Shown: piece by piece, positions 1-64,000 of the stretch
Position numbering within the stretch: position 1 is the stretch's first letter
Layout of the letters: every line of letters starts with the position of its first letter
Source: Rebecca billardiae RCC1528
Taxonomy: Eukaryota; Protista; Haptophyta
Reading direction: 5' to 3'
Assembly: GCA_965240325.2 (NCBI GenBank)
Contig: OZ251254.1
Span: 682,001 to 746,000 of the forward strand
Length of the DNA stretch: 64,000 bases
Position numbers and translations under genes: made by a program
Notes under the pieces: generated by a model
The model's database searches: none
Seen by the model: only the letters and a program-made list of their open reading frames with translations
Told to the model about the DNA's origin: nothing

Positions 1-3000
1 GGTGGCGAAGGGTTCTTTGGACAGCTTGTAGACTGAGAAGCGCCCGTTTGCGCGGAATCGCGTGGTGGAATCTGCGTGCTGAACGGAGCGCGAAAAGGCA
101 CGGCGGCGGTTGACCGCCCCCCCCTGCCCGTCCGGGCAGGCCCGGCCCACCACCTGTCCCAGAAAGCTCCTGAGCCCGTCTTCGGCTCAGCGGGCTCATG
201 ACCTACCGAGCGAAGGTCATGAGCGCCCGGACACAGTGCGCGCAGGTGCGCCTCGAGGCGAGATGAGCACCAAGGCCCGTCACAGCGCCCGTCGCGCGTG
301 CTTGACTGCGGCGGCTGAGTTGGCCGGAGCGGCGGCGCGTTGCGCTCATCGTCGGTCCACACGCGTAAGTGACCTTCGGCGCGGCTGGCATGTGCCGCCT
401 TTGGCCCTCCTCCGCCTGCTAACGCAGCTCGACTGCAACCGTCGCCAAAGCCAAGCGTTGCCCACTGAGTCTGCTTCTGCCCGCGACACGAGCTTGAATG
501 GTGCCTTGAGCGCGCGCGCACATGAAGCACATGCACTGCCGCTCTCTTCAGATCGCGCGCGTCTGGCTCCCGCAGCACATCCTGTGCGATGACGCGATGG
601 CGTAGGCACCCGCCGGCCCGTCGTTGAAACGCATCAACTCGGCCAATGAGCTTGGGCGCAGAAGACGCCGGGAAGCCGAGACATGAGCGCCGGAAGGGGT
701 TGCGAGGTACTACCAGACCAGCCCACCTGGCGCGCCGTCGCACAGCCCTCGCCTACGCGCACGCGCAAGACCAGAGCGAAGCTGCCCGCGCGGCGGACGG
801 CCATTTCCTTGCAAATGTTTTCGCTGAGTCAGCGGGCCGGCCCCACCGAGAGCTTTGGAGCTTGACGTACTGGGCTGGGACGGGTGGCCCTCGTGCACGT
901 TTTCAAATCAGAGTAAACTGTAATAATCTGTTTTTAAAAAAAGTAAACTGTGCCCTGGCGGGCGGGGGGGTCGGCGGGCCGTACCAGTGCTGTCGCAATG
1001 TATCCTTTGCGGGTTCGCGTCTTTCCACATTCGCTCGTGGCCGTGGGTGACGGACAGTCGAGTGCAAGGACCAGTGACACGTGAAGTTGGCTCCCCGACG
1101 TGATGTACACACGTTTCACGGTCTGTACTCTTAGAGTATTGTATGCGCATCAGCGAGGCCCACACCCACGAGGGAATGTGCAGCACGCGGGGCGGGGCGG
1201 GTAGCCCGTTGCTCCGCGCGAGCGCGGGTACGCGCTGTATGTGCCGCATGTCGACCGCGATGGCGTAATCGAGCGCCTCGCCGCCGACGAAGCCGCCAGA
1301 GTAGATCATGTGCATGCTGATTGCTGTCCTCCTGCCGCCAGCCGAGAGCGGTCATCGCGAGGATGCTTGTCGATGTCGGCTCCAGGCATGATGGGCTCGG
1401 CGCAGGTCGCGTTGACGTCGTGTACGGCCACCACGCTGAGCACGAGCGCGTTGACGTTCACGCGGTCGTCGCTCTTCGCATCTTCGACAGGTCTGGCGCT
1501 CGCGTGCTCGGCGGCACGAGGAGCTGTTGGTTGTGCGCGCGCGCGCGCACAGCGACAGCGTGTGCCACTCGCGATCGAGAGTGGGCAAGCGCTGCTCACG
1601 CGAGCACACGAATCGCAGCGCATCCGTCACCGGCGTGACGACTTCGGCCTCGTCCCGCAGCGCCTGCGCCATGGACGAGGCCATGGCGCGGCGATGTTGC
1701 ATGCTCGACGTTTCATCTCTCTGCGAATGGCATCACGGGCTTGTCTGTGTCGCGCTGCGGCGAGGGTCGCCAACTCGCGATGACGCGGTTGCTGCCACGG
1801 CGACAGACCCGGGAGGTGCGTCCGCTGCGCGTCGTACGCCGTTGGCGCTGCGCTTCCGTCGCATTGGTCACCGTGGGCTTCGGCTGAGGGACCGGACCGC
1901 GAGCAATGACTGAGTCCGGTGCGCGGATTCCGGCGATCGAGTTCAGAAGGCCGCGCCAAATCTTGCGTCGCGTGCGATGGCGCTTCCCGCCCGCGAGACG
2001 CCTCGTGATGAGGGCTTTCTCGCACCGAGCCCGACGCGCGACGGTGGATCGCGCGAGGCGGTCATCGTGCGCAGCGCATGATGCTATGGCCGGTGCGAGC
2101 TTTCGACGTGCACGTCGGGCGAGGATCGCCCCAGGTCTCACGATCGTGTCGACGCGCCGAGCGTACCGCTCCAAACGCGTCGATTTAGCCCCCGTTCGAC
2201 CTGCACGCGAGACGACGAGGGCAGCAATCGCGAATCGGGCGAAAACACGTCTCGGGAATCCCCGCGCGATGTCCGCGCCGGCGTTGGATTCGGCGCGCGC
2301 GGCCCACGCGCTCCGCGCCAGGCGCCACATGGTTTTCGGCCGAGCGTCCCCAGTGGGAGCTGCGAGGGCGCCCGGTAGTGAGCGAGGCGATCTTCTTTTC
2401 TTTGTGAGGCGAGTTTCTTTTTTCTTTTTCTTTTTCTTATCTTTTTCCCGGGCACTACAAGGGGCGGACCTACGGCCCGCCAAACTGTAATCTGTATCAT
2501 GTTACAAGTAGCTACGCACTGTCGCATCACATAAACATTCGTCGGCCACTACTACCGGAGGCCCGGACGCACGGCACTGTCGTGGGCCCGAGTCACGGTC
2601 AGGGCCTAGTCCCTGAGCTCTGCGCCAATCACTAGTGCCCTGCTGCCGTGCGACGCCGGCGTGAGCACTGATGGCTGGGCGACCTCCGCCTGCTGCGGCC
2701 CGAACGCATAGTGCCAACGGTGCCGCACCGCCATAGGCGGGCGTGTACCCAGGGCGGCCCACTGGCCGCTCGGCGGCCCAGGCAGTGCCAGGCGGCCCGA
2801 CGGCGATGCAGTGCTGCAATTGCATGGCGCCTCGCACAACGGGCTGAGCCCGCACGCGGCCTCCGGCCGACTGGCTTCGGCCCGCCTGCACGGCGTTACC
2901 AGGCTCCGCTGTGGCCTACACCTAATGCCACCGGTGCCGCCGCCCAGCAGCCTCGGGCCATCCCGGCGGTCCAACGACGACGCCGGTGCCACCGCAGCGC

Positions 3001-3155
3001 AGCAGCCGCGCGGGGCCAAGTCGCCAGCCAGCAGCTGCCGCCGCCGAGCCGTGCGCACCCGATCCTCGCCTCCACGGCCGCCCGCGCGCCCCCGCGGTGC
3101 CCGCGCCGGCCCCAGCGGCCCGCCCCGCTGCCCGCGTCCGGACGGCCCCTCAGGC

Positions 3156-3960
3156 TCAGGCCTCCCCGACCAGCGCCAGCTTGATGTCCTCGGCCAGCAG
3201 CTCGACCACCTCCTCTCCGCTGTACCACGCGGCCGCGTACGTCGACTCGGAGTCGATGTCCTCGTCGAGCAGCATGTACAGGTAGCGCGTGGCGTCCTCC
3301 TCGGTGAGGAAGAGCGTGAGCAGGAACGAGTCGTCCTTCGGGTCCTGCACCTGCGGAGCCCAAGCGCCACGCGCCACCGCGCGGCGCCCAGGGAAGCGCC
3401 GGTGGCAGGCGAGCGGCGTGCGCGCGAGGGTCAGTGCTGCACGCGACGGGCGCACCGCCGCGCGCACGAGGGCGCGGCGCACGCCGAGTGCGCGCAGTTG
3501 CGCCCCTGCGCCCCTGCGCCGCCAGCCCCCGCGCGTGCGCTGCGCGCACCAGGATCACGCCCTCCTCGCCCTCGTCCTCCTCCTCGTCGTCCAGCGCGGC
3601 GGCAGACGCCTCGGAGGGCTCGTCCTCGTCGTCGTCCTCGTCGTCGAGCTCGCGCGTGACGAGCACCCACGCGCCCTCGCCGCTGAACGAGTCGACCACG
3701 CGCGCGTTGCTCAGCACCTGCGTCTCAAAGTCCGCCTCCTCGAGGCACGCGTTGATCTCGCCCTCGTTCTCCGCCTCCGCGAGGCACTCCTCCGTCGAGT
3801 CCGCGCACGCCACCGCCGCGCGGCGTACGGACGGCACGGCGGCGCGGGCGGTTGGGGCCCGAAGGCCGAGGAACGCTGACGGGCGCACCAGCGCCCGCGC
3901 CGAGTGCGCGCCCACAGTCGCCGCCACGGCGAGCAGCAGGCAGGCGGCGTGCGACCTCAT
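3156..3960 (-). CDS. Plastid-targeted DUF3110-family protein, 2 exons (3960-3550, 3350-3156)
   Basis: ATG 3960. Signal peptide (MRSHAACLLLAVAATVGAHSA) then an Arg/Ala-rich transit-like stretch with SAF. GT-AG intron 3351-3549 joins EEGVIL|VQDPKDDSFLLTLFLTEEDATRYLYMLL, resembling cyanobacterial/plant DUF3110 (VLL..EGIH..MFESEDDATRYALML). Confidence 0.7.
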
Positions 3961-4113
3961 GCTGAGCGACGGACCACCGACGTGGACGGCGGGCGGTTCA
4001 CCCCGTTTAGCGGCCGCCGGACCGGAATCAGCCTCTGTAACAGTGTATATAGTAACCGTCAATTCTCACCGTGTCCGCGGCGACCGGCGACGTCCTCGAC
4101 GGTGCCGAAGCAA

Positions 4114-6528
4114 ATGGCCGTGGACGGCGGCCCGAGCGCCGAGACGGCGCCGCCCGGGACGGCGCCCAGCGCAACGGCCCAGGGCGACGCGCTGCGCGCG
4201 GCGGGGCTGGAGCGTCTGAAGCCTCCCGACCTCCTCGTCCCCCCGGACTCGCTCGGTCCGGCCGACCTGCTGCCGCTGCTCGACGACGCGTCGGGCGGCG
4301 GCGGCGGCTCGAGCGCCGCGGAAGGCGCCGCTTCGAGCGGCGCGCGCGCGTTCGTCGCGGTGGTGCGCGAGGCGGACGAGCTGCCGCTGCTCGGCGAGGA
4401 GATCGAGGCCCGTCTGTGCGAGCGCGGCATCGCCTGCGCCCACGTCGGCGCCGGTCCCGGCCTCGACCTCGAGCTGCTGCCACCGGGCGCGCTGCCGACG
4501 CCGTTGCGCGGCGCGGCGGTCCTCTTGCACATGTGCGCGCGCGCGGAGGCGGAGTGGTCGCTGCGTGAGCGGCACGCGCGGCACGTGGCCGCGCGCGAGC
4601 GCATCCCCATCGTCACGCTCTGCCTCTCGCCCGCCGCGCTGCCGCTGCGCGCACCGCGGCCGGACGCGGAGGCGGCGGCCATCCTGACCCTGGCCGCTGC
4701 TCGGAGCTGGCTGCCTGGCGCGGCTCGGGGCGCGCGCGCGGGAGGGACGGCGTCGGGGCTCGGCGGCGGCGTGATGGCGAGCGTGGACGGGGCGCGTACG
4801 CCGCCGTCGCGCAGCGCGCGCACGGACGCCGCGCCCAAGCCCACCGCCCGCCGCCTTTTTGCCGACGGCGGCGGAGATGGCGATCTCGCCGATCTCGGCA
4901 GCGGGGGCGGGCGCAGCGCCTCGGCAGCGACGGCGGGCGCGCGCTCGGCGGAGGGCCGCGTGGCGGGCACGGCCAGCACGGTGCGCTTTGGCGCGCGCCA
5001 CGCGCACGACGGCAGCGCGGCCGGCGGCGCTGCGGCCGGCGGCGCGCGCGCGTCTGCGCACGCGTTGGCGATGGCGGCCACAGCGCTCGGCTCCGCGGAC
5101 GGCGCGCGCGCGGACGTGGCGAGCGACGGTGGCGCGCGCTTGGACCCGCGCGCGACCGCGATCGCCGCGGACGAGACGGGCGCGGCGCTCGCCACGGCCG
5201 AGGCGGTGGAGGGCGCGGTGGCGGAGCTGGCGCGGGCGCTGGGCGCGGCGGCGGCGCCGGCGACAACGGCGCGTTCGGAGCACGGCGGCGACGCTGGCGC
5301 GAGCGGCGCCGCCGCCGACGGGGGCGGCATCGTCGTGCCGGCCGAGCCGTGGCCGCGCGGCGCGGCGGCGTGCGCGCACCTTGCGGCGCAGGTGGGCGCG
5401 GCGGCGGCCTCGCTTCGCGCGCTGCACGCGGAGGCGGCAGCGGAGGCCGCCGCCGCGCCGCCTCTGCTCCTGGTTCGCGAGGCGGCGCTCCGGCGCGCGC
5501 GCGCCGCGCTGCGCGGCGCGCTCGCGGACAACGACTGCTTCGCCGAGCTCACGCTCGGTGCGCCGCCCGCGCCGGGCACGCCCTCGCCGAGCCTGCTGCT
5601 TGGGCCGACGCGCGGCGGCGGGGCAGGGGTCGGCGTGGGCGCGGAGGCACTGGCGGAGCCGCTGCTGCGCCGGCTGCGCGCCGCGCTGGCGCACGCGACG
5701 GCGCGGCCGCGCGGCGCGGGCCGGCCGGAGCTCAGCGTGGCCGCGGTGCGCTTCGTCGCGCCCCCGCCGAGGTCGGCGGGGACGGCGGCGCTGGTCGTCC
5801 GGCTGCGCGTGCCCGACGGGCTGCCGGCGAGCGTGCGCGCTGCGGAGGCGGGGCTGGGGTACGACGGCGTCGGCCGTGCGCTCGGGCTCGCGCCGTTGCG
5901 CGGCGCGACGCGCTCGGCGCCCGGCGCAGCCGAGCGGGCCGACGGCGGTGCCGGCCGCGCCGGCGGCGTGCCCACGCCGGTGGGCGATGCGGTCGGAGCC
6001 GCGGGCCGCCCCGCCACGGCCGGCGCGCGCGGCGCGCCTGACTCCACCCGGGCGGCCGCGCGCACCACCGCCGCCGCGGGCGCGGCACCGGAGCCGGCGG
6101 CGGCGGCGGCGGCGGGCGGCGGGGCGTCTGCGGCGGATGGCGCGCGCGCCGAGGCGGAGGTGTCGGTGGCGCTGGCGTCGGCGGTGCACGGCCTGCGCGC
6201 GGCGTGCGCGCCCCTGCACGCCGAGCTCGCCGCCGCGGCTTCGGACGCCGCCGCCGCGCGCCGCCTTCACTTCCGCTCCGGCGCCGCGTGGAGTGCCCAG
6301 CTGCTGCGGGAGCTGCTCGCCGCGGAAGGAGGCGTGCACGCGTGCCGCGCGGCGCGCGCGCGCGCGGCCGGCCTCGCGCGGTGCCTGTCACTCGCACGGA
6401 CGGTGGGCTGGCTGCTCGAGCTCTCACTCGCGCACGCGGTCTCGCCGCAAGCGCGAGCGGGCTCGGCGCCTGCGGCGGCGCGCGGCGGCGGCGGCGGCGC
6501 GGACGCCTATGCGGATGACGACGGCGCA

Positions 6529-6570
<42 letters not shown>

Positions 6571-7089
6571 ACGGCGGCGGTAGCGGCGGAGGAGAGGGCG
6601 GCGGCCGCGGCGCTCGTCGCGGACGGGCGCGGCGCCGCCGAGCCGGCGTGGCGCGGCGAGGTGGCGCCCGCCGCGGCGCTGCGCTCTCTGCGCGCGGCGA
6701 TTGCGACGCTCCCGTCCGCCGCGCGCGCCTTTGAGCTCGGCGCGCACCTGCCGCCGCCGGGCGCGGAGGCCGAGGCGCGCACGGCACGGCTTGGCGCTCT
6801 GCAGCTGATCGCGCAGGCGGGTGGAGGCGGGCTCGCCGACGGCCTCGCCCTGGGTGGCGGCGCGCGCGCCCTCCGCGCCGCCATCTTCAAGCCGGGCTGG
6901 ACGGCCGTGGGCGCGCAGGTCCTGTCGGACCGGGGCCGCGCCGAGTGCGCGCACTTTTCGCGCGCGCGGCGCTTCGAGAGCGGGTTCGGCTGGGGCACGG
7001 GCCAGCACAGCGGGCCCGGGCCCGCGGCGTACCCGCTCCTCACGCGCGAGGAGGCCGAGGTGGCCGCACGCGGCGGCAGAGGACGATAG
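4114..7089 (+). CDS. Uncharacterised Ala/Gly-rich protein (~990 aa); possible degenerate N-terminal TIR-like fold; C-terminal PGPAAY motif
   Basis: Long open frame from ATG 4114 with gene-like codon use (GCG/CTC/GAG), poly-Asp tract near 6527-6570, and C-terminal HFSRARRFESG...GPGPAAY reminiscent of SHIPPO/STPG PGPxxY repeats. Divergent from the DUF3110 gene. Confidence 0.65.
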
Positions 7090-7962
7090 TCAGCTGGTGA
7101 TCCTCGTCATCGCCAAGTGATGCCAGTTTCGCGGGTACTACCGAGTTGCCGAGTTTAAGTTGGAACCGTCAAAAACTGACAGATCAGATGTCAGTCTCGG
7201 GCTGTCTCGGACTGAATCTATTCAAGTCATCTAACTGCTGACGACCGAGTCTGTGCCGGGCGCGGGGCGGGCGGCCGCATCCGTCGCGTGATCCGCCGGG
7301 CCCCCGCGCAGGGCGGGCACGAAGTAGGTAGTGCGTTGATGAGTAGTAAGCTGATGGACCTTTTTGTTCAAGGCGTGTGTTCACAGCACGACTACATCGC
7401 CCGGCGGCAATGCCCGCGGCAAGCGCGTCGCATACTCAGGCTGGTACTGTCAGTCAGCACTCGCCGACGCATGCAGTGACTGACTCGTGACGGTTCGAAC
7501 TCTTCTAAGAGGTGCGCCCAGGCCATGCTTTGGCGGCGCAAGCGTGCACAGCGGCCGAGACGAGAGAAAGGCAAAGAGGCCGGGCAAAGCGCGTGGCGCG
7601 CTGTGGCGTGCGAGGCCATCAAGAAGCCACGGGATCCCGCCAGCCCGTTCGGCATGCGCGCCAGCGGCCGAGCCGTTCACGGCGGTACCAGCCGTTCAGT
7701 TTGATGCCGCTGATGCGCCCGGTTCCGGACGCAGAATGGTATCATCGCTAGATAAGTACAGCATATTCATCAGAGATCGGTCATGCAATATGGTCCTGTA
7801 TTCATCAGCCCAACGCTCTTGTACGTTGAAATATGCACGGCGGTTGACGAACGATACGAGAAAAAAGCGCTTAAACAATATGGATCTCAATCGCACCCAA
7901 TCAAACGACGAAGAACGACGACGCGTTCACCACGCAACACACGATCCGCGCGGGCGGGAGAC

Positions 7963-10396
7963 ATGTTGATGCAAGAGCCACCCCCTCCAAATCACTCCGA
8001 GACGGCCGTGCGCGCGCTGCTCGAACGGGCGGCCGCGAACGGGCGGCAGCGACGGGCGCGTGTGCGATGGCCCCTCATTGCACTCGGCTTCACCTGCCTC
8101 GCGACCGGGCTCCCGCTCATCGCCCTCGTCGCCCTGGGCTGGCCAAAGGCGCTGGGCGTGCTGTCCAGCCGAGAGGCGACGAACATCCTCTTCGTGGCAT
8201 CCGGGCTGATGATGACGGGCGGCTGGCTCTTCGTGAGTGCAGTTGTGCCCGGAGACACCCACGGGCCATACCACATCGCCGGCCTCACCATGGCCTTTGG
8301 GCTCGCGCTGTTTGCCATCGACTTGACGCTGACGATTCGCGCCTTCTCCGGCGGCAGCGACTGCGGCACTGCGCGGGAGTGCCGACGGCTGGTCGTCCTC
8401 CGGGTGCGGCAGCTGATGGATCTCGGTCTCGCGGTCATTGCCATCGCCGCGTGCGCGCACATCTTCGCCAGCCGCGTGCGGCACGGCTTGCTGCCGCGGC
8501 GCGTGCGGCGGCAGGTGATCAGCCTGCTGCGGCTGCTGCTGATTGGCTACTCTGCTGGCGTGGTGCTGGTGCGGCTGAGCGCGCTGGTGGACAAGCTCGA
8601 CGACGGGACCAGCGCGGTTGACGATCTGGTCCCCGCGCTCTCGCTGCTGGCGTACGCCATCCTCCTCACGGCCTTCGGCATGTCGTCTGCCACCATCGAG
8701 AGGCTGCACCGCTCGCTGCTGCGGCGCGGGCTGACGGACGGCGCGAGCTCGGCGGCGGTGATCGCCTCGCTGATCAGGGGGACGCGCTCGCCAGCGGAGA
8801 CGATGGAGATGGCCCTCGGCACGCTGCGATGCGTGTCGCTCGACCGGCTGCAGCGCTCGCACCTCGAGCCCCAGCCGCTCCCCGCGCGCAGGCTGCGCCG
8901 GTCTTCGAGTCTCCGGCACGCCAGCATGCTGGGCAGCTTCTACTCTGCGGTCACGTCGCCCCGCCTGCCCGAGGGCGCGTACAGGCGGGCCTCCAGCATG
9001 TTCCGGAGCTCGCCACACGTGCCTGCCGAGCGGAGCGGCCCTACCTCGCCCAGCAGCGAGCGACGCGCGAGCGGCGACACAGCCTCCGCTCCGGGCTCCC
9101 CCGCGAAGAGCGCCCGCCCGTCGGTGCGCCGCACGCGGTACAGCTCTGTGGTCGTGCCGGTCGAGGAGCCGACCGACGAGCTCAGCGCGTTCGAGCCTGC
9201 TCCGCCACCCGCCGCCGCGGCGGCGCCAGCCGGCGATGCTGGGCACGCTCAAGTGTGGGCCAAGGCCGAGTTTGGCGGCATCGACGCCTTTGTCAGCCAC
9301 AGGCACGCGCGCGCGCTGCTCATCCCGCTCGCGCGCGCACCCGCCGTGTCGCCCGCGCCTTGGCTGGCGGCTCGCCCTGACTGACTGACCGTCCCCCCTC
9401 GCGCACGCTGGTGCGTGGCCCCACACCCGCCGGGCCCCCGCCCGCCGCCGTGCGCGCAGCTGGTCGGACGACCCGGACGCCAAGTGGGCGGCGCTGCAGC
9501 GCTGGCGCGAGCGCTTCAAGGCCAAGCATCGGCGCGAGCCCACGATCTGGCTGGACGTGCTGTGCATCGACCAATCAGCGGTCGAGGAGTCGCTCGAGGT
9601 TCTCCCCGTGTACCTCGCGGGCTGCCGCACGCTGCTCGCGCTCGTGGGCGACACGTACACCGAGCGGCTGTGGTGGTGAGCGCCGCGCCCGCCCGCCTGC
9701 CCTGTGGCACGCGCCGCGCGCCGCGATGCCGCCCCGCCCGTGCCCCACCCGCCCCCCGCCCCACCCGCCCCCCTCCGCCCCTGCTCCGCTCACAGCGTGA
9801 TGGAGCTGGCGGTGTTCACGATGGCAGGCGGTGAGCCCGACGAGATCGAGTGGGTGCCGCTCGAGGGCGCCAGCCCGGTGGACGTGCGCGCGATCGACGT
9901 GCGCCGCGCGCGCTGCACGCTCGACGCGGACTCGGACCGGCTCCTCTCGACCATCGACGCCACGTTCGAGGGGATCGACCGCTTCAACGCGTCGGTGCGC
10001 AAGCTGCTCGGTGCTGCGGTCGAGCGCGCGGCGCCCAGCAGGAGCTCGGGCTCGCCGGACGCGCCGCGGCGGCTGCTGCGCGCGCTCAGCAGCTCGGCAC
10101 CGCCGTCCTCGCCGGGCACACGCCGCTGGGAGCTGCACCGCGGCCTGGGGCTAGGTGGACTGGGCCGATCGACGGATGCACTGTCGGCGCCCAACGCACC
10201 GGCCCTCCGCGGCAGCGCGTCACTGGCCGTCCCGGACAGCGAGGCAAAGGCGGACGCGCCCCCCGGCCAGCCCCTGCCGCCTGATGCGCGGCAGCACGGC
10301 GTTCACCTCGCCGGTATTCCAGGGGTCTCCGCATCGCCGGTGCGCATGCCCCCGAACCGAGCACCTGGCGGGCATCTCCCACCGCGCAAATTATAA
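7963..10396 (+). CDS. Six-TM membrane protein with cytosolic TIR/HET-like domain (paralog 1), 3 exons (7963-9302, 9460-9675, 9796-10396)
   Basis: Six hydrophobic segments. Splicing a GC-AG intron (9303-9459) and a GT-AG intron (9676-9795) gives GIDAFVSHSWSDDPDAKW...IWLDVLCIDQ...LPVYLAGC...ERLWCVMELAVF. Colinear with paralog at 39786-41900. Confidence 0.8.
9303..9459 (+). other. Non-canonical GC-AG intron
   Basis: CACAG|GCACGC...GCGCAG|CTGGTCG; this junction restores the SHSW motif seen in paralog 2. Confidence 0.7.
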
Positions 10397-10710
10397 GCGG
10401 CGGCGGCTCCACAGGCGCCCGGCGGCACGGATCACCGAGCGTCCGGCTACTGCTATATATCGGCAGTGTTAGTGCCATGCAGCCGGCGTCGTCAGGGCAG
10501 CTGCGCCGCCTCATAGTTAATTATCAGTATCTGACTCCGAGCCACTCCCGGGGCGAGCCACCGCGAGTGCGGTGCCAGCGCGGCGCGGACTACAAGTACC
10601 GAACCCGCCGCCAGAGCCAGAGGCCGAGGCGGCGTGAAGCCGTGACGAAGTCGGTCGGCGAGACCGATGTTGAAGTCGTGCCTTGGCTAGTCGTTGCTTT
10701 ATTGACGTCG

Positions 10711-10760
10711 TTTATTACTAAATATTGTATATTTGTTAATATATATATAATTATATATAG
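10711..10760. repeat. AT-rich/(TA)n island between convergent genes
   Basis: tttattactaaatattgtatatttgttaatatatatataattatatatag within very GC-rich context. Confidence 0.8.
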
Positions 10761-11164
10761 GGTGTTTGTCTCTGCCGTTAGCTCGGCCTCGATGGCTCGA
10801 TCTGCTGCCGTACAGCTTGCTGACCGTCTGACGCCTGCCCGTTGGCGTTGCATACCACGTCGTTATTAGTATATATCGTCGTGATGGGTTCATCAGTTAT
10901 TTCCCGCGAGGATTTTGCCTGTGCGTATTTTTTGGTCTAACCGGTACGGGCGGTAGTATCGTCATTATCAATATAATAAATATCATCGTCTATCAGTCAT
11001 TTATTCAGTTGCATCACTAGGCGGAGTGAGAGTAGTAGCCGGCTGCTCCGCTCCGGGCAAGCAGACGACAACGCATGTAGGAGCACTAGCAGGGCTCCTC
11101 ATCGTCAGATCGACGGCTGCCGGCTCCGCCGCGCCCAGACGATTAGCTGACATCATCAGTAGTG

Positions 11165-11932
11165 TCATCCATCGCCTGGCGGCGGGTTCTGCGCCTGGCC
11201 CTGGCCCTGCGGCGACGCAGCGGCCGCGATGCCGTGTGGCCTCGCGATCTGGAAGAAAGTATGGCTCGTCCATAGCCTGCATGAGGTAGCGAGCAGCGCC
11301 AGCACGCAGTACAGCCCGTAGTGCACGATCTGCGTGCTGCATATCACGCGATCCATCCCAAGGAATGAGTGCATGGCGACGCACGCAATGAATAGAGACA
11401 TGAGCGCGCCCTGTGACCAGAGCACGCTGACCGCACCCAGCACGTTGATCAGGAAGGAGGTAACGAGGACGGTGAGCGGCCCTTCTGACTCCAGCACGCC
11501 AAGAGACAGCCACTCTGCGCACGGGCGGGGGATCAGCGCGCAGAGAGCGTGTGAGCACTTGGCGTGGCGCGCTGCTGGCCGGCACGCGGGCGGCGCGCGC
11601 AGACCAGCGGTCAGGTACAGCAGCAACATCGTGTCCAGCGTGAGCATCGTGAGGAAGGTGAAGCGGTGCTGGTTGAAGCCCTGGTGGTCTGGGCTATTCC
11701 AGCGAAGGGGCGGCTCCACGAACACGAGAAACGTGCGCGGTACGGTCTGCTCTGGGGCTGCCCGAGCCGCCGGCCGCAGCTCGGCACAGCTGGCCTTCAC
11801 GCCGAGCCGCATGAGCTTGCCATCCGCGGAGAAGAGCTGGACAGGCGCCTGATTGCGCGTGTGCTCGCCCCGTGCGGCGTAGCTCGAGGCCTCAAAGTAG
11901 GTCATCCGATTTCCCGTCGTGGACGATGCCAT
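11165..11932 (-). CDS. Small multi-pass membrane protein of unknown function, probable intron 11515-11604
   Basis: ATG 11932 (MASSTTG). About 4 hydrophobic segments (FTFLTMLTLDTMLLLYLT, LTVLVTSFLINVLGAVSVLW, LMSLFIACVAMHSFL, IVHYGLYCVLALLA). In-frame 90-nt GT-AG segment encodes low-complexity R/A/P sequence. Confidence 0.6.
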   Translation of the reverse strand: MASSTTGNRMTYFEASSYAARGEHTRNQAPVQLFSADGKLMRLGVKASCAELRPAARAAPEQTVPRTFLVFVEPPLRWNSPDHQGFNQHRFTFLTMLTLDTMLLLYLTAGLRAPPACRPAARHAKCSHALCALIPRPCAEWLSLGVLESEGPLTVLVTSFLINVLGAVSVLWSQGALMSLFIACVAMHSFLGMDRVICSTQIVHYGLYCVLALLATSCRLWTSHTFFQIARPHGIAAAASPQGQGQAQNPPPGDG

Positions 11933-13217
11933 GGCGCCTATCCGCGCAGGCACCGCCCAGCTGCAGGCGGAGCGAGGAGATAGAACTTGTCACTGAGATT
12001 GAGCCCGGAAAGCCGCACGATGGCGGACGTTGGATGGCGCGCGCGGCGCGCTCACGCCGCAGCCGCGCGTGCGCGACGGCAAACGCCACGTCCCGCCAGC
12101 CCGACTCCGCCTTCGAGGCGCGAGCGACGGCAGAGAGGGCCTGCACCCCAGCCGCAGGTGGTGCCGCGAGCAGCTGCGATGGCGGCGCGCGGCCAAACCA
12201 GAGCAGCCCAGCGCGCGCGGCGATCATCATCGCCGATTCGAGCAGCGCGTCGTCCTCGGGGAGAGTGGGCGCGTTTGAGGCGCAAACGCGCAGCGCCGTG
12301 AACGCGGCGCGCACGCCCGCGCCGTACGCCTTGCGCCGTGCGGCATCGGCTCCTGCGCCGTCCGCACGCTGCATTGCTGCTCGCATGCTGCTGAGCGCGC
12401 GGCGCTGCTCGGCGGTCGCCTTGCACCGAATAGAGTCGTGGTCGAGCGCGGCGAGCCGCGGCGCGCTCGAAACCTCGGCAGTGTCTCGGGGCACCGCGTC
12501 GGATGTCGCACGACGCCGAGACAGGGTGCTGCGGCGGCTGGTCCGCGCGCGCCGCCTGCGCACGCCGCCACCAACGCGTCGCGCCGGATTCTCCTCGAAC
12601 ACGTGCCAGCCTGCTCCGCGTCGGCACGCGCGGACGCGTGCGCGCGCCGCGGCGCGTTGCGCCCGCTCGTCGCGCGCGCGCCGGCGTGCGAGGCACGATT
12701 CCGTGGCCAGCGTCAGATCGCCCGCGCGCCAGTCCACCAGCGCGCGCCGCTGCTTGACGTCGTCATCGCAGCGCCCCACGCGCAGCGCGCCTTGCACGCG
12801 TGCTTGCACGGCATGCATGTGCGCGGGCACGCAGCGTGCGACGCGCTCCAGCACGGCGATGTGAGTGCCCGTCACGTCGAAGCTGTCCACGCCCGGAAGG
12901 CCGAGCCCGCGCGTCGCGCGCCGGCATCGCTCGACGCGCTGAGGGCAAGGCGGAGCCTTCGCCTCGCGCAGTGCCTGTCTGACGCACCCATGTTCGTCGC
13001 GCATGTGCACAGGAATGCAGCGCATGACGCGCTTGAGCACGGCAATGTGCGTGGCCGACGCGTCGAGGGGGTCCACCCCCGGCATGCTCAGCCCGAGCGT
13101 CTCGTGCAGCCCCCGAGGTCGAGGCATCGCGAGGCGCAGGACATCGCCAAGAGCGAGCTTAGCATGTAGTCGTTCGTCGACCATCCACCCGGGGATGGAA
13201 TCATAGACGCGACGCAT
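11892..13217 (-). CDS. Uncharacterised ORF with an internal 62-aa-period duplication; possibly 5'-disrupted or a pseudogene
   Basis: PGVDPLDASATHIAVLKRVMRCIPVHM versus PGVDSFDVTGTHIAVLERVARCVPAHM; several differences between the copies are synonymous in this frame. First ATG 13217; boundaries uncertain. Confidence 0.4.
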   Translation of the reverse strand: MRRVYDSIPGWMVDERLHAKLALGDVLRLAMPRPRGLHETLGLSMPGVDPLDASATHIAVLKRVMRCIPVHMRDEHGCVRQALREAKAPPCPQRVERCRRATRGLGLPGVDSFDVTGTHIAVLERVARCVPAHMHAVQARVQGALRVGRCDDDVKQRRALVDWRAGDLTLATESCLARRRARDERAQRAAARARVRACRRGAGWHVFEENPARRVGGGVRRRRARTSRRSTLSRRRATSDAVPRDTAEVSSAPRLAALDHDSIRCKATAEQRRALSSMRAAMQRADGAGADAARRKAYGAGVRAAFTALRVCASNAPTLPEDDALLESAMMIAARAGLLWFGRAPPSQLLAAPPAAGVQALSAVARASKAESGWRDVAFAVAHARLRRERAARAIQRPPSCGFPGSISVTSSISSLRLQLGGACADRRHGIVHDGKSDDLL

Positions 13218-13328
13218 CTCGGCGAGGGCAGCCCTGGGAGCAGGTTGAGGCCCTCCCGTTGGGACCACCGCCACAGCGCCGGCGGAGGCACCACGTCTCG
13301 TGCGTCGCCGTTCACGGCAACGCCCCCC

Positions 13329-14241
13329 GGCCTGTTTTATTTCTACCAGATTCCATTTCCTATGTCACGGCGACAAACCCCTGCCCGCCAGTGGGAATCG
13401 GCGTCACGCCCCGTTGGGTGTACCTCTCACGGCCGATGGCGGCCCCCACGTGCGCAAGGAACGCGATTCCTGCACTCCTCGGTGACCGGTGAGTGCAGGA
13501 ATCCAGTTGCGGTGCTCGTCCGCCTCGTCGTCGTCGCACACGAGGTACACCCAACACCATGGGTCGGATCCTAGAACTCTCCGCGCGCTCGCGCCCGCGC
13601 GGCGAGCGCTTGCAGGCTTGTTCTCATCATCTTGGCCAAGACTGCAGCCTGCCAGATGCGCCAGGAGACGTGTGCACGCCTTTCCGCGCGTCATGGGTGC
13701 GCGTGGCACGCACCTTGTCATAATATACGCCGAGGAGGCCTGAGCATCCGGCCTACCAACCTTCCGCGCTCACGTTCAAATGCAGGCGGCAAGCTGCATG
13801 CAAGCGCACGCCGAACGGAAGCATCTCAAGCTCGACAAGGTAGAGGCGGCGGAGCGTTTAGAGCTAGTGGCGATTGCAGTCCATCTGGCTGTGAACTGGT
13901 CGCTATTTGACGCGGGTGCGATGCAGCCAAGGCAGAGTGCTTGCAGCTTGCAGAGGGCCTGCAGCTGCGGCGGTTTGCCGCCGCTCGCCGGCTGCATCGT
14001 ACACACTGCCGTGCACCGCAAGTGACCGCTGTGTCAAGGCGAAGCACCACGGCAAGGCGAAGCAGCATGTCTGACAACATCCTTCGCCACAGCGCAGCGC
14101 CTCAACACGAGAATGCGCGAACGACGTGCCATCACTACTCCGGACTAGCTCCGGCGCCCGCACCAGCGGGCAAGCCGCCATTGTACCGCGTTTTGGCGAA
14201 TGTCGCCTTTGGGCTCTCGTACAGTAGAAATAAAACAGGCC
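13329..14241. mobile_element. Non-autonomous TIR DNA element (~913 bp), PIF/Harbinger-like termini
   Basis: Perfect 18-bp inverted repeats GGCCTGTTTTATTTCTAC (13329-13346) and GTAGAAATAAAACAGGCC (14224-14241). C-runs on both flanks (possible TSD). No transposase ORF. Confidence 0.65.
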
Positions 14242-14325
14242 CCCCGCGGCCCGTGGCTCCGGCCGACTCGACTCCGGTCACTGCTGTGAGTCAGCAGTGC
14301 TACTGATGATGATGATCGGAGCAGG

Positions 14326-15332
14326 TCAGCTGCGCCCATCAGCCTCGTCACCGCCCGCAGCTGCTGTCAGCGCACTGTCTGCACGGCCCGCCTCGTCTGC
14401 CACCAGCCGCTGCGGCTGCGCGCCCGCCGGTGCTGCCGCCTCGTCGGCGTGCGCCGCGGAGGGCGCCGCCGAGGCCGGCGGCGGCGGCACCGGCGGGCCC
14501 TGCTCCTCGAGCGCGCAGAAGGCGAGCACGTTGAGCGCGGCGCACGCGCCGAAGAGGCGGAAGGCGGCCTCGAAGCCGCCGGTGGCTGAGAGCAGCGCGC
14601 CGGCGAGGCTGACGCCGCACAGCCCGCCGCCGATGTAGCAGACGGCGAGCGCGGACTGCACGGCCGCGAGCGCGGGCGCGCTCAGCACTCTCGCAAAGTG
14701 GCGGCCTGGCAGGCTGGCGAGCAGCGCAAAGCTGCCGCCGAAGCCGAGGCCGTACACGACTGCAAACGCGCGCAGCCTGCCCGCGGTGCGCACCGTGCGC
14801 AGCGGCGCGCCGCCCGTCCGGATCGCGAGGCCGCCGAGGCTCACGCCGCCCTCGAGCAGCAGCGAGGTCGCCGCCAGCCACGTGCACACCGCCGCGAGCC
14901 CCACCGGCCGCGTGAGGCCAGCGTCCACGCCCGCACCGCACAGGAGCTTGGCGAGCACCGAGCTGACTGAGATCAGCATGTGCAGCGCGCCCGCCTCGCT
15001 GAGCGGGATGGCCGCCGCGCCGCGCACGAGGTAGGTGCTCAGGCAGTTCACCAGCGAGAGCAGGATCGCGCCCGAGCACGCGTGCATCAGCGCGAGCGCG
15101 AGGCCGCGGCGTGAGCACAGCGGCGCGCAGAGCGGCGCTCGGAGTGCGCCCAGCGAGCGCTCACGGCGCCGGCGCGGCGGAGGCCGCGCGCCGCCCCCCG
15201 CGCCGCCGGCGCCGCCGGGGCGCGCGCCAGCCGACGCCTCGGGTGCCACGGCCGGCGCACCACCCCAGCATTCGCCGGCCGCCCCGTCGGCCGCCGCCGC
15301 CGCCCTTCCCTCCGGCAGCAGCCGCTGCGCAC

Positions 15333-15375
<43 letters not shown>

Positions 15376-16122
15376 TCGGCCGAAGCCAATGCCCGCCGCG
15401 GCGGTTGCGCTCGGCCCCGCCCAGCCTTCGGCGCGCTCGACGAGCTCGACGCGGCTGCCACCGGAGCTCGACTCCTCTCCGCGTGCGCGCGCGCGCGCGT
15501 CCTCCCGCCGCACCAGGTGCTGCGCGGCCGGCAGTGCGCAGAGCCACGCGAGAGCGCTCGCCACCGCGTACGGGCCTCGCCACGCGCGCCCGCCGGCCGC
15601 GTCGACGGCGGCGGCGGTGAGCTGCTCGCCGAGGCCGATGGCGAGGGAGAAGGAGGACGTGAGCACGCCGATCGCCACGCCGCGCCTGCGCCCGAACCAC
15701 GTCTCGAGCAGCAGCACGTGAGCAAAGACGCCGCCAAACGCGGCGGATGCGCCGAGTGCCGTCTGCGCGACGAGCACGAGCGCAAAGCACGGCGCGAGCG
15801 GGTAGAGCAGCGCGCCCAGGGCCATCAGGAGCGTGCCCGCGCGCACCGTGCGCGCCACGCCCACCCAGCGCACGAGCGGGCCGACCAGCGGCGTCGCGAG
15901 CAGCCATGCGAGCATGTACGCGCTCGGCAGCAGCAGCTGCACGGTGTGCAGCGGCACGCCAAACGCGTCGGCGACGTTGGCGAAGATGGCGGGCGGCGCG
16001 CCGAGGCCGGCGACGATGAGGACGAAGAAGGAGCCCGTCGAGGCGAGCATCACATCGGCGTGCGCCACGAGCTCCTCCGCCTCGCGCGGCGCCTTGCGCG
16101 GCGGCGCCGGGGATGCCATCAT
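14326..16122 (-). CDS. Major facilitator superfamily transporter
   Basis: 598-aa intronless ORF, ~12 TM helices in two halves. Motif-A-like GPLVRWVGVAR, WFGRRRGVAIG and YGLGFGG..AL (monocarboxylate/OFA-like MFS). Confidence 0.9.
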
Positions 16123-16543
16123 GCCACGCGCGTGAATCGCGCCGCCAAAAAGCGCGCGAGTTTCGTTTCGACTTTCGAGACTTATTCAGACTTTCCGAAT
16201 TAATTGCCCACTGCTCACCGCCCGCACGCGTCCATCCATGGCGCAGCCTCGCGCGACACTGACAGTGACACTCCGCGAGGACTGCCACTGCCTTCTCCTG
16301 TGACGTGATGCAGTCGGCTGAGTCGCGTATAGTGCTAGGTCGACAGTACTGCTGCCAGCGAGCTACGACGACGGCCATACTCCATCAGAGAGCCGCATTA
16401 AATTTGTCATTTCCGGAGCAGTCCCGTCTGCCGGCTCTGCCGCGTGGCGCGTCGGCCGCGGGCGCGGAGCTGACCGTGAGAGTGTAAGTGGGTGCCGGAG
16501 TCGATCCGTCCTCCCAGACGGCTGATCAGCCTCGGCGGCCGCC

Positions 16544-17386
16544 TCAGCGCGCCCTGACCGGCGCAGCGCTGCGGTCCTTGCCGACCAGCGGCGCGGTGTT
16601 CGCCGCCGCCCTCCCGTTCGCCCGCTCCTCCTGCTCGTCTGCGCGCGCCGCCTCCTCGCGCAGCTCGCGCGAGAGCGTCGTGACCAGCTTGTCAAAGGTC
16701 CACTCCTCGTCGGGCTCGGCGACCTGGTCCTGCGGGTACAGCACCTGCGTGAGCGCGGACAGATCGATCCCGATCTCCGTCGCCGAGGGCAGCGAGAACT
16801 GGATCTCGTTGTCCAGCTCGTTGATCGACTGAACGCGCGCGGACGCGCGCATGACCGGGGCGTCAGCGACCGTCGTGTCGATGGCCGCCTCGTCGGCGAC
16901 GGCCTCGTCGAGGTCGGGGATGACGGGGATGCCGTCGTCGTCGTCGTCGATAATCGCCGGCGACGACTCGCCCCCGCCCGCCTTGAAGCTTTGCGTCCTG
17001 CGCGCAGGGTGGCACGTGGCGGGCGGCGAGCGAGCGTAGCGCGCGGCGCATGAGCTGCGTGCGCGGTGCCGAGCGCGCGCGCGCGGGCGCGGCGGTCGGG
17101 TGCGAGCGCGGGGTGCGCGCCGCGCGTACGCGTCACCGGCCGAGCCCCGTCGCCTGCCGCGCGGCGCCGCGTCCTCCCCCTCGCCGACGGAGCCCTCGCC
17201 CCAGCCGCCCATCATCTTTTTCGCAGGCTCGGGAGGCTCGCCATCCGCGGCCGTGGCGGATGCGTCGGCATCGGCGTCCTCGCGCAGCGGGCGACGGCGG
17301 CGCGGCGGGATGTCCTTCTTCTTGAACACGCCGTCGAACTCCTCGCCGCCCCCGCCCTCCCCGCCCGCGGCGAAGTCGCCCAGCAT
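16544..17386 (-). CDS. IFT43: Intraflagellar transport protein 43 (IFT-A), intron 16998-17129
   Basis: GGWG motif, IPVIPDLDE, RVQSINELDNE, IDLSALTQVLYP..QVAEPDEEWTFDKLVTTL match the IFT43 conserved C-terminal domain. Confidence 0.9.
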   Translation of the reverse strand: MLGDFAAGGEGGGGEEFDGVFKKKDIPPRRRRPLREDADADASATAADGEPPEPAKKMMGGWGEGSVGEGEDAAPRGRRRGSAGDAYARRAPRARTRPPRPRARARHRARSSCAARYARSPPATCHPARRTQSFKAGGGESSPAIIDDDDDGIPVIPDLDEAVADEAAIDTTVADAPVMRASARVQSINELDNEIQFSLPSATEIGIDLSALTQVLYPQDQVAEPDEEWTFDKLVTTLSRELREEAARADEQEERANGRAAANTAPLVGKDRSAAPVRAR

Positions 17387-17582
17387 GGGCGCGCGCGCTC
17401 CGACCGTGCGCGGCAAGGCAGCACAACGGCTCTTGGAAGCTGTCGGCAGCCGGCACGATGGCGGCGGTTTATTGTTTGATGGGTCGGGAACAGTCGAAAC
17501 TCACTCGAACACGGAGCATGGGGAGGACTCGGGACAAAGGACCAAGGTTATTTGATGGTCCTTTGGTCTAAAACAGAGTAAA

Positions 17583-17631
17583 CTGTACTCATTCTATGAT
17601 TTAACGACACAGGTAGGACGACGCGGGTCTC
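17583..17631 (+). repeat. Dispersed repeat family A, truncated copy
   Basis: CTGTACTCATTCTATGATTTAACGACACAGGTAGGACGACGCGGGTCTC, shared with 29761-29870 and (reverse) 42461-42562. Confidence 0.9.
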
Positions 17632-17711
17632 TCGTCTGTGCTCGAGCTGGATTTCGTGCGCGCACCGCCACCGGGCGGTCGCGCGTCGACGCCGCGCCGC
17701 TCGACGCGCTC

Positions 17712-19122
17712 ATGGCGGCGAGGCGGCGTTCGCGCGGCCTCCCCGCGCGGCTGCCCGCGCTGCTGCTCGGCATGTTCGCCGCCAGCCCCACCGGCCGCAC
17801 GCAGCCCGTCCCCACCGACCTCGCCAGCCCGAACGTTGTCGAGTCGCGCCGCGCGCGCGAGCCGAGCGCGCCGCCCGAGCTGCTCGTGTACCTCGCGGGG
17901 CACATGCGCGCGTTCCCGCTGATCTCGGAGCAGATGAAGGCGCTGCTCGACGTGATCGCGGGCGGGGGCGACGACCCGCCGTACGCCGTGTACATGCACA
18001 CGTGGGACGAGCTCGACCACGGCGACGCCGTCTGGTGGCGCGGCAACCGCAAGCCGACGGTGCGGCGCGCGCGCGCGGCGGCGCGGAGGGCTCCGCCGCG
18101 CGCGCCGAGCCCCGCGCGAGGCGCGAGGCGCGCGCGCGCGGCACGCGCCCACCCGCCCCGCCCTTCGCCCATCCCCACGCGCGCCCGCCCTCCCCGCCGC
18201 CGCACAGGACGTGCCGTCGTACGGCCGGGGCGCCATCCTCGCCGCGCTGCGCGACCCGTCGCTCAACGCTTTTCTGTCGGGCCGAAGGTTCGTGGCGCGG
18301 GTGGACAGCCACCCGGGCTCGGCGGCGCTGTCGGCGCAGTACGGCACGCGCGAGCTCAACGCCGTGTGCGCGCACCGCATCGCGTGCATCGACCACACCG
18401 CCGCGCAGCTGCACGAGCTGCGCATCGTGCACGCCCTCGCGAGGCAGCACCTGCGGCTGCGCGGAGGGCCGGACGCGGCGCCGCCCGGCCGCACGCCCGT
18501 GCTCAAGTCGCGGCCGGACGTGCTGCTCTCGGACGGGTGGAAGTCGCACCAGTCGCTCGCGCGCATGCGCAAGGCGCTCGGCGCGGAGCAGGCCGGGGGC
18601 GGCCCCGGCGTCGGCCACGAGGCGGACGACAGCGCGGCCGCGCGCGGCGCGCGGCGCGCGCGCGGCCGCGCGGACGGCCGCGCGCCGCCGCTGCGCTGCC
18701 TCGGGCACACGGGGCCTTGGCACGGCGGCTGGGGCGACATCTCGTGGGTGCTCTCGCTCGACGGCGTGGACGCGGTGATGGCGCGCGCGCCGCACCTCCG
18801 CGAGCTCCTCGCCGACGAGTCCAGCCCCGAGGCGGCGCGCTACCACCGCTACCGCGAGCTCGCCGCCGCCAAGGCGCGCCGCGACTACCACGCCGAGCAG
18901 GCGTGGCGCGAGGTGCTGATCAAGAGCGGGGTGAGCAGCTTCATCACGGGCTGGATGGCCGGGCTGGCCAAGGCGCGCGTCGCGCGCCACCCGAACGGGA
19001 CGATCGGCGTGGAGCAGTGGCACTGCTACCGGATGAAGGCGTGGGAGGAGGCGGACGCCTTCTTCAGGCAGCGCGGCTTCAGCAAGCACTACCCGCCCGT
19101 GCGCCTGCCGAGCGGGAGCTAG
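17712..19122 (+). CDS. Putative secretory-pathway glycosyltransferase-like protein, intron 18060-18207
   Basis: N-terminal hydrophobic segment. Motifs LLVYLAGHMR, VYMHTWDE, VLKSRPDVLL, WGDISWV and HAE resemble the G-x-x-R / HTW / RPD family of uncharacterised GT-like proteins. Function is inferred. Confidence 0.65.
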
Positions 19123-21443
19123 CAGTGCAAGCAGGCCGCGGCTGTGGACCACCGTATGCGCCCAGGAGCGCGCCGGCAGGCGGGGCCGCGCTTCCCGATC
19201 GCGCTGCGCTCAGGCGCGGTGGCCCGAGCGCTGGTGGGGCCGCGGGGGCAGGGCCGCGAGCCGGCGCCGGCGGCCCGGCGGGCCGTAGTCCTGTCGAGTG
19301 AGTGTCGGCGTGCGCAGCCTGCGGGCCGTGGCGGCGCGGCTCCGGCTGGCGGCGGAGTTGACAGCACAGGCGGCCACGTGTCACGCCAGCACGACGCATA
19401 GTAATCGTCGTCATCATCATCATCATCATCACTACTACTGCTATCGTCTGGCCGTATGAACTCACTGCCCACCACGTCAACAATGCGGCACCGTCCCGCG
19501 CCCGCGGCGGCCGGGACCGTCACTCTGGCCGACACTCACACTGGCAGCACCGGCCGACCGGACGACCCGGCGCCGCGCCGCCGCGTTTATTCGGCCGGCG
19601 GTAATAATAATAATGGTTATAATATTATATTAGTGGCCGGCCACTGTGTGGCCACTGACAGTGACACTGGGCCACAGTCCAGTGGGGCGACAGTCCACAC
19701 GCCCCGCCGCACTCGGTGTCGATGACTCTGATGTCTGATGACGTGTCATCATCACGACCCATCAGGGCACACGGTGGCTGGCTGTCACAGTCGCCAGACC
19801 CACCGGACTCAGACGCCGAGACTGAGAGTACCGCGCGGGTCAGTCACTCCGGGTTCTGCCAGCCGGGCGGCCGCGCCGTATCCGCGACCGCCGCCGGAGT
19901 GCCGGCAGCACAGCCAGCACTGCTCACTCATCGTCCGATCCGGCCGTGGCCGTGCTGTCCGCGGTAGTGGCCGGCTCATCATACGGCATCCGGCCATCCG
20001 CGCCGGTTTCAGCCGTTTCAGGCGGTCAGTGACAGTGACTCACGCCCCGCGCCGTGAATGAGTGCGCGGACGTGAAATAATCGAGCGCGCCAGTATAAGT
20101 TGCAGTAGGCGTCGTCAGATCGTCACGTACCGTAGTGATGGTTTAGTAATGCTCCAACGCCGCCGAGAGCGCCGACCACGAGGAGGAAGGCCACAAGGGG
20201 AGGGACACGGAGAGCACCTCGCATCAGTGCGACGAGCAGCCTGAGCGGAGCCTGCAGCTGCTGGGGCGTGTGCTGGGCGGCGCCGCCGACCTCATCCGAC
20301 GGCGCAGACGTTTGGGGGGCATCCCCTGTGAGCACTTGGGGCCCGGCGCCGCCGTCGATCACGCCGCTGCCCCACCGCGACACCTCCCGCGCTGCCAGCC
20401 GCTTGTTGTGCGGTTGTGCCCGCCGCCGTGCCGCCTCCGCGTGAAGGCGCGCCCATCCAGCGGCTCCAGGATCGACTGCAGGCCCCCGCTCAGCCGCGGC
20501 CTCCGCGCCGCGAGAGTTTGGCCGTGCGAGCTCCGCGCTCGCGAGCACAAAGGACGCCTTCGCCTGCAATGTCCGCCGCGCGGCCTCGTCGACAACGAGG
20601 TGCGCGCAGCACACAGCCTGCTCCGCCCAGGCCACAGGCTCGAGCCGGTCCCAATTCCATTCCTAAGCCGGCTTGATTCCCTGCCCGGGCTGCTTTCGGG
20701 GAGCTCCCAAAAATACCGTGCGCGCCCTCCCGGCCGAAGCTTCGGCCTACAGAAGCCGAAAACCATTTTTTCACACCAGATTCTCAGCTCTGACTCCAGC
20801 AAACGATCGGCTGCGGACGGCGCTGGGGCGGGGCTATGACGACGTTCTTGGGCTCATTGGACGCGCCTTGGCCAGGCGCACACGGCGGTAGCCGCCGATC
20901 TCATCGCCTCCGCGACATCCGAGCTCTACATAGGAAAAACTGGCGCCGTTCCGCACAATAGGGGTCCGTTCCACAATAGGGGTTAAGACGCTACGTTCAA
21001 TAACTCATAGATATAGTCATAATCTCGCGGACTCTCTGTACTCGCGGCCAAACTGCGCTCCGTGCCGCTCGTAGTGAGTCGTCGTCATCAACACATATAT
21101 ATCATATGCAATACTGCTCCGCGGGCGCCGGCCTCCGGCTGAGCTGGGCTGCTGGCAGCAATGTGGCCATCGGTCCGTCGTGATCTGACCGTGTCCGTAG
21201 AATCGTACGGATGAAGGCCTTGTCATTACTCGACAGCATTGAGCATATGACGCGGCGCGGGACGGCGGGTTGACGATGAATGTAGTCGTCGAATCATGAG
21301 ACGCGGCCTAGTCGTCCAGCGCACTGTCGTAGTACTCGTCAGCAGCAGCCAGCAGTGGCTCTGTCCTGCTGGTGGGCGCCGGATGCCCCCAGTGCGGGCT
21401 GCGGCCCTGCGCTCCAGCCCTGCTGGTGCGCACCGCCGCTCGC

Positions 21444-22669
21444 TCACAGTGCGCCTCCCGGCAGCTGCTGCCCGCTCGGCCCCGGCGCGGGGGCCGGCGG
21501 GTTGGGCGGCGCCCCCGCCGCAGCGGGCACGGGCGGCGCGCTGCCGAGCGGGGCCGCCGGGCGCAGCACCGGCGGCTTCTGCTTGGCGGGCGGCCACTTC
21601 CGCTCGTACTCCGCCTCGGGCAGGTGCTGCGCGAGGATGCGCTGCTTGGCGAAGAAGCGCCCGTCCATGCGGCTCACCGCGGCCACGCAGTCGCGCACCG
21701 CCTCGAAGCGCACGTAGACGAAGCCGTTCGACCAGCGGTCGGCCGCGCAGTGCAGCACGGCGCCGGCGGTGGCGAGCTTGCTGCACTCGGTCGCCACGTC
21801 CTGCTCGAGCTCCGAGTAGAAGTTGGGCGCGCTCGCCTCGTCGCTCAGCCGGTCGAACATGCCCTGCGCCCGGGCGCACGGCGGGCGCACGGCGGGCGCA
21901 CAGCGGGCACACGCGCGCGCGCGCAGGCGGAAGGGGCGGCGGACAGGGCGCGCGCAGGGGGGCGGGCGGGTGCGGGCCGCAGCGCCGCGTGGGTGCGTGA
22001 GCGAGCGGCCGCGCAGCACGGCGCGGCGGGGTCGGGCCCAGCTTCCCTCCCTCTCCCCTCCGCCCCGCTGCTTCGGTTTGGGTTCCGCTTGGGTTCCGCT
22101 TGTGCCGGGTGCCGGGTGCCGTGCCGTGCTGTGCCGTGCTGTGCAGCCCCACACGCAGCCGTGTGCACAGCAGCCGTGTGCACACCTTGAGCAGCATGCA
22201 GCGCGAGAGCTGCGGCGCGCCCTCGCCGCCCAGCTGCTGCAGCAGCGAGTCGTCCATCGTGGGCACGGCGCTCGCGGCCGCGCGCAGCGTGTGCGCGGGC
22301 AGCGCCAGCTGCGCGTTCGCCGCGAGCTTGGACATGAGCGACGTCCGCGTCGCGCCGTCCATCCGCTGGCCGCCTGAGCCCTCGTCCAGTGCTGTGTCGT
22401 CTCGCGCGATTGGCTGCTGCTGCGGGGGCGGCGGCGGCAGGAGTCCGGGCGGTGGCGGCGGCGGTGGCGGCGCGGCGGATGCCGCAGCGCCGCCGGGGAC
22501 GCCGGGGACCACGCCGGCCAGCCGCGCCGTCGCCGCGGCGACCGCTGCCGCCACCTCGGCGGCCGCGGCCGAGTGCTGCGCGCCGCCCGCGCCCACGCCG
22601 CCCGGCTGCGGCGGCAGCGCCAGCGGGCCGCCCGCTGCCCCGGGCGCGGCCAGCCCTGCCGCGCCCGGC

Positions 22670-22704
<35 letters not shown>

Positions 22705-23385
22705 GATAGCCGCGGGCGGAAGCATGCCCGGCAACGCCGGCGGCTGCGCCATCGCCGGCGTGGGCAGCGCGCCGGGGGGCGGGCCGGCGGCGGCAGCGGC
22801 GGCGGTGGCGGCGGCGGCAGACGCGGCGCCGCCGAGCGCGTGCGGCGCTGCGCCCACGGCGAGTGCGGCGGCGGCGGCGGCGGCGGCCGTGCCCGGCTTG
22901 GGCGCGGAGCCCGGCTGGATGCTCGCGGGCACGCCCTCGACCGTCACCGTCCGCGCCACGAGCGCCTTCCCGAAGCCGTCGGCGTCGCCCATCTCGACGT
23001 AACCCACGCCGAGGCAGCGGCCGCTGCCGGCGTCGGTGATGAGGCGCACGTTGGCGACGGGGCCGAAGGCGGCACACGCGTCGCTCACGAGCTCCCGGGT
23101 CGCGCCGGGCGCGAGCTGGCGCAGGATCAGCGTGAACTCAGACGTCGCCGAGCTCGACCAGCCCGTCGCGCGCCGGCGCGGCCGCTCGTCCGCGCGCGGC
23201 GGCGGCGAGCGCGAGCGCGAGCGCGAGCGGCGCGAGCGGCGGGGCGGCGAGCCGCGCCGGCGCGGGGGCGAGCGCTCATCGCGCCGGCGCCGGTCGCGTG
23301 AGCGCCGGTCGCGCTCGTACGGCGAGCCGCGCTCGTCGCGCTCGTCGCGCCAGCTGCGCCGGTGGTACTCGCGCGGCGACGGCAT
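21444..23385 (-). CDS. RBM39: RBM39/CAPER-like splicing factor (RS domain, one RRM, RBM39 linker, UHM), intron 21864-22185
   Basis: RS-rich N-terminus; RRM (VRLITDAGSGRCLGVGYVEM); linker LDEGSGGQRMDGATRTSLMSKLA; UHM SRCMLLK|GMFD...ELEQDVATECSK...GFVYVRF...MDGRFFAK. Confidence 0.8.
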
Positions 23386-23700
23386 CGTCCTGCGCTGCGG
23401 CGGCTGCGCTGCTCAGCTCTACTGTGTTCAAACCCCCAGTTTCCAGGTCTCTCTTCGGAGAGCGTGCGATGAAGGATGGCGCGGCAACCTGCCACCGTGA
23501 GCCTTACGCACGTTAAAACAAATAAACTGTAGATCTGTCTTTGGAGCCTTGGTCCTGGCAGTGACCTTGAACACGGCCCTTGCTTGCCTTGGTCCCCGTG
23601 CGGCCCCGGGCTCCGCCATCGCCCGAGCTCGAGAGCGGCAGCTGAACGCGCGACGACAGGTAGCGGCTCTGCTGGACGCGGGCCAGCGACAACGGTCACG

Positions 23701-25484
23701 ATGAGCGACGCCGGCGCGGACGTGATGAAAAAGCCGCAGATCATCGAGCACGCGCGCAAGTCGGTGACCCAGACGGTCTACGAGACCCGCTGGGTCCCTT
23801 CCTCCGCGCGCTTCGTCGTGCTCGGCTCGCCGCCCCGCGGCTCGGGCCTGATTCAGATCTACTCGCTCAACAAGGGCGAGCTCGAGCTGCTGCACGAGGT
23901 CCGGCCGCACGCGCATCGGAGCGGGTGCGGAGGAGGGCAGATGGGCGGGATAGGCGGAGGAGCGGATCGATGTGCGCGTGGGCGAGCTCGACGCGCGGCC
24001 GCTCACGCCGTGCACGCCGTGCGCGCGCGCGCGCTCGCCCACGCGCCCCGCGCCCCGGCTCGGCGCCGCAGTCTGAGAAGAAGTCGCCGTTCAAGTGCGG
24101 CACTTTCGGCGCGTCGTCGCTCGCCGAGCGGCACCTGTCGACTGGCAACTTTGACGGCAAGCTCAACGTGTGGTACGCGCGCGACGCGCGCCACGCGCGC
24201 GCGCGCCGCGGCCGCGCGCGGCCGCCGGCTCACCGTGCGCCGGGGCGTGCGCGCGCGCGTGCCGTCGCGCCGTCGCGCCTCGCGCCTCGCGCAGGGACCT
24301 GGACCACCTGGACACGCCGGTCTTCACGGCGAGCGCGCACGAGGGGCTGATCAACTGCATCGACGGCGTCGGCGGCGTGCGCGGCGCGGGCGCGCCAGAG
24401 GTGGCGACGGGCGGGCGCGACGGCCGCGCGTGCGTGTGGGATTTGCGAGTGGACGGCGCGGCGGTGGCGGCGCTCGAGCCGACGGCGGGGGACGTGGCGC
24501 GGGACTGCTGGACCGTGGCGTTCGGCGACGCGCACTCCGCCGACGAGCGCGCCCTCGCCGCCGGGTACGACAACGGCGACGTGAAGCTGCTCGACCTCCG
24601 AGCCGGAAAAGTCCGGTGGGAGACCAACGTGCAGAACGGCGTGTGCGGGCTGCAGTTCGACCGGCCGGACATTCAGGCGAACAAGCTGGTGGTCACCACG
24701 CTCGAGTCGCGGTACCGCGTGTACGACATGCGCACGCACCACCCGGTGCTCGGCTACTCGATGCTCTCGCAGGTGCGCGCGCACGGCCGCCGCGCGGCCG
24801 TCGACAGCCGGCGCCGCCGCGCGCGCGCCGCGCTGGCTGGCCCCCGCCGCGGGCCGCCCCCCGCCTCCGCGCTCACACGGCCGCCGCCTGCCGCCGCCTG
24901 CCGCCGCCTGCCGCGCCCGCGCCCGCAGGAGGCGCACGAGTCGACCGTGTGGTCCGTCGCGCACCTGCCGCAGAACCGCGACGTGTTCATGACGTGCGGC
25001 GGCAACGGCTCGCTCGAGCTTTGGAAGTACGCCTACCCCGCGCAGCGCCGGGTGAAGGACAAGGTGCGGCGCAGCCGCGGAGACGCGCGGCGAAGCGCGG
25101 CCGCGCGCGGCGAAGCGCGGCGCGGCGCGCGCGTGCTCGGGTCGGCTGGCGGGCTGGCCGAGCGCCGGGCGCCGCGCGCCGAGCGCCGCGCGGGCTGCGC
25201 GCGCGGCTGCACCGCGCTGACCGCCGCCTGCCCTCCGCGCGTGCTCCGCGCTGCGCCGCTCCCCGCTCCCTCGGCGGTCCGCTCCCCCCCCCCACTCCTC
25301 CCCCTCGCAGGACGGGCACGAGAAGGGCGTGCTCGGCCAGGTGAGCCAGCTGCAGAAGGCGACGCTCTCGACGCAGCCCATCTCCTCCTTCGACTGGCAC
25401 GCGGACAAGGAGGGCCTGGCGGTGATGGGCGTGCTCGACCAGACGTTCCGGGTGGTGGCAGTCACAAAGCTGGGCAAGGTGTGA
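23701..25484 (+). CDS. WDR92: WD-repeat protein 92 / dynein axonemal assembly factor 10, 5 exons (introns 23899-24071, 24173-24294, 24773-24928, 25064-25310)
   Basis: KPQIIEH, WVPSSARFVVLG, KCGTFGASS, INCIDGVGG, RDCWTVAFG, AGYDNGDVKL, NGVCGLQFDR, HLPQNRDVF, STQPISSFDW are diagnostic WDR92 motifs. Confidence 0.95.
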
Positions 25485-25747
25485 CAGCGTGACGGCACAG
25501 GCCCACGGCCCCACGGTCTGGACGGCAGGCGTGCGCACGCCGAGTCGGTCGGCGCGCCCGCTGGGGGCCGGGGCGCTCCGCCGCGGCGCAGCACGTCAAC
25601 AGTGGCCGCGGGACGTGGACACGTGCCGCCCGCGCTCTCGGCCTGCTCGGCGACGTTGACGTTCCCGTCCGAGACTACCGAACCCCCCGACGATCACGAT
25701 GGCCCGACGAGGTCCGTTACGTCACACTACAGCTCGGGCGGGCGAGT

Positions 25748-25830
25748 AATATTATATATATATATACTATTAAGTATTATTTTAAATATATATTTTATTA
25801 TTATAATAATATAAATTATATTACTACTAA
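25748..25830. repeat. AT-rich low-complexity island between convergent genes
   Basis: About 80 bp almost entirely A/T with TA/TTA/TAA microrepeats. Confidence 0.85.
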
Positions 25831-26009
25831 GGCGCGTTTGCGCTGACGGCTGGCGGAGCCCTAGACGACTCGTCGTCTCAGTCATCATCGGCCGCATATA
25901 GGGGTCATCATCGCCAGCACATCAGTCGTCATCAGCAGGCGGTGCCCCAGGGCTCCGACGGTGGGCGCGTGCGGCGCGCGGCGCGCGCTAAGCAGCCGCG
26001 CGGCGGCCG

Positions 26010-27212
26010 TCACAACTCCGACTTGGCCGGCGGCGAGGGCTTCGCCTGCTTTTTCCCGCCGCCGCCCGCGCCACCGGCATCGAGCTCGGTCGCCAGCTTG
26101 AGCACCGCGTGCTTGGGCGTCGCGGTGACGTACGTGTACAGCCCCTCGACGAGCGCGAGCACGCGGCTGTCCGAGCCGTCCCTCCAACCGCCGCGCGGGG
26201 GCGGAGGCGCGCTGCCGTCGGCAGCGGCGGCGGCGGCGGCAGGGGTGGGCGAGGAGGGCGGCGGCGCGTCGGCGCCGTGGGTGCCCGGGCAGCTGTCCTC
26301 GAGGACGCGCGGCGTCTCCTTCGCCGACGCGCCGTATAGCAGCAGCGCGGGCGCGCACGCCTCCGCGCTCGGCTCGAGCAGCTCGCTGCCCCACGGCAGC
26401 GCCGCGCCGCCGTCGTCGTCGCCGCCGCCGCCGCCTGTTTTCGCGCCGCGCTTTTTGTTTTTGCTCTTCGAGGGCGCGAGGTCCCAGCGGTAGAAGGCGA
26501 GCGTGGCGTTGAGCAGCGCCGAGCGCGCGGAGGCGCGCGCGATCGCCTCCACCGCGCGGCTCAGCTCCGCGCCGCGCTCCCCCGCGCCGCCCGGCGGCGG
26601 GCGCACGAGCACGGCCACGTCGTGCGCCGAATCCAGGATGGCCGCCGACCAGTTGGTGGCGGCCACGGCGCGGAGGGCGGAGGGCGCGGCGGGCTTGGCG
26701 GGCGGCGGCGCGGCGCGGCCGGGCGCGGGCGAGGGTGGCGGCGCGGCCTGCGCGTCCGCCTTCTCGAGCAGCGCCGCCGCGCGCCCCGCGGCGCAGCCCT
26801 CCACCCGCGCCTCGCAGAAGTGCGCGGTGGTCCCGTCGAGGACGGCGCGGACGAGCTCGTCCTCGCCGTCCTCGCGCACGGCCTCGCACGCGCGCTTGCG
26901 CGAGGAGAGGGCGGGGAGCGCGCAGACCTTCTCCATCTCGTCCTCCACGCTCGAGTACAGGCTCGCGCCGTACTCCTGCTTCAGCCAGCGCTTCGTCTGC
27001 GCCTTCTGCACCTTGCCGATCGCCTCCGCCTTGGCGTCGCGGTGCTTGTCGAGCTCGGCGCGCGTCGAGGCGAGGGAGCCGAGGAGCGAGCGGGTGAGGA
27101 GCGCGCACGCGGTGCAGCGCTCGTCCGCGCTCGGCGCGGCGCCCGCCGCGGGAGCCGTGTACAGCACTAGCGGCAGCAGCAGCAGCAGCGCGGGCGGCGC
27201 GCCCGCGCGCAT
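26010..27212 (-). CDS. ER-lumenal canopy/saposin-like (DUF3456-type) protein with thioredoxin-like second domain, C-terminal KSEL
   Basis: Signal peptide; six-Cys saposin pattern CTAC...VC...ACE...FC...C; domain starting LRAVAATNWSAAILDSAHDVAVLV (PDI-type fold without CxxC); ends in KSEL. Confidence 0.75.
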   Translation of the reverse strand: MRAGAPPALLLLLPLVLYTAPAAGAAPSADERCTACALLTRSLLGSLASTRAELDKHRDAKAEAIGKVQKAQTKRWLKQEYGASLYSSVEDEMEKVCALPALSSRKRACEAVREDGEDELVRAVLDGTTAHFCEARVEGCAAGRAAALLEKADAQAAPPPSPAPGRAAPPPAKPAAPSALRAVAATNWSAAILDSAHDVAVLVRPPPGGAGERGAELSRAVEAIARASARSALLNATLAFYRWDLAPSKSKNKKRGAKTGGGGGDDDGGAALPWGSELLEPSAEACAPALLLYGASAKETPRVLEDSCPGTHGADAPPPSSPTPAAAAAAADGSAPPPPRGGWRDGSDSRVLALVEGLYTYVTATPKHAVLKLATELDAGGAGGGGKKQAKPSPPAKSEL

Positions 27213-27555
27213 GCTGGCTGGGCGTGCGACGCGATGCAGCACAGAGCGGCGTCGCGAAGCGCAGCCACCTCATCGTTCCGGGCGGGCCTCGGCGCAGGAC
27301 AAGTCCGGGGGCGAGCCCGTCGGTTTTCCGTTTTTGTGCCGCGGGGCGGTTTATTTGCTCTCAGGGAAGAATTCGTCGCGGACAACTGCTGCCAACGGTC
27401 GCGCCAGCGACGCCTCACTCTCAGCCAGTGAGCAGGGCATCAGCACTCCGAAGTGTCAGCGGCCGGCGACGGCAGCAGCCCGCCCAGTCTGGAAAGCGAC
27501 AGGCCACCACGGCGCGCCGTCTCTCACTCGTCACGCATCTGCGCGGGCGCCGACT

Positions 27556-29424
27556 TTACGCCGGCGAATAAGGCGGCGGAGGCAGCGGCGGAGACGGCGC
27601 GGGCTTCACGCTCACGCCGCGCACGGCTGTCGCCGTCGGCACGGGGACAACGACCATCACGCTCGGAGCGGAAGAGGCTGGCGCGTCTGCCGCGCCCGGC
27701 TCCGCAGGCGTACGAGCCGCGCCTGCCTCGCGCTGCCGCCGCCGCCGGCGCAGGAGCCACCACGCCCCGGCGCCACACAGCGCGAGGCCCACCGCGCCCC
27801 CCGCTGACAGCCCCACTAGCAGAGGCACGTCCGCGGCCGCGGCTGCGCCCTCCGACACGTAGGCAAAGCCACGCCCGCCAGCGCCGCGGTAGCAGGTGGC
27901 GTCTACCTGCTCCGCGCCCGCCCACGTGGTGCCCGGCGTGCCCGTGATCTCGGCCACTGCCATCATCCCCTCGTCCTCGTGCTCCAGCCGGTGGCAGTGC
28001 AGCACCTGCTCGCCCACGAACGTGTCAGCCTGGAAGCGAACGGTCGCGCCGTCGCCGCCCGGTGTGAGCAGTGTGTCGTGCCAGTCGCCTGTGCGCAGGT
28101 AGCCGTGCGCGCCCGGGTCGAGGCGGGTGATCTGGAAGGGGTTGATGTGCAGGTGGAAGGGGTGCCTGCCCACCCCGCGCAGCGTCCACTCGTGCACCGC
28201 GCCCACCGCCAGCTCCGTGATGGGCGCGTGGTCCGGTGCAAACCTCTCCCCGTTGATCTGACGGCCGCCCCCCAGCGCCACCTCGAACGAGCTCGCCACG
28301 CTCGCGGAGGCGTGGGAGCCGGTGAGGTCGACGAGGTAGCACGGGCGCGTGACGGCGAAGGACGGGAGGTCCGCCGTGGCCTCCGGCTCCCCACTCACCT
28401 CCACGCTGAGCACGCTCCCCGTCCACAGCCCGCCCCCACCGCCGCGGCCGCCGCGGCGCCCATCACCCTGCAGCGCGCGGCCGCGCTCGCCGCCGCTGCG
28501 GAGGCTGTAGGAGCCCGCCGCTCGGCATCGCAGTGCGTAGTCCGCGCGCGCGCCGGGGTACATGAGCACCGTCTCCACGGCGCGCGGCGCCACCGCGAGG
28601 TAGACGCCGTCCTTCGCGAGCAGCCCGATCTCGCAGCCGGGCAGCGCGAGCTCCAGCCGGGACTCGACGGCCGCATACAGCGTGCGCCAGCGGTACCACC
28701 GGCCCGCGCGCAGTCGCACGACCGGCTCGAACTGGCCGTTGGCGAGCATGGCGTCGACGTGCTCGCCCGAGACGCGGTGCAGCTCGCCGCCCGCGCGGCG
28801 CTCGATCCCCGCGAGCACCTCCGTGTCCACGTGCGTGAGCACGAGCACCACCTCCTCGAGCGAGCCCAGCTCGGGCGGCAGCTCCCCCGGCGCGTCCTCC
28901 ACAATCAGCATGCCCGCCGCGCCGCCGCCGGCCTGCACCGCGGTGGAGCCGTGGTGGTGCGGGTGGTACCAGTGCGTGCCGCCCATGTGGAACGCGGGGA
29001 TCGCGTACTCGTACTCGAACGACTCGCCCGGCTCGACCTGCACGAAGACGCTGTCGGCGGGCGCGGCGCTCGACACGTGAAGACCGTGCGTGTGCAGGTT
29101 GGTCGTGTTCACGTCGCCGAGCTCGTTGTGGCCCGTGCTCGACGCGCCGTTGGCGCCGAGCTCGTTCGACAGCGTGACGTGCACCGCGTCGCCCGCCCGC
29201 ACGCGCAGCGTCGGCCCGGGGATGGCGCCGTCGAAGCCGCGCGTCCAGAAGGACGCGCCCGACGGCGCGTTGTACTCGAGCGCGCTCAGGGCGAGGTCGA
29301 CGCGGAGCGTGCCGTCAGACGACGCGTGCGAGGGCGGCGGCGAGAGGTCGGCGTTGCGCGCGGAGTAGTCGATGCCCGCGACGCAGACGCCCAGGGTGGC
29401 GAGCACGAGCGTGCGCACGCGCAT
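27556..29424 (-). CDS. Membrane-anchored three-domain multicopper oxidase
   Basis: Signal peptide; IPGPTLRV; Cu motifs TNLHTHGLH, WYHPH, HPFHLH, HCHRLEHEDEGMM; C-terminal TM helix plus RRRRR stop-transfer; intronless. Confidence 0.93.
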   Translation of the reverse strand: MRVRTLVLATLGVCVAGIDYSARNADLSPPPSHASSDGTLRVDLALSALEYNAPSGASFWTRGFDGAIPGPTLRVRAGDAVHVTLSNELGANGASSTGHNELGDVNTTNLHTHGLHVSSAAPADSVFVQVEPGESFEYEYAIPAFHMGGTHWYHPHHHGSTAVQAGGGAAGMLIVEDAPGELPPELGSLEEVVLVLTHVDTEVLAGIERRAGGELHRVSGEHVDAMLANGQFEPVVRLRAGRWYRWRTLYAAVESRLELALPGCEIGLLAKDGVYLAVAPRAVETVLMYPGARADYALRCRAAGSYSLRSGGERGRALQGDGRRGGRGGGGGLWTGSVLSVEVSGEPEATADLPSFAVTRPCYLVDLTGSHASASVASSFEVALGGGRQINGERFAPDHAPITELAVGAVHEWTLRGVGRHPFHLHINPFQITRLDPGAHGYLRTGDWHDTLLTPGGDGATVRFQADTFVGEQVLHCHRLEHEDEGMMAVAEITGTPGTTWAGAEQVDATCYRGAGGRGFAYVSEGAAAAADVPLLVGLSAGGAVGLALCGAGAWWLLRRRRRQREAGAARTPAEPGAADAPASSAPSVMVVVPVPTATAVRGVSVKPAPSPPLPPPPYSPA

Positions 29425-29760
29425 GGCGAGATGGCGCGACGCTCGGCCGGGCACGCAAGGACGCTCGTTCGTCGTCGCGAGCGAAAGCGCGGTTTCCGCG
29501 ACATGTCGCTCTCGCCTCTGCCCTCTGGCGATCGCCAGCTACTAGTCTACTATACTCCGACAGTAGGGGGGTAAAGTTCGTCAGTAGTCGTTTACTCAGC
29601 AGTACTGTATGTATGATGATACAGTACACAGACGTACAGTCACTGTACAGTGTCAGTAGGAACAGGCTGCGCTCACGAGACACGACGTACGTCACACGAG
29701 TCTCAGACTCATATAGCATTAGCAGCGACGATGATGTCACGATGAGTCTCAGCCGCCAGT

Positions 29761-29870
29761 CTGTACTCATTATTATTCGTCTATGATTTAACGACACAGG
29801 TAGGACGACGCGGGTCTCCTGATTCGTCGGCGGCAGTGCCCGATCGTCGACACGAAGTCGGCGCTGGTGG
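29761..29870 (+). repeat. Dispersed repeat family A, long copy
   Basis: About 100 bp near-identical to the reverse complement of 42461-42562. Confidence 0.9.
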
Positions 29871-30515
29871 CAGAGCATAGCCTGCACCGCGATATCGTAA
29901 ATAAGCTCGAGCGCGGCCTTGAGCTGCTGAAGCGCGATCCTGACCTGCGCTGGCGCGGCTGAGTCGCCGGCTCGCATGGACCTGCTGTGCGGTGTCGGGT
30001 GTGCCCCGAGCACTACTCCAGCAGTACTCGTCGACGATGATGTTATTTCATTATTATATTATATATATATATTATTCGGTGATTATCAGTTCTTATATTC
30101 CGAAATGTTTGGCACATATATTGTTTGGCGCCGTCGACGCCCCCTGCCTCGACCGTCGACCGGGTGGCGGGTGCCGGCGCACAGACGCGCACTCAGCGAG
30201 CGCCGCTGACTCAGCCCAACCGGTGACAGCAGCGGCATCAGTGAGCCGGCCCGTATGGACGACGAAGTGCTGACGGCGCTAACAGTCCCGGGCCCCATTA
30301 TCAGCGCGGCAGCGCAGCCTGTCGCCCCGTCCCCCTGCCGAGTGCCGCGCAGCGCCCGCCCCGGCGCCGCGCGAGCAGCCGACCAGTCTGCTGACCAGCC
30401 GGCGGCTCGGGGCCCAGCGGCCGCGCCGCCGTGCCCCGCCCATCGCCGCCGCTCACACCGACGGCGCTTCGGCGCGGCCGGCGGCAGCCCCAACCAGCCG
30501 CCTACCCAAGGGTGC

Positions 30516-33473
30516 CTACCCCTGCTGCTGCGGCGGGTTGATCTTAATCATGTCGTCGATGCGCAGGATGCTGACCGCCGCCTCGGTGGAGAACTGAATG
30601 ATCTTCACCTTTGAGAGGCTCGGCTCCAGCACGCCCTCCGCCACGTTGTCCACCACCAGTCTGCGCCACCGAGCACGCACGCGGCGGGAGGGGCACGTCA
30701 GCCCCCGCTGAGAACCCGGCGGCAGCGGGCGCACGCGCGCGTGTACCCGCGCGGCACTCGCAGCGGCCGGTGCACGGCGCGCGCACACGCACACGCACGC
30801 GCGCGCGCGCATGCGTGGCGCTCTGCGCGCGCACCCTTCGTACACGTTGAGGCCTGTGCGCGCGAGCGCCGCCTTGGAGGCGTCCGTCTGCGCCTTGTGG
30901 TGCTTGGCGCGCAGCTTGGCGACGAGGTCGGTGGCGTCGCACGCGCCGTTGATCGCGAGCTGCTTCGGGATCACGAGCAGCGCGTCGGCAAACGCCGCGA
31001 CCGCCAGCTGCTCGCGCGTGCCGAGCGTGAGCGAGAAATTCTCCAGGTAGATCGACAGGGCCGCCTCCACCGCGCCGCCGCCGGGCACGACGGAGTTGGA
31101 CTCGAGCACGCGCTTCACCACGCACAGCGCGTCGTGCAGGGAGCGCTCGAGCTCGCCGAGCAGGTGCTCGTTGGCGCCGCGCAGCAGCACGGAGCACGCC
31201 TTGCTCATCTGCGCACGCCGGGGCCGGGGCGCACACAGCGGGCGCACAGCGGGGCGCACTCAGCGGGCGCACAGCGGGGCGCACTCAGGCGGCACGCCGG
31301 AGGGAGGGTGTGCGGTCGGGACCGGCGGCGGGCGGCGGTGTGCGTGCGCGCGGTGCGGTGCGCGTGCGCGCACCTTGGCCCCCTTGATGACGATCATGTC
31401 GTCGTCCGCCACGCGCTCCTCGCTCACCAGCTCCGCGTGCCCGAGCATCGCCGGGTCAAAGGACTCGTCACCTTCCATGTTGACGAGCGTGGTCATCAGC
31501 GTGCCGCCCGTCAGCTTGGCGATGCGGCGCAGGTCCTCGCGCTTCACGCGGCGGCACGCGATCGCGCCCGCCTCGACAAAGTACTTGAGCGCCATGTCGT
31601 CGATCCCCTTGGTGGTCAGCACCACGTTGGCGCCCGCCGCGATCAGCAGCTTGATCCGCTCCGCCGTGATGTCCAGCTCCTTCTGCCTGATCTTGTCCAG
31701 CTCCGCCGGGTCGTTGACGAGTACGGAGACGCCCATGTGCATCTTGGCCTTGCGCAGGTCGATGTCGAGGAGCGCGATGCGCGCGTTGGGCACGGCGGTG
31801 GGCATGCCCTGCGCCGCGCGGCCCATCGTGAGCGCGTACCCGTTGAGCAGCTGCGAGTCCTTGGCGCTCTGGCCGTGCTGCTGCATGATGCCCACAGACT
31901 TGACGGGGTAGCGCGGCCGCCCGTCCTCGCCCACCACCTTGACCGACAGCATGGCGTCCACCGCCATCTTGGCGAAGAAGTCCTGCGCGCGGAGGGAGGG
32001 GGCGGCGTGGCGCGGGGTGGCGCGGTGGTCAGCTGGGCTGGGCGCACAGCACGGCCGGCCGGCGGGCCGGGGCGCGGGAGTGCGGAGTGCGCGCCCAGGG
32101 CCGCGTGTGCCCGGGGCTCTTGCTGTGGCATGGGGCGCGGCCTGGCCGCTGAGAGCGGCCGCGGGTGGCCCCGCGCTCGCGCAGCCGGCCGGCTGGCCAG
32201 ACAGCCAGGTGTCAGAGCGGCGCGCACGTCGCGCCCAATGTCCCCACGGCCGCGGGCCGCCCGCCCGCCCGCCGCGGGGCGCGCGGCGCAGCGGGCGGCG
32301 CGTGCGCGCGCGGTGCTGGCGCGCGCGGTGCTGGCGCGCGCGGTGCTGGCGCGCGCGCTCACCGTGTCCTTGCCAAAGATCTTCGAGTTGAGGCACGTCT
32401 TGGCGCACTGCAGCAGCGTCTCCGGGCCGAGGGACGCCGTCTTGATCGAGAGCGCCTCCTTGATGTACTTCACTGCGCGAGCGAGCGGAGGGCGGCGCGG
32501 CGGGGCAGCAGCGGCGGCCGCGGCGGCAGCGGCGGCAGCGCCGGTTGAGGCGCGGCAGCGCCGGTTGAGGCGCGGACGGTGAGGCGGCGGGCACGCGCGC
32601 GCGCGCGCGCGCGCGGCGCGGACGGCTCGCGGCGCGGGCGCGCGCGCGCGCGCACCCGACTCCTTCATCGCCAGCCGGTACCCCGACATGATCGTCGTCG
32701 GGTGGATCCCGTCCTTGACCAGCTCGTTCGCCCTCTGAGCACGCGAGGGCGCGGCACGCGAGGGCGCGGGGCGTGCCGCAGCCGCGGGGGAGCGCGGCGC
32801 GCGCGGAGAGGCGGCGGCGGATGGGGCACGGCGGCGTGTGCCGAGGGCGCGCGCGCGGGTGAGCGCGCGGATGACGCGCGCCGAGCACGCCGCGCGGCCA
32901 CGCCACCCGCCGCGGCCGCGGCCGCGCGTGCCGGCGGCGCTTTGCGCTGCGCCGCACCCGTAGCAGCTCAGCGGCAACGATGACGACGGAGGTGGTGCCG
33001 TCGCCGACCTCCTTGTCCTGCAGCTCGGAGAGCTCGACGAGCACGCGCGCCGCCGGGTGCTCCACCTCGAGCTGCTTCAGGATCGTCGCGCCGTCGTTGG
33101 TGATCGTCACGTCGCCGATGTCGTCGACAAGCATCTTGTCGAGCCCGCACGGACCGAGCGAGGTCTTGACGATGTTGGCGATCGAGATGGCGGCGGTGAC
33201 TGCGCGGGAGGGGAGCGTGCAGGTCGCGAGCCGCGCGCGCGCGCGCGAGCGCGTGAGCCGCGCGCGTGCGGGCGCCGATGCGTGTGCGCGCGCCGCGTGG
33301 CCTGCGCGTGCCGCCGCCGGGCGCGCCCGGCGCGCGCGCGCCGCGCGGCGGGCGCGCGCGGGCCGGGCGCGCGCGGCGGGATGGGCGCGTGGGCGCGCGC
33401 ACGGACCATTCTGCGTGCGCACGTCCTGCCCCGTCGTGCGCTCGCCGTCGATCATCAGCTTCGAGTCCGCCAT
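30516..33473 (-). CDS. TCP1: T-complex protein 1 subunit alpha (CCT1), 7 exons (introns 33200-33406, 32735-32957, 32473-32655, 31983-32362, 31209-31373, 30661-30834)
   Basis: [96 protein letters not shown]. Confidence 0.97.
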
Positions 33474-33785
33474 CGCTGCTGCCTGCACGCGCAACGACTC
33501 AACCGCCCGCGCTGCTGCTACCGGCGCACGCTCGTGGAGGCTCGCGCAGCGGCCGTGAGCGTCCGGGCTCAACTGCCCGCCAAGTCCTGGAGCTCTGCAA
33601 GCTCTCCCAGCCGCCATCGCCGATTGAAAGCTGCTCCGCTTGGGTCGGAGACTCGGAGTGCCGCACGCACGCGTTCGGCGTGCTCGCGCGCGCATCGCGC
33701 CGTCCCGCGCGAGCCCCTCCACCGCCCGGCTCCGCCTCGCCCGCGCCCACGCCTCGCCCGGCGCACGGCGTGGCCGGCCCCCAGC

Positions 33786-34451
33786 ATGGCGGACGAGGGC
33801 GCACCCGCGCCGGGCTCGCACAAGCGCAAGGTGGCGGATGACCCGGCCGCGCGCGGCCTGCGCTCGGCGCCGGCGCACAAGGTGCGCCGTCCGAGCCTCG
33901 AGGGCGACGAGCTGCTTCCCGACGCCGCCGAGCCCGCCCAGCCGCTCGCGGCGGGCGAGCAGCCGGCGGGCGTCGACACGGCGACGGACGCCGAGGCGGC
34001 GCAGGCCGCGCCCGAGCCGGAGCCGGAGGGCGCGCCCGCCGCCGCTGCCGCCGCCTCGCTCGAGGACCTGACGCTCAAGTGCGTCGAGTGCACGGAGAAC
34101 TTCGTGTTCAGCGGCGAGGAGCGCGCGTTCTACCTCGCCACCTTCCGCCGCGACACGCTCCCGCAGCGCTGCAAGAAGTGCCGCCAGGCCAAGAAGAAGC
34201 GGTTCGCCGATTACAAGGCGGCACACCCGCCGGCCGAGGGCGGCGGCGGCGGCGGCCGAGGGCGCGGGCGCGGCGCGGACGGCCGCGGCGAGGGCGAGCG
34301 CGGCGAGGGCGAGCGCGGCGAGGGCGAGCGCGGGCGCGGCGGGCGCGGTGGTTTCGACGGGCGCGGGCGAGGGCGTGGCGACGGCGGCGAGCGCGGCGCC
34401 GCGCCCACCGGACTCCGCTTCGGCCGCGGCGGCGGCCGCTTTGTCGGCTGA
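33786..34451 (+). CDS. Zinc-ribbon (zf-trcl/PF13451-like) protein with RGG-rich tail
   Basis: [24 protein letters not shown]...PQRCKKCR followed by GRGRG, (GEGER)x3 and RGG repeats. Confidence 0.85.
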
Positions 34452-35164
34452 GCCGTGCGCGCGCTGAGCAGCTGAGCAGCTGAGCGTGCACGTGCACGCC
34501 GGGGCACGGCGCCGCCACCGAGCGCGCGCGTGAGCGGGCTGTCCGGCGGGGCGCGCCTTTCGCCACCCGGCGTCTCGTCGGGCGTGCGCGCGGCCAGTCC
34601 GTGCGGCCGTGCCACTACCACCTGTGGCTGTGGCGGTGACGACCGGCTTCCGATCTCACGAGGCAATACACAGCTGGTCAGCTGGGCATCGGCCCGATGC
34701 CGCAATCTCCGAATCTCCGATCTCGCCAGTCGTCGTCCCACTCCCCGCTGCGATAGCAGGCCGCGGCGCGCCGCCGATGCCCGCGACCGCATGCATCCGG
34801 GATTCGGGGTGACTTCATCGCCGTGATCGACGCCGGCGAACTGCGCGCGCCGAGTCCCACTCCCAGGGCACGACTGACGAATTCTCCTGTGCTCGGGCAG
34901 CCGTGCGGCGGGGCGTGACGGGCATTCACTTTCAGGAGTCGGCCAGTGTGAGTGACCGGGGCCCACGGGCACGGTCTCGGCCTCGGAACCGGGTCTGCCG
35001 CCGGCGGAGCCCGAGCAGCGGGCGACGAGCAGAAGAAATCAAGAATTACAGATTACTCAAGAATGCCATCAAGAATGCTCAGGACGACGACGTACGATTC
35101 TATATTCGCTCTGACTACGCCACTGAGTACTGCTCGTCCGCTTAGATGTGCTGATCTGATGATT

Positions 35165-35243
35165 CAATTCATCATCATATTATAATATTATATATATTAT
35201 AAATAATATAATATTAATAATGTATATATATTATTCATATTAT
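35165..35243. repeat. AT-rich low-complexity island
   Basis: TA/TAA/ATT microrepeats. Confidence 0.8.
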
Positions 35244-36191
35244 GGCCCGCGGTGCAGGGCGGAGCGCGCAGCGTGGAGCCCGCACCAGCGGGCCCGAACC
35301 ACGTTTCAAAAAGATCTTTGATCAGCAAGAAAAAAGGGACGGGGGGCGGCGGAAAAAAAGGGACGGGGGGCGATTTTTAGGGCTGGCGGAGACCGAGTTT
35401 CGAGTTTTTGAGATCGCATTGAGAGGTCTATCAGGCCAAAAAAAACCGCGCCCAGCTGATTCCCTTAAGTAAAGTGCGATCTGGACGTCAGCTGGACGTG
35501 ACATTAGTGTAACGGTTCGTTACGAGCGAATCGTACTCGTCTTCCCGGATCGCGTGACGTCCGGACTGGGCCACATCCGGATCGTCGGAGGTGACGTGCC
35601 CCGGCACGATGGGCGATGCGGCGGATATGCGGGACGGCGCCTGCACGTGCCTCCGGACCCGCCTCCCGCTTGCTGCTCACGCAGTCAGCTGCGACCGTGG
35701 CGCATGATCGCAGAAGCAGTGCCGGCAGTACGGCCTGCATCAGCTAGTGCCGCGCCGTCGTGGCGCGCGCGGTACGGTTGCGCGTTTGCAGCGCTCGCCG
35801 CTCGGCGTGACGGCACGCGCGTGCGGCTCAGGTGTGTCAAATGCGGTCTCGTCGGCGCGCTTTCGCCTGCCACCTCGTGCACCCGTGCCGCCAGTTTCAT
35901 CGTCTTCATGAGGACTGCTGCTGCTGTCGCCATCCGCTCTCCATCACCCCGAGTCGCCGGTCGCGCGGCGCGCGCGGTAGGCACTAGGCAGGGCGTACGG
36001 TCACTCACCCGTGCAACGGGTCAAGTGGCCAGAGTACGTCTGGTCGTTGGCTGGCACGGGCCGCAGCGCTAAAGCACCCTGCTGTCACACCCGACTCCTT
36101 CAGTACTCCGAGCTCCGCGGCACGACTCACTCGGCACGATCGCGGACGGGTCGGATGTTGGACACAGTAACAGTTTGGCAGCTACTAGTAG

Positions 36192-36603
36192 TGATGTTTA
36201 TTCCGCCTTACCAGTTCCCCGGTCACGCAGGGGCTTATCACAGTGTCCCTGCGGACGTCGTCAGCAGCGTCGTCCGTGCGGACGAGCGGGCGGTGCGGGA
36301 GTCGTCCCACACAGGTGCAAAAGCAAACGGCAAGGGCAAACGGCGGCCACCAGTAAACTGATAGGCCGGTCGTTAGACCAATAGCGCCGGGGGAAAACGT
36401 ATATACGTAACCGGCGGCTTGCGTTCGCCTGCGGGCAGCGGCGAAAGCAATAGGATTAGGGGCCGAGCGCGCTCGTGCCGGTTCAGGGAGGGCAGGTACG
36501 ACAGCGAGTAGTACCTGGTACTCGACCTCTCCTGGCGGTTGGATCCAAGCGCCTGGAAAGGAAAAGAAATCGTGCACGGAGGAAATTCGGGATTAATACA
36601 ACA
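36192..36603 (-). repeat. 3' LTR of copia element
   Basis: Identical to 38638-39049; preceded on the minus strand by the PPT. Confidence 0.97.
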
Positions 36604-36616
36604 CCCCCCCTCGACA

Positions 36617-38602
36617 TCATGCCGAAGGCGGCGGAGGTGGTGGAACAGCATGCAGTATCGCCACGACGTGTTTCAGAAAAGTACTCGTCGCGGTAGCCTT
36701 GGTCATGATGTCGGACCGGTTGTCGTCGGTCGACACCTTCTGGATCAGCACGGCGCCGTCGGCTTGCGCGCGCCGCGTGAAATGGTACTTCACGTCAATG
36801 TGCTTGGTGCGCTTGTGGTGCACCGGGTTGTTCGTCAAATCGATCGTGCCCTGGTTATCCTCGTAGATCACCGTCGTGGGCTCCACGACCGGCTCGTTCA
36901 AAAACGTGACCAGGTCGCGCAGGTAGATCACCTCGCGGCAGCACTCGCTCAGCGCGATGTACTCCGCCTCGCACGTAGACAACGCGACCACGCTCTGCAG
37001 TCCGCTGTGCCACGAGATCGGGACCCCGTTGTACATAACAAGGTACCCCGTCGTAGAACGTCGATCTTCACGATCGTTCGCCCAGTCTGAGTCCGCGTAC
37101 GCCACCAAATCAGGGTGTTGTGCGTGCGTCGCGTGCCGGAAGAGGATGCCGCGCCGACGCGTGCCGAGCAAGTATCGGAGCGTGCGCTTCGCGGCGGTCA
37201 AGTCGTAGAGCCGGGGATTGGACATCCGGCGTGCCAGCATGTTCACGGCGTGTGCGATGTCGGGGCGACACGTCGTCATGCAGTACATGAGGGCACCGGT
37301 CATCTCCTGGTAGTGCTGGCGGTCAGCGCGCAGCAGGAGGGCTTGCAGCGGGCGGGGGATCTCGCGCGTCTCGCTGCACTCGGGGGTCGGTGGGTGGCGC
37401 TCTCCACTCAGGTGGAAGCGCTCGCACACATCACCGATGTACTGGTTCAGGTGGGTAAACAGTCCGTCCACCGTGGTCTCAAATTCGGCGCCAAGGAACT
37501 TGCTCAGGCAGTCCGCGCCCTGCATCTCGTAGTGCGTCAGCAACGCCGTCATCAGCGCGTCCAACGCGTTCTTGTCCTTCGAGATGTTCATCATCAGCAG
37601 ATCGTCGACAAAGTGACCGACGAACACGTAACCGCCATCGACTGCCTTCGAGTAGATGCACGGCGCGCTCGGGCACGGCTCGAACCCATGTTCGAGCAAA
37701 CACTTACGCAAGTGTAGGTACCACACGCGCCCAGTCTGGCGCATGCCAGGGAGCGCCTTCACAACAGCCTGCACCGTCTGCGCGGCGGGTCTGCTCCGCC
37801 TCGCTCGGTCTCGTCGCATCGGGTCGTAGTCGCGCGGCAGCTCGGGCGCCGCGGACTCACCAGCTCGTGCGTCGTCATCGCCTCCGGCGTCATCGCCGTC
37901 GGCGCTCGGTTGCGCAGCTTCGCTCGCCGCGCCCCCGTCGTCATGAGCAGCAGCGCCGCCGTCATCGGCAGCACCGTCCTCAATCTCAAAATGCTCGTCG
38001 CCCTCGCCGGTGAGCTCGCCGTCAGCGGCGTCCCCCAGCTTAGTCTCGAGCTCGGCATTGTCATCGCTGAGCGCGAATGGAGTGTGCCTCCCCTCGACCA
38101 GCGACCGCTCATCAATGATGTACACGTCCTTTGAGTGTATCACCTGCTGCTGCCCGTCATCGAGCAGCACCTCGCGCCCCGTCCAGCTGTCCTCTCGTGA
38201 GGATGGTCGGGGCGCTCGCAGCATCGGTCTCAGCGGATGCCGTGAAGGGTAGGCATCGTTGCCACTCCCATCATCATCGAGCTCGTGCTCGACGTTGTCG
38301 ATCACGGGGACCGTCCAGGCCCCCGCCGCGGTGTCGTCACCGCAAGTGCCACACGCGGGCACGTCAATGCTTGCGCGGTTCGTACCGCGCGCGCAGCCGC
38401 CCTGCAGGCGGAGGACATTCGAGGTTGCGTAGCGGATGTCCTTCTGGTAGTCACCGAACTCGTACACCACGCCGTGCGTGGGCATCTGGTTCATCAGCGC
38501 GCTTTCACTCGGCTGCTCGATGCAGAGCGCGCTGCACGCGAGCATCATTGCCCGCGCGTTCGTCGCGACACCCGCGGCGCTGCGACCGGCTGGATGGGCC
38601 AT
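36617..38602 (-). CDS. Truncated copia pol (integrase C-terminal remnant, C-terminal half of RT, complete RNase H)
   Basis: QVIHSKDVYIIDE (IN tail), KALPGMRQTGRVW, FVDDLL, RPDIAHAV, YADSDWA, STCEAEY, EDNQG, RTKHIDVKYHF, DIMTKA. No gag, protease, IN core or RT N-half motifs seen. Confidence 0.88.
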   Translation of the reverse strand: MAHPAGRSAAGVATNARAMMLACSALCIEQPSESALMNQMPTHGVVYEFGDYQKDIRYATSNVLRLQGGCARGTNRASIDVPACGTCGDDTAAGAWTVPVIDNVEHELDDDGSGNDAYPSRHPLRPMLRAPRPSSREDSWTGREVLLDDGQQQVIHSKDVYIIDERSLVEGRHTPFALSDDNAELETKLGDAADGELTGEGDEHFEIEDGAADDGGAAAHDDGGAASEAAQPSADGDDAGGDDDARAGESAAPELPRDYDPMRRDRARRSRPAAQTVQAVVKALPGMRQTGRVWYLHLRKCLLEHGFEPCPSAPCIYSKAVDGGYVFVGHFVDDLLMMNISKDKNALDALMTALLTHYEMQGADCLSKFLGAEFETTVDGLFTHLNQYIGDVCERFHLSGERHPPTPECSETREIPRPLQALLLRADRQHYQEMTGALMYCMTTCRPDIAHAVNMLARRMSNPRLYDLTAAKRTLRYLLGTRRRGILFRHATHAQHPDLVAYADSDWANDREDRRSTTGYLVMYNGVPISWHSGLQSVVALSTCEAEYIALSECCREVIYLRDLVTFLNEPVVEPTTVIYEDNQGTIDLTNNPVHHKRTKHIDVKYHFTRRAQADGAVLIQKVSTDDNRSDIMTKATATSTFLKHVVAILHAVPPPPPPSA

Positions 38603-38637
38603 GCCCGGCGGTCCGTGGTTTCACACGTTTGAGCTCA

Positions 38638-39049
38638 TGATGTTTATTCCGCCTTACCAGTTCCCCGGTCACGCAGGGGCTTATCACAGTGTCCCTGCGG
38701 ACGTCGTCAGCAGCGTCGTCCGTGCGGACGAGCGGGCGGTGCGGGAGTCGTCCCACACAGGTGCAAAAGCAAACGGCAAGGGCAAACGGCGGCCACCAGT
38801 AAACTGATAGGCCGGTCGTTAGACCAATAGCGCCGGGGGAAAACGTATATACGTAACCGGCGGCTTGCGTTCGCCTGCGGGCAGCGGCGAAAGCAATAGG
38901 ATTAGGGGCCGAGCGCGCTCGTGCCGGTTCAGGGAGGGCAGGTACGACAGCGAGTAGTACCTGGTACTCGACCTCTCCTGGCGGTTGGATCCAAGCGCCT
39001 GGAAAGGAAAAGAAATCGTGCACGGAGGAAATTCGGGATTAATACAACA
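38638..39049 (-). repeat. 5' LTR of copia element
   Basis: Identical to 36192-36603. Confidence 0.97.
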
Positions 39050-39396
39050 AGTAGTAATTCCGATGCCGATGGCACGATCGCGGACGGGTCGGATCCGAGC
39101 TGATCAGCCAGTTGGACATTTGGCAGCTAGTTGTCAGACGGACGTCCGATTTGACGACCGGTGCCGGGTCACGCCCGGGTGCGGTCTCAGGTCCGCTGCT
39201 GTGATTGTGTGAAGTGTGAATGAGTCTCGCGGTCGCGCAGGCAGGGCGACGGTCGGACTAATATAGCTTCAGTCATCTCAGAACCGACTTCAACTGGCGA
39301 ACTGCCACTACGGCGGAGAGCCGCGATTGCACGGCCACCGCGGGCCCCGCCCAACTGCGTTGATTCTATGCAGAAAAGGACCGCGGAACGCGGTCA

Positions 39397-39420
39397 TATA
39401 TATATGTATATATATATATA
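39397..39420. repeat. (TA)n microsatellite
   Basis: atatatatatgtatatatatatata. Confidence 0.85.
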
Positions 39421-39785
39421 CTTGATTGCTGAGCGCGCGCGCGCTCGTCGGACCGGCGCGAGTCGCGTCGGCGCTCGACTCAGGCTGTCGTCGTGACTGT
39501 CGTTAGTAGCAGCAGTATGAAATTTCAGAAGGCCGCGCCGTGCCGCCCGATTTCGACGGCCTAAGGGCGACAGGCCGCTGGACACCGCGTCACTGCCACA
39601 GGCGGACAGCCGATGACGGATGAGAGCCGACCGGATGAGTACGGCTGTACGGCAGTCACGACGAGCTCGTCGTCCCGGACTGGCAGCAGCATCTGCAGCA
39701 TGCGCGCTGACCACGCGCAGCAGGCGGCTGAGCGGCGGCACCCGCGCCGTGCCCGGCCGCCCGGCCGCGGCTACGTCGGCAGCGG

Positions 39786-41900
39786 CTACGTCGGCTCGGT
39801 GAAGGAGCGTCCGGAGAGCCTCGGCGGCGCGCACGCGTGGCCACGGCCCTTGCTCTCGGGCCGCGGTGGCGACGGCAGCGTGCGGTGCGGGTCGGTGTGC
39901 TGCACGAGGCCGACCTGCTGCTGCAGCATGGCCAGCACGCTGCCCGCGCCCGTGGGCTCCTCCGCCGGGCTGCCGCCCTCCGCGCGCGCCTGCCCCCCCC
40001 GCGGGCCGCCCGCGGGCAGCAGCTGCGCCTTCGAGTGGCTGCGCGACGCCCACGTGCGCGAGGAGAAGGACGAGGCGGCCGAGGACACGGCGCCCTGAAG
40101 CGCGGCGGCGCCGCCGGAGCCGCGCGGCCCGCCGCCGCCGGGCATCGCGCCGCCGTCGGTGATCGCGCGCAGGAGCGTCTCGCGCACGAGCGCGTTGAAG
40201 CCGTGCACGCCGTCCGCCGACGCCTCGATCATCGTGAGCAGCCGCTCCTTGTCCTCCGCCAGGTCGCACTGCGCCTGCTCGACCGAGAACGCCTGCACCG
40301 CCGAGATGGTGATGTGCGCCGCGCCCAGCACACGCACCTGGATGCGCGAGCGCGCGGCCCCCATCGCGACAAACATGAAAAGCTCTGCGGCGCACCAGAC
40401 GCGCTCGAGGACCGTGTCGCCGAGCAGCAGCACGAGCGTGTCGCACCCCGCGAGGAAGAGCGGCAGCGCCGCGAGCGTGTCCGAGATGGCGTCCGCGGCG
40501 ATGCACGCCTTGTCCAGCCACAGCTGCGGCTCCCGCCGGTGCGCGCGCCTGAAGTCAGCGCGCCACGCCTGCAGCGCGGCCCACTTGGCGTCGGCGTCGT
40601 CGTGCCACGAGTGGCTGTGCGCGCGGCGCGCGGGCGCGGGGCGGGGCGCGCGCGTGAGCCGGCGGCGCGGCCGCGTGCCACGCGCGCACAGCGGCGCACC
40701 GTGCGCGCAGCAGCAGCGGCAGCAGCAGCAAGCGGCAGCAGCAGCAGCAGCGGCAGCGGCAGCGGCAGCGGCAGCGGCAGCGGCAGCGGCAGTGGCAGCG
40801 AGCAGCGAGCGGGTGCGCAGTGCGCGGCAGCACGGCGCGCACGCTGACACACGACGCACGCACTCCGCGCGCGCACAGACGCACGCGCACGCACACACGC
40901 AGCCACGCGCACACGGCTGCGCCCGCCGCCCACACCGCGCCCAGCGCGCGCACCTCACGAACGCGTCGACCTGCCCAAAGGTGGCGGGCGCGGAGAGTCG
41001 GAAGAGCGCCGGGTCGGGCGCGGCCGAGCTCAGGTGCTCGCGCGCGAGGTGCTCGGCGGAGATGCAGCGGAAGCTGGCGTGCGCGAACTCGGTGAGCTCG
41101 CCCACCGGCCGCGCGCTCATCAGCGCGCCGATCCCCGCCGAGACCGACGCGGACGCCGTGCGCGCCGCAAGCCACCCTTGCACGCGCGAGCGCACGTGCG
41201 GCCGTCGCACGAGCACACCGAGCGCGAGCAGCTGCAGCGCTGAGAAGTAGGCGGCGGCGAGGGTGAGCGCGGTCTCGCCCGGCGCGGCGGTGGGCGGCAT
41301 CAGTGAGAGTATCACCGCGTACGTGAGCACCACCGGCGCCAGCTCCAGGTACAGCGCGCCCAGCGCCCGGAAGTGCGCGTCGAGCGTGAGCCGGGGCGGC
41401 AGCCGCAGCGAGCGGAGGAGCGCGAGCGCGTGCAGCACGAGCGCGGCGGAGGAGGCGACGGTGAGGCACAGGCCGACGTAGACGAACCAGCACGGGCGCA
41501 CCGCGACGAACGTGCGGCACTGCCCGCCCTCGCCCTCCCTCGCCACGATCCCCAGCACGAGCAGCACAGAGACACTCGTCCACACCGCGATCGACGCGAC
41601 CGAGACGGCCACGCCGCAGCAGGCGACGGCGCGGACGAGGACGCGGTCGGTGGGGAGGAGCGCGAAGAGGACCATCGGGAAGCTCAGCAGGACCAGCGCC
41701 GTGCCCAGCTGCGCCGGCGCGAGCAGCACCCAGAGCGCGATGCCGCTGAGCGTGCACAGCGCGCTGCTGATGAAGATGGGGATGCGCACGCGGCGCGTGA
41801 AGAGGCGGCCGGCGTGGCGCGCGGCGAGCAGGTTGCGCCTGATCTCGTCGACGCCCACGTCGATCGCGGCGGCGCCCTCGGGCACCGGATCGTCGCCCAT
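39786..41900 (-). CDS. Six-TM membrane protein with cytosolic TIR/HET-like domain (paralog 2), intron 40615-40953
   Basis: ATG 41900 (MGDDP); six hydrophobic segments; spliced FGQVDAFVSHSWHDDADAKW...LWLDKACI...LPLFLAGC...ERVWCAAELFMF. Confidence 0.82.
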   Translation of the reverse strand: MGDDPVPEGAAAIDVGVDEIRRNLLAARHAGRLFTRRVRIPIFISSALCTLSGIALWVLLAPAQLGTALVLLSFPMVLFALLPTDRVLVRAVACCGVAVSVASIAVWTSVSVLLVLGIVAREGEGGQCRTFVAVRPCWFVYVGLCLTVASSAALVLHALALLRSLRLPPRLTLDAHFRALGALYLELAPVVLTYAVILSLMPPTAAPGETALTLAAAYFSALQLLALGVLVRRPHVRSRVQGWLAARTASASVSAGIGALMSARPVGELTEFAHASFRCISAEHLAREHLSSAAPDPALFRLSAPATFGQVDAFVRCARWARCGRRAQPCARGCVCACACVCARAECVRRVSACAPCCRALRTRSLLAATAAAAAAAAAAAAAAAAAAAACCCCRCCCAHGAPLCARGTRPRRRLTRAPRPAPARRAHSHSWHDDADAKWAALQAWRADFRRAHRREPQLWLDKACIAADAISDTLAALPLFLAGCDTLVLLLGDTVLERVWCAAELFMFVAMGAARSRIQVRVLGAAHITISAVQAFSVEQAQCDLAEDKERLLTMIEASADGVHGFNALVRETLLRAITDGGAMPGGGGPRGSGGAAALQGAVSSAASSFSSRTWASRSHSKAQLLPAGGPRGGQARAEGGSPAEEPTGAGSVLAMLQQQVGLVQHTDPHRTLPSPPRPESKGRGHACAPPRLSGRSFTEPT
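40708..40806. repeat. (GCA)n/(GCAGCG)n microsatellite inside intron
   Basis: cagcagcagcggcagcagc...gcggcagcggcagcgg tract. Confidence 0.85.
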
Positions 41901-42460
41901 GGTAGGCGAGGTGCGCGCCCAGGGGTGCACGGCTCCTCTCGGGGCGCGGGCCACGCCCCACCCAGGACTCCACGTGAGTTGTGTACTTGGGAGGTCCTCT
42001 TGATGCCGCGAGATGGCGAGAGATATCGCTGCGCACGTACTCCGGACCCGCCTGCTCGATACTGTCAAGTGATCAGCTCTTCAAGGTTAGATATCCCGCC
42101 GCACTCCCTTTACGGTTACTGTCATCACGTCGACGTAGTCCGTACGCCTAGTGTATTCATCGGCCCACTACTGGGTTTGCGTACTAGTACCGTTTGGGAT
42201 GAATGACCCGCGCGCAAGTTGATGGCGGGTATTCACTCATTCGTAGATGAATACATGGTTACGGTTAAACCATGGACTCTCGAACAAATTACGCTCGAAG
42301 TGGCCGTAGCGCTAAGCTGGACTGGCGCCGACAAACCGGACTGCTGTCTGCTTTCGAGTGGCTGAGACTGCCAGCTGACATCCGGACCTGCACGACTTTG
42401 TCTTTCGCCCTTGCTCGGGGCACAGCAGGCCAGGGGAGAGAGGGAGAGAGCGAGGAGAGA

Positions 42461-42562
42461 CCACCAACGCCGACTTCGTGTCGACGATCGGGCACTGCCG
42501 CCGACGAATCGGCAGGAGACCCGCGTCGTCCTACCTGTGTCGTTAAACTTCATAGAATGAGT
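42461..42562 (-). repeat. Dispersed repeat family A, inverted copy
   Basis: Reverse complement ACTCATTCTATGAAGTTTAACGACACAGGTAGGACGACGCGGGTCTCCTGCCGATTCGTCGGCGGCAGTGCCCGATCGTCGACACGAAGTCGGCGTTGGTGG. Confidence 0.9.
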
Positions 42563-43041
42563 TGAGGTGTGATAACCACTGTTATGACCCCGCGCGCGCA
42601 GCGGCTGCGCCGCCGTCCGGGATTGACTGACAATGCGTCGACTAGGCCGTCCCGGAATCCGACGGCTCGGTCGAGTGCTCGGCAAAGCAGCGCGGTGCAG
42701 GGCCCTGCGACGGGACAGGCCACAGGGTGCGTGTTGCACAGTCACAGGGCGACGCTCTCGGCCGTCTCGCCCGCAGTCGCAGAGCAGAGCCGGCGACCGG
42801 GACAGTGCGCGCTCGCCGTTGGGGCGCGTCGACAGGCCTCGGCGCGCCCGCCTGGCCGGGCGCACGCTGCCCAGCGCACAGAGCGCAGCGCGCGCACCGC
42901 TCCGCACGAGGCATGGGCCGGGCCCGTCGACTCACGGCCAGCGGGCCGCGGGGCGGCGTGGGCGCGCCGGCGCGCGCGCGCGCGCAGCCCGGCGCGCGGC
43001 GCGGCGCGCGCGGCTCGGCGGGCCGCGCGCGCGCGCGCTCC

Positions 43042-45165
43042 TCAGTGCGCGATCGAGATGGAGCGCTTGCGCCCCGCCGGGCGGTGGTCGCTGCTGGCGC
43101 GGCCGCCAAAGCTGCCGCTGAGGCTGCGGCGCGTGCCGCCTCCGCCCGGCGGCTGCGCCTCGCCGCCCCACAGCGCGCGCAGCGCCGCGCCGCCGAGCGT
43201 GCGTCGGCCGCGGCGCGTCGGGTCCGCGTCAAGCAGCGGCCCGTCCGAGTGGAGCATCGCGATGCGCGCCAGGTCGAGGTCGGCCGGGTTGGGCGTGGCG
43301 GGCACGCCGCCCGCCATCATCCCGCCCGCCGCCGACGAGGGCGGCGGCGCCGGCGCCGCGCCCGCGTACCCGGCGTCTCCGTCCGAGTTGGCGCGCGGCC
43401 GGCCGGCGCCGTCGGCGGCGCCGCCGAGCTCGGCGAGCGTGTCTGCCGCCTCGACGGCGTCGGCGCTCGCGCCGGGCATCGCGTCGCGCACGGTGAGCCA
43501 GTGCGGGCTGAGCGCGGCCTCGAGCACGCTCAGCACCACGCCCTTCTTGCGCCGCTCGAACGCGGGGCGCGGCGGCGCGCTCGCGAGCAGCGCGCGCTCG
43601 CAGCCGAGCTCCTGCACAATCACACCAAGCGGTGCAAACAGGAGGACGGTCATCGCTGCGGCGGCGTGGATCAGCTCGCCGACCTCGGCGGAGACGACGT
43701 GGCCGCGCAGCGGGAGCGAGCCGAGCACGCCCTGGATCGTCGCGCGCGGCATCGTCGCGCACGCGCAGAACGTCGCCTCGAGCAGCGCGTTGCACGCCGT
43801 GCGCGGCACGCGGCGCTGCGGCGCGGTGGCGTACAGCAGCAGCAGGTAGCAGACGAAGCGGCAGCCGAGGCCGGCGGCGAGGGGGAGGAGGAGGGCGGCG
43901 GGGACGGAGGCGATGCCGTGGCCCGGCGCGAGCGCGGGCAGGTCGAGCGCCGAGCCGAGCGAGACGAAGAGGCAGAGCGCCGCCACCGTCCACACCGCCG
44001 CGACGCTCTCCTCGATGCGCCGCACCGCGTGCGGCGGCCGCAGCCTTGCAAAGAAGAAGATGGTCGCGACCACGGCCAGGTCAGCCTCCACGAGGCCCTC
44101 GGCCTGCTGCATGCGCTTCGGGCCGTGGTGCGGGCGCTCGAAGCGCTCGGGCATCGGCACGAGCGCGGCCATCCCGTACGCCAGCATCGCCCCCGCCAGC
44201 ACGATCACCAGCTCCTCGTGGCTCGTGCCGGCGAACAGCCGCTTGCCCGACGCCCAGCGCAGCCGGCGGCGCGTGCCGAGCAGCAGCGCGACCACGTGCG
44301 CGAGCACGCCCGCGACGAAGAGGGTGCCGACGAGGCGGAGCACGACGAGGAAGGCCTGCAGCGCGACGGGCTGCGTCTCCTCCGCGCTCAGCGTCTCCCC
44401 CGGCGCCGGCCGCCCCACCAGCAGCTCGGCCAGCGTGCCGTACGTGAAGAGCGAGACGGTGCACTCGATGGGCGCGGCGGTGAGCACGGCGCGCGGCAGC
44501 GGCGAGTACGCGGCGTCGGTGCGCGCGCAGAGGTCGGCCATGCGCGGGATGACGATGCCGTCGCCCAGCGCGCTCATGATCGCGCCGAACGCCACCGCCT
44601 CCAGCGGCGTGAGCCCGTACAGGTAGTGGCACGTCACGCTCGACCCCGCCACGTCCGCCGCGTACGGCAGCGTGCCGAGCGCGAGCGTGAACGCCGTCAG
44701 GTCGCGCGGCCGCACCTCGAGGCCGGCGCGGACGAGGACGAGGAGGAAGGAGAGCGCGAGGATGTACGGCCGGGCCGCGAGCATCGCCGGGCCCTCCACG
44801 TGGTGGAAGCAGTAGCCGAACGCCATGTACCCGAGCAGCGGCGGCAGCCCGAACAGGAAGTCGGCCGCGCGCCCGGCGAGCCAGCCGACCATCAGCATGC
44901 AGCCGAGCGAGAGGTAGAAGGGGAGCGTGTGCGTCGCGATGTTGCGCGGCACGGTGACGAGCAGCGCGAGCGGCAGGCCCAGCACCGCGGCGATCCCGCC
45001 CCACGTCAGCACGCGCTCCTGCCACAGCGGCAGCGGCGCGCCGCCGCCCGGCGGCACGAGCGGCTCGCGCAGCGACGTCGAGCCGTGCGGCGAGGGCGCG
45101 CGCATCGGGAGGCCGGCCGCGGCGCTGGCGGGCGCGTCGGACGCGCACGCGCCCTCCTCCGACAT
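43042..45165 (-). CDS. Cation/proton antiporter, NHA/SLC9B-like Na+/H+ exchanger
   Basis: About 12-13 TM helices; LPPLLGYMAFG, ILALSFLLVLVRAGLE, LFVSLG, MPRATIQGVLG (cf. PKATVQAAIG of NHA). First ATG 45165. Confidence 0.88.
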   Translation of the reverse strand: MSEEGACASDAPASAAAGLPMRAPSPHGSTSLREPLVPPGGGAPLPLWQERVLTWGGIAAVLGLPLALLVTVPRNIATHTLPFYLSLGCMLMVGWLAGRAADFLFGLPPLLGYMAFGYCFHHVEGPAMLAARPYILALSFLLVLVRAGLEVRPRDLTAFTLALGTLPYAADVAGSSVTCHYLYGLTPLEAVAFGAIMSALGDGIVIPRMADLCARTDAAYSPLPRAVLTAAPIECTVSLFTYGTLAELLVGRPAPGETLSAEETQPVALQAFLVVLRLVGTLFVAGVLAHVVALLLGTRRRLRWASGKRLFAGTSHEELVIVLAGAMLAYGMAALVPMPERFERPHHGPKRMQQAEGLVEADLAVVATIFFFARLRPPHAVRRIEESVAAVWTVAALCLFVSLGSALDLPALAPGHGIASVPAALLLPLAAGLGCRFVCYLLLLYATAPQRRVPRTACNALLEATFCACATMPRATIQGVLGSLPLRGHVVSAEVGELIHAAAAMTVLLFAPLGVIVQELGCERALLASAPPRPAFERRKKGVVLSVLEAALSPHWLTVRDAMPGASADAVEAADTLAELGGAADGAGRPRANSDGDAGYAGAAPAPPPSSAAGGMMAGGVPATPNPADLDLARIAMLHSDGPLLDADPTRRGRRTLGGAALRALWGGEAQPPGGGGTRRSLSGSFGGRASSDHRPAGRKRSISIAH

Positions 45166-45528
45166 CGGCCGGTGCGCCGGGCCCGGTGTGTGTGCGCGCG
45201 CGCGCGGCGCGGCGGGCGAGGTGGGCGGCGGCGGCGAGCGGCTGGCTGGCGGCTGGCGGCGGGCCTCCTGCACCGCTGCGCTTCGGCCGGGCCGCCCGAG
45301 CGAGCGAGAGCACTGCGGCCCGATCGCGAAGCCGAAGTCGAATTCAAGACTGTCTTGACGAGACTTGCGCGCGCCAAATTCGTCCGGGACGGGCGGGATG
45401 TTCTGACGTCAGTCGTGTCACTATGACGACCAGCTCATCATTCAGTAGGCAGCGGCCCTGAAAACGATTTTTCGTCGAAAGTCAAAGTGCATGCCACAGG
45501 ACCCAGGCTTGCCGACTGGACCGAGCAG

Positions 45529-46400
45529 CTAGCGCTTGGTCGGGCGCTTGAAGCGGCGCATCTCCCTCCGCCCCGCGCCGCCCGCCGCGCCACCGCCCGC
45601 GTCGCCCGCCGCACCCATCGTGAAGCCGCCGCCCGCCGGCGCGCCGCCCATGGCCGGCGCGCCAAAGGCCGGCGGCGCGCCCTGCGCCGCCGGCTGCGCG
45701 GCGGCGGCGCCAAAGCACGGCGCGCCCAGGCCCGGCTGCTGCTGCGCTGCCGCCGGCTGCGCGCCAAAGCCAAACACGGGCGGCTGCGGCTGCGCCGTGG
45801 GCGGCGCCACGGCTGCGCCGCCGCCAAACACGCCGCCGCCGCCGCCCGCCGCGCCAAAGGGCGCCGCGCCGCCGCCCGCGCCGCCAAACGGTGAGGGCGC
45901 GGGCGCGGCGCCCAGCCCGCCGAAAGGCGTGGGCGCGCCGCCCGCGCCGCCCGCGCCGCCGCCCGCGCCAAAGCCAAACGTCGGCGTGGCGGCCGGCGCG
46001 GCCGGCTGCGGCGCCGCGCTTCCAAAGGCGCCGGCCGCGCCGCCGCCGCCGCCGAAGGCGGGCGTGGCCGCGCCGCCGCCAAACAGGTCGCTCGGCGGCG
46101 CGGCGGCGCCGCCGCTCGGCGCGGGCTGCGGAGCTCCGAAGCTGAAGGCGGGCGCGCCGCCCCCGCCGCCCGCGCCGCCCGCGGGCGGCGGCGCGCCAAA
46201 GCTGAAGGGCTGCGCGCCGCCGCCGCCGCCGCCGAACAGCGCCGGCGGCGCGGCGGTGGCGGCGGCGGCGCCAAAGGGCGTGGGCGTGGGCGTGGGCGCG
46301 GCGGTGGCGGCCCCAAAGGGCGAGGGCTGCGCGCCGCCACCGCCACCGAACGGGTGCGCCGGCGCGGCGCTCGATGCGGGCAGCCCGCTGCCGAACGGGC

Positions 46401-46452
<52 letters not shown>

Positions 46453-49400
46453 GCCCGCGCCCGCCGCGCCGCCGCCGCCGCCGCCGCCGCCGCCGAAGGA
46501 GAAGGCGGGCGTGGCGGGCGCGAAGGGCGCGCTCGCCGCAGGCACCGCCGTCGAGGCGGGCGGTGCCGCCGCGCCGCCGCCGCCAAAGAGCGGCGCCGCG
46601 GCCCCGCCGCCCGGCGCACCGAACAAGCCCGCGGCGGGCGGCGGCGCAGACGCGGCGGGCGGCGCGCCGCCGCTGCCACCGCCGCCGCTGCCGTGCGCGG
46701 CCGTCGCCGCGGGCTGGCCGCTGTGCGCGCGAGGGGCGCGGGGGCAGGGCGCGCGTGGAGAGGGGCGTGCGTGCGAGCGTGCGTGCACGCGTGAGCGAGT
46801 GGGCTTGCTAGGGCGCCTCGCGCGGCGCAGCGCGCGCGCAGTGCGCGTGCGGCGGCGGCGCGTGCGCGCACAAGCTGAACACAGCCGGCGGCTGCGCTGT
46901 GCCGGCCGCGTCCGCGCCGCCGCCGGCAAACGGGCCGCCGGCGGCAGCAGCGGACGGCCCGGAGGCGGGCGTCGGCGCGGCCGCGGCCGCAGCGGCGGCC
47001 GTCGGCGCGGCGCTCGTCGGCGCCGGCGCGCCGAAGGAGAAGACGCCGCCCACGCCGCCGCCCACGCCACAACAGCCGCCGCCGCCGCCGCCGCCGCCAA
47101 AGGCGGGCGCAGCGGGCGCGCTCACGGGCGCAGCCGCGGCGGCGGGCGCCGCGGTGGGCGCGGGCGCGCCGAGGGCGGCCGAGCCGCATGCGGCGGCCGA
47201 ACCCACCGCCCCTGCCGCCGCTGCAGCGGGCTTGGCGCCGAACAGCCCGCCACCGCCGCCGCCACCGCCACCGCCACCGCCACCGCCACCGCCACCGCCA
47301 CCGCCACCGCCGCCGCCACCGCCACCGCCACCACCGCCGCCGCCAAACGCGCTGGGCGGCGCGCCAAAGCACGCAGCAGCACCCGCGCCGCCGCCCGCGC
47401 CGGTGCCGCCCAGGCCGCCAAACGTGAATGCCGCGGCGCCGCTGCCGCCCCCGCCGGCGCCGCCAGCGCCCTTGCCGCTGCCGCCGCCCCCGCCCTGCCC
47501 AAAGCTGAACGCAGGCGGCCGCGCTGCCAGCACGGCCGCGCCTCCGCCCGTGGTCGCGGGCGCGGGCGGAGGCAAGGGCGTGGGCGTCGGGGCGAGCGGC
47601 GCGGCCGTCGGGGTGGGCGCAGGCGGCGCGGCGCTGCCCGCCTGCGCGCCCGCCGGGTCCGCGCACAGCGGAGCCGACGCCTGCGCGGCGCGGCGCGCGC
47701 CGAGCGAGCGCGCGCGCGCGCGCGCTGCCGCGTGAGCTGCGCTCGGCCTGGGCGGGGGGCCGCGCACCGCGCGCCGCGGGAGAGAGGGCGCGCGGCGGGC
47801 GCGCCGCGCGCCCGCACCAGTCGGCCGAGGGCTCCGCTCTCCTGCGCCGCCGCGGCGCCGCCCAGCCGCGCGGAGCTCGCGCCGAAAGGCGCGGCCGCTG
47901 CGGCGGCGGGCGCGGCTGCGCGCGCGAGCGCGCGCGCGCGGCGCGGCGGTGGCGCGGGCGGTGCGGGCCGTGAGAGGCGGCGCGGGCGCGGCGCGCGCGC
48001 GCGCTGCGGCGAGGGTGCGCGCGCGCGGCGCGCACCCGTGCCCGCCGCCGCCGCCGCGCCGCCCGCACCGCCGCCGCCGCCGCCACCGAAGCCGAACCGC
48101 ATGGGCACGGCCGCCGCGTCCGCCGGCGCCGGCGCCGCCAAGCCCCGCGCTGCCGCGTGCGCGGGCGGCGCGCGCGCTGGCCTGAACGCGAACAGGGATG
48201 GCGAGGCGGCGGAGGCGGAGGCGGCGGCAGCAGCGGCCGCGCCGCCGCCGCTCGGCTCGGCGCGTGCGCCCAGCCGCGAGCGGTCGAAGGGGCCCGTCGA
48301 CGCGCCGCCCGCGCCAGCGCGCGCGCCGCCGTCCGCGCCGCCGCCGCCATCCGCGCCGCCGCCCGCCGCCGCAGCGCCAAATCCAAAGATGCCGCCGCCC
48401 GCCCCCGCGCTGCTGCCGCCGCCGCCGCCGCCCCAGGGCAGCGGGTTCGATGGGAGCGCCGGGCCGCTGTCGGCGCGCTCCTCCTCGCCGCCGCCCGCGT
48501 CCGCGCGCCGTCCGCGCGAGCGCGCGGCCTTGCCGCCGCCGCTCCCGCCGCCGCCCGTGCCGCCGCCGTTGCCGCCGCCCTCGGCGCCGGTCGCTGCCGT
48601 GTGCGCGGCGGGCAGCAGCGGCGCTGAGAGGCCGAAGGAGGCGGGGCCCGCGCACGCGCCCTCGGGCCCCGCCGCGCTGCCCGCGGCGGCCGGCGGCGGC
48701 GGGCACGCGAAGACCGACGGCAGCGGCAGCGCCGACCGGCCGCCGCCGCCGCCCGCCGCGCCCGCGGCCGGCGGTGTCTGCAGCTGCGTGGCCGGCATTG
48801 GGCGGAAGGCGAAGACCGGCGCCTCCGCCGCGGCGCTGGCGAGCGCGGAGGGCGCGGGCGCGGGCGAGGGCGTGGCCGCCTCGCCGCGCGCGCGGGCCGC
48901 GGGCGAGGGCGACGGCGTGAACTCGAAGAGCGTCGTCCCACCGCCAGACGGCGGACAGCCGGCGCCGGCCGCAGCAGCGGCGGCAGCCGCCGCGGCCGCA
49001 GCCGCCGCCGGCGTGGCGGCGCCGCCTGCGCCGCCGCCGCGCGCAAAGGCGGGCGGCGCGGGCGTGGAGCGCTGCGGCTGGCGCGGCTGCGCGCCGAGCC
49101 CGGCGCTCGGCGGCGGCGGCGTCGACGCCGCGCCGCCGCCGCCGCCGCCGCCGAACGCGAACACGGCGGGTGGGCAGCCTGCGCCCGCCTCGGCCGCGCC
49201 GCCGGCGTCGGCGCGCGCCGCCGCGCCGCGCGCGCCGCCGCTCGGCGGCGCCGCGCGCGCCGCGGCCGCGGGCGACGGCGCGGAGAGCGGCGAGGCGGCC
49301 GCGCCGCCCCGCCCGCCCGCGCCGCGCTGCCGCTTCGCCGCCGCGCCGCCGCCCGAGCCGCCGCCATCGTCGGCGCCATCCGCGCGGCGGCGCGTGCCTC

Positions 49401-49433
<33 letters not shown>

Positions 49434-49879
49434 CGCCGCCTCCGCCGCCGCCGCCGCCTCCGCCGCTTCCGCCGCCGCCGCCGCCGCCGCCGTTGCGCGC
49501 CCTCGCGTCGGCCGAGCCGCCGGCCGTCGGCGTCGGCGGCGGGTGGCGCTCGGCGCGTGCGGAGGCGGGCGTGGCGCCGCGCCCGCCCGCGCCGAGCTGC
49601 GGCGTGGGCGGCAGCGGCAGCGTCGCCGTCGGCGGCGCGCCGCCGCCCTCCTCTGCCCATAGCGAGGCGCGCGCCGCCTCCCACGCCTGTGCGCGCTCCG
49701 CCGAGGGCGGGCGCGGCGCGGGCCGCCACGGCGTCGCGCCGGGGCTGGCGGCGCGCGCGGCGAGGGCGGGGCCGCCGCTGCCGCCGGGGGTGCCCTTCGA
49801 GAGCAGGGGCCCGCGCCTGCCCGCGGGCGAGCCCGCCGCCGCGCCCAGCGCAGCCGCCTGGCTGCCGCCGCTGCCAAAC

Positions 49880-49917
<38 letters not shown>

Positions 49918-52044
49918 CAGCGGCGCGGCGAGGGCGTCGAGGTGCTGCAGGATGCGCGCGGCGGACTCGGAGACGCCCGCCGCGGCGCAGCCCGCGGGCT
50001 GCGCGCACGACAGGCCCTCCGCGCCGCCCGCCGTGCGCGCGGCCTTTGCCGGACGCTCGGCGCCGCCCGCGCCGCCCGCCGCGCCGCCCGCCGCGCCGCC
50101 GCCCGCGCCGCCGCCCGCGCCGCCGCCCGCGCCGCCGCCGCCGCCTGCCGCGCCGAGCGGCTCCGCCGCGGTCGCGGAGAGCGTGCGCTTGACGGCGACG
50201 CCGCTGCCGAGCAGCGGCGCCGCGCCGCCGAACAGGCCCACGCCCGCGCTCAGCGCGCCCGCGCTGCCCAGCTTGGCGCGCGGCTGCGGCGGCGGCAACG
50301 GCGCATAGGCTCGCGCGGGCGGCAGCAGCAGCGAGGGCGGCGCGCGCGCGCCGAGCCAGCCGGCTGGCGCGGGCGCGCCGCCGTGGCCGCCGTACGCGCG
50401 GGCGAGGAGCGTGCGCGCGGAGGGCGCGGGCGGCGCCGCCGCGCGCGGAGCCGCCGCGCCCCTGCCGCCCTCGCCGCGCGCTGCCGCCGCCGCCGCCGCC
50501 GCCGCCGTCGGCGCCGCCGCCGCCGGCTCGGCGCCGCGCAGCAGCCTGGCGCCCAGCGGCGCGCCGCCGCCGTACGGCGCGGCCGCGCCGGCGGCGGCGG
50601 CGTCGACGGCGCTCGCGCTGTGCCCGTCGTCCGCGCCGCCCCCCAGCGCGCCCGCCCCGCCCGCCTCCGCCTCCATCGGCGCCGCCTCCTCCATCCGCTG
50701 CAGCAGCGCGGCCTGCGCGGCGCTGCTGCCGAGCGGGGGCGGGGCAGAGTCGGCAGCGTCGGGCGCGAGGGCGCGCGCGGCGAGCGCCTCGGCGTCGACG
50801 AGCGCGGAGAGCTCGGCGGCCGCGGCGCCGACGGGCGCGCCCACCGGCTGCCCGCCCGGGCTCGCCCAGCCCAAGTCCGAGTCCGCGGCGCCGCCCGCGG
50901 CAGAGGGCGGGCGAAGCAGCGGCGGCAGCGGCGCGCCGCCCGCGCCGCCCCTCGCGCCGCGCGCCGGCGCGGGCCTGGGCGCGGGCGCGCCGAACGCGCT
51001 GCCCCCCTCGTCCGCGAGCGGCTCGGCGCCTGGCGCGACCTGCGCGAGCGGCGGCGGCGGCGGCGGCGCGGCGGCGCGCGCGTGCTGCGCGGCGGCGGCG
51101 GCGGCGGCGCGCGCGGCCGGCGGCGGCGCGCCGTCGGCCGGCGCGCGGCCGCGCGGCTCGTCGGGGCCGAGCGCGGCGGTGAGCGCGCCGAGCACGCCCT
51201 CGCCCCGGTCCGCGCCTACGGCGGCGTGCCCCGCCCCCGCGCGCCCCACCGCCCCACCGCCCTCCTCGCCCGCGCCCTCGGCCGCGCGCGCCGCGCTGCG
51301 CGCCGCGCCATCCGAGCGCCGGTCGAGCGAGCGCAGCACTCGCAGCATGTCGGCGGGCGTGTTGGGCGCGCGGCCGGAGCGCACGCTGGCGAGCTCGGCG
51401 GCGGCGGACGCGCGCCCGCCCGCGCCGCCGGGCACGCCGGGCGTCACCGCCACGGCCGTCGGCCGCAGCGGCGGCGCGGTGCGCGGCGCGTGCGCGCCGT
51501 CCGCGCGCTCGGCGTCGGCCGTCGCGCCCGCGGCGCGCGCGGTGCCGGGCGTGCGGTGGGCGGACTGCAGCGCGCGCGGGACGTGGGCGAGGCGCACGCC
51601 GCTCTGCGTCGCGCCGTCGGGCACGCCAGGCTGCACGCCGGGCGTGGCGCTCGCGGCGCCGCGCTTGGCGCGGCCGCCGCCGCCGCTCGGCGCGCCGAGC
51701 TCGGCGCCGCCGCCCGGCGTGGCGGCGGCGGCGCCGTTGCGCAGCGCGTGGGCGGGCGTGGGCACAGACGGCGTGGCCCGCGCCTCGCCGCGCTCCGCCG
51801 TCGGCGTCGCCGCCGCGGCGATCGCCGCGGCCACGTCGGCGGCGGCGCGCGGCGAGGCCTCGGCGGCCGCGCCGCCGCGCGGCGCGGCGGCGGCGGCGGC
51901 GGCGTCGTCGGCGTCGGCGTCGTCGTCGGCGCCGATGAGTGTGCGCAGGCCGCGGCGCAGGATGCCCGGCGTGCGCGAGCGCACGAAGCCGCTGAGCGAC
52001 CAGCGCGCCTCGTCGGGCGGCGTGTCCGCCGCGCCTCGCGCCAT
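45529..52044 (-). CDS. NUP153: Nup153/Nup1-like nuclear-basket FG nucleoporin, probably 4 exons (introns 47916-48035, 47681-47817, 46721-46871)
   Basis: N-terminal amphipathic GILRRGLRTLIG; SESAARILQHLDALAAPL (cf. Nup153 STARRILQSLEKMSSPL); many FxFG/PFG/LFG repeats; last splice recreates VFSFG; basic C-terminus RREMRRFKRPTKR. Confidence 0.78.
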
Positions 52045-52368
52045 GCTGCTCGCGCTCGGGCGCGTGCGTGGCAAGCGTGCGCCGCTTGCCGAGTGGCCAG
52101 CGCTCGCCGCTCCGCAGCGCTGGCTCTCGCGCGCCGCCCGCCCGGACTGCCACGAGTCCGGGCGAGCCTGCGATCTCTTGTCCTCCGACGCGCTCCGCAG
52201 CCGAGCGACCGGCAGTCGGCACGACTGTCGACTCGAAAATAATGTGGTGCTTGATGCATCAGCGCTGTTGAGTGGTTCCTGAGCAGCGCTTCCCTCGAGC
52301 AAGCAGGGCCGCAGCAGCTGCGCCGCCCTCGCCCTCGAGCGGGGCACGAGGGGGACAGCGCGGTGCGG

Positions 52369-55300
52369 ATGGCGCTGACCGCGCCGACCAAGCCGGCGCG
52401 CGCGGCGTCGAGCGAGAACGCCGTCGACTCCGACCGGCGCCCCATCTCCGTCGCCGTCCGCGTCCGCCCGCTCAACGACGACGAGGAGGACTCGCTCGCG
52501 TCCGACGAGCCGCACTACCTGCACGTGCGCGACGACGCGGCGTCGGTGATCGCGGGCGCGGACTCGCGCGAGCCCGCGATCTTCCGGTTCGACCGCGTCT
52601 TCGGCCCCGACGCGAGCACCGACGACGTCTACTGCTGGCCCGCCGTGCGCGAGGACGTCGTGCTCGGCTGCCTGGACGGCTACAACGGCACGCTCTTCGC
52701 GTACGGCCAGACGGGCACGGGCAAGACGTACACGATGCTGGGCTCGCCCGACGGGGAGCAGGCGGGCGTGCTGCCGATGGCGATCGCCGACATCTTCGAC
52801 TCGATCGCCGAGGGCCAGGCCTCCGGCCGCGCCTACCTGCTGCGGTGCGCGTACATGGAGATCTACAACGAGATCATCAACGACCTGCTCGCGCCCTCGT
52901 CGAGCAACCTCAAGCTGTACGAGGACCCGGTGCAGGGGCTGGTGGTGGGCGAGCTGCGCGAGGAGCCGCTCTTCTCCGCCGAGCAGGCCATGTCGCTCCT
53001 CCAGTACGGCGTCACGCGCATGCACACGGGCGCGACCGCCTCGAACGCGCACTCCTCGCGCAGCCACTCGCTCTTCAGACTCACCGTCGAGTCCAAGGTG
53101 CGCGCGCGCGGGCGAGAGCCGGACGGGCGGGCGGGCGCGCAGGGCTGCGGAGAGCGCCGAGGCGCGCCACGCTTGCGCTGGGCGCGGAGGGGGCAGGGAG
53201 GGCTGGGGCGGCGGCGGGCAGCCGCGCGGCGGGCTGCGTGCGCTCGCTCGCTCACTCGGCCGCGCGCCGCGCCGCGCGCCGCGCGCCGCGCGCCGCGCCG
53301 CTTCGCAGTGGGTGCGCAGCGCGCCGCCGGCCGCCGACGGCTGTGCCGAGGCGGCGCAGTGCGCAAGCACGCTCGGCGCGCCGCCCGCCGGCTCGCGCCG
53401 CCCGTCCGCGCGCGCCGCCGCGTCCGCCGAGCCCGAGCAAGGCGTGGTTGTGCGCTCGTCCACGCTGTCCCTGGTCGACCTGGCGGGCTCGGAGCGCGCC
53501 GCCTCGACCGGGATGGCGGGGGACAGGCTGAAGGAGGGCGGCTACATCAACCGGTGCGGGCCGGGCGCACGCGCGCGGGCGGAGGGCGGGGGGGAGGGGG
53601 GCGTGCGCGCGGGCGTGCGCGCGCGCGCGCCTCGGCTCGCGCGCTCACGGCCGCTGCCGCTGCCGCCGCTGCCGCCGCCGCTGCCGCTGTGCGCACGGCT
53701 GTCGGCTGGGTGCGTGCGCTGCGCCCTGGCTCGCAGCTCGCTGCTCGTGCTCTCCTCCGTGATCTCCAAGCTGTCCGAGGGCAAGGCGGTGGTGGAGTGG
53801 CGCTCGAGCAAGCTCACGCGGCTGCTGCAGCCGTCCCTGGGGGGCAACGCGCGCACGGCCATGCTCTGCATGCTCACGCCCAGTCCGACCGCCGCGCAGG
53901 AGTCGCTCGCCACGCTGCGCTTCGCCACGCGCGCCAAGCGCATCACCAACCACGCGCGCTGCAACGAGACGCTCTCGGACCGCGGTGCGCGCGGGTGGAG
54001 GCTCAGGGGGAGGGTTTGGGGCGGGTGCGGTGCGCTAGGTGAAGGGTTAGGGTTAGGAGGGGTAGGCTCAGGGGGAGGGTTTGGGGTGGGTGCGGTGCGC
54101 GGCGCACGGCGCGAGCGCGGCGGCGGGTGTGCGCGCGCCCCCCTGGCCGAGCGGCGCGCGGCGCTCACTCACGCGCCTCACGCGCCGCCACGCACCGCGC
54201 GCCGCGGCCGGGGCGGCCGCTGTGCGCGCGTGCGCACGCAGCGCTGCTGCGACAGTATGAGCTCGAGATCGCAAAGCTGCGCGCCGAGCTGTCTCAGCTG
54301 CAGCGCGCGCCGCCGCCGAGCGCGCCGCCGCACGCCGGCGCGCCCGCCGCGGCCGAGCACGGCGGCGGCAGTGGCACGGCCGAGCAGGCGGCCGCGCTGT
54401 CCGAGCTGGTAGGCGCGCTGGCCGACGCGGCCGGGCTGGCGCGCCGGCCGGCGCCCGCGCCGCTCGTCGTCGCCGCGCCGGGCGAGGTGCTCGCGCCGCC
54501 CGCGGCCGAGCTCGCGGTGCCGACGCCGCCGCTCACGCCGCCCCCGATGATCACGCCAACAGCGCTCACCGCCGCGCGGCGCGTGTCGGAGGGCTGGGCG
54601 CTGCCGCCGCTCGACTCGGCGGCCGGCCCGGCCGAGTGGGGGGCGGAGGGCGAGGGCGGCGCGCGCGCGCCCGCGAGCGACGGGGGCTCTGGCTGCCTGG
54701 CGCGCCACGGCTCGGCTGCCGTGTCCTCGTGCTGCGCGCTGAGCGCGCACGCCATGGTGGACGCGGAGACGCTCGAGGCGTCGCCCTGGCGGGAGGTGGT
54801 GCAGGAGCAGGTGCGGGCTGTGTGCGGGCTGTGTGTGCATGCGTGTGTGCGCGCTGTGTGTGCGTGCGTGTGTGCGTATGTGTGTGTGCGCGCGCGCACA
54901 GCGGCGCGGGGCGCGGAAGCGCGCTGTGTGCGCGCGCGCGCGCCGCGCTTGGCTGCGCGCTCTCACTGCGCGGCGCGCTCACGCGCCTCCGCTGCCCCGG
55001 CCCGCCCTCCGCGCCCGCACGCGCGTGCCCACCGCAGCACTCGGTGATCTGCGGGCTCGAGCAGAAGATCGAGGGCCTCACGCGGCTCATCCTCGTCTCG
55101 GGCGCGCCCTCCGCGCAGCAGCACAGCCACAGCCACCACCACAGCGGCGGCGGCGGTGGCCACGGCTGCGGCTGCGGCTGCGGCCCGTACGCGCCGGGCG
55201 GCCACGCGCCCCACCCTCCGCTCTCGCGCGCGGAGACGACGGCGAGCGCGCTCAGCATTGAGAGCGCGGCGCGCGCGTGCGCCGCGGCGACGGCGGGCGG

Positions 55301-57584
55301 CGGCGGCGGCGCGGACGGCTGCGGCCGCGCCGCCTCGATGCGGCTGCCGCCCGCCGCCGGCGCGCAGCATGCCGAGCCGTGCGGCGCTAGCCCCGGCCGG
55401 CGCGCGGGCGCGGCGCCGCAGTGGGCGAGCTTCCGCCGGCGCATGTCGGAGCCGTTTGTGCGCGTGGACAGCGCGCCCAGCTCGGGGCCGCCCGACCGGC
55501 GGCTCTCGTTTGGGCGGCAGGCGGCGGCGGCGGCCGCGGCGGCGGCGGCTGCGGCGGCGGGCGGCGGCGCGCGGCGCGGGCGCGACGACGGCGGCGTGGG
55601 CTCCTTCAACACGGCGCTGATCGCCAGGGCCGCGCGGCACGCGACGGCGGAGGGCGAGGCGGCGGCGGCGGCGGCGGCGGAGGGGTCGGACGCGTCCGCG
55701 CCGCAGCGCCAGGACGAGTGGCCGGCGATGTCCGCGCCCGCCTCGCCGCGCCGGCAGCGCGCCGCGAGCGTGTGTGTCTCCGGTGCGTTCGCCGACCCTC
55801 GAAACCTCGGCCCGCTCGCAGCGACATGTGCCGCCGCGGACGCGCGCAGGCTGCCGCACCCGTCGCTGCGCGCGCGCGTGGCCGAGCTGCAGGAGTGCTC
55901 GGCGCGCAAGGACATGCAGATTGCGCTGCTGCTCGACTTCACGCTCACGCAGCTCGCGAGAGACGCGGACGCGCGCGCCGCCGACGCCGACGCCGCCGCG
56001 GCCGCCGCGGCCGGCGCCGCGCCCGCGCCCGCCGCCGCGCCGCCGCACCCCACGCCGCTGCCGCCAGCCGCCGCCGCGCTGCAGTCGGAGGCGGACGAGA
56101 TCGTGCGCCAGTTCGTGCTGCTCGAGACCGCGCCGATCACGCTCGCGGGCTCGCAGCTCGCGGTCGAGGCGGCGGACGGCAGCCTGCACTCGCCGCTGCG
56201 CACCGCGCTGCGCCGCAGCCGAGCCGCGGCCTCGCGCAGAGGCGTCGGCGACGGGCGCGGCGCGGACGCGGACGCGGACGCGGACGCGGCGGAGGAGGCG
56301 GAGGAGGCGCTGCTCGCGCAGGCGGACATCTTGGAGCGGCGCACGCTCGGCCTCCCGCCCGGCGTGCGCGGCCTCGCCGCCGAGCCCGAGCGCGTCGCAG
56401 AGGCGGCGGCGGCCGCCGCGGCGTGCGTGCGCATGCGCCTGCTGCACGCGCCCGGACTCACGCCTCCCACGTGGGCGATGGCGGCGGAGGCGGCGCCGCC
56501 GCCGCGCGCCGCGGCGTGCGCGGCGTGCGCGGGCGCGGGCGCGGGCGTCGACGGCGCCGCCGCCGACGCGGCCGCGGACGGCGACGGCCTCACTCTGGCC
56601 GTGCCGCTGCGCACCGGCGGCGGCGGCGGCGCGGCGGCGTGCGCCGAGGGCGCGGGCGCGCCGACCGTGTGCTGCGTGCTGCCCGCGGCGGCCAGGGCGC
56701 TGAGCGAGCGACGCGCCAGCCCGGAGCAGCGGCTCGCGCTGCCCAGCGGCGCCGCCGGCGCGGACGGCGCCGCCGCCTCCTCCTCGCCCTCTGCCTCGCC
56801 GCTCAGCTCCGCCGCCCACTCGCCCGGCGTGTCGCCGGGGCCTTCGCCCGGCCGCAGCCCGCGCTCGGGCGGCGCGCGCCAGCCGCGCTGCTGGCCGCTC
56901 GAGCCGACGGTGGAGGAGCCGCCCGCCTCGCCCGGCTGCTGCGCGAACGGCGGCGCGGGCGGTGCCGCGGGCGGCGCCGTGAACGGCGCGCCCGAGGCTG
57001 CCGCCGCCACCGCCACCACGGCCGCCGCCGCCATGGCTGCGGCGGCAGCGGCGGAGGCGGAGGGCGTGCGGCCGCCGCCGGTGGCTGAGCTGACCGCCAA
57101 GTTCAACGCGCAGGAGGCCGCCGCCGCCGCCGCCGCCGCCGCCGCGTCGCCGCAGCCGCGGATGCAGCGGCGCCACTCGGTGGCGTGCGTGCAGCACTCG
57201 GGCGGCGCGGGCGGCTGCTCGCTGCTCGATCAGACGAGCCCGCACGGCGCGGAGCTCGGGCTGGCGCTCAACGGCCGAACCTCCGACTCTCTGCGCGGCC
57301 GGCGCAGCCGCAGCTTCAGAGGCGGCGCGGACGGCGCGGAGGCGGGAGGCAGCCTGCGCCGCGCGCGCGGCAACAGCGCGGGTGAGCATCTGTCACCGCA
57401 GCCGCAGCAGCCGCAGCCGCAGCAGCCGCAGCCGCGCGCCGGCGCGCACCGGCGGAGCAGCGACGGCGGCGGCGGCGGCGGCGGGGGCAGCTTTGGGCCG
57501 GGCGCGGGCGGCGCGGGCGCGGCGGTGATTGCGATGGCGGCGGCGGCGGCGGGTGGTGGTGCCGGCGGCGGCGGCAGCGGCGGC

Positions 57585-57615
<31 letters not shown>

Positions 57616-58948
57616 GCGGCGGCGGCGGCGGCAGCGGCGCCGGCACCAGCCCCCCACTGCCCGCCACCGCGGGCGCGCCCGCGCTGATCGGGCCACAAGC
57701 GCCCGTGACTGCGAGCGCGACGACGGCCTCTCACGCACGCGGTGGCATGCGCCATTCGTGCGCGTGCGCGCGCCCGCCGCTCGTCCAGCCCGCCGCCGCC
57801 GAGCCAGGCTCCCCGCAGCGCTCGCCCGCGCGCGCCGCCGCCGCCGCCGCCGACGGCCGCCCGCCGCCGCTGCGCGCCGAGTGCCGCGCGCTGCGCCGAG
57901 ACGTCGGCACGCTGGCGGGCGCGCTGCGCGCGTGCAAGGCGGGGCAGCGCGCGCCGCGCGTCGCGCTGCTGCGCAAGATTGGCGCGGCCGCAGACCCCGC
58001 GCAGACGGCCGCCGCGGCCGAGGCGTGGGGGCACCCCGAGTTTGACGGTGCGTGCGCGCAGCAGCCGCGGCAGGGCGGCGCACCGCGCGCCGCGCTGCGC
58101 GCGCGCGCGCCGCGCCGACGCGCGCGCGCGCGCGGCTCACGCAGGCGCGCCACGCCGCGCCGCGCGCGCGCGTGCCCCCGCCCTGCTCGCGCGCGCGCGC
58201 AGCGGGCGGCCTCCTGAGCGCGCTGCGCGAGCCGCTGCTCGGCGCGCTCGCGGACGGCGCGCTGCCCGTCTGCATGGAGGCCGCCGCCACCGTGCGCGCC
58301 CTCGCGTGCGCGGGCGTGGGCGGGCGCGCACTCTCGCCGTTCGCGGAGGCGGTGCTGCCGGCGGCGCTGCGGCTCACGGCCGCGCCCAACACGCAGCTGG
58401 CGCGCGCGGCGCACGACGCGGCGGTGGCGCTGCTCGACTCGTCCGCCCCGCCCGCGCGGCTGCTCCCCGCCGTCCTCGACGGCGCGCGCGACCGTCGCAA
58501 GCTGCCCCTGCGCCGCCAGTGCCTTGAGTACGCGCGCTACACGCTGCGCACGCGGCCGGCGCGCGAGCTGGAGAAGGCGGCGGCGGCGCTGGACTCGCTG
58601 CTCGCGTCCGCGCTGATCGAGGAGGGCGCGGCGGACGGCGCGCTCGGGCCCGCGCTCGCGGACACGTTCGCCGCGTACGAGCAGCACTGGCCGCGCGCCG
58701 CCGCCGCGATCGCGCGCGCGTGCGGCGCGCCCACGCGCGCCGCGCTCGCGGCCGCGCGCGCGCGCGCCGCGGCCGCGGGCGAGCAGCGCGCGGATGCAGA
58801 CGCAGACGGCGGCGCGGCCGCGGAGGCGGAGGCGGCGGGTGGCGCGGAGGGCGCGCCGAACGGCGCGGCGGGCGGCGGCGCGTGCGAGCGCTCGCCCGCG
58901 CCACCGCCGCGCCTCCTCGGCGCGCGCGCAGAGGAGGGCGGCGGCTAG
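52369..58948 (+). CDS. Kinesin-7 (CENP-E-like) motor with C-terminal CLASP-type TOG/HEAT domain, 6 exons, ~1848 aa (introns 53098-53308, 53554-53736, 53985-54241, 54811-55037, 58048-58202)
   Basis: VAVRVRPL, FAYGQTGTGKT, YMEIYNE, NAHSSRSH, LVDLAGSE, SKLTRLLQPSLGGNA; neck ALLRQYELEIAKLRAEL and KIEGLTRLILVS typical of kinesin-7. Spliced length 5547 nt is in frame. Confidence 0.85.
53999..54100 (+). repeat. 37-bp direct repeat flanking a telomere-like GGGTTAGGGTTAGG insert (intronic)
   Basis: 53999-54035 and 54064-54100 differ at one base; spacer TAGGTGAAGGGTTAGGGTTAGGAGGGGT. Confidence 0.8.
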
Positions 58949-59311
58949 CTTTCGGAATGCGCGCGCTGCTTATGGGCGACAATGTCTGACTGGCCGTGCG
59001 CGTGACCTACTGACCATCAAGTGCTCGTCGCGCTGCCCCGCATCGTTGCTGGAGTCGTCGGTGAGTCTGGCGGCGCGTGTCGTCGACGATGATATATGCG
59101 ATGATGATGTCTAGCGCTATATACACAGTTTACGTACTCATCAGAATATAAGCAGACGCACAGCACAGCTCGTCAGTCACTAGTCAGGCATGATAACGCG
59201 CATGATATTGATGACCATCGTCATCATCATCGTCAAAGGAATGAAAGGGGCGGCCGAGTGAAGGGAGTGTACTACGTTATGGGGCGATACGAGACCAACC
59301 GTCGCGTCAGC

Positions 59312-62300
59312 ATGGCGGCGCTCCTCGTTGTCGCGCTCATCGTCCTGCCGCTCGCCTCCTCGGCCGAGGAGGCGAGCAGCGCGGCGGAGGAGACGTGGGT
59401 GCCCGTGAGCGTGCACGGCGCGGACGGCTCCCCGCCGCACGGCGTGCCGCGCGCCGAGCTCTTCGTCAGCCTCTGCCCGCTCGACTTGACGGCGCCGACG
59501 CGAGGCGGCGGCGGCGGCGGCGCGGCCGCCCGGCCGCCGCCGCCCGAGCGCGCGCCGCCCTCGTTCGCGGAGCTCGTGGCGCGCGCGCGGTGCGACGCGC
59601 CGGGTCGGCTGACCAGCGTGCCGCTCGACGTCGCGCTCGACGCGCTCGGCGACGCCGCCGCCGGCCGCCGCCTCGAGCCGAGCGGGCTGGTCTTTCACAC
59701 TGAGGCCGCGCCGCCCGCGGCGGCGGTGCGCGCGCTGCTCGCGGCGGCGCGCGGCGCGGAGGGCGGCGCGCGCGTGCTGATCGAGCCCGCGCCGCTCGCC
59801 GCGGTGCTCTGGCCCTGCGCCGCGCAGCACGACGGCGCGTCCGCGTGCGCGCGCGCCCAGCTCTCGCTCGCGCGGGACGTGGGCGTGCTGCTCTGCTCCG
59901 CGCTGGCCGTGCGAACCGGCGGCGCGCGCGGCGTGCTGCGGCTGAGCGCGGGCGCGCCGCCGGGCGCGTGCCTCGTCGCGCTGCACGGCGCGCTCTCGCC
60001 GGCGCTCGACGCCATCGTCGCGCGCGCATTCCCGCGCACGCCCTGGCTCTTCGCCGCGCCGGAGCCGGAGCGCTCCCTCTGGCGGCTGCTCGCGCGCGCG
60101 CACGCGCCGCGGCCGGCGCCGGCGGCGCGCGGCGCGGGCTGGGAGGCGGAGTGCGCGGCGCCGAGCGGGCGCGAGGCGCCGGGCGCGGCGGTGCGCGCGC
60201 TGCTGCGCGCGCTGCACGCGGACGAGCTGGGCGCCGCCGAGCCGCAGCCCGACGGGCGGCGGCGGCTGTCCGCGCACTCTGCCGCCGCGCGCTGCGCCGC
60301 GCAGCTTGCCGCCGGCTGCGACGGCGCGCTGAGGGCGTTGGACGCACACGCTGCCGCCGACGCGGCGGCCGGCGGCGAGGGCGGGCCGCGGCCTCGCGCC
60401 GATGCGCACACCTCGGCGCGCGGGCTGGTCCTCGACCTGAGCGCGTCGGCACGAGCGCGGCCGAGCGCGGCGCAGCTGACCGCGCACCACTTTGGGCTGC
60501 GGCCGCAGCCGTGCGCTGAGCAGCCGTGCGCTGAGCAGCCGTGCGGCCTCGGCGGCGCAGCGCGTGACGGCGGCCGGGCGGGCGCTGCCGGCGGCCATGC
60601 GGAGGCTGCCCCCGGCGCGGAGGCAGCGGAGGCGTCGTGGGAGGCGCACGCGGCGGAGGCGCCGAGCGACGCAGGCACGCCGGTGGCGCAGCCGCTGGGG
60701 CGGGAGGCGCGCGAGGCCGAGCACAAGCTGCTCGCCCCTCGGAGCGATCGTCTGCGCGCCCTCGCGCGCCAGGCGGCCACGGAGTGGCTGGGGCGCGCGC
60801 GCGGCGGTGGCGGTGCGCACGGCGGCGGCGCGCCGCCGTCCGAGCCCGCCGCGCCCAGCGGGCGCGCGGGCGGCGCGGCGCCACCCGGCGGTGCGGCCGG
60901 TGGCGCGCAGAGCGGAGCGGCGGCGGCGCGTGGCGGCGGCGCGCGCGCGCCCGCCAACGCCACCGCCACCGCGCAGCTGCCGCCGGCGCGGCCGCCCCTT
61001 CCGCCGCTGCGCCCGCTCCCGGCCGGTGCGCCCGCCGGCTGCGTGCTGCAGTGGCTCGGCTCCGCCGAGTTCGCGGCGCGCTGGTGGGAGCGCGCCCCCG
61101 CGCTGCTGCACACGGACGGCTTCTTCGTCGACGCACCGGGCGCGGAGGGCGCGGCACCGGGCGCACGCGGCGCGCGGGAGGAGGGCGGCGAGGCGGCGGA
61201 GGCGGCGGTGGTGGAGGAGGGCGTCCTCCCGCGCACGGGCGGGGCGGGCGGCCGCCGCATGACCCTCGAGCACATCCTCGACCGCTCCACGCTGTTCACC
61301 CTCGAGCCCGCGGCCGGCGGCAGCGGCGCGCGGCGCGGCGGTGCCGCACCCGAGGGCGCGGACGGCGGCGCGCGGCCGTTCCGGCTTCTGAACGGCTCGT
61401 TCAGCCGGCCGGCGTCGCCGCGCTGGCTGCCGCGCGCGCCCGCGCGGCCGAGTGGCGCGCACGTCGGCGCTGCGCTCGCGGCCGGCCTCACCGCCGTCTT
61501 CAGCTCGGTGCAAAAGTGGCCGGAGGCGGCGAGTGTGCGCGCGCTCGGCCGCGCGCTCGGCCGCGCGCTCGGCCGGCGCGTCCACGTGAACGCGTACCTC
61601 GCCCCGCCCGGACTCGAGGTCGGGATGGCGGCGCACAACGACCGGCACGACTTTGTGGCGGCGCAGCTGAGCGGGCGCAAGCGCTGGCGCGTGTGGCTGC
61701 ACGCGCCGATGATGCTGCCCATCCGAGACGAGGCGCGCGAGTTCGGCGTGAGCACACGCGGCCGCGCGCTCGAGCTCGCCGCCCTCGGCGCGCCGGACGT
61801 GGACGTGGAGCTGCGCCCAGGGCAGCTGCTGTACGTGCCGCGCGGGGCGGTGCACCTCACCTCGACCGCCGCCGTCGCGGCGGGCGCGGCGGACGCGCCG
61901 CCGGCGGCGCGCGCCGCCGGCTCGGCCGAGCGGCGGCCCGACGAGGACGAGGCCGGCGCAGCCGCCGCCGCGCCGCCCGCCGCCGCGGCTGCCGAGGCCG
62001 AGGGCGGCTCCGCCGCCGCGCCCTCACTCCACCTCACCCTCGCCATCGCCACCGACGCGTTCCACGTGCCGTGGGCGCTCGGCGCGAGCGCCGCGCCGAG
62101 CGTGCCGGCGCACGACTTCCTGGCGCGCGCGCTCGCGCAGGCCGTGTCGGCGCGCGCCGAGGCCTCGCTGGACGCGCGCCGCACGGTGCGCGTGGGCGGC
62201 GAGCCGCGCGCCGCGTGGGTTGAGCGCGTGCGCGCCGAGCTGCACGCGGCCGTCGACGAGCTGCTCGGCCCCGACGAGCGCGGCCTCTTCCTGCCGCAGC

Positions 62301-62461
62301 TTGAGGACAGGCTGGACGCGGTGCTGCAGGTGGGCACGCTCGACCTGCTGCCGCCCCCCGGCGCGGAGCGCGCTGAGTTTGAATACTTGCCCGCCCAGGG
62401 TCACGGCGCATGCGCGGAGGCGCGCGCTGATGAGCCTGACTCTGATGCTGTCGGCAGATGA
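59312..62461 (+). CDS. Secretory-pathway JmjC (cupin_4/ROX-type) 2-oxoglutarate oxygenase with degenerate N-terminal sulfotransferase-like domain
   Basis: Signal peptide MAALLVVALIVLPLASSA; NAYLAPP, AHNDRHD (HxD), QLSGRKRW, LRPGQLLYVPRGAVH, SLHLTL. N-terminal EPSGLVFH...VLIEP...FPRTPWLF. Confidence 0.85.
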   Translation: MAALLVVALIVLPLASSAEEASSAAEETWVPVSVHGADGSPPHGVPRAELFVSLCPLDLTAPTRGGGGGGAAARPPPPERAPPSFAELVARARCDAPGRLTSVPLDVALDALGDAAAGRRLEPSGLVFHTEAAPPAAAVRALLAAARGAEGGARVLIEPAPLAAVLWPCAAQHDGASACARAQLSLARDVGVLLCSALAVRTGGARGVLRLSAGAPPGACLVALHGALSPALDAIVARAFPRTPWLFAAPEPERSLWRLLARAHAPRPAPAARGAGWEAECAAPSGREAPGAAVRALLRALHADELGAAEPQPDGRRRLSAHSAAARCAAQLAAGCDGALRALDAHAAADAAAGGEGGPRPRADAHTSARGLVLDLSASARARPSAAQLTAHHFGLRPQPCAEQPCAEQPCGLGGAARDGGRAGAAGGHAEAAPGAEAAEASWEAHAAEAPSDAGTPVAQPLGREAREAEHKLLAPRSDRLRALARQAATEWLGRARGGGGAHGGGAPPSEPAAPSGRAGGAAPPGGAAGGAQSGAAAARGGGARAPANATATAQLPPARPPLPPLRPLPAGAPAGCVLQWLGSAEFAARWWERAPALLHTDGFFVDAPGAEGAAPGARGAREEGGEAAEAAVVEEGVLPRTGGAGGRRMTLEHILDRSTLFTLEPAAGGSGARRGGAAPEGADGGARPFRLLNGSFSRPASPRWLPRAPARPSGAHVGAALAAGLTAVFSSVQKWPEAASVRALGRALGRALGRRVHVNAYLAPPGLEVGMAAHNDRHDFVAAQLSGRKRWRVWLHAPMMLPIRDEAREFGVSTRGRALELAALGAPDVDVELRPGQLLYVPRGAVHLTSTAAVAAGAADAPPAARAAGSAERRPDEDEAGAAAAAPPAAAAAEAEGGSAAAPSLHLTLAIATDAFHVPWALGASAAPSVPAHDFLARALAQAVSARAEASLDARRTVRVGGEPRAAWVERVRAELHAAVDELLGPDERGLFLPQLEDRLDAVLQVGTLDLLPPPGAERAEFEYLPAQGHGACAEARADEPDSDAVGR

Positions 62462-62650
62462 CGACGCGCCGCGTCGCGCGAGACGCCGCCCCGCGGCGGG
62501 CTCCAGCAGTCCCCCAGCGTGGCGGCCGAAGGCCTGGCGCTGTATATATAGTGCGTGCATGCGCGTGACCACTGAAGTCTGAACCAGTCGCGGATACTTA
62601 TATTACTTTGTCGGCGCCGCCTGCCCGCCAGCAGTCGCGCGCGCGAGCTA

Positions 62651-63584
62651 CATAGGGCGGGTCGTCTCAACAATTAATAATCGTCACATCATTCTGACGA
62701 CGACTGAGCTGCACGCCACTGCTCACCCTGCCCCCCTGGGCTGATCCAGGCGGCCCCCACGACCTGTGCACGACGGTTTCACGACGACCCGCAGCGGCGT
62801 CAGCAGCCCCAGCGCGTGTCAGGGCTGGACGGGCAGTTCGGGGCGGCAGCACTCCCGCAGCAGCGCAATAAGCCTGAGGGCGTATCATAGCAGCCTGTCG
62901 CCTGTCGCAGCGCTGGCCAGATCCTGCTGCCGCATGCAGGCTTGTCGTCGTCATCACTGGTCGCGGGCCGTGTGCCCACACAGATCGATCAGGCGCGGCC
63001 TAAGCTATATAAATAGTGCGTGCGCTGCTTGGCAGTGGATCTGGTAACTCCCCTAGGGAGGGCTGCCATGCCACCTGGGGCGGGGCCAGCTCTGAGTGAG
63101 CTCATAGCAGGATGCAGCTGCTGTGGCACAGTGATGCCCATCCCGCCGACCCGCGCCCCCACCGCTGCGCAAGGTCACCTCGGTCGCGGGTCAGCTCCCC
63201 TGCACTGGGAGGCCAGCCCGCAGCAGCACCCGCTGACACACCCCGAGGGTGGCCAGCCACCCGACTAGTGAGGGGGCTGGAGTGGGGCTGGTGCAGCCAA
63301 GAGCTCTGCAGCCTAGCTGCTGGTGGCTGGCCTGCATGGATTTTCAAGCTGACCACCCACTGCTGCCTGCCGCACCCCTTGCTGCAGGCCACCTGGGCTG
63401 CTGCACATGCGCACTCTGGATGGCACCACGGCCCAGCATGGAGAGCTGGCCAAGCAGCCACCCACTCGTCAGAATGGCCAGGGAGTGGGCTGTGCTTGAG
63501 ACCACATCTAGCCAGGCAATCAAGTGCTCACATGCCTGTCCAGTGGCACAAACAGAGATACAGCGCTAATTGTTGAGACCCCTG
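62651..63584. mobile_element. Non-autonomous Tc1/mariner-type TIR element (~930 bp)
   Basis: Inverted 13-bp cores GTCTCAACAATTA (62664-62676) and TAATTGTTGAGAC (63567-63579); right end CCCCTG|TA; left end TA|CA..GGG interrupted by small insertions. Confidence 0.6.
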
Positions 63585-63767
63585 TAGTAGTAGCGGCCGT
63601 GCGCGTAACTGATGGCGCGGCGGATATTAATATCGACGATCACCGCTGAGCTCGCAGTCCGGCGCGGCGGCGGTGACCCTGAATGTCCGGCCGTACGTCC
63701 GCCGAGTATATAGTCCGCGGCGGGCGCGCGCGCATCTGCCGCCGATCCGCGCGCGATCATATAGCAG

Positions 63768-63793
63768 ATATATATATATATATCTATCTATAT
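63768..63793. repeat. (TA)n/(TATC)n microsatellite
   Basis: atatatatatatatatctatctatat. Confidence 0.8.
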
Positions 63794-64000
63794 CCGGACG
63801 ACGATCGATCCCGCGGTAACGTGCAGCGTCCTGGGCTAGCGCCGCGTGCAGTAGTTGATTAGCGCGTAGTAGTCGCGTCCGTATATTCAGCGCCATCACG
63901 CGCTTTGACTCGCTGATACTATACGACTAGCGTATTCGCTAGCTAGCACTACCGCCAGCCGCGCAATTGTACTGATGCTTATTGTAGCGCAGTCTAGTAG

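Follow-up and report, generated by a model that had tools for sequence, protein, structure and literature searches.

Two genes in the window (the whole stretch of 64,000 nucleotides that was analysed), here called A and B, raise the question of what kind of membrane protein they encode and whether its cytosolic part could act as an enzyme. The original prediction saw in them two paralogous six-TM proteins with a TIR/HET-like domain, members of a candidate algal receptor/NADase signalling family.

Gene models and genomic context

Gene A (7963–10396, plus strand) consists of three exons encoding six TM helices, a helical linker, a conserved domain of about 170 residues and a disordered tail. Exon 1 (7963–9302), delimited as an open frame by its translation, starts with an Arg-rich N-terminal segment, followed by the six TM helices (~8074–8682), the linker (~8734–8877), a disordered Ser/Pro/Arg-rich insert (~8878–9252) and the TIR strand betaA, IDAFVSH (9280–9300), after which the exon ends with AG. 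The Cys pair of DCGTAREC (8359..8382), aligned to the CxnC columns of the family, lies in the TM3–TM4 loop and is predicted to be outside. Intron 1 (9303–9459, GC-AG) interrupts the second Ser codon of SHSW, and its removal restores the invariant H-S-W. Exon 2 (9460–9675) covers TIR alphaA to betaC, reading (S)WSDD...WLDVLCIDQ...LPVYLAGC...ERLW plus TG, and intron 2 (9676–9795, GT-AG) interrupts the Cys codon of WCVMEL. Neither intron displays codon periodicity. Exon 3 (9796–10396; C-VMEL...FNASVRKLL...) contributes the conserved Glu codon of VMEL (9803–9805); the TIR fold ends at ~10009 and a low-complexity tail leads to the stop codon. GC3 is 0.88 in exon 1 and 0.94 in exon 2.

Gene B (41900–39786, minus strand) has two exons with the same order of six TM helices, helical linker, domain of about 170 residues and disordered tail. 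Its exon 1 (41900–40954, GC3 0.96) again begins with an Arg-rich segment and contains the TM helices (~41777–41208), the Cys pair QCRTFVAVRPC of the TM3–TM4 loop (41490..41522), the linker (~41159–41010) and betaA, VDAFV (40970–40956), ending with AG. The GT-AG intron of 339 nt (40953–40615) interrupts the first Ser codon of SHSW. As it is in frame and free of stop codons, the entire ORF of gene B can be read through. The stretch that it would encode is missing from all homologues and has a pLDDT below 50 in the AlphaFold read-through model; an imperfect (GCY)n microsatellite is found inside this intron. Exon 2 (40614–39786; SHSWHDD...WLDKACIAA...LPLFLAGC...ERVWCAAEL...FNALVRETL, stop codon) keeps a GC3 of 0.9–1.0 as far as the stop; the Glu codon of WCAAEL is at 40385–40383 and the TIR fold ends at ~40161, followed by a disordered Gly/Ala/Ser/Pro-rich tail. 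In the AF2 model of gene B, the helices at 14–232 (six long helices) and residues 436–582 are both above pLDDT 90. The protein departs from the family at Y87 and at the almost invariant Q of CIDQ, where it reads CIAA.

Both genes were found where they had been predicted, with the quoted motifs, sequence and translation being in agreement. Exon GC3 is 0.88–0.97 across both genes and the three introns are without periodicity, which supports the exon/intron model; the splice junctions are putative, derived from homology together with this periodicity. One might suspect pseudogenes, wrongly assigned introns or copies that are not transcribed, given that intron 1 of gene A requires a non-canonical GC donor and that the intron sites of A and B differ by 6 nt. 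Such wrong models or silent genes are very improbable in view of the open frames, a periodicity that is strong in exons and nil in introns, the recovery on splicing of every invariant family residue, the confident structure models and the unbroken motif in transcript-derived homologues (e.g. Trinity contig P0020).

Judged from the alignments, the similarity between A and B far exceeds chance (exon 2 of A versus B, 58% identity, E 3e-29; exon 3 versus B, 37%, E 6e-11; linker versus linker, 37%, E 4e-4). Paralogy holds in the sense that both belong to one family, but they are no close pair, each having ~25 nearer relatives among the 150 metagenome representatives listed. The ~30 kb between them encode an MFS transporter, an RRM protein, a multicopper oxidase, a CCT chaperonin and a Copia reverse transcriptase. 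These genes are unrelated to A and B, so that the span 7963–41900 is misleading as one unit. The window DNA is very GC-rich and of haptophyte type. A scan of its six-frame translation with the family profile found exon 2 of A (E 3e-35) and exon 2 of B (E 2e-55) and no third family copy in the window.

Fold and motifs of the conserved domain

Structural comparison bore out the predicted TIR fold, a flavodoxin-like alpha/beta arrangement with a parallel sheet (betaA–betaE), both for the AF2 model of a close homologue's domain (pLDDT 89.9) and for the gene B model. The 50 Foldseek matches listed for the homologue model all belong to the TIR superfamily, including one SEFIR domain from a prokaryote; SNC1 and RUN1 had E values of 8e-4 to 1e-3 and a probability of 0.99. 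VIA returned TIR domains in 49 of the 50 matches listed, at Z 10.3–7.8 over 110–135 residues, including AbTir (Z 10.3), SPARTA TIR (10.2), MyD88 (9.8), RUN1 (9.6) and SARM1 (9.2). The read-through model of gene B matched the TIR domain of SARM1 (Z 7.9), IL-18Rbeta (7.7) and MyD88 (7.6); in the SARM1 match, model residues 310–590 join betaA of exon 1 with exon 2. Fold similarity to known TIRs is moderate (Z about 8–10, TM 0.3–0.5). The sequence FD..C..D..LL..IE..FG..FN, previously set apart as a tail, falls within the TIR fold alignment (model residues 13–180) and is not a separate element. Architecture and TIR fold of the A and B proteins can be assigned with high confidence.

The motifs of the domain are DxFxSHSW, WxDKxCIDQ, LPxxLxGC and RLWCxxE. 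Across 80 members, sixteen columns never vary, those of H-S-W, WxD and RxWCxxE among them, and A and B retain all sixteen; E96, the Glu of WCxxE, is invariant in the 80 and present in both. In the HMM alignment, RlWCvlEl of the family falls on STWCLNEL of SNC1 (betaC–alphaC), whose Glu, at the start of alphaC, is the catalytic one. Since the WCxxE Glu also occurs in TIRs long seen as non-enzymatic adaptors, its conservation by itself is no proof of catalysis.

Pfam TIR gave nothing at E≤10 on the A and B proteins, neither of which reached the gathering score of TIR or HET, and PADLOC had no match for the window proteins. The best PDB sequence match is SIGIRR. Exon 2 of gene A matches Pfam HET at E 0.01 (16.6 bits, cut-off 22.5) over profile positions 43–64 of 146 only. 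Within the 80 members, TIR_2 was matched by 61 (best 6.7e-7), HET by 52 (best E 0.004) and TIR by 13; P0001 scored 17.1 bits against TIR_2, the cut-off being 28. The resemblance to HET that had been claimed is real but local, being limited to the WxDxxCIxQ block. The best explanation is a TIR fold of a HET-like subtype.

Enzymatic TIRs (AbTir, SPARTA TIR-APAZ, RUN1/SNC1/RPP1, SARM1, ThsB) have in common with the family of A and B the flavodoxin-like TIR fold (Z 8–10), the betaA motif DxFxSH and ..WCxxEL. Identity to them is just 10–17%, however, the Pfam TIR_2/TIR matches of the family are mostly sub-threshold, and the domain is longer (about 170 aa) with a HET-like WxDKxCIDQ block in the betaB region. 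It is placed C-terminal to a six-TM bundle, whereas the partners of enzymatic TIRs are NB-LRR, ARM-SAM or Argonaute. Fungal HET domains (PF06985) share the three-block pattern (S/Y)xW..., WxDxxCIxQ and RxWxxxE, but profile matches of the family are confined to the WIDxxCIDQ block and none attains the gathering score. Moreover, the A/B family is membrane-bound, not NLR-like or lectin-like, and its hosts are algae, not fungi. HET domains, which are inducers of cell death, have been described as remote homologues of TIR (PMC10890737).

Membrane topology and the protist family

A and B have six hydrophobic segments each and lack an N-terminal hydrophobic signal. The predicted common architecture, with no N-terminal signal, six TM helices, linker and conserved domain, is seen in both. 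Positively charged residues are unevenly distributed in 66 members. K+R is high in the N-terminal segment (5.1), loop 4–5 (3.95) and the C-juxtamembrane segment (4.7) and low in loops 1–2 (0.09), 3–4 (1.5) and 5–6 (0.5). The proposed N-in/C-in topology fits the positive-inside rule across these members and would put the TIR-like domain into the cytosol, an orientation that we consider probable.

Like Toll-like and IL-1 receptors, A and B combine a membrane-embedded part with a C-terminal TIR in the cytosol. TLRs, however, cross the membrane once and bear large LRR or Ig ectodomains. A and B, with six TM helices, expose hardly any ectodomain, and Pfam detected neither LRRs nor another ectodomain in them. 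For the idea of a variable sensor joined to a conserved enzyme the case is weak. The predicted outside loops are very short (mean 3, 21 and 10 residues) and the Cys pair occurs in ~52% of family members, so that a role as ligand sensor is weak. The TM module, for its part, is conserved family-wide.

The family was defined by profile A3, which combines the TM module, an AAAxIAxL...RFR linker and the domain with its 16 invariant residues. For application to A and B the profile was built without the window rows. It found exon 1 of A at E 2.5e-23 for the best domain and 7.5e-25 for the whole sequence (residues 11–305), exons 2 and 3 of A at 8e-42 and 1.6e-15, and exons 1 and 2 of B at 8e-33 and 6e-65; both proteins have the defining elements and belong to the family. 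The profile search returned at least 6,204 clusters at 50% identity (E≤1e-3), 1,183 of them at E≤1e-30, and in most near-full-length matches several TM segments are predicted ahead of the domain. 'Algal' is roughly right for the family: it is mostly from Haptophyta, but members were also found in the transcriptome of a dinoflagellate and in a single-cell assembly of Picozoa. A member from E. huxleyi CCMP1516 (XP_005770760.1) is in the P0011 cluster. A and B are two ordinary, dispersed members of this very large, mostly haptophyte marine-protist family.

According to a study of 2025 (PMC12489294), some TIR genes of Gephyrocapsa (Emiliania) huxleyi encode several TM helices at the N-terminus and react to infection with EhV. 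The likeness of these virus-responsive proteins to A and B consists in haptophyte host and architecture, an intracellular TIR with conserved Glu being preceded by multiple TM helices or by an extracellular N-terminal region. The published genes may belong to the six-TM/HET-like subfamily; the paper itself defines no family, TM module or linker.

Mode of action and significance

The most likely scheme for the action of A and B, which we infer, starts from a protein with, in order, a cytosolic Arg-rich segment, the family-specific six-helix TM bundle, a conserved helical juxtamembrane linker, the cytosolic TIR-fold domain and a disordered tail. The TM/linker modules would be brought together by a cue sensed at or within the membrane, or by altered protein density, after which the cytosolic TIR domains would self-associate. 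In the manner of enzymatic TIRs, the associated domains would then cleave NAD+ or a related nucleotide by means of the invariant Glu. The outcome would be either a signal or NAD+ depletion, as part of a stress, antiviral or cell-death response. Taken by itself, the putative NAD+-cleaving chemistry is tentative, falling somewhat short of even odds. As a whole, a six-TM membrane protein with cytosolic TIR and Glu-dependent nucleotide cleavage in such a response is the best explanation, with a probability of roughly 0.55.

The TIR-like domain could instead be a homotypic assembly platform as in TLR/MyD88, recruiting partners once the membrane proteins have clustered and carrying out no nucleotide chemistry. 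MyD88, IL-1R-family and TLR TIR domains score as high as enzymatic ones (Z 8.5–9.8), SIGIRR leads the PDB sequence matches, and a WCxxE-type motif is no privilege of enzymes. We nevertheless consider a pure scaffold unlikely: 16 invariant columns in 80 divergent members resemble an active site more than a contact surface, the individual structures that match best (AbTir and SPARTA) are enzymatic TIRs, and a partner carrying a matching domain is not known. More doubtful still is that the six-helix bundle itself is the effector, a pore, channel or membrane-disrupting element switched on when the TIR/HET-like domain oligomerises or binds a nucleotide, in the manner of cell-death executioners; the bundle would then not serve as a sensor upstream of an enzyme. 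This would agree with outside loops too short for a classical ligand-binding ectodomain, with the conservation of TM module and juxtamembrane linker across the family, and with the link, mechanistically unexplained, between HET domains and regulated cell death (PMC10890737). The bundle, however, has no match to known channels or transporters; its scores (Z≤10) are those of helical bundles in general, and the Atlas gave no named family for it.

TIR domains are central in immunity and cell death of animals, plants and bacteria, and very little is known about those of bloom-forming ocean algae killed by giant viruses. The six-TM TIR/HET-like family is polytopic and membrane-anchored, has motifs bridging HET and TIR and comprises some 6,000 diverged clusters at the least. 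More speculatively, and with odds well against it, its six-TM/linker/TIR-HET-like proteins might make up a major class, so far undescribed, of polytopic membrane enzymes that act in immunity or cell death of marine protists, convert a membrane cue directly into NAD-derived signalling or NAD+ depletion and link HET to enzymatic TIRs. Such a cue could be, for example, viral fusion, lipid change or membrane damage. If this were true, the family would be a sequence intermediate between fungal HET and enzymatic TIRs and would supply the long-missing mechanism of HET. Activity of the proteins would provide TIR biology with a new receptor/enzyme architecture and offer a tractable route into HET-type cell death. 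A and B, being plain members without added ectodomain, are therefore convenient minimal constructs.

Gene structure and splicing

Gene A starts with a methionine codon at 7963 on the + strand, and its open reading frame runs as far as ...FGGIDAFVSH, where the frame is broken. The family-invariant residues H-S-W and W-C-x-x-E are recovered only if two introns on this strand are spliced out, at 9303–9459 (GC-AG; junction DAFVSH-S-WSDD) and at 9676–9795 (GT-AG; junction ERLW-C-VMEL). Gene B starts with a methionine codon at 41900 on the - strand and has a single predicted GT-AG intron of 339 nt (40953–40615). This intron is in frame and without stops, so that the whole ORF can be read through, and it contains an imperfect (GCY)n microsatellite that would be translated as poly-Ala/poly-Cys. 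Automatic gene callers will therefore probably report one ORF of 760 aa containing a spurious insertion. Gene A was examined exon by exon, and gene B by way of its natural read-through ORF (704-residue model).

The exon/intron models are supported by sequence composition, structure prediction and comparison with homologues. GC3 is 0.88–0.97 across the exons of A and B, and codon periodicity is absent in the introns. In the AlphaFold model of the gene B read-through product the 113 intron-coded residues have a pLDDT below 50 and are flanked by parts above 90, and no homologue was found to carry a matching insertion. Intron 1 of gene A interrupts the second Ser codon of SHSW, and the gene B intron the first; the two positions share their phase and differ by 6 nt, an offset that could have arisen by intron sliding or by two independent gains. 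An additional C-terminal exon or domain is not proposed, given that GC3 stays in frame up to the stop in B and that AT-rich DNA follows both genes.

Identity of the conserved domain

Neither A nor B reached a Pfam threshold; the sole match was HET (E 0.01) in the WLDVLCIDQ block of gene A. PADLOC returned nothing for pieces of the window. Among 80 family members, Pfam matches were to TIR_2 in 61, to HET in 52 and to TIR in 13, the best TIR_2 match having an E-value of 6.7e-7; P0001, the closest homologue, covers nearly the whole TIR_2 profile. A sequence-profile search of the PDB gave weak TIR matches only (SIGIRR, 0.09; SNC1, 0.46).

The AlphaFold2 model of the P0001 domain (residues 268–470, 80-row alignment) had a pLDDT of 89.9. 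All of the 50 PDB matches listed by Foldseek belong to the TIR superfamily, one of them being a prokaryotic SEFIR. The structural alignment search VIA gave Z-scores of 10.3 for AbTir (114 residues, 3.1 Å), 10.2 for the SPARTA TIR, 9.8 for MyD88, 9.6 for RUN1 and 9.2 for SARM1; 49 of the 50 matches listed are TIR domains, the exception being 1t1j, an unannotated structural-genomics chain (Z 8.1). The 704-residue model of gene B itself matched the SARM1 TIR (Z 7.9), IL-18Rbeta (7.7) and MyD88 (7.6), with betaA supplied by exon 1 and the remainder by exon 2. The modelled structures thus support a TIR fold, as the original prediction had proposed. The alignments extend over residues 13 to 180 of the P0001 domain model, and the conserved stretch C-terminal to WCxxE, previously regarded as a separate tail, is therefore the C-terminal part of this fold.

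Sixteen columns are invariant in the 80 aligned domains: H, S and W of SHSW; W and D of WxD; L; LP; C; G; R, W, C and E of RxWCxxE; a later C; and F of FN. All are kept in both A and B; gene B deviates at the nearly invariant Q of CIDQ (CIAA instead) and at Y87. In the HMM alignment to SNC1, RlWCvlEl of the family falls on STWCLNEL, whose Glu is catalytic in plant TIRs. Canonical TIRs lack an equivalent of the WxDKxCIDQ block, which is HET-like. The HET resemblance is thus local and stays below the Pfam threshold. HET has been described as a distant homologue of TIR that triggers cell death, by a mechanism not yet known (PMC10890737).

The membrane module

Both proteins contain six TM helices, a linker and the TIR-like domain. 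Six segments appear in the hydropathy profiles of A and B, and six long helices are present in the gene B model, in agreement with the original prediction. A family profile built from 64 full-length homologues, leaving out the window rows, matched exon 1 (TM and linker) of A with E 2.5e-23 and that of B with E 8e-33. The six-TM module is consequently conserved in the family and not a free-varying appendage, and the idea of a variable sensor is weak.

Mean numbers of K+R over 66 aligned members were 5.1 in the N-terminal juxtamembrane stretch, 0.09 in loop 1-2, 1.5 in loop 3-4, 3.95 in loop 4-5, 0.5 in loop 5-6 and 4.7 after TM6. By the positive-inside rule this distribution fits the predicted N-in/C-in topology, which would place the TIR-like domain on the cytosolic side. 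With means of 3, 21 and 10 residues, the predicted outside loops are short. The Cys pair of loop 3-4, put forward as a feature of an outside loop, is found in only ~52% of members.

A GPCR, channel or transporter identity for the TM bundle was rejected as unsupported. Foldseek with the whole gene B model gave nothing significant, a wide VIA search of the PDB gave generic helical-bundle matches only (BAR domains, designed helical barrels; Z ≤ 10.2), and a feature search of the cluster resource Atlas gave only unnamed haptophyte clusters with scores of 0.86 or lower.

Family context and possible function

A word-index search yielded five homologues with the same layout as A and B. When 1.84 billion cluster representatives were searched with a profile, 6,204 proteins matched at E ≤ 1e-3, of which 2,788 reached E ≤ 1e-10 and 1,183 reached E ≤ 1e-30. 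In most near-full-length matches the domain is preceded by several predicted TM segments. The recorded taxa of the nearest Atlas clusters are mostly Haptophyta. One homologue cluster includes E. huxleyi CCMP1516 XP_005770760.1, and others derive from a transcriptome of Gymnodinium smaydae and from a single-cell assembly of Picozoa. Related Atlas domain clusters show fusions to HNOB (heme NO-binding; haptophytes) and to TPR repeats (oomycetes, ascomycetes). Among viral structures no close homologue was found, the best match (E 3.8e-4) being a TIR/WD40 protein from Tetraselmis virus 1.

Two metagenome homologues depart from the common layout. P0002 (883 aa) contains, at residues ~150–270, a second divergent TIR/HET-like block (VLSYGW..HPDP, LFWDFGCLP, ERGWCVFE) upstream of the TM module, so that the bundle would be flanked by domains at both ends. 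In P0006 (1110 aa) the domain profile matches twice and about ten hydrophobic segments are present; either this is a tandem fusion, or the gene caller has merged two adjacent genes.

The best-supported reading is that the proteins are TIR modules anchored in a membrane and acting in signalling or cell death. The TIR domains would be brought together when the proteins cluster through their TM/linker part. By analogy, the invariance of His, Asp, Arg and Glu suggests enzyme chemistry, most plausibly NAD+ cleavage or synthesis of a nucleotide signal, as in AbTir, plant TIRs and SARM1; a purely scaffolding TIR is a less likely alternative on this point. Less likely still, the TM bundle itself would be the effector and damage membranes once the TIR/HET-like domain activates it, which would fit the tiny ectodomain. 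It is improbable that the gene models are wrong, against which the exon/intron evidence speaks, or that the genes are silent.

A study of Gephyrocapsa huxleyi published in New Phytologist in 2025 reports 15 virus-responsive TIR genes (PMC12489294), so that haptophyte membrane TIR proteins have been published already, at the level of a transcriptome survey. In the literature searched, no description was found of the six-TM module or its linker, nor of the HET-like motif set or how large the family is. Genes A and B represent the plain form and lack any additional ectodomain.

The domain exons of A and B are homologous (58% identity, E 3e-29; 37%, E 6e-11) and their linkers weakly similar (E 4e-4), and BLAST detected no similarity between their TM regions. 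The paralogy initially proposed is borne out as homology, but not as a local pair: gene B ranks only 24th–26th among matches to the gene A exons. Since neither is the other's nearest relative, a recent local duplication was rejected; A and B are two members of a large family and lie dispersed. When the six-frame translation of the window was scanned with the profile, no third copy was found.

A functional gene cluster was likewise rejected, as the genes between A and B are unrelated. All on the - strand, they encode an MFS transporter (14326–16122), an RRM protein (21226–23385), a three-domain multicopper oxidase (27556–29454) and a CCT/TCP-1 chaperonin subunit (31260–34226). Directly downstream of gene B, where the DNA is AT-richer, there is an ORF with a Copia-type reverse transcriptase (36617–38602, -; RVT_2, E 6e-18). 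GC content of the window is 63–87% in 2-kb bins, and its genes have spliceosomal introns. The stretch 45400–53500, upstream of a kinesin-like gene, has 86–87% GC and open frames of 1,500–2,100 codons in several frames on both strands, and has the appearance of low-complexity coding sequence or of an extreme bias in composition.

What the first reader, a model, noticed from the sequence alone, without database searches (positions are those of the whole stretch)
52369..58948. CENP-E-like kinesin-7 fused to a CLASP-type TOG domain
Seen: one spliced frame runs from a kinesin-7 motor to a C-terminal HEAT array (about 57880-58770): RVALLRKI...VCMEAAATVRAL...FAEAVLPAALRL...RLLPAVLDGARDRRKLPLRRQCLEYARYTL...ELEKAAAAL...FAAYEQHWPRAA. 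From memory this parallels CLASP TOG2 (RVNALKKI...VVREACITL...GAEAIMPTIFNL...RLIPVI...VRRRCFEFL...LERH...YWGFHSHFSREA). Known: in animals CENP-E recruits CLASP to kinetochores as a separate protein. Inference: a Rosetta-stone fusion of motor and microtubule regulator for the spindle, flagella or haptonema. Tubulin-contact loops look eroded (no Trp in the first HEAT loop; DLRSQ replaced by DGALP), so the domain may be a scaffold.
Basis: partly seen in the sequence, partly recalled or inferred. Interest (0 to 1): 0.7.

Follow-up and report, generated by a model that had tools for sequence, protein, structure and literature searches.

The report
Kinesin-7 motor fused to TOG domain
A very GC-rich haptophyte alga appears to encode, in one six-exon gene, a microtubule motor of the CENP-E (kinesin-7) group joined by a long floppy linker to a single domain derived from the microtubule stabiliser CLASP. 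I found no description of this combination, but no RNA data were available to prove the join.

Summary
A six-exon gene on the + strand (52369-58948, 1,848 codons) runs from an intact kinesin motor to a C-terminal TOG domain.

- **Single gene:** third-codon GC is 0.94-1.00 in every exon and flat in the five GTGCG...CGCAG introns. The only GC dips lie just outside the gene. No RNA run was listed, so the join rests on sequence alone.
- **Motor class:** trees built from exon 1 (support 99/92) and exon 3 (88/96) place it with CENP-E/KIN-7 references, apart from kinesin-2 and kinesin-12.
- **C-terminal domain:** it is a diverged CLASP-TOG2-type TOG. The evidence is hhalign probability 99.3 % (E 5e-20), best and only PDB sequence hit CLASP2 TOG2, and a pLDDT 96 model with Z 20.5 to TOG2. 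Every distant hit among 1.84 billion proteins is a CLASP_N protein.
- **Pfam threshold:** CLASP_N reaches only 16 of 27 bits on exon 6 alone.
- **Tubulin contacts:** mostly lost (HEAT A Trp to Arg, DLRS to DGAL, HEAT E Arg gone). The basic HEAT D loop is kept.
- **Relatives:** fragments only. One keeps the same intron and a long upstream reading frame. None reaches a motor.
- **Canonical CLASP:** encoded elsewhere in the genome.

This is a new architecture built from two known families. Its function is inferred.

The parts
52369..53097 (+). Exon 1: start codon and the N-terminal two thirds of the kinesin motor (P-loop GQTGTGKT, switch I SSRSH).
   Evidence: Pfam Kinesin 5.5e-55. Best PDB hit is CENP-E at 142 bits against 121 for the next family. 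Motifs checked. GC3 is 1.00.
53098..53308 (+). Intron 1 (GTGCGC...CGCAG, phase 0). An alternative in-frame acceptor would start exon 2 at 53321.
   Evidence: Read from the sequence. GC is flat across the three positions, 0.86-0.89.
53309..53553 (+). Exon 2: an Ala/Pro-rich loop insertion of about 45 residues, then switch II (DLAGSE).
   Evidence: Pfam Kinesin on exons 2-3, 3.5e-31. Motif checked. GC3 is 0.95.
53554..53736 (+). Intron 2 (GTGCGG...CGCAG, phase 2).
   Evidence: Splicing restores INR|SLLVLSSVISKL, which is continuous with the kinesin profile.
53737..53984 (+). Exon 3: the last third of the motor (KLTRLL, LRFATRA) and the neck linker.
   Evidence: Pfam profile positions 257-327 of 327. 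BLASTP best is a cnidarian CENP-E at 56 % identity; the exon 3 tree places it on the kinesin-7 side at 88/96.
53985..54241 (+). Intron 3 (GTGCGC...CGCAG, phase 1).
   Evidence: Splicing gives ...NETLSDR-A-LLRQYELEIAKLRAEL, a motor-to-neck continuation.
54242..54810 (+). Exon 4: a short neck coil, then an Ala/Pro/Gly-rich linker.
   Evidence: GC3 0.95. Composition A 24 %, P 13 %, G 10 %.
54811..55037 (+). Intron 4 (GTGCGG...CGCAG, phase 0). It contains GT/GC-type simple sequence.
   Evidence: No codon periodicity. If the intron were retained, the frame would stop at 55045-55047.
55038..58047 (+). Exon 5: a linker of about 1,000 residues, low in complexity (A 27 %, G 14 %, P 9 %). It has a short conserved motif at about 55866-55940. 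Its last ~60 codons (57867-58047) encode HEAT repeat A of the TOG domain.
   Evidence: GC3 is 0.88-0.98 in every 50-codon block, and the first in-frame ATG comes only at codon 101. No Pfam domain was found. The motif is shared with relative L010. HEAT A aligns to canonical CLASP TOGs.
58048..58202 (+). Intron 5 (GTGCGT...CGCAG, phase 1), which splits the TOG domain after HEAT A.
   Evidence: A relative from another organism, L009, has an intron at the same site and phase.
58203..58948 (+). Exon 6: TOG HEAT repeats B-F (58205-58768), a short Ala/Gly/Glu tail and the TAG stop.
   Evidence: PDB phmmer best and only hit below E 1 is CLASP2 TOG2, E 0.0017. hhalign to a CLASP_N set gives 99.3 %, E 4.9e-20. 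AF2 pLDDT 95.9. Foldseek TM 0.83 and VIA Z 20.5 to CLASP TOG2.

Best explanation
**What it is.** One gene encodes a protein of about 1,848 residues with four parts:
1. An N-terminal kinesin-7-clade motor with all ATPase and microtubule-binding motifs intact.
2. A short neck coil.
3. A mostly disordered Ala/Gly/Pro-rich linker of about 1,150 residues.
4. A single C-terminal TOG domain that descends from the CLASP TOG2 lineage.

**How it most likely works (inferred).** The plus-end-directed motor carries and concentrates the TOG domain at microtubule plus ends. That would make it a one-chain counterpart of the engineered tip-targeted TOG2 constructs that suffice to suppress catastrophe. The TOG domain would act there as a second, ATP-independent contact with the microtubule end. 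It would do this through a non-canonical basic loop face (Arg in place of the HEAT A Trp; a conserved RDRRK..LRR loop in HEAT D) rather than the classical Trp-centred grip on tubulin.

**Shown versus inferred.** Shown: the exon structure, the motor clade, the TOG homology and fold, and the loss of canonical contact residues. Inferred: that the exons are joined in the mRNA, the direction of movement, and any effect on microtubule dynamics.
For: **Single gene**
- Continuous GC3 periodicity across all exons.
- Compositional gene borders lie only at 52152-52341 and 58945-59355.
- All five introns have GTGCG...CGCAG ends with fitting phases.
- Exon 5 has a coding signature (GC3 0.97) for 100 codons before its first ATG.
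- The exon 5 / exon 6 intron is conserved in site and phase in L009.
- L010 has a 470-codon upstream reading frame that shares a 25-residue motif with exon 5.

**Motor**
- Pfam Kinesin hits and intact motifs.
- CENP-E is the best PDB hit.
- Exon 1 tree 99/92 and exon 3 tree 88/96 with CENP-E/KIN-7K references.

**TOG domain**
- Homology and fold.
- The basic HEAT D loop is conserved among relatives.

**Literature**
- A single tip-targeted or isolated TOG2 suppresses catastrophe (PMC6035287 and PMC5994897, listed).
Against: - No transcript evidence: no RNA run was listed.
- No relative's contig links a motor to the TOG. In Pavlovales sp. the visible 7 kb upstream of the TOG exons holds no kinesin, and beyond that lies a gap.
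- Pfam CLASP_N on exon 6 alone is below the family threshold, 16 against 27 bits.
- Four of the five tubulin-binding determinants named for CLASP1 TOG2 (W338, S457/V458, R503; PMC6641166) are changed. Classical tubulin binding is therefore doubtful.
- The best-conserved part of the family is HEAT F and the helix after it, not the loop face.
- Exon 3 alone scores higher against PDB kinesin-2 (67 bits) than against CENP-E (56 bits).
- The high-confidence model was built with canonical CLASP rows in its alignment, which may pull it towards the TOG2 shape.
Confidence: 0.45

Rival explanations
1. The gene is the same, but the TOG domain is a protein-protein adaptor rather than a microtubule regulator. 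This would parallel the TOG-like C-terminal domain of CLASP, which has lost tubulin binding and recruits partners. On this reading the kinesin uses the domain to bind cargo or a docking site such as a kinetochore or basal-body component.
For: - The canonical tubulin contacts are lost: Trp to Arg, DLRS to DGAL, and the HEAT E Arg gone.
- The most conserved surface in the family is HEAT F and the following helix; the invariant positions F155, W162, P163, R171, C173 and R178 all lie there.
- The CLASP C-terminal domain sets a precedent for a TOG fold turned into a partner-binding module, and it binds CENP-E (PMC10443533).
- The model also fits the CLASP2 C-terminal domain well, Z 17.7-17.9.
Against: - By sequence the domain is TOG2-type, not C-terminal-domain-type. 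The PDB sequence hits are TOG2 only, and in the own genome only the CLASP TOG2 matches.
- The loop face stays strongly basic and the HEAT D loop is conserved. That suits an acidic tubulin surface.
Confidence: 0.3
2. The gene model is wrong and there are two genes. One would be a shorter kinesin ending near 55047 through retention of intron 4, or ending somewhere in exon 5. The other would be a separate gene for a disordered protein with the C-terminal TOG domain.
For: - No RNA evidence was available.
- Stop codons are rare in every frame at over 80 % GC, so open frames prove little.
- The splice motifs GTGCG and CGCAG are common here, 51 and 40 copies in the gene.
- No relative shows the motor and the TOG on one contig.
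- Several other kinesin fusions have been flagged in this genome by the same kind of reading.
Against: - Exon 5 carries the coding signature from its first codon, 300 nt before any in-frame ATG.
- There is no GC dip inside the gene of the kind that marks its two borders.
- The phases of all five introns fit.
- The exon 3 / exon 4 join recreates a typical motor-to-neck sequence.
Confidence: 0.15
3. The TOG-like tail is a decaying relic with no function of its own.
For: Its Pfam score is below threshold and its contact residues are eroded.
Against: - GC3 is 0.96, like the other exons.
- Fragments from at least four other sources keep 39-60 % identity, with invariant residues and the same intron.
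- The model is confident and compact.
Confidence: 0.05

Closest known systems
CENP-E / kinesin-7 (animal CENP-E, plant KIN-7/NACK)
   Same: The N-terminal motor groups with CENP-E and KIN-7K references, and CENP-E is the best solved-structure hit. Catalytic motifs are intact and the neck begins ALLRQYELEI. None of the 11 own-genome kinesin motors included in that tree (the closest matches among 38 motor hits in the genome) joins this clade.
   Different: The motor is the earliest branch of that clade, not a clear CENP-E orthologue. It has no long coiled-coil stalk; the stalk is replaced by an Ala/Gly/Pro-rich linker of about 1,150 residues with no Pfam domain. No kinetochore-binding tail is recognisable. 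The tail is a TOG domain.
CLASP TOG2 (PDB 3WOY, 4K92, 6MQ7; Pfam CLASP_N PF12348)
   Same: Homologous and of the same fold. hhalign gives 99.3 %. Identity to the genome's own CLASP TOG2 is 30-32 %. Structural fit is Z 20.1-20.5 at rmsd 1.8-2.0 over 176-178 residues. HEAT A-F are collinear.
   Different: It is a single TOG at the C-terminus of a motor, not part of a TOG array with SxIP motifs and a C-terminal domain. It falls below the Pfam threshold on exon 6 alone. The HEAT A Trp, the DLRS motif and the HEAT E Arg are lost. The canonical CLASP is a separate gene at C18:1468879-1471819.
Engineered tip-targeted or isolated CLASP TOG2 (PMC6035287, PMC5994897)
   Same: One TOG2-type domain brought to microtubule ends by a separate targeting module.
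   Different: In those studies targeting is by EB-binding peptides or by concentration in vitro, and the TOG2 has its full set of tubulin contacts. Here the targeting module would be a motor and the contacts are diverged. No activity has been measured.
CLASP C-terminal TOG-like domain (PMC10443533; PDB 8WHI, 8WHL)
   Same: A TOG fold that has given up classical tubulin binding. The structural fit is good, Z about 17.8.
   Different: No sequence-level match to it was found. The sequence affinity is to TOG2.

Membership tests
Kinesin superfamily (PF00225) | Motor domain above the Pfam threshold, with P-loop, switch I and switch II. | tested here: met
   187 bits on exon 1 and 109 bits on exons 2-3, against a cut-off of 29.3. 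GQTGTGKT, SSRSH and DLAGSE are present.
Kinesin-7 (CENP-E / KIN-7) | The motor groups with kinesin-7 references in a phylogeny. | tested here: met
   The exon 1 tree has a 24-row clade holding all three kinesin-7-named references at 99/92. It excludes KIF3A, KIF15 and 11 own paralogues. The exon 3 tree gives 88/96. Caveats: the labels are the sources' own names, only three families are labelled, the exons were analysed apart, and exon 3 alone scores best against PDB kinesin-2.
Kinesin-7 (CENP-E / KIN-7) | A long coiled-coil stalk after the neck (CENP-E proper). | tested here: inconclusive
   No coiled-coil predictor was run. Composition (A 27 %, G 14 %, P 9 %) and the absence of any Pfam hit point to disorder, with only short helical motifs.
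Kinesin-7 (CENP-E / KIN-7) | A kinetochore-targeting C-terminal region. | not testable with these tools
   No profile for it was matched. The C-terminus is a TOG domain instead.
TOG domain, CLASP_N type (PF12348) | Pfam gathering threshold of 27 bits. | tested here: not met
   Exon 6 alone scores 16 bits at E 0.009, covering profile positions 71-225 of 227. HEAT A lies on exon 5. The joined sequence was not searched, by operator rule.
TOG domain, CLASP_N type (PF12348) | Homology to bona fide CLASP_N domains by more sensitive tests. | tested here: met
   hhalign 99.3 %, E 4.9e-20. All nine distant hits of an exhaustive HMMER search are CLASP_N proteins at Pfam 1e-26 to 1e-45. BLASTP to the genome's own CLASP TOG2 gives E 2e-7. 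The ESM Atlas nearest clusters are CLASP_N at 0.95.
TOG domain, CLASP_N type (PF12348) | A six-HEAT-repeat TOG fold. | tested here: met
   HEAT B-F were modelled at pLDDT 95.9. Z is 20.5, rmsd 2.0 and 178 residues align to CLASP2 TOG2, and the top 27 structural matches are all TOG domains. HEAT A was aligned separately from the exon 5 tail. Caveat: the model's alignment contains canonical CLASP rows.
TOG domain, CLASP_N type (PF12348) | The tubulin-binding determinants of CLASP1 TOG2: HR A Trp, HR D Ser-Val, HR E Arg, HR F Lys (PMC6641166). | tested here: not met
   Trp is replaced by Arg here and in L009. SV is replaced by KL, the HR E Arg is lost, and only a basic residue near the HR F position (R178) is kept.
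CLASP protein family | An array of several TOG domains plus a C-terminal partner-binding domain. | tested here: not met
   This gene has only one TOG. The genome's multi-TOG CLASP lies at C18:1468879-1471819.

The most novel reading that the evidence does not exclude
This is a natural single-chain plus-end regulator. The genome's only kinesin-7 would carry its own TOG2-derived domain to microtubule ends or kinetochores. One polypeptide would then do what animals achieve by CENP-E or EB proteins recruiting CLASP. The domain's loop face would be re-tooled (Arg for Trp, a poly-basic HEAT D loop) to grip the microtubule end in a new way.
Probability: 0.25. Interest if true: 0.75.

Novelty: new variant of a known kind. 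Interest (0 to 1): 0.58.

Why it matters
Kinesins and TOG proteins are the two main classes of proteins that control microtubule ends, and in the systems studied so far they work together as separate proteins. A motor with a built-in TOG2-type domain would be a natural version of the minimal tip-targeted TOG2 constructs used to dissect CLASP. It would show how far a TOG domain can diverge from the Trp-centred tubulin grip and still be kept by selection. It would also give a handle on mitosis and flagellar microtubules in haptophytes, where almost nothing is known. If the domain turns out to be a partner-binding module instead, it would be a second independent case, after the CLASP C-terminal domain, of a TOG fold turned to that use.

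Tried and rejected
**RNA evidence**
- The look-up of sequencing runs listed no run, so read laying could not be used.

**Searches for the fusion elsewhere**
- A metagenome scan with exon 6 found no relative.
- Two word searches with the motor found no close orthologue. Identity was at most about 50 % and partial.
- The contigs of the two best unnamed motors, L029 and L031, have no TOG downstream.
- In Pavlovales sp. (L011) the TOG exons lie at 9588-10932. No kinesin appears in the readable 2938-10000, positions 1-2937 read N, and I could not walk further.
- No paralogue of exon 6 exists in the own genome.
- A paper search for kinesin together with CLASP_N found nothing relevant.

**Weak or uninformative results**
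- Single-sequence AF2 gave only pLDDT 67.5, though CLASP TOG2 was already its top Foldseek hit.
- BLASTP of the exon 5 motif against L010 reported only a 15-residue core at E 0.016. The 13-of-25 ungapped identity was read by eye.
- No SxIP motif in a basic context was found.

- The joined spliced protein was not searched, folded or used in a tree. Each exon was handled by reference.
Full report
**Is it there?**

The window is extremely GC-rich, 70-90 % across the region. Every frame is open for hundreds of codons, so an open frame is no evidence by itself. Codon-position composition is decisive instead.

- GC at one codon position stays at 0.9-1.0 from about 52300 to 58750.

Reading the junctions gives six exons:

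| Exon | Coordinates |
|---|---|
| E1 | 52369-53097 |
| E2 | 53309-53553 |
| E3 | 53737-53984 |
| E4 | 54242-54810 |
| E5 | 55038-58047 |
| E6 | 58203-58948 |

- Together they make 5,547 nt, or 1,848 codons, ending in TAG.
- All five introns start GTGCG and end CGCAG, and their phases fit. These motifs are common here (51 and 40 copies in the gene), so they are consistent rather than decisive.
- GC3 is 0.94-1.00 in each exon. The introns are flat across the three positions.

**One gene or two?**

- Across the whole 64-kb window there are 30 places where 120-nt GC falls below 0.62. Two of them flank this gene, at 52152-52341 and 58945-59355, and none lies inside it.
- Exon 5 has GC3 of 0.97 over its first 100 codons, yet its first in-frame ATG is at codon 101. 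It therefore has to be joined to something upstream.
- The exon 3 / exon 4 join recreates a normal motor-to-neck sequence.
- The exon 5 / exon 6 intron interrupts the TOG domain between HEAT A and HEAT B.
- A relative from another organism (L009, Logan contig, GC 0.71) has an intron at the same codon and in the same phase: GAT G|GTGCGC there, GAC G|GTGCGT here. The TOG part is therefore not a separate small gene.
- The upstream frame in L010 stays open for 470 codons to the contig end. It shares an ungapped 25-residue motif with exon 5 residues 277-301, with 13 identities read. BLASTP reports only the core of it at E 0.016.

Two things are missing. There is no RNA evidence, because no run was listed. 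And no relative's contig reaches back to a motor. I put the single-gene model at about 0.8.

**The motor**

- Pfam Kinesin scores 5.5e-55 on exon 1 and 3.5e-31 on exons 2-3.
- The P-loop, switch I, switch II, KLTRLL and LRFATRA motifs are all intact.
- Exon 1's best solved-structure matches are the two CENP-E motor entries at 142 bits. The next families, kinesin-1 and KIF15, reach 121 bits.
- A word search gave CENP-E and KIN-7K names at 147-148 bits, but arthropod KIF3A followed at 141-144 bits. Because these were so close, I built trees.
- The exon 1 tree used 50 rows under IQ-TREE with LG+C20. Exon 1 falls in a 24-row clade with all three kinesin-7-named references at 99/92, as its earliest branch. 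The KIF3A clade, the KIF15 pair and 11 paralogues from the own genome all fall outside.
- Exon 3 analysed alone has a cnidarian CENP-E as its best BLASTP match at 56 % identity. In its tree it sits on the kinesin-7 side of an 88/96 branch.
- One caveat: against PDB sequences alone, exon 3 scores best with kinesin-2, 67 bits against 56 for CENP-E.

The exons were never concatenated. "Kinesin-7 clade" is supported. "CENP-E orthologue" is not shown.

**The linker**

Exons 4 and 5 are Ala/Gly/Pro/Ser-rich and have no Pfam domain. This differs from the long coiled coil of CENP-E.

**The C-terminal domain**

Sequence evidence:
- Exon 6 alone gives Pfam CLASP_N at E 0.009. That is 16 bits against a cut-off of 27, collinear over profile positions 71-225.
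- Against all PDB sequences, the only hit below E 1 is CLASP2 TOG2 (3WOY, E 0.0017).
- An exhaustive HMMER search of 1.84 billion representatives returned only 12 proteins.
  - Three were fragments at 43-60 % identity.
  - Nine were more distant proteins: eight that I scanned and found to be bona fide CLASP_N proteins (Pfam 1e-26 to 1e-45), and a fourth short fragment.
- A profile of the family against a profile of those CLASP TOGs gives hhalign probability 99.3 %, E 4.9e-20, over 179 columns.
- Within the own genome, only TOG2 of the canonical CLASP matches exon 6, at 30-32 % identity and E 2e-7 to 4e-6. The other CLASP_N loci do not match.
- The ESM Atlas puts CLASP_N clusters nearest, at 0.95.

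Structure evidence:
- With an alignment, AlphaFold2 gives pLDDT 95.9.
- Foldseek ranks CLASP2 and CLASP1 TOG2 first, at TM 0.82-0.84 and rmsd about 2 Å.
- VIA-align gives Z 20.1-20.5 for TOG2, 18.6 for Alp14/Stu2 TOGs and 17.7-17.9 for the CLASP2 C-terminal TOG-like domain. Non-TOG HEAT proteins reach 14.7 or less.
- The alignment fed to AlphaFold contained canonical CLASP rows, so the closeness to TOG2 in particular is partly built in. The single-sequence model (pLDDT 67.5) already had TOG2 on top.
- HEAT A, encoded at the end of exon 5, aligns to HEAT A of canonical CLASP TOGs.

**Eroded contacts**

PMC6641166 names five tubulin-binding determinants of CLASP1 TOG2: W338, S457/V458, R503 and K534.

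- The Trp column holds Arg in this gene and in L009.
- The invariant DLRS of HEAT B is DGAL here and DTTP in P0001.
- The HEAT E Arg is gone.
- HEAT D keeps a strongly basic, conserved loop (RDRRK..LRR).
- A basic residue remains near the HEAT F position.
- The residues invariant within the family cluster in HEAT F and the helix after it.

So the classical grip on tubulin is unlikely. A basic loop face and a conserved C-terminal surface remain.

**Distribution**

The close fragments come from these sources:
- two Logan runs
- two JGI metagenomes
- one ENA assembly
- Pavlovales sp. GCA_026770615.1, named in bioRxiv 10.1101/2025.06.04.657860

The family looks confined to a small haptophyte group. 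I found no paper that mentions a kinesin together with a CLASP_N domain. None of the kinesin hits listed carries PF12348.

**Mechanism**

A single TOG2 suffices to suppress catastrophe when tip-targeted (PMC6035287) or even in isolation (PMC5994897); both papers are listed. My best reading, at about 0.45 including the gene model, is a plus-end-directed motor that delivers its own TOG2-derived domain to microtubule ends.

The main rival, at about 0.3, is that the domain has become a partner-binding module like the CLASP C-terminal domain. That domain is TOG-like, binds no tubulin and is the site that binds CENP-E (PMC10443533).

In addition, the genome keeps its ordinary CLASP.

**Limits**

- The spliced protein was never joined for a search, a fold or a tree. 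Pfam on the whole TOG domain is therefore untested.
- No reads were laid.
- Other notes of this scan flag several kinesin fusions in this genome. I took that as a reason for caution, not as support.

Noticed in passing
window 59258-62461 (+): The downstream neighbour is a long reading frame with a JmjC_2 domain (Pfam 6.3e-13, residues 774-871) behind a hydrophobic N-terminus and a long Ala/Gly/Arg-rich region.
   Followed up: partly
window 46808-52222 (-): The upstream neighbour on the minus strand has an FG/GLFG-like repeat-rich reading frame (FGAP, FSFG, FTFG, LFGAK) separated by Gly/Ala runs. It looks like an FG-nucleoporin, but this was read only.
   Followed up: no
window 53309-53440 (+): Exon 2 begins with an Ala/Pro-rich insertion of about 45 residues between the end of exon 1 (TVESK) and the strand before switch II. 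That is far longer than the same loop in CENP-E. GC3 says it is coding, but an alternative acceptor would start exon 2 at 53321 and the true boundary needs cDNA.
   Followed up: partly
G000:C5:3199919-3200608 and C5:3204228-3204917: Two kinesin motor stretches 4.3 kb apart give identical scores to exon 1 (116.9 bits, 39 %). This looks like a recent tandem duplication.
   Followed up: no
G000:C18:329212-329730 and C16:1971071-1971760 (L020, L023): Kinesin motors on two different contigs are near-identical in the tree, with end branches of 0.06 and 0.14 joined at 100/100. This suggests a recent dispersed duplicate.
   Followed up: no
window 54815-54900 (+), intron 4: A GT/GC-type simple-sequence tract (TGTGTGCG repeats) lies inside intron 4.
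   Followed up: no
L009 2293-2556 (-): In the relative's contig, the gene downstream of the TOG exon is a synaptobrevin on the opposite strand. In the window it is a JmjC gene, so the neighbourhood is not conserved.
   Followed up: no
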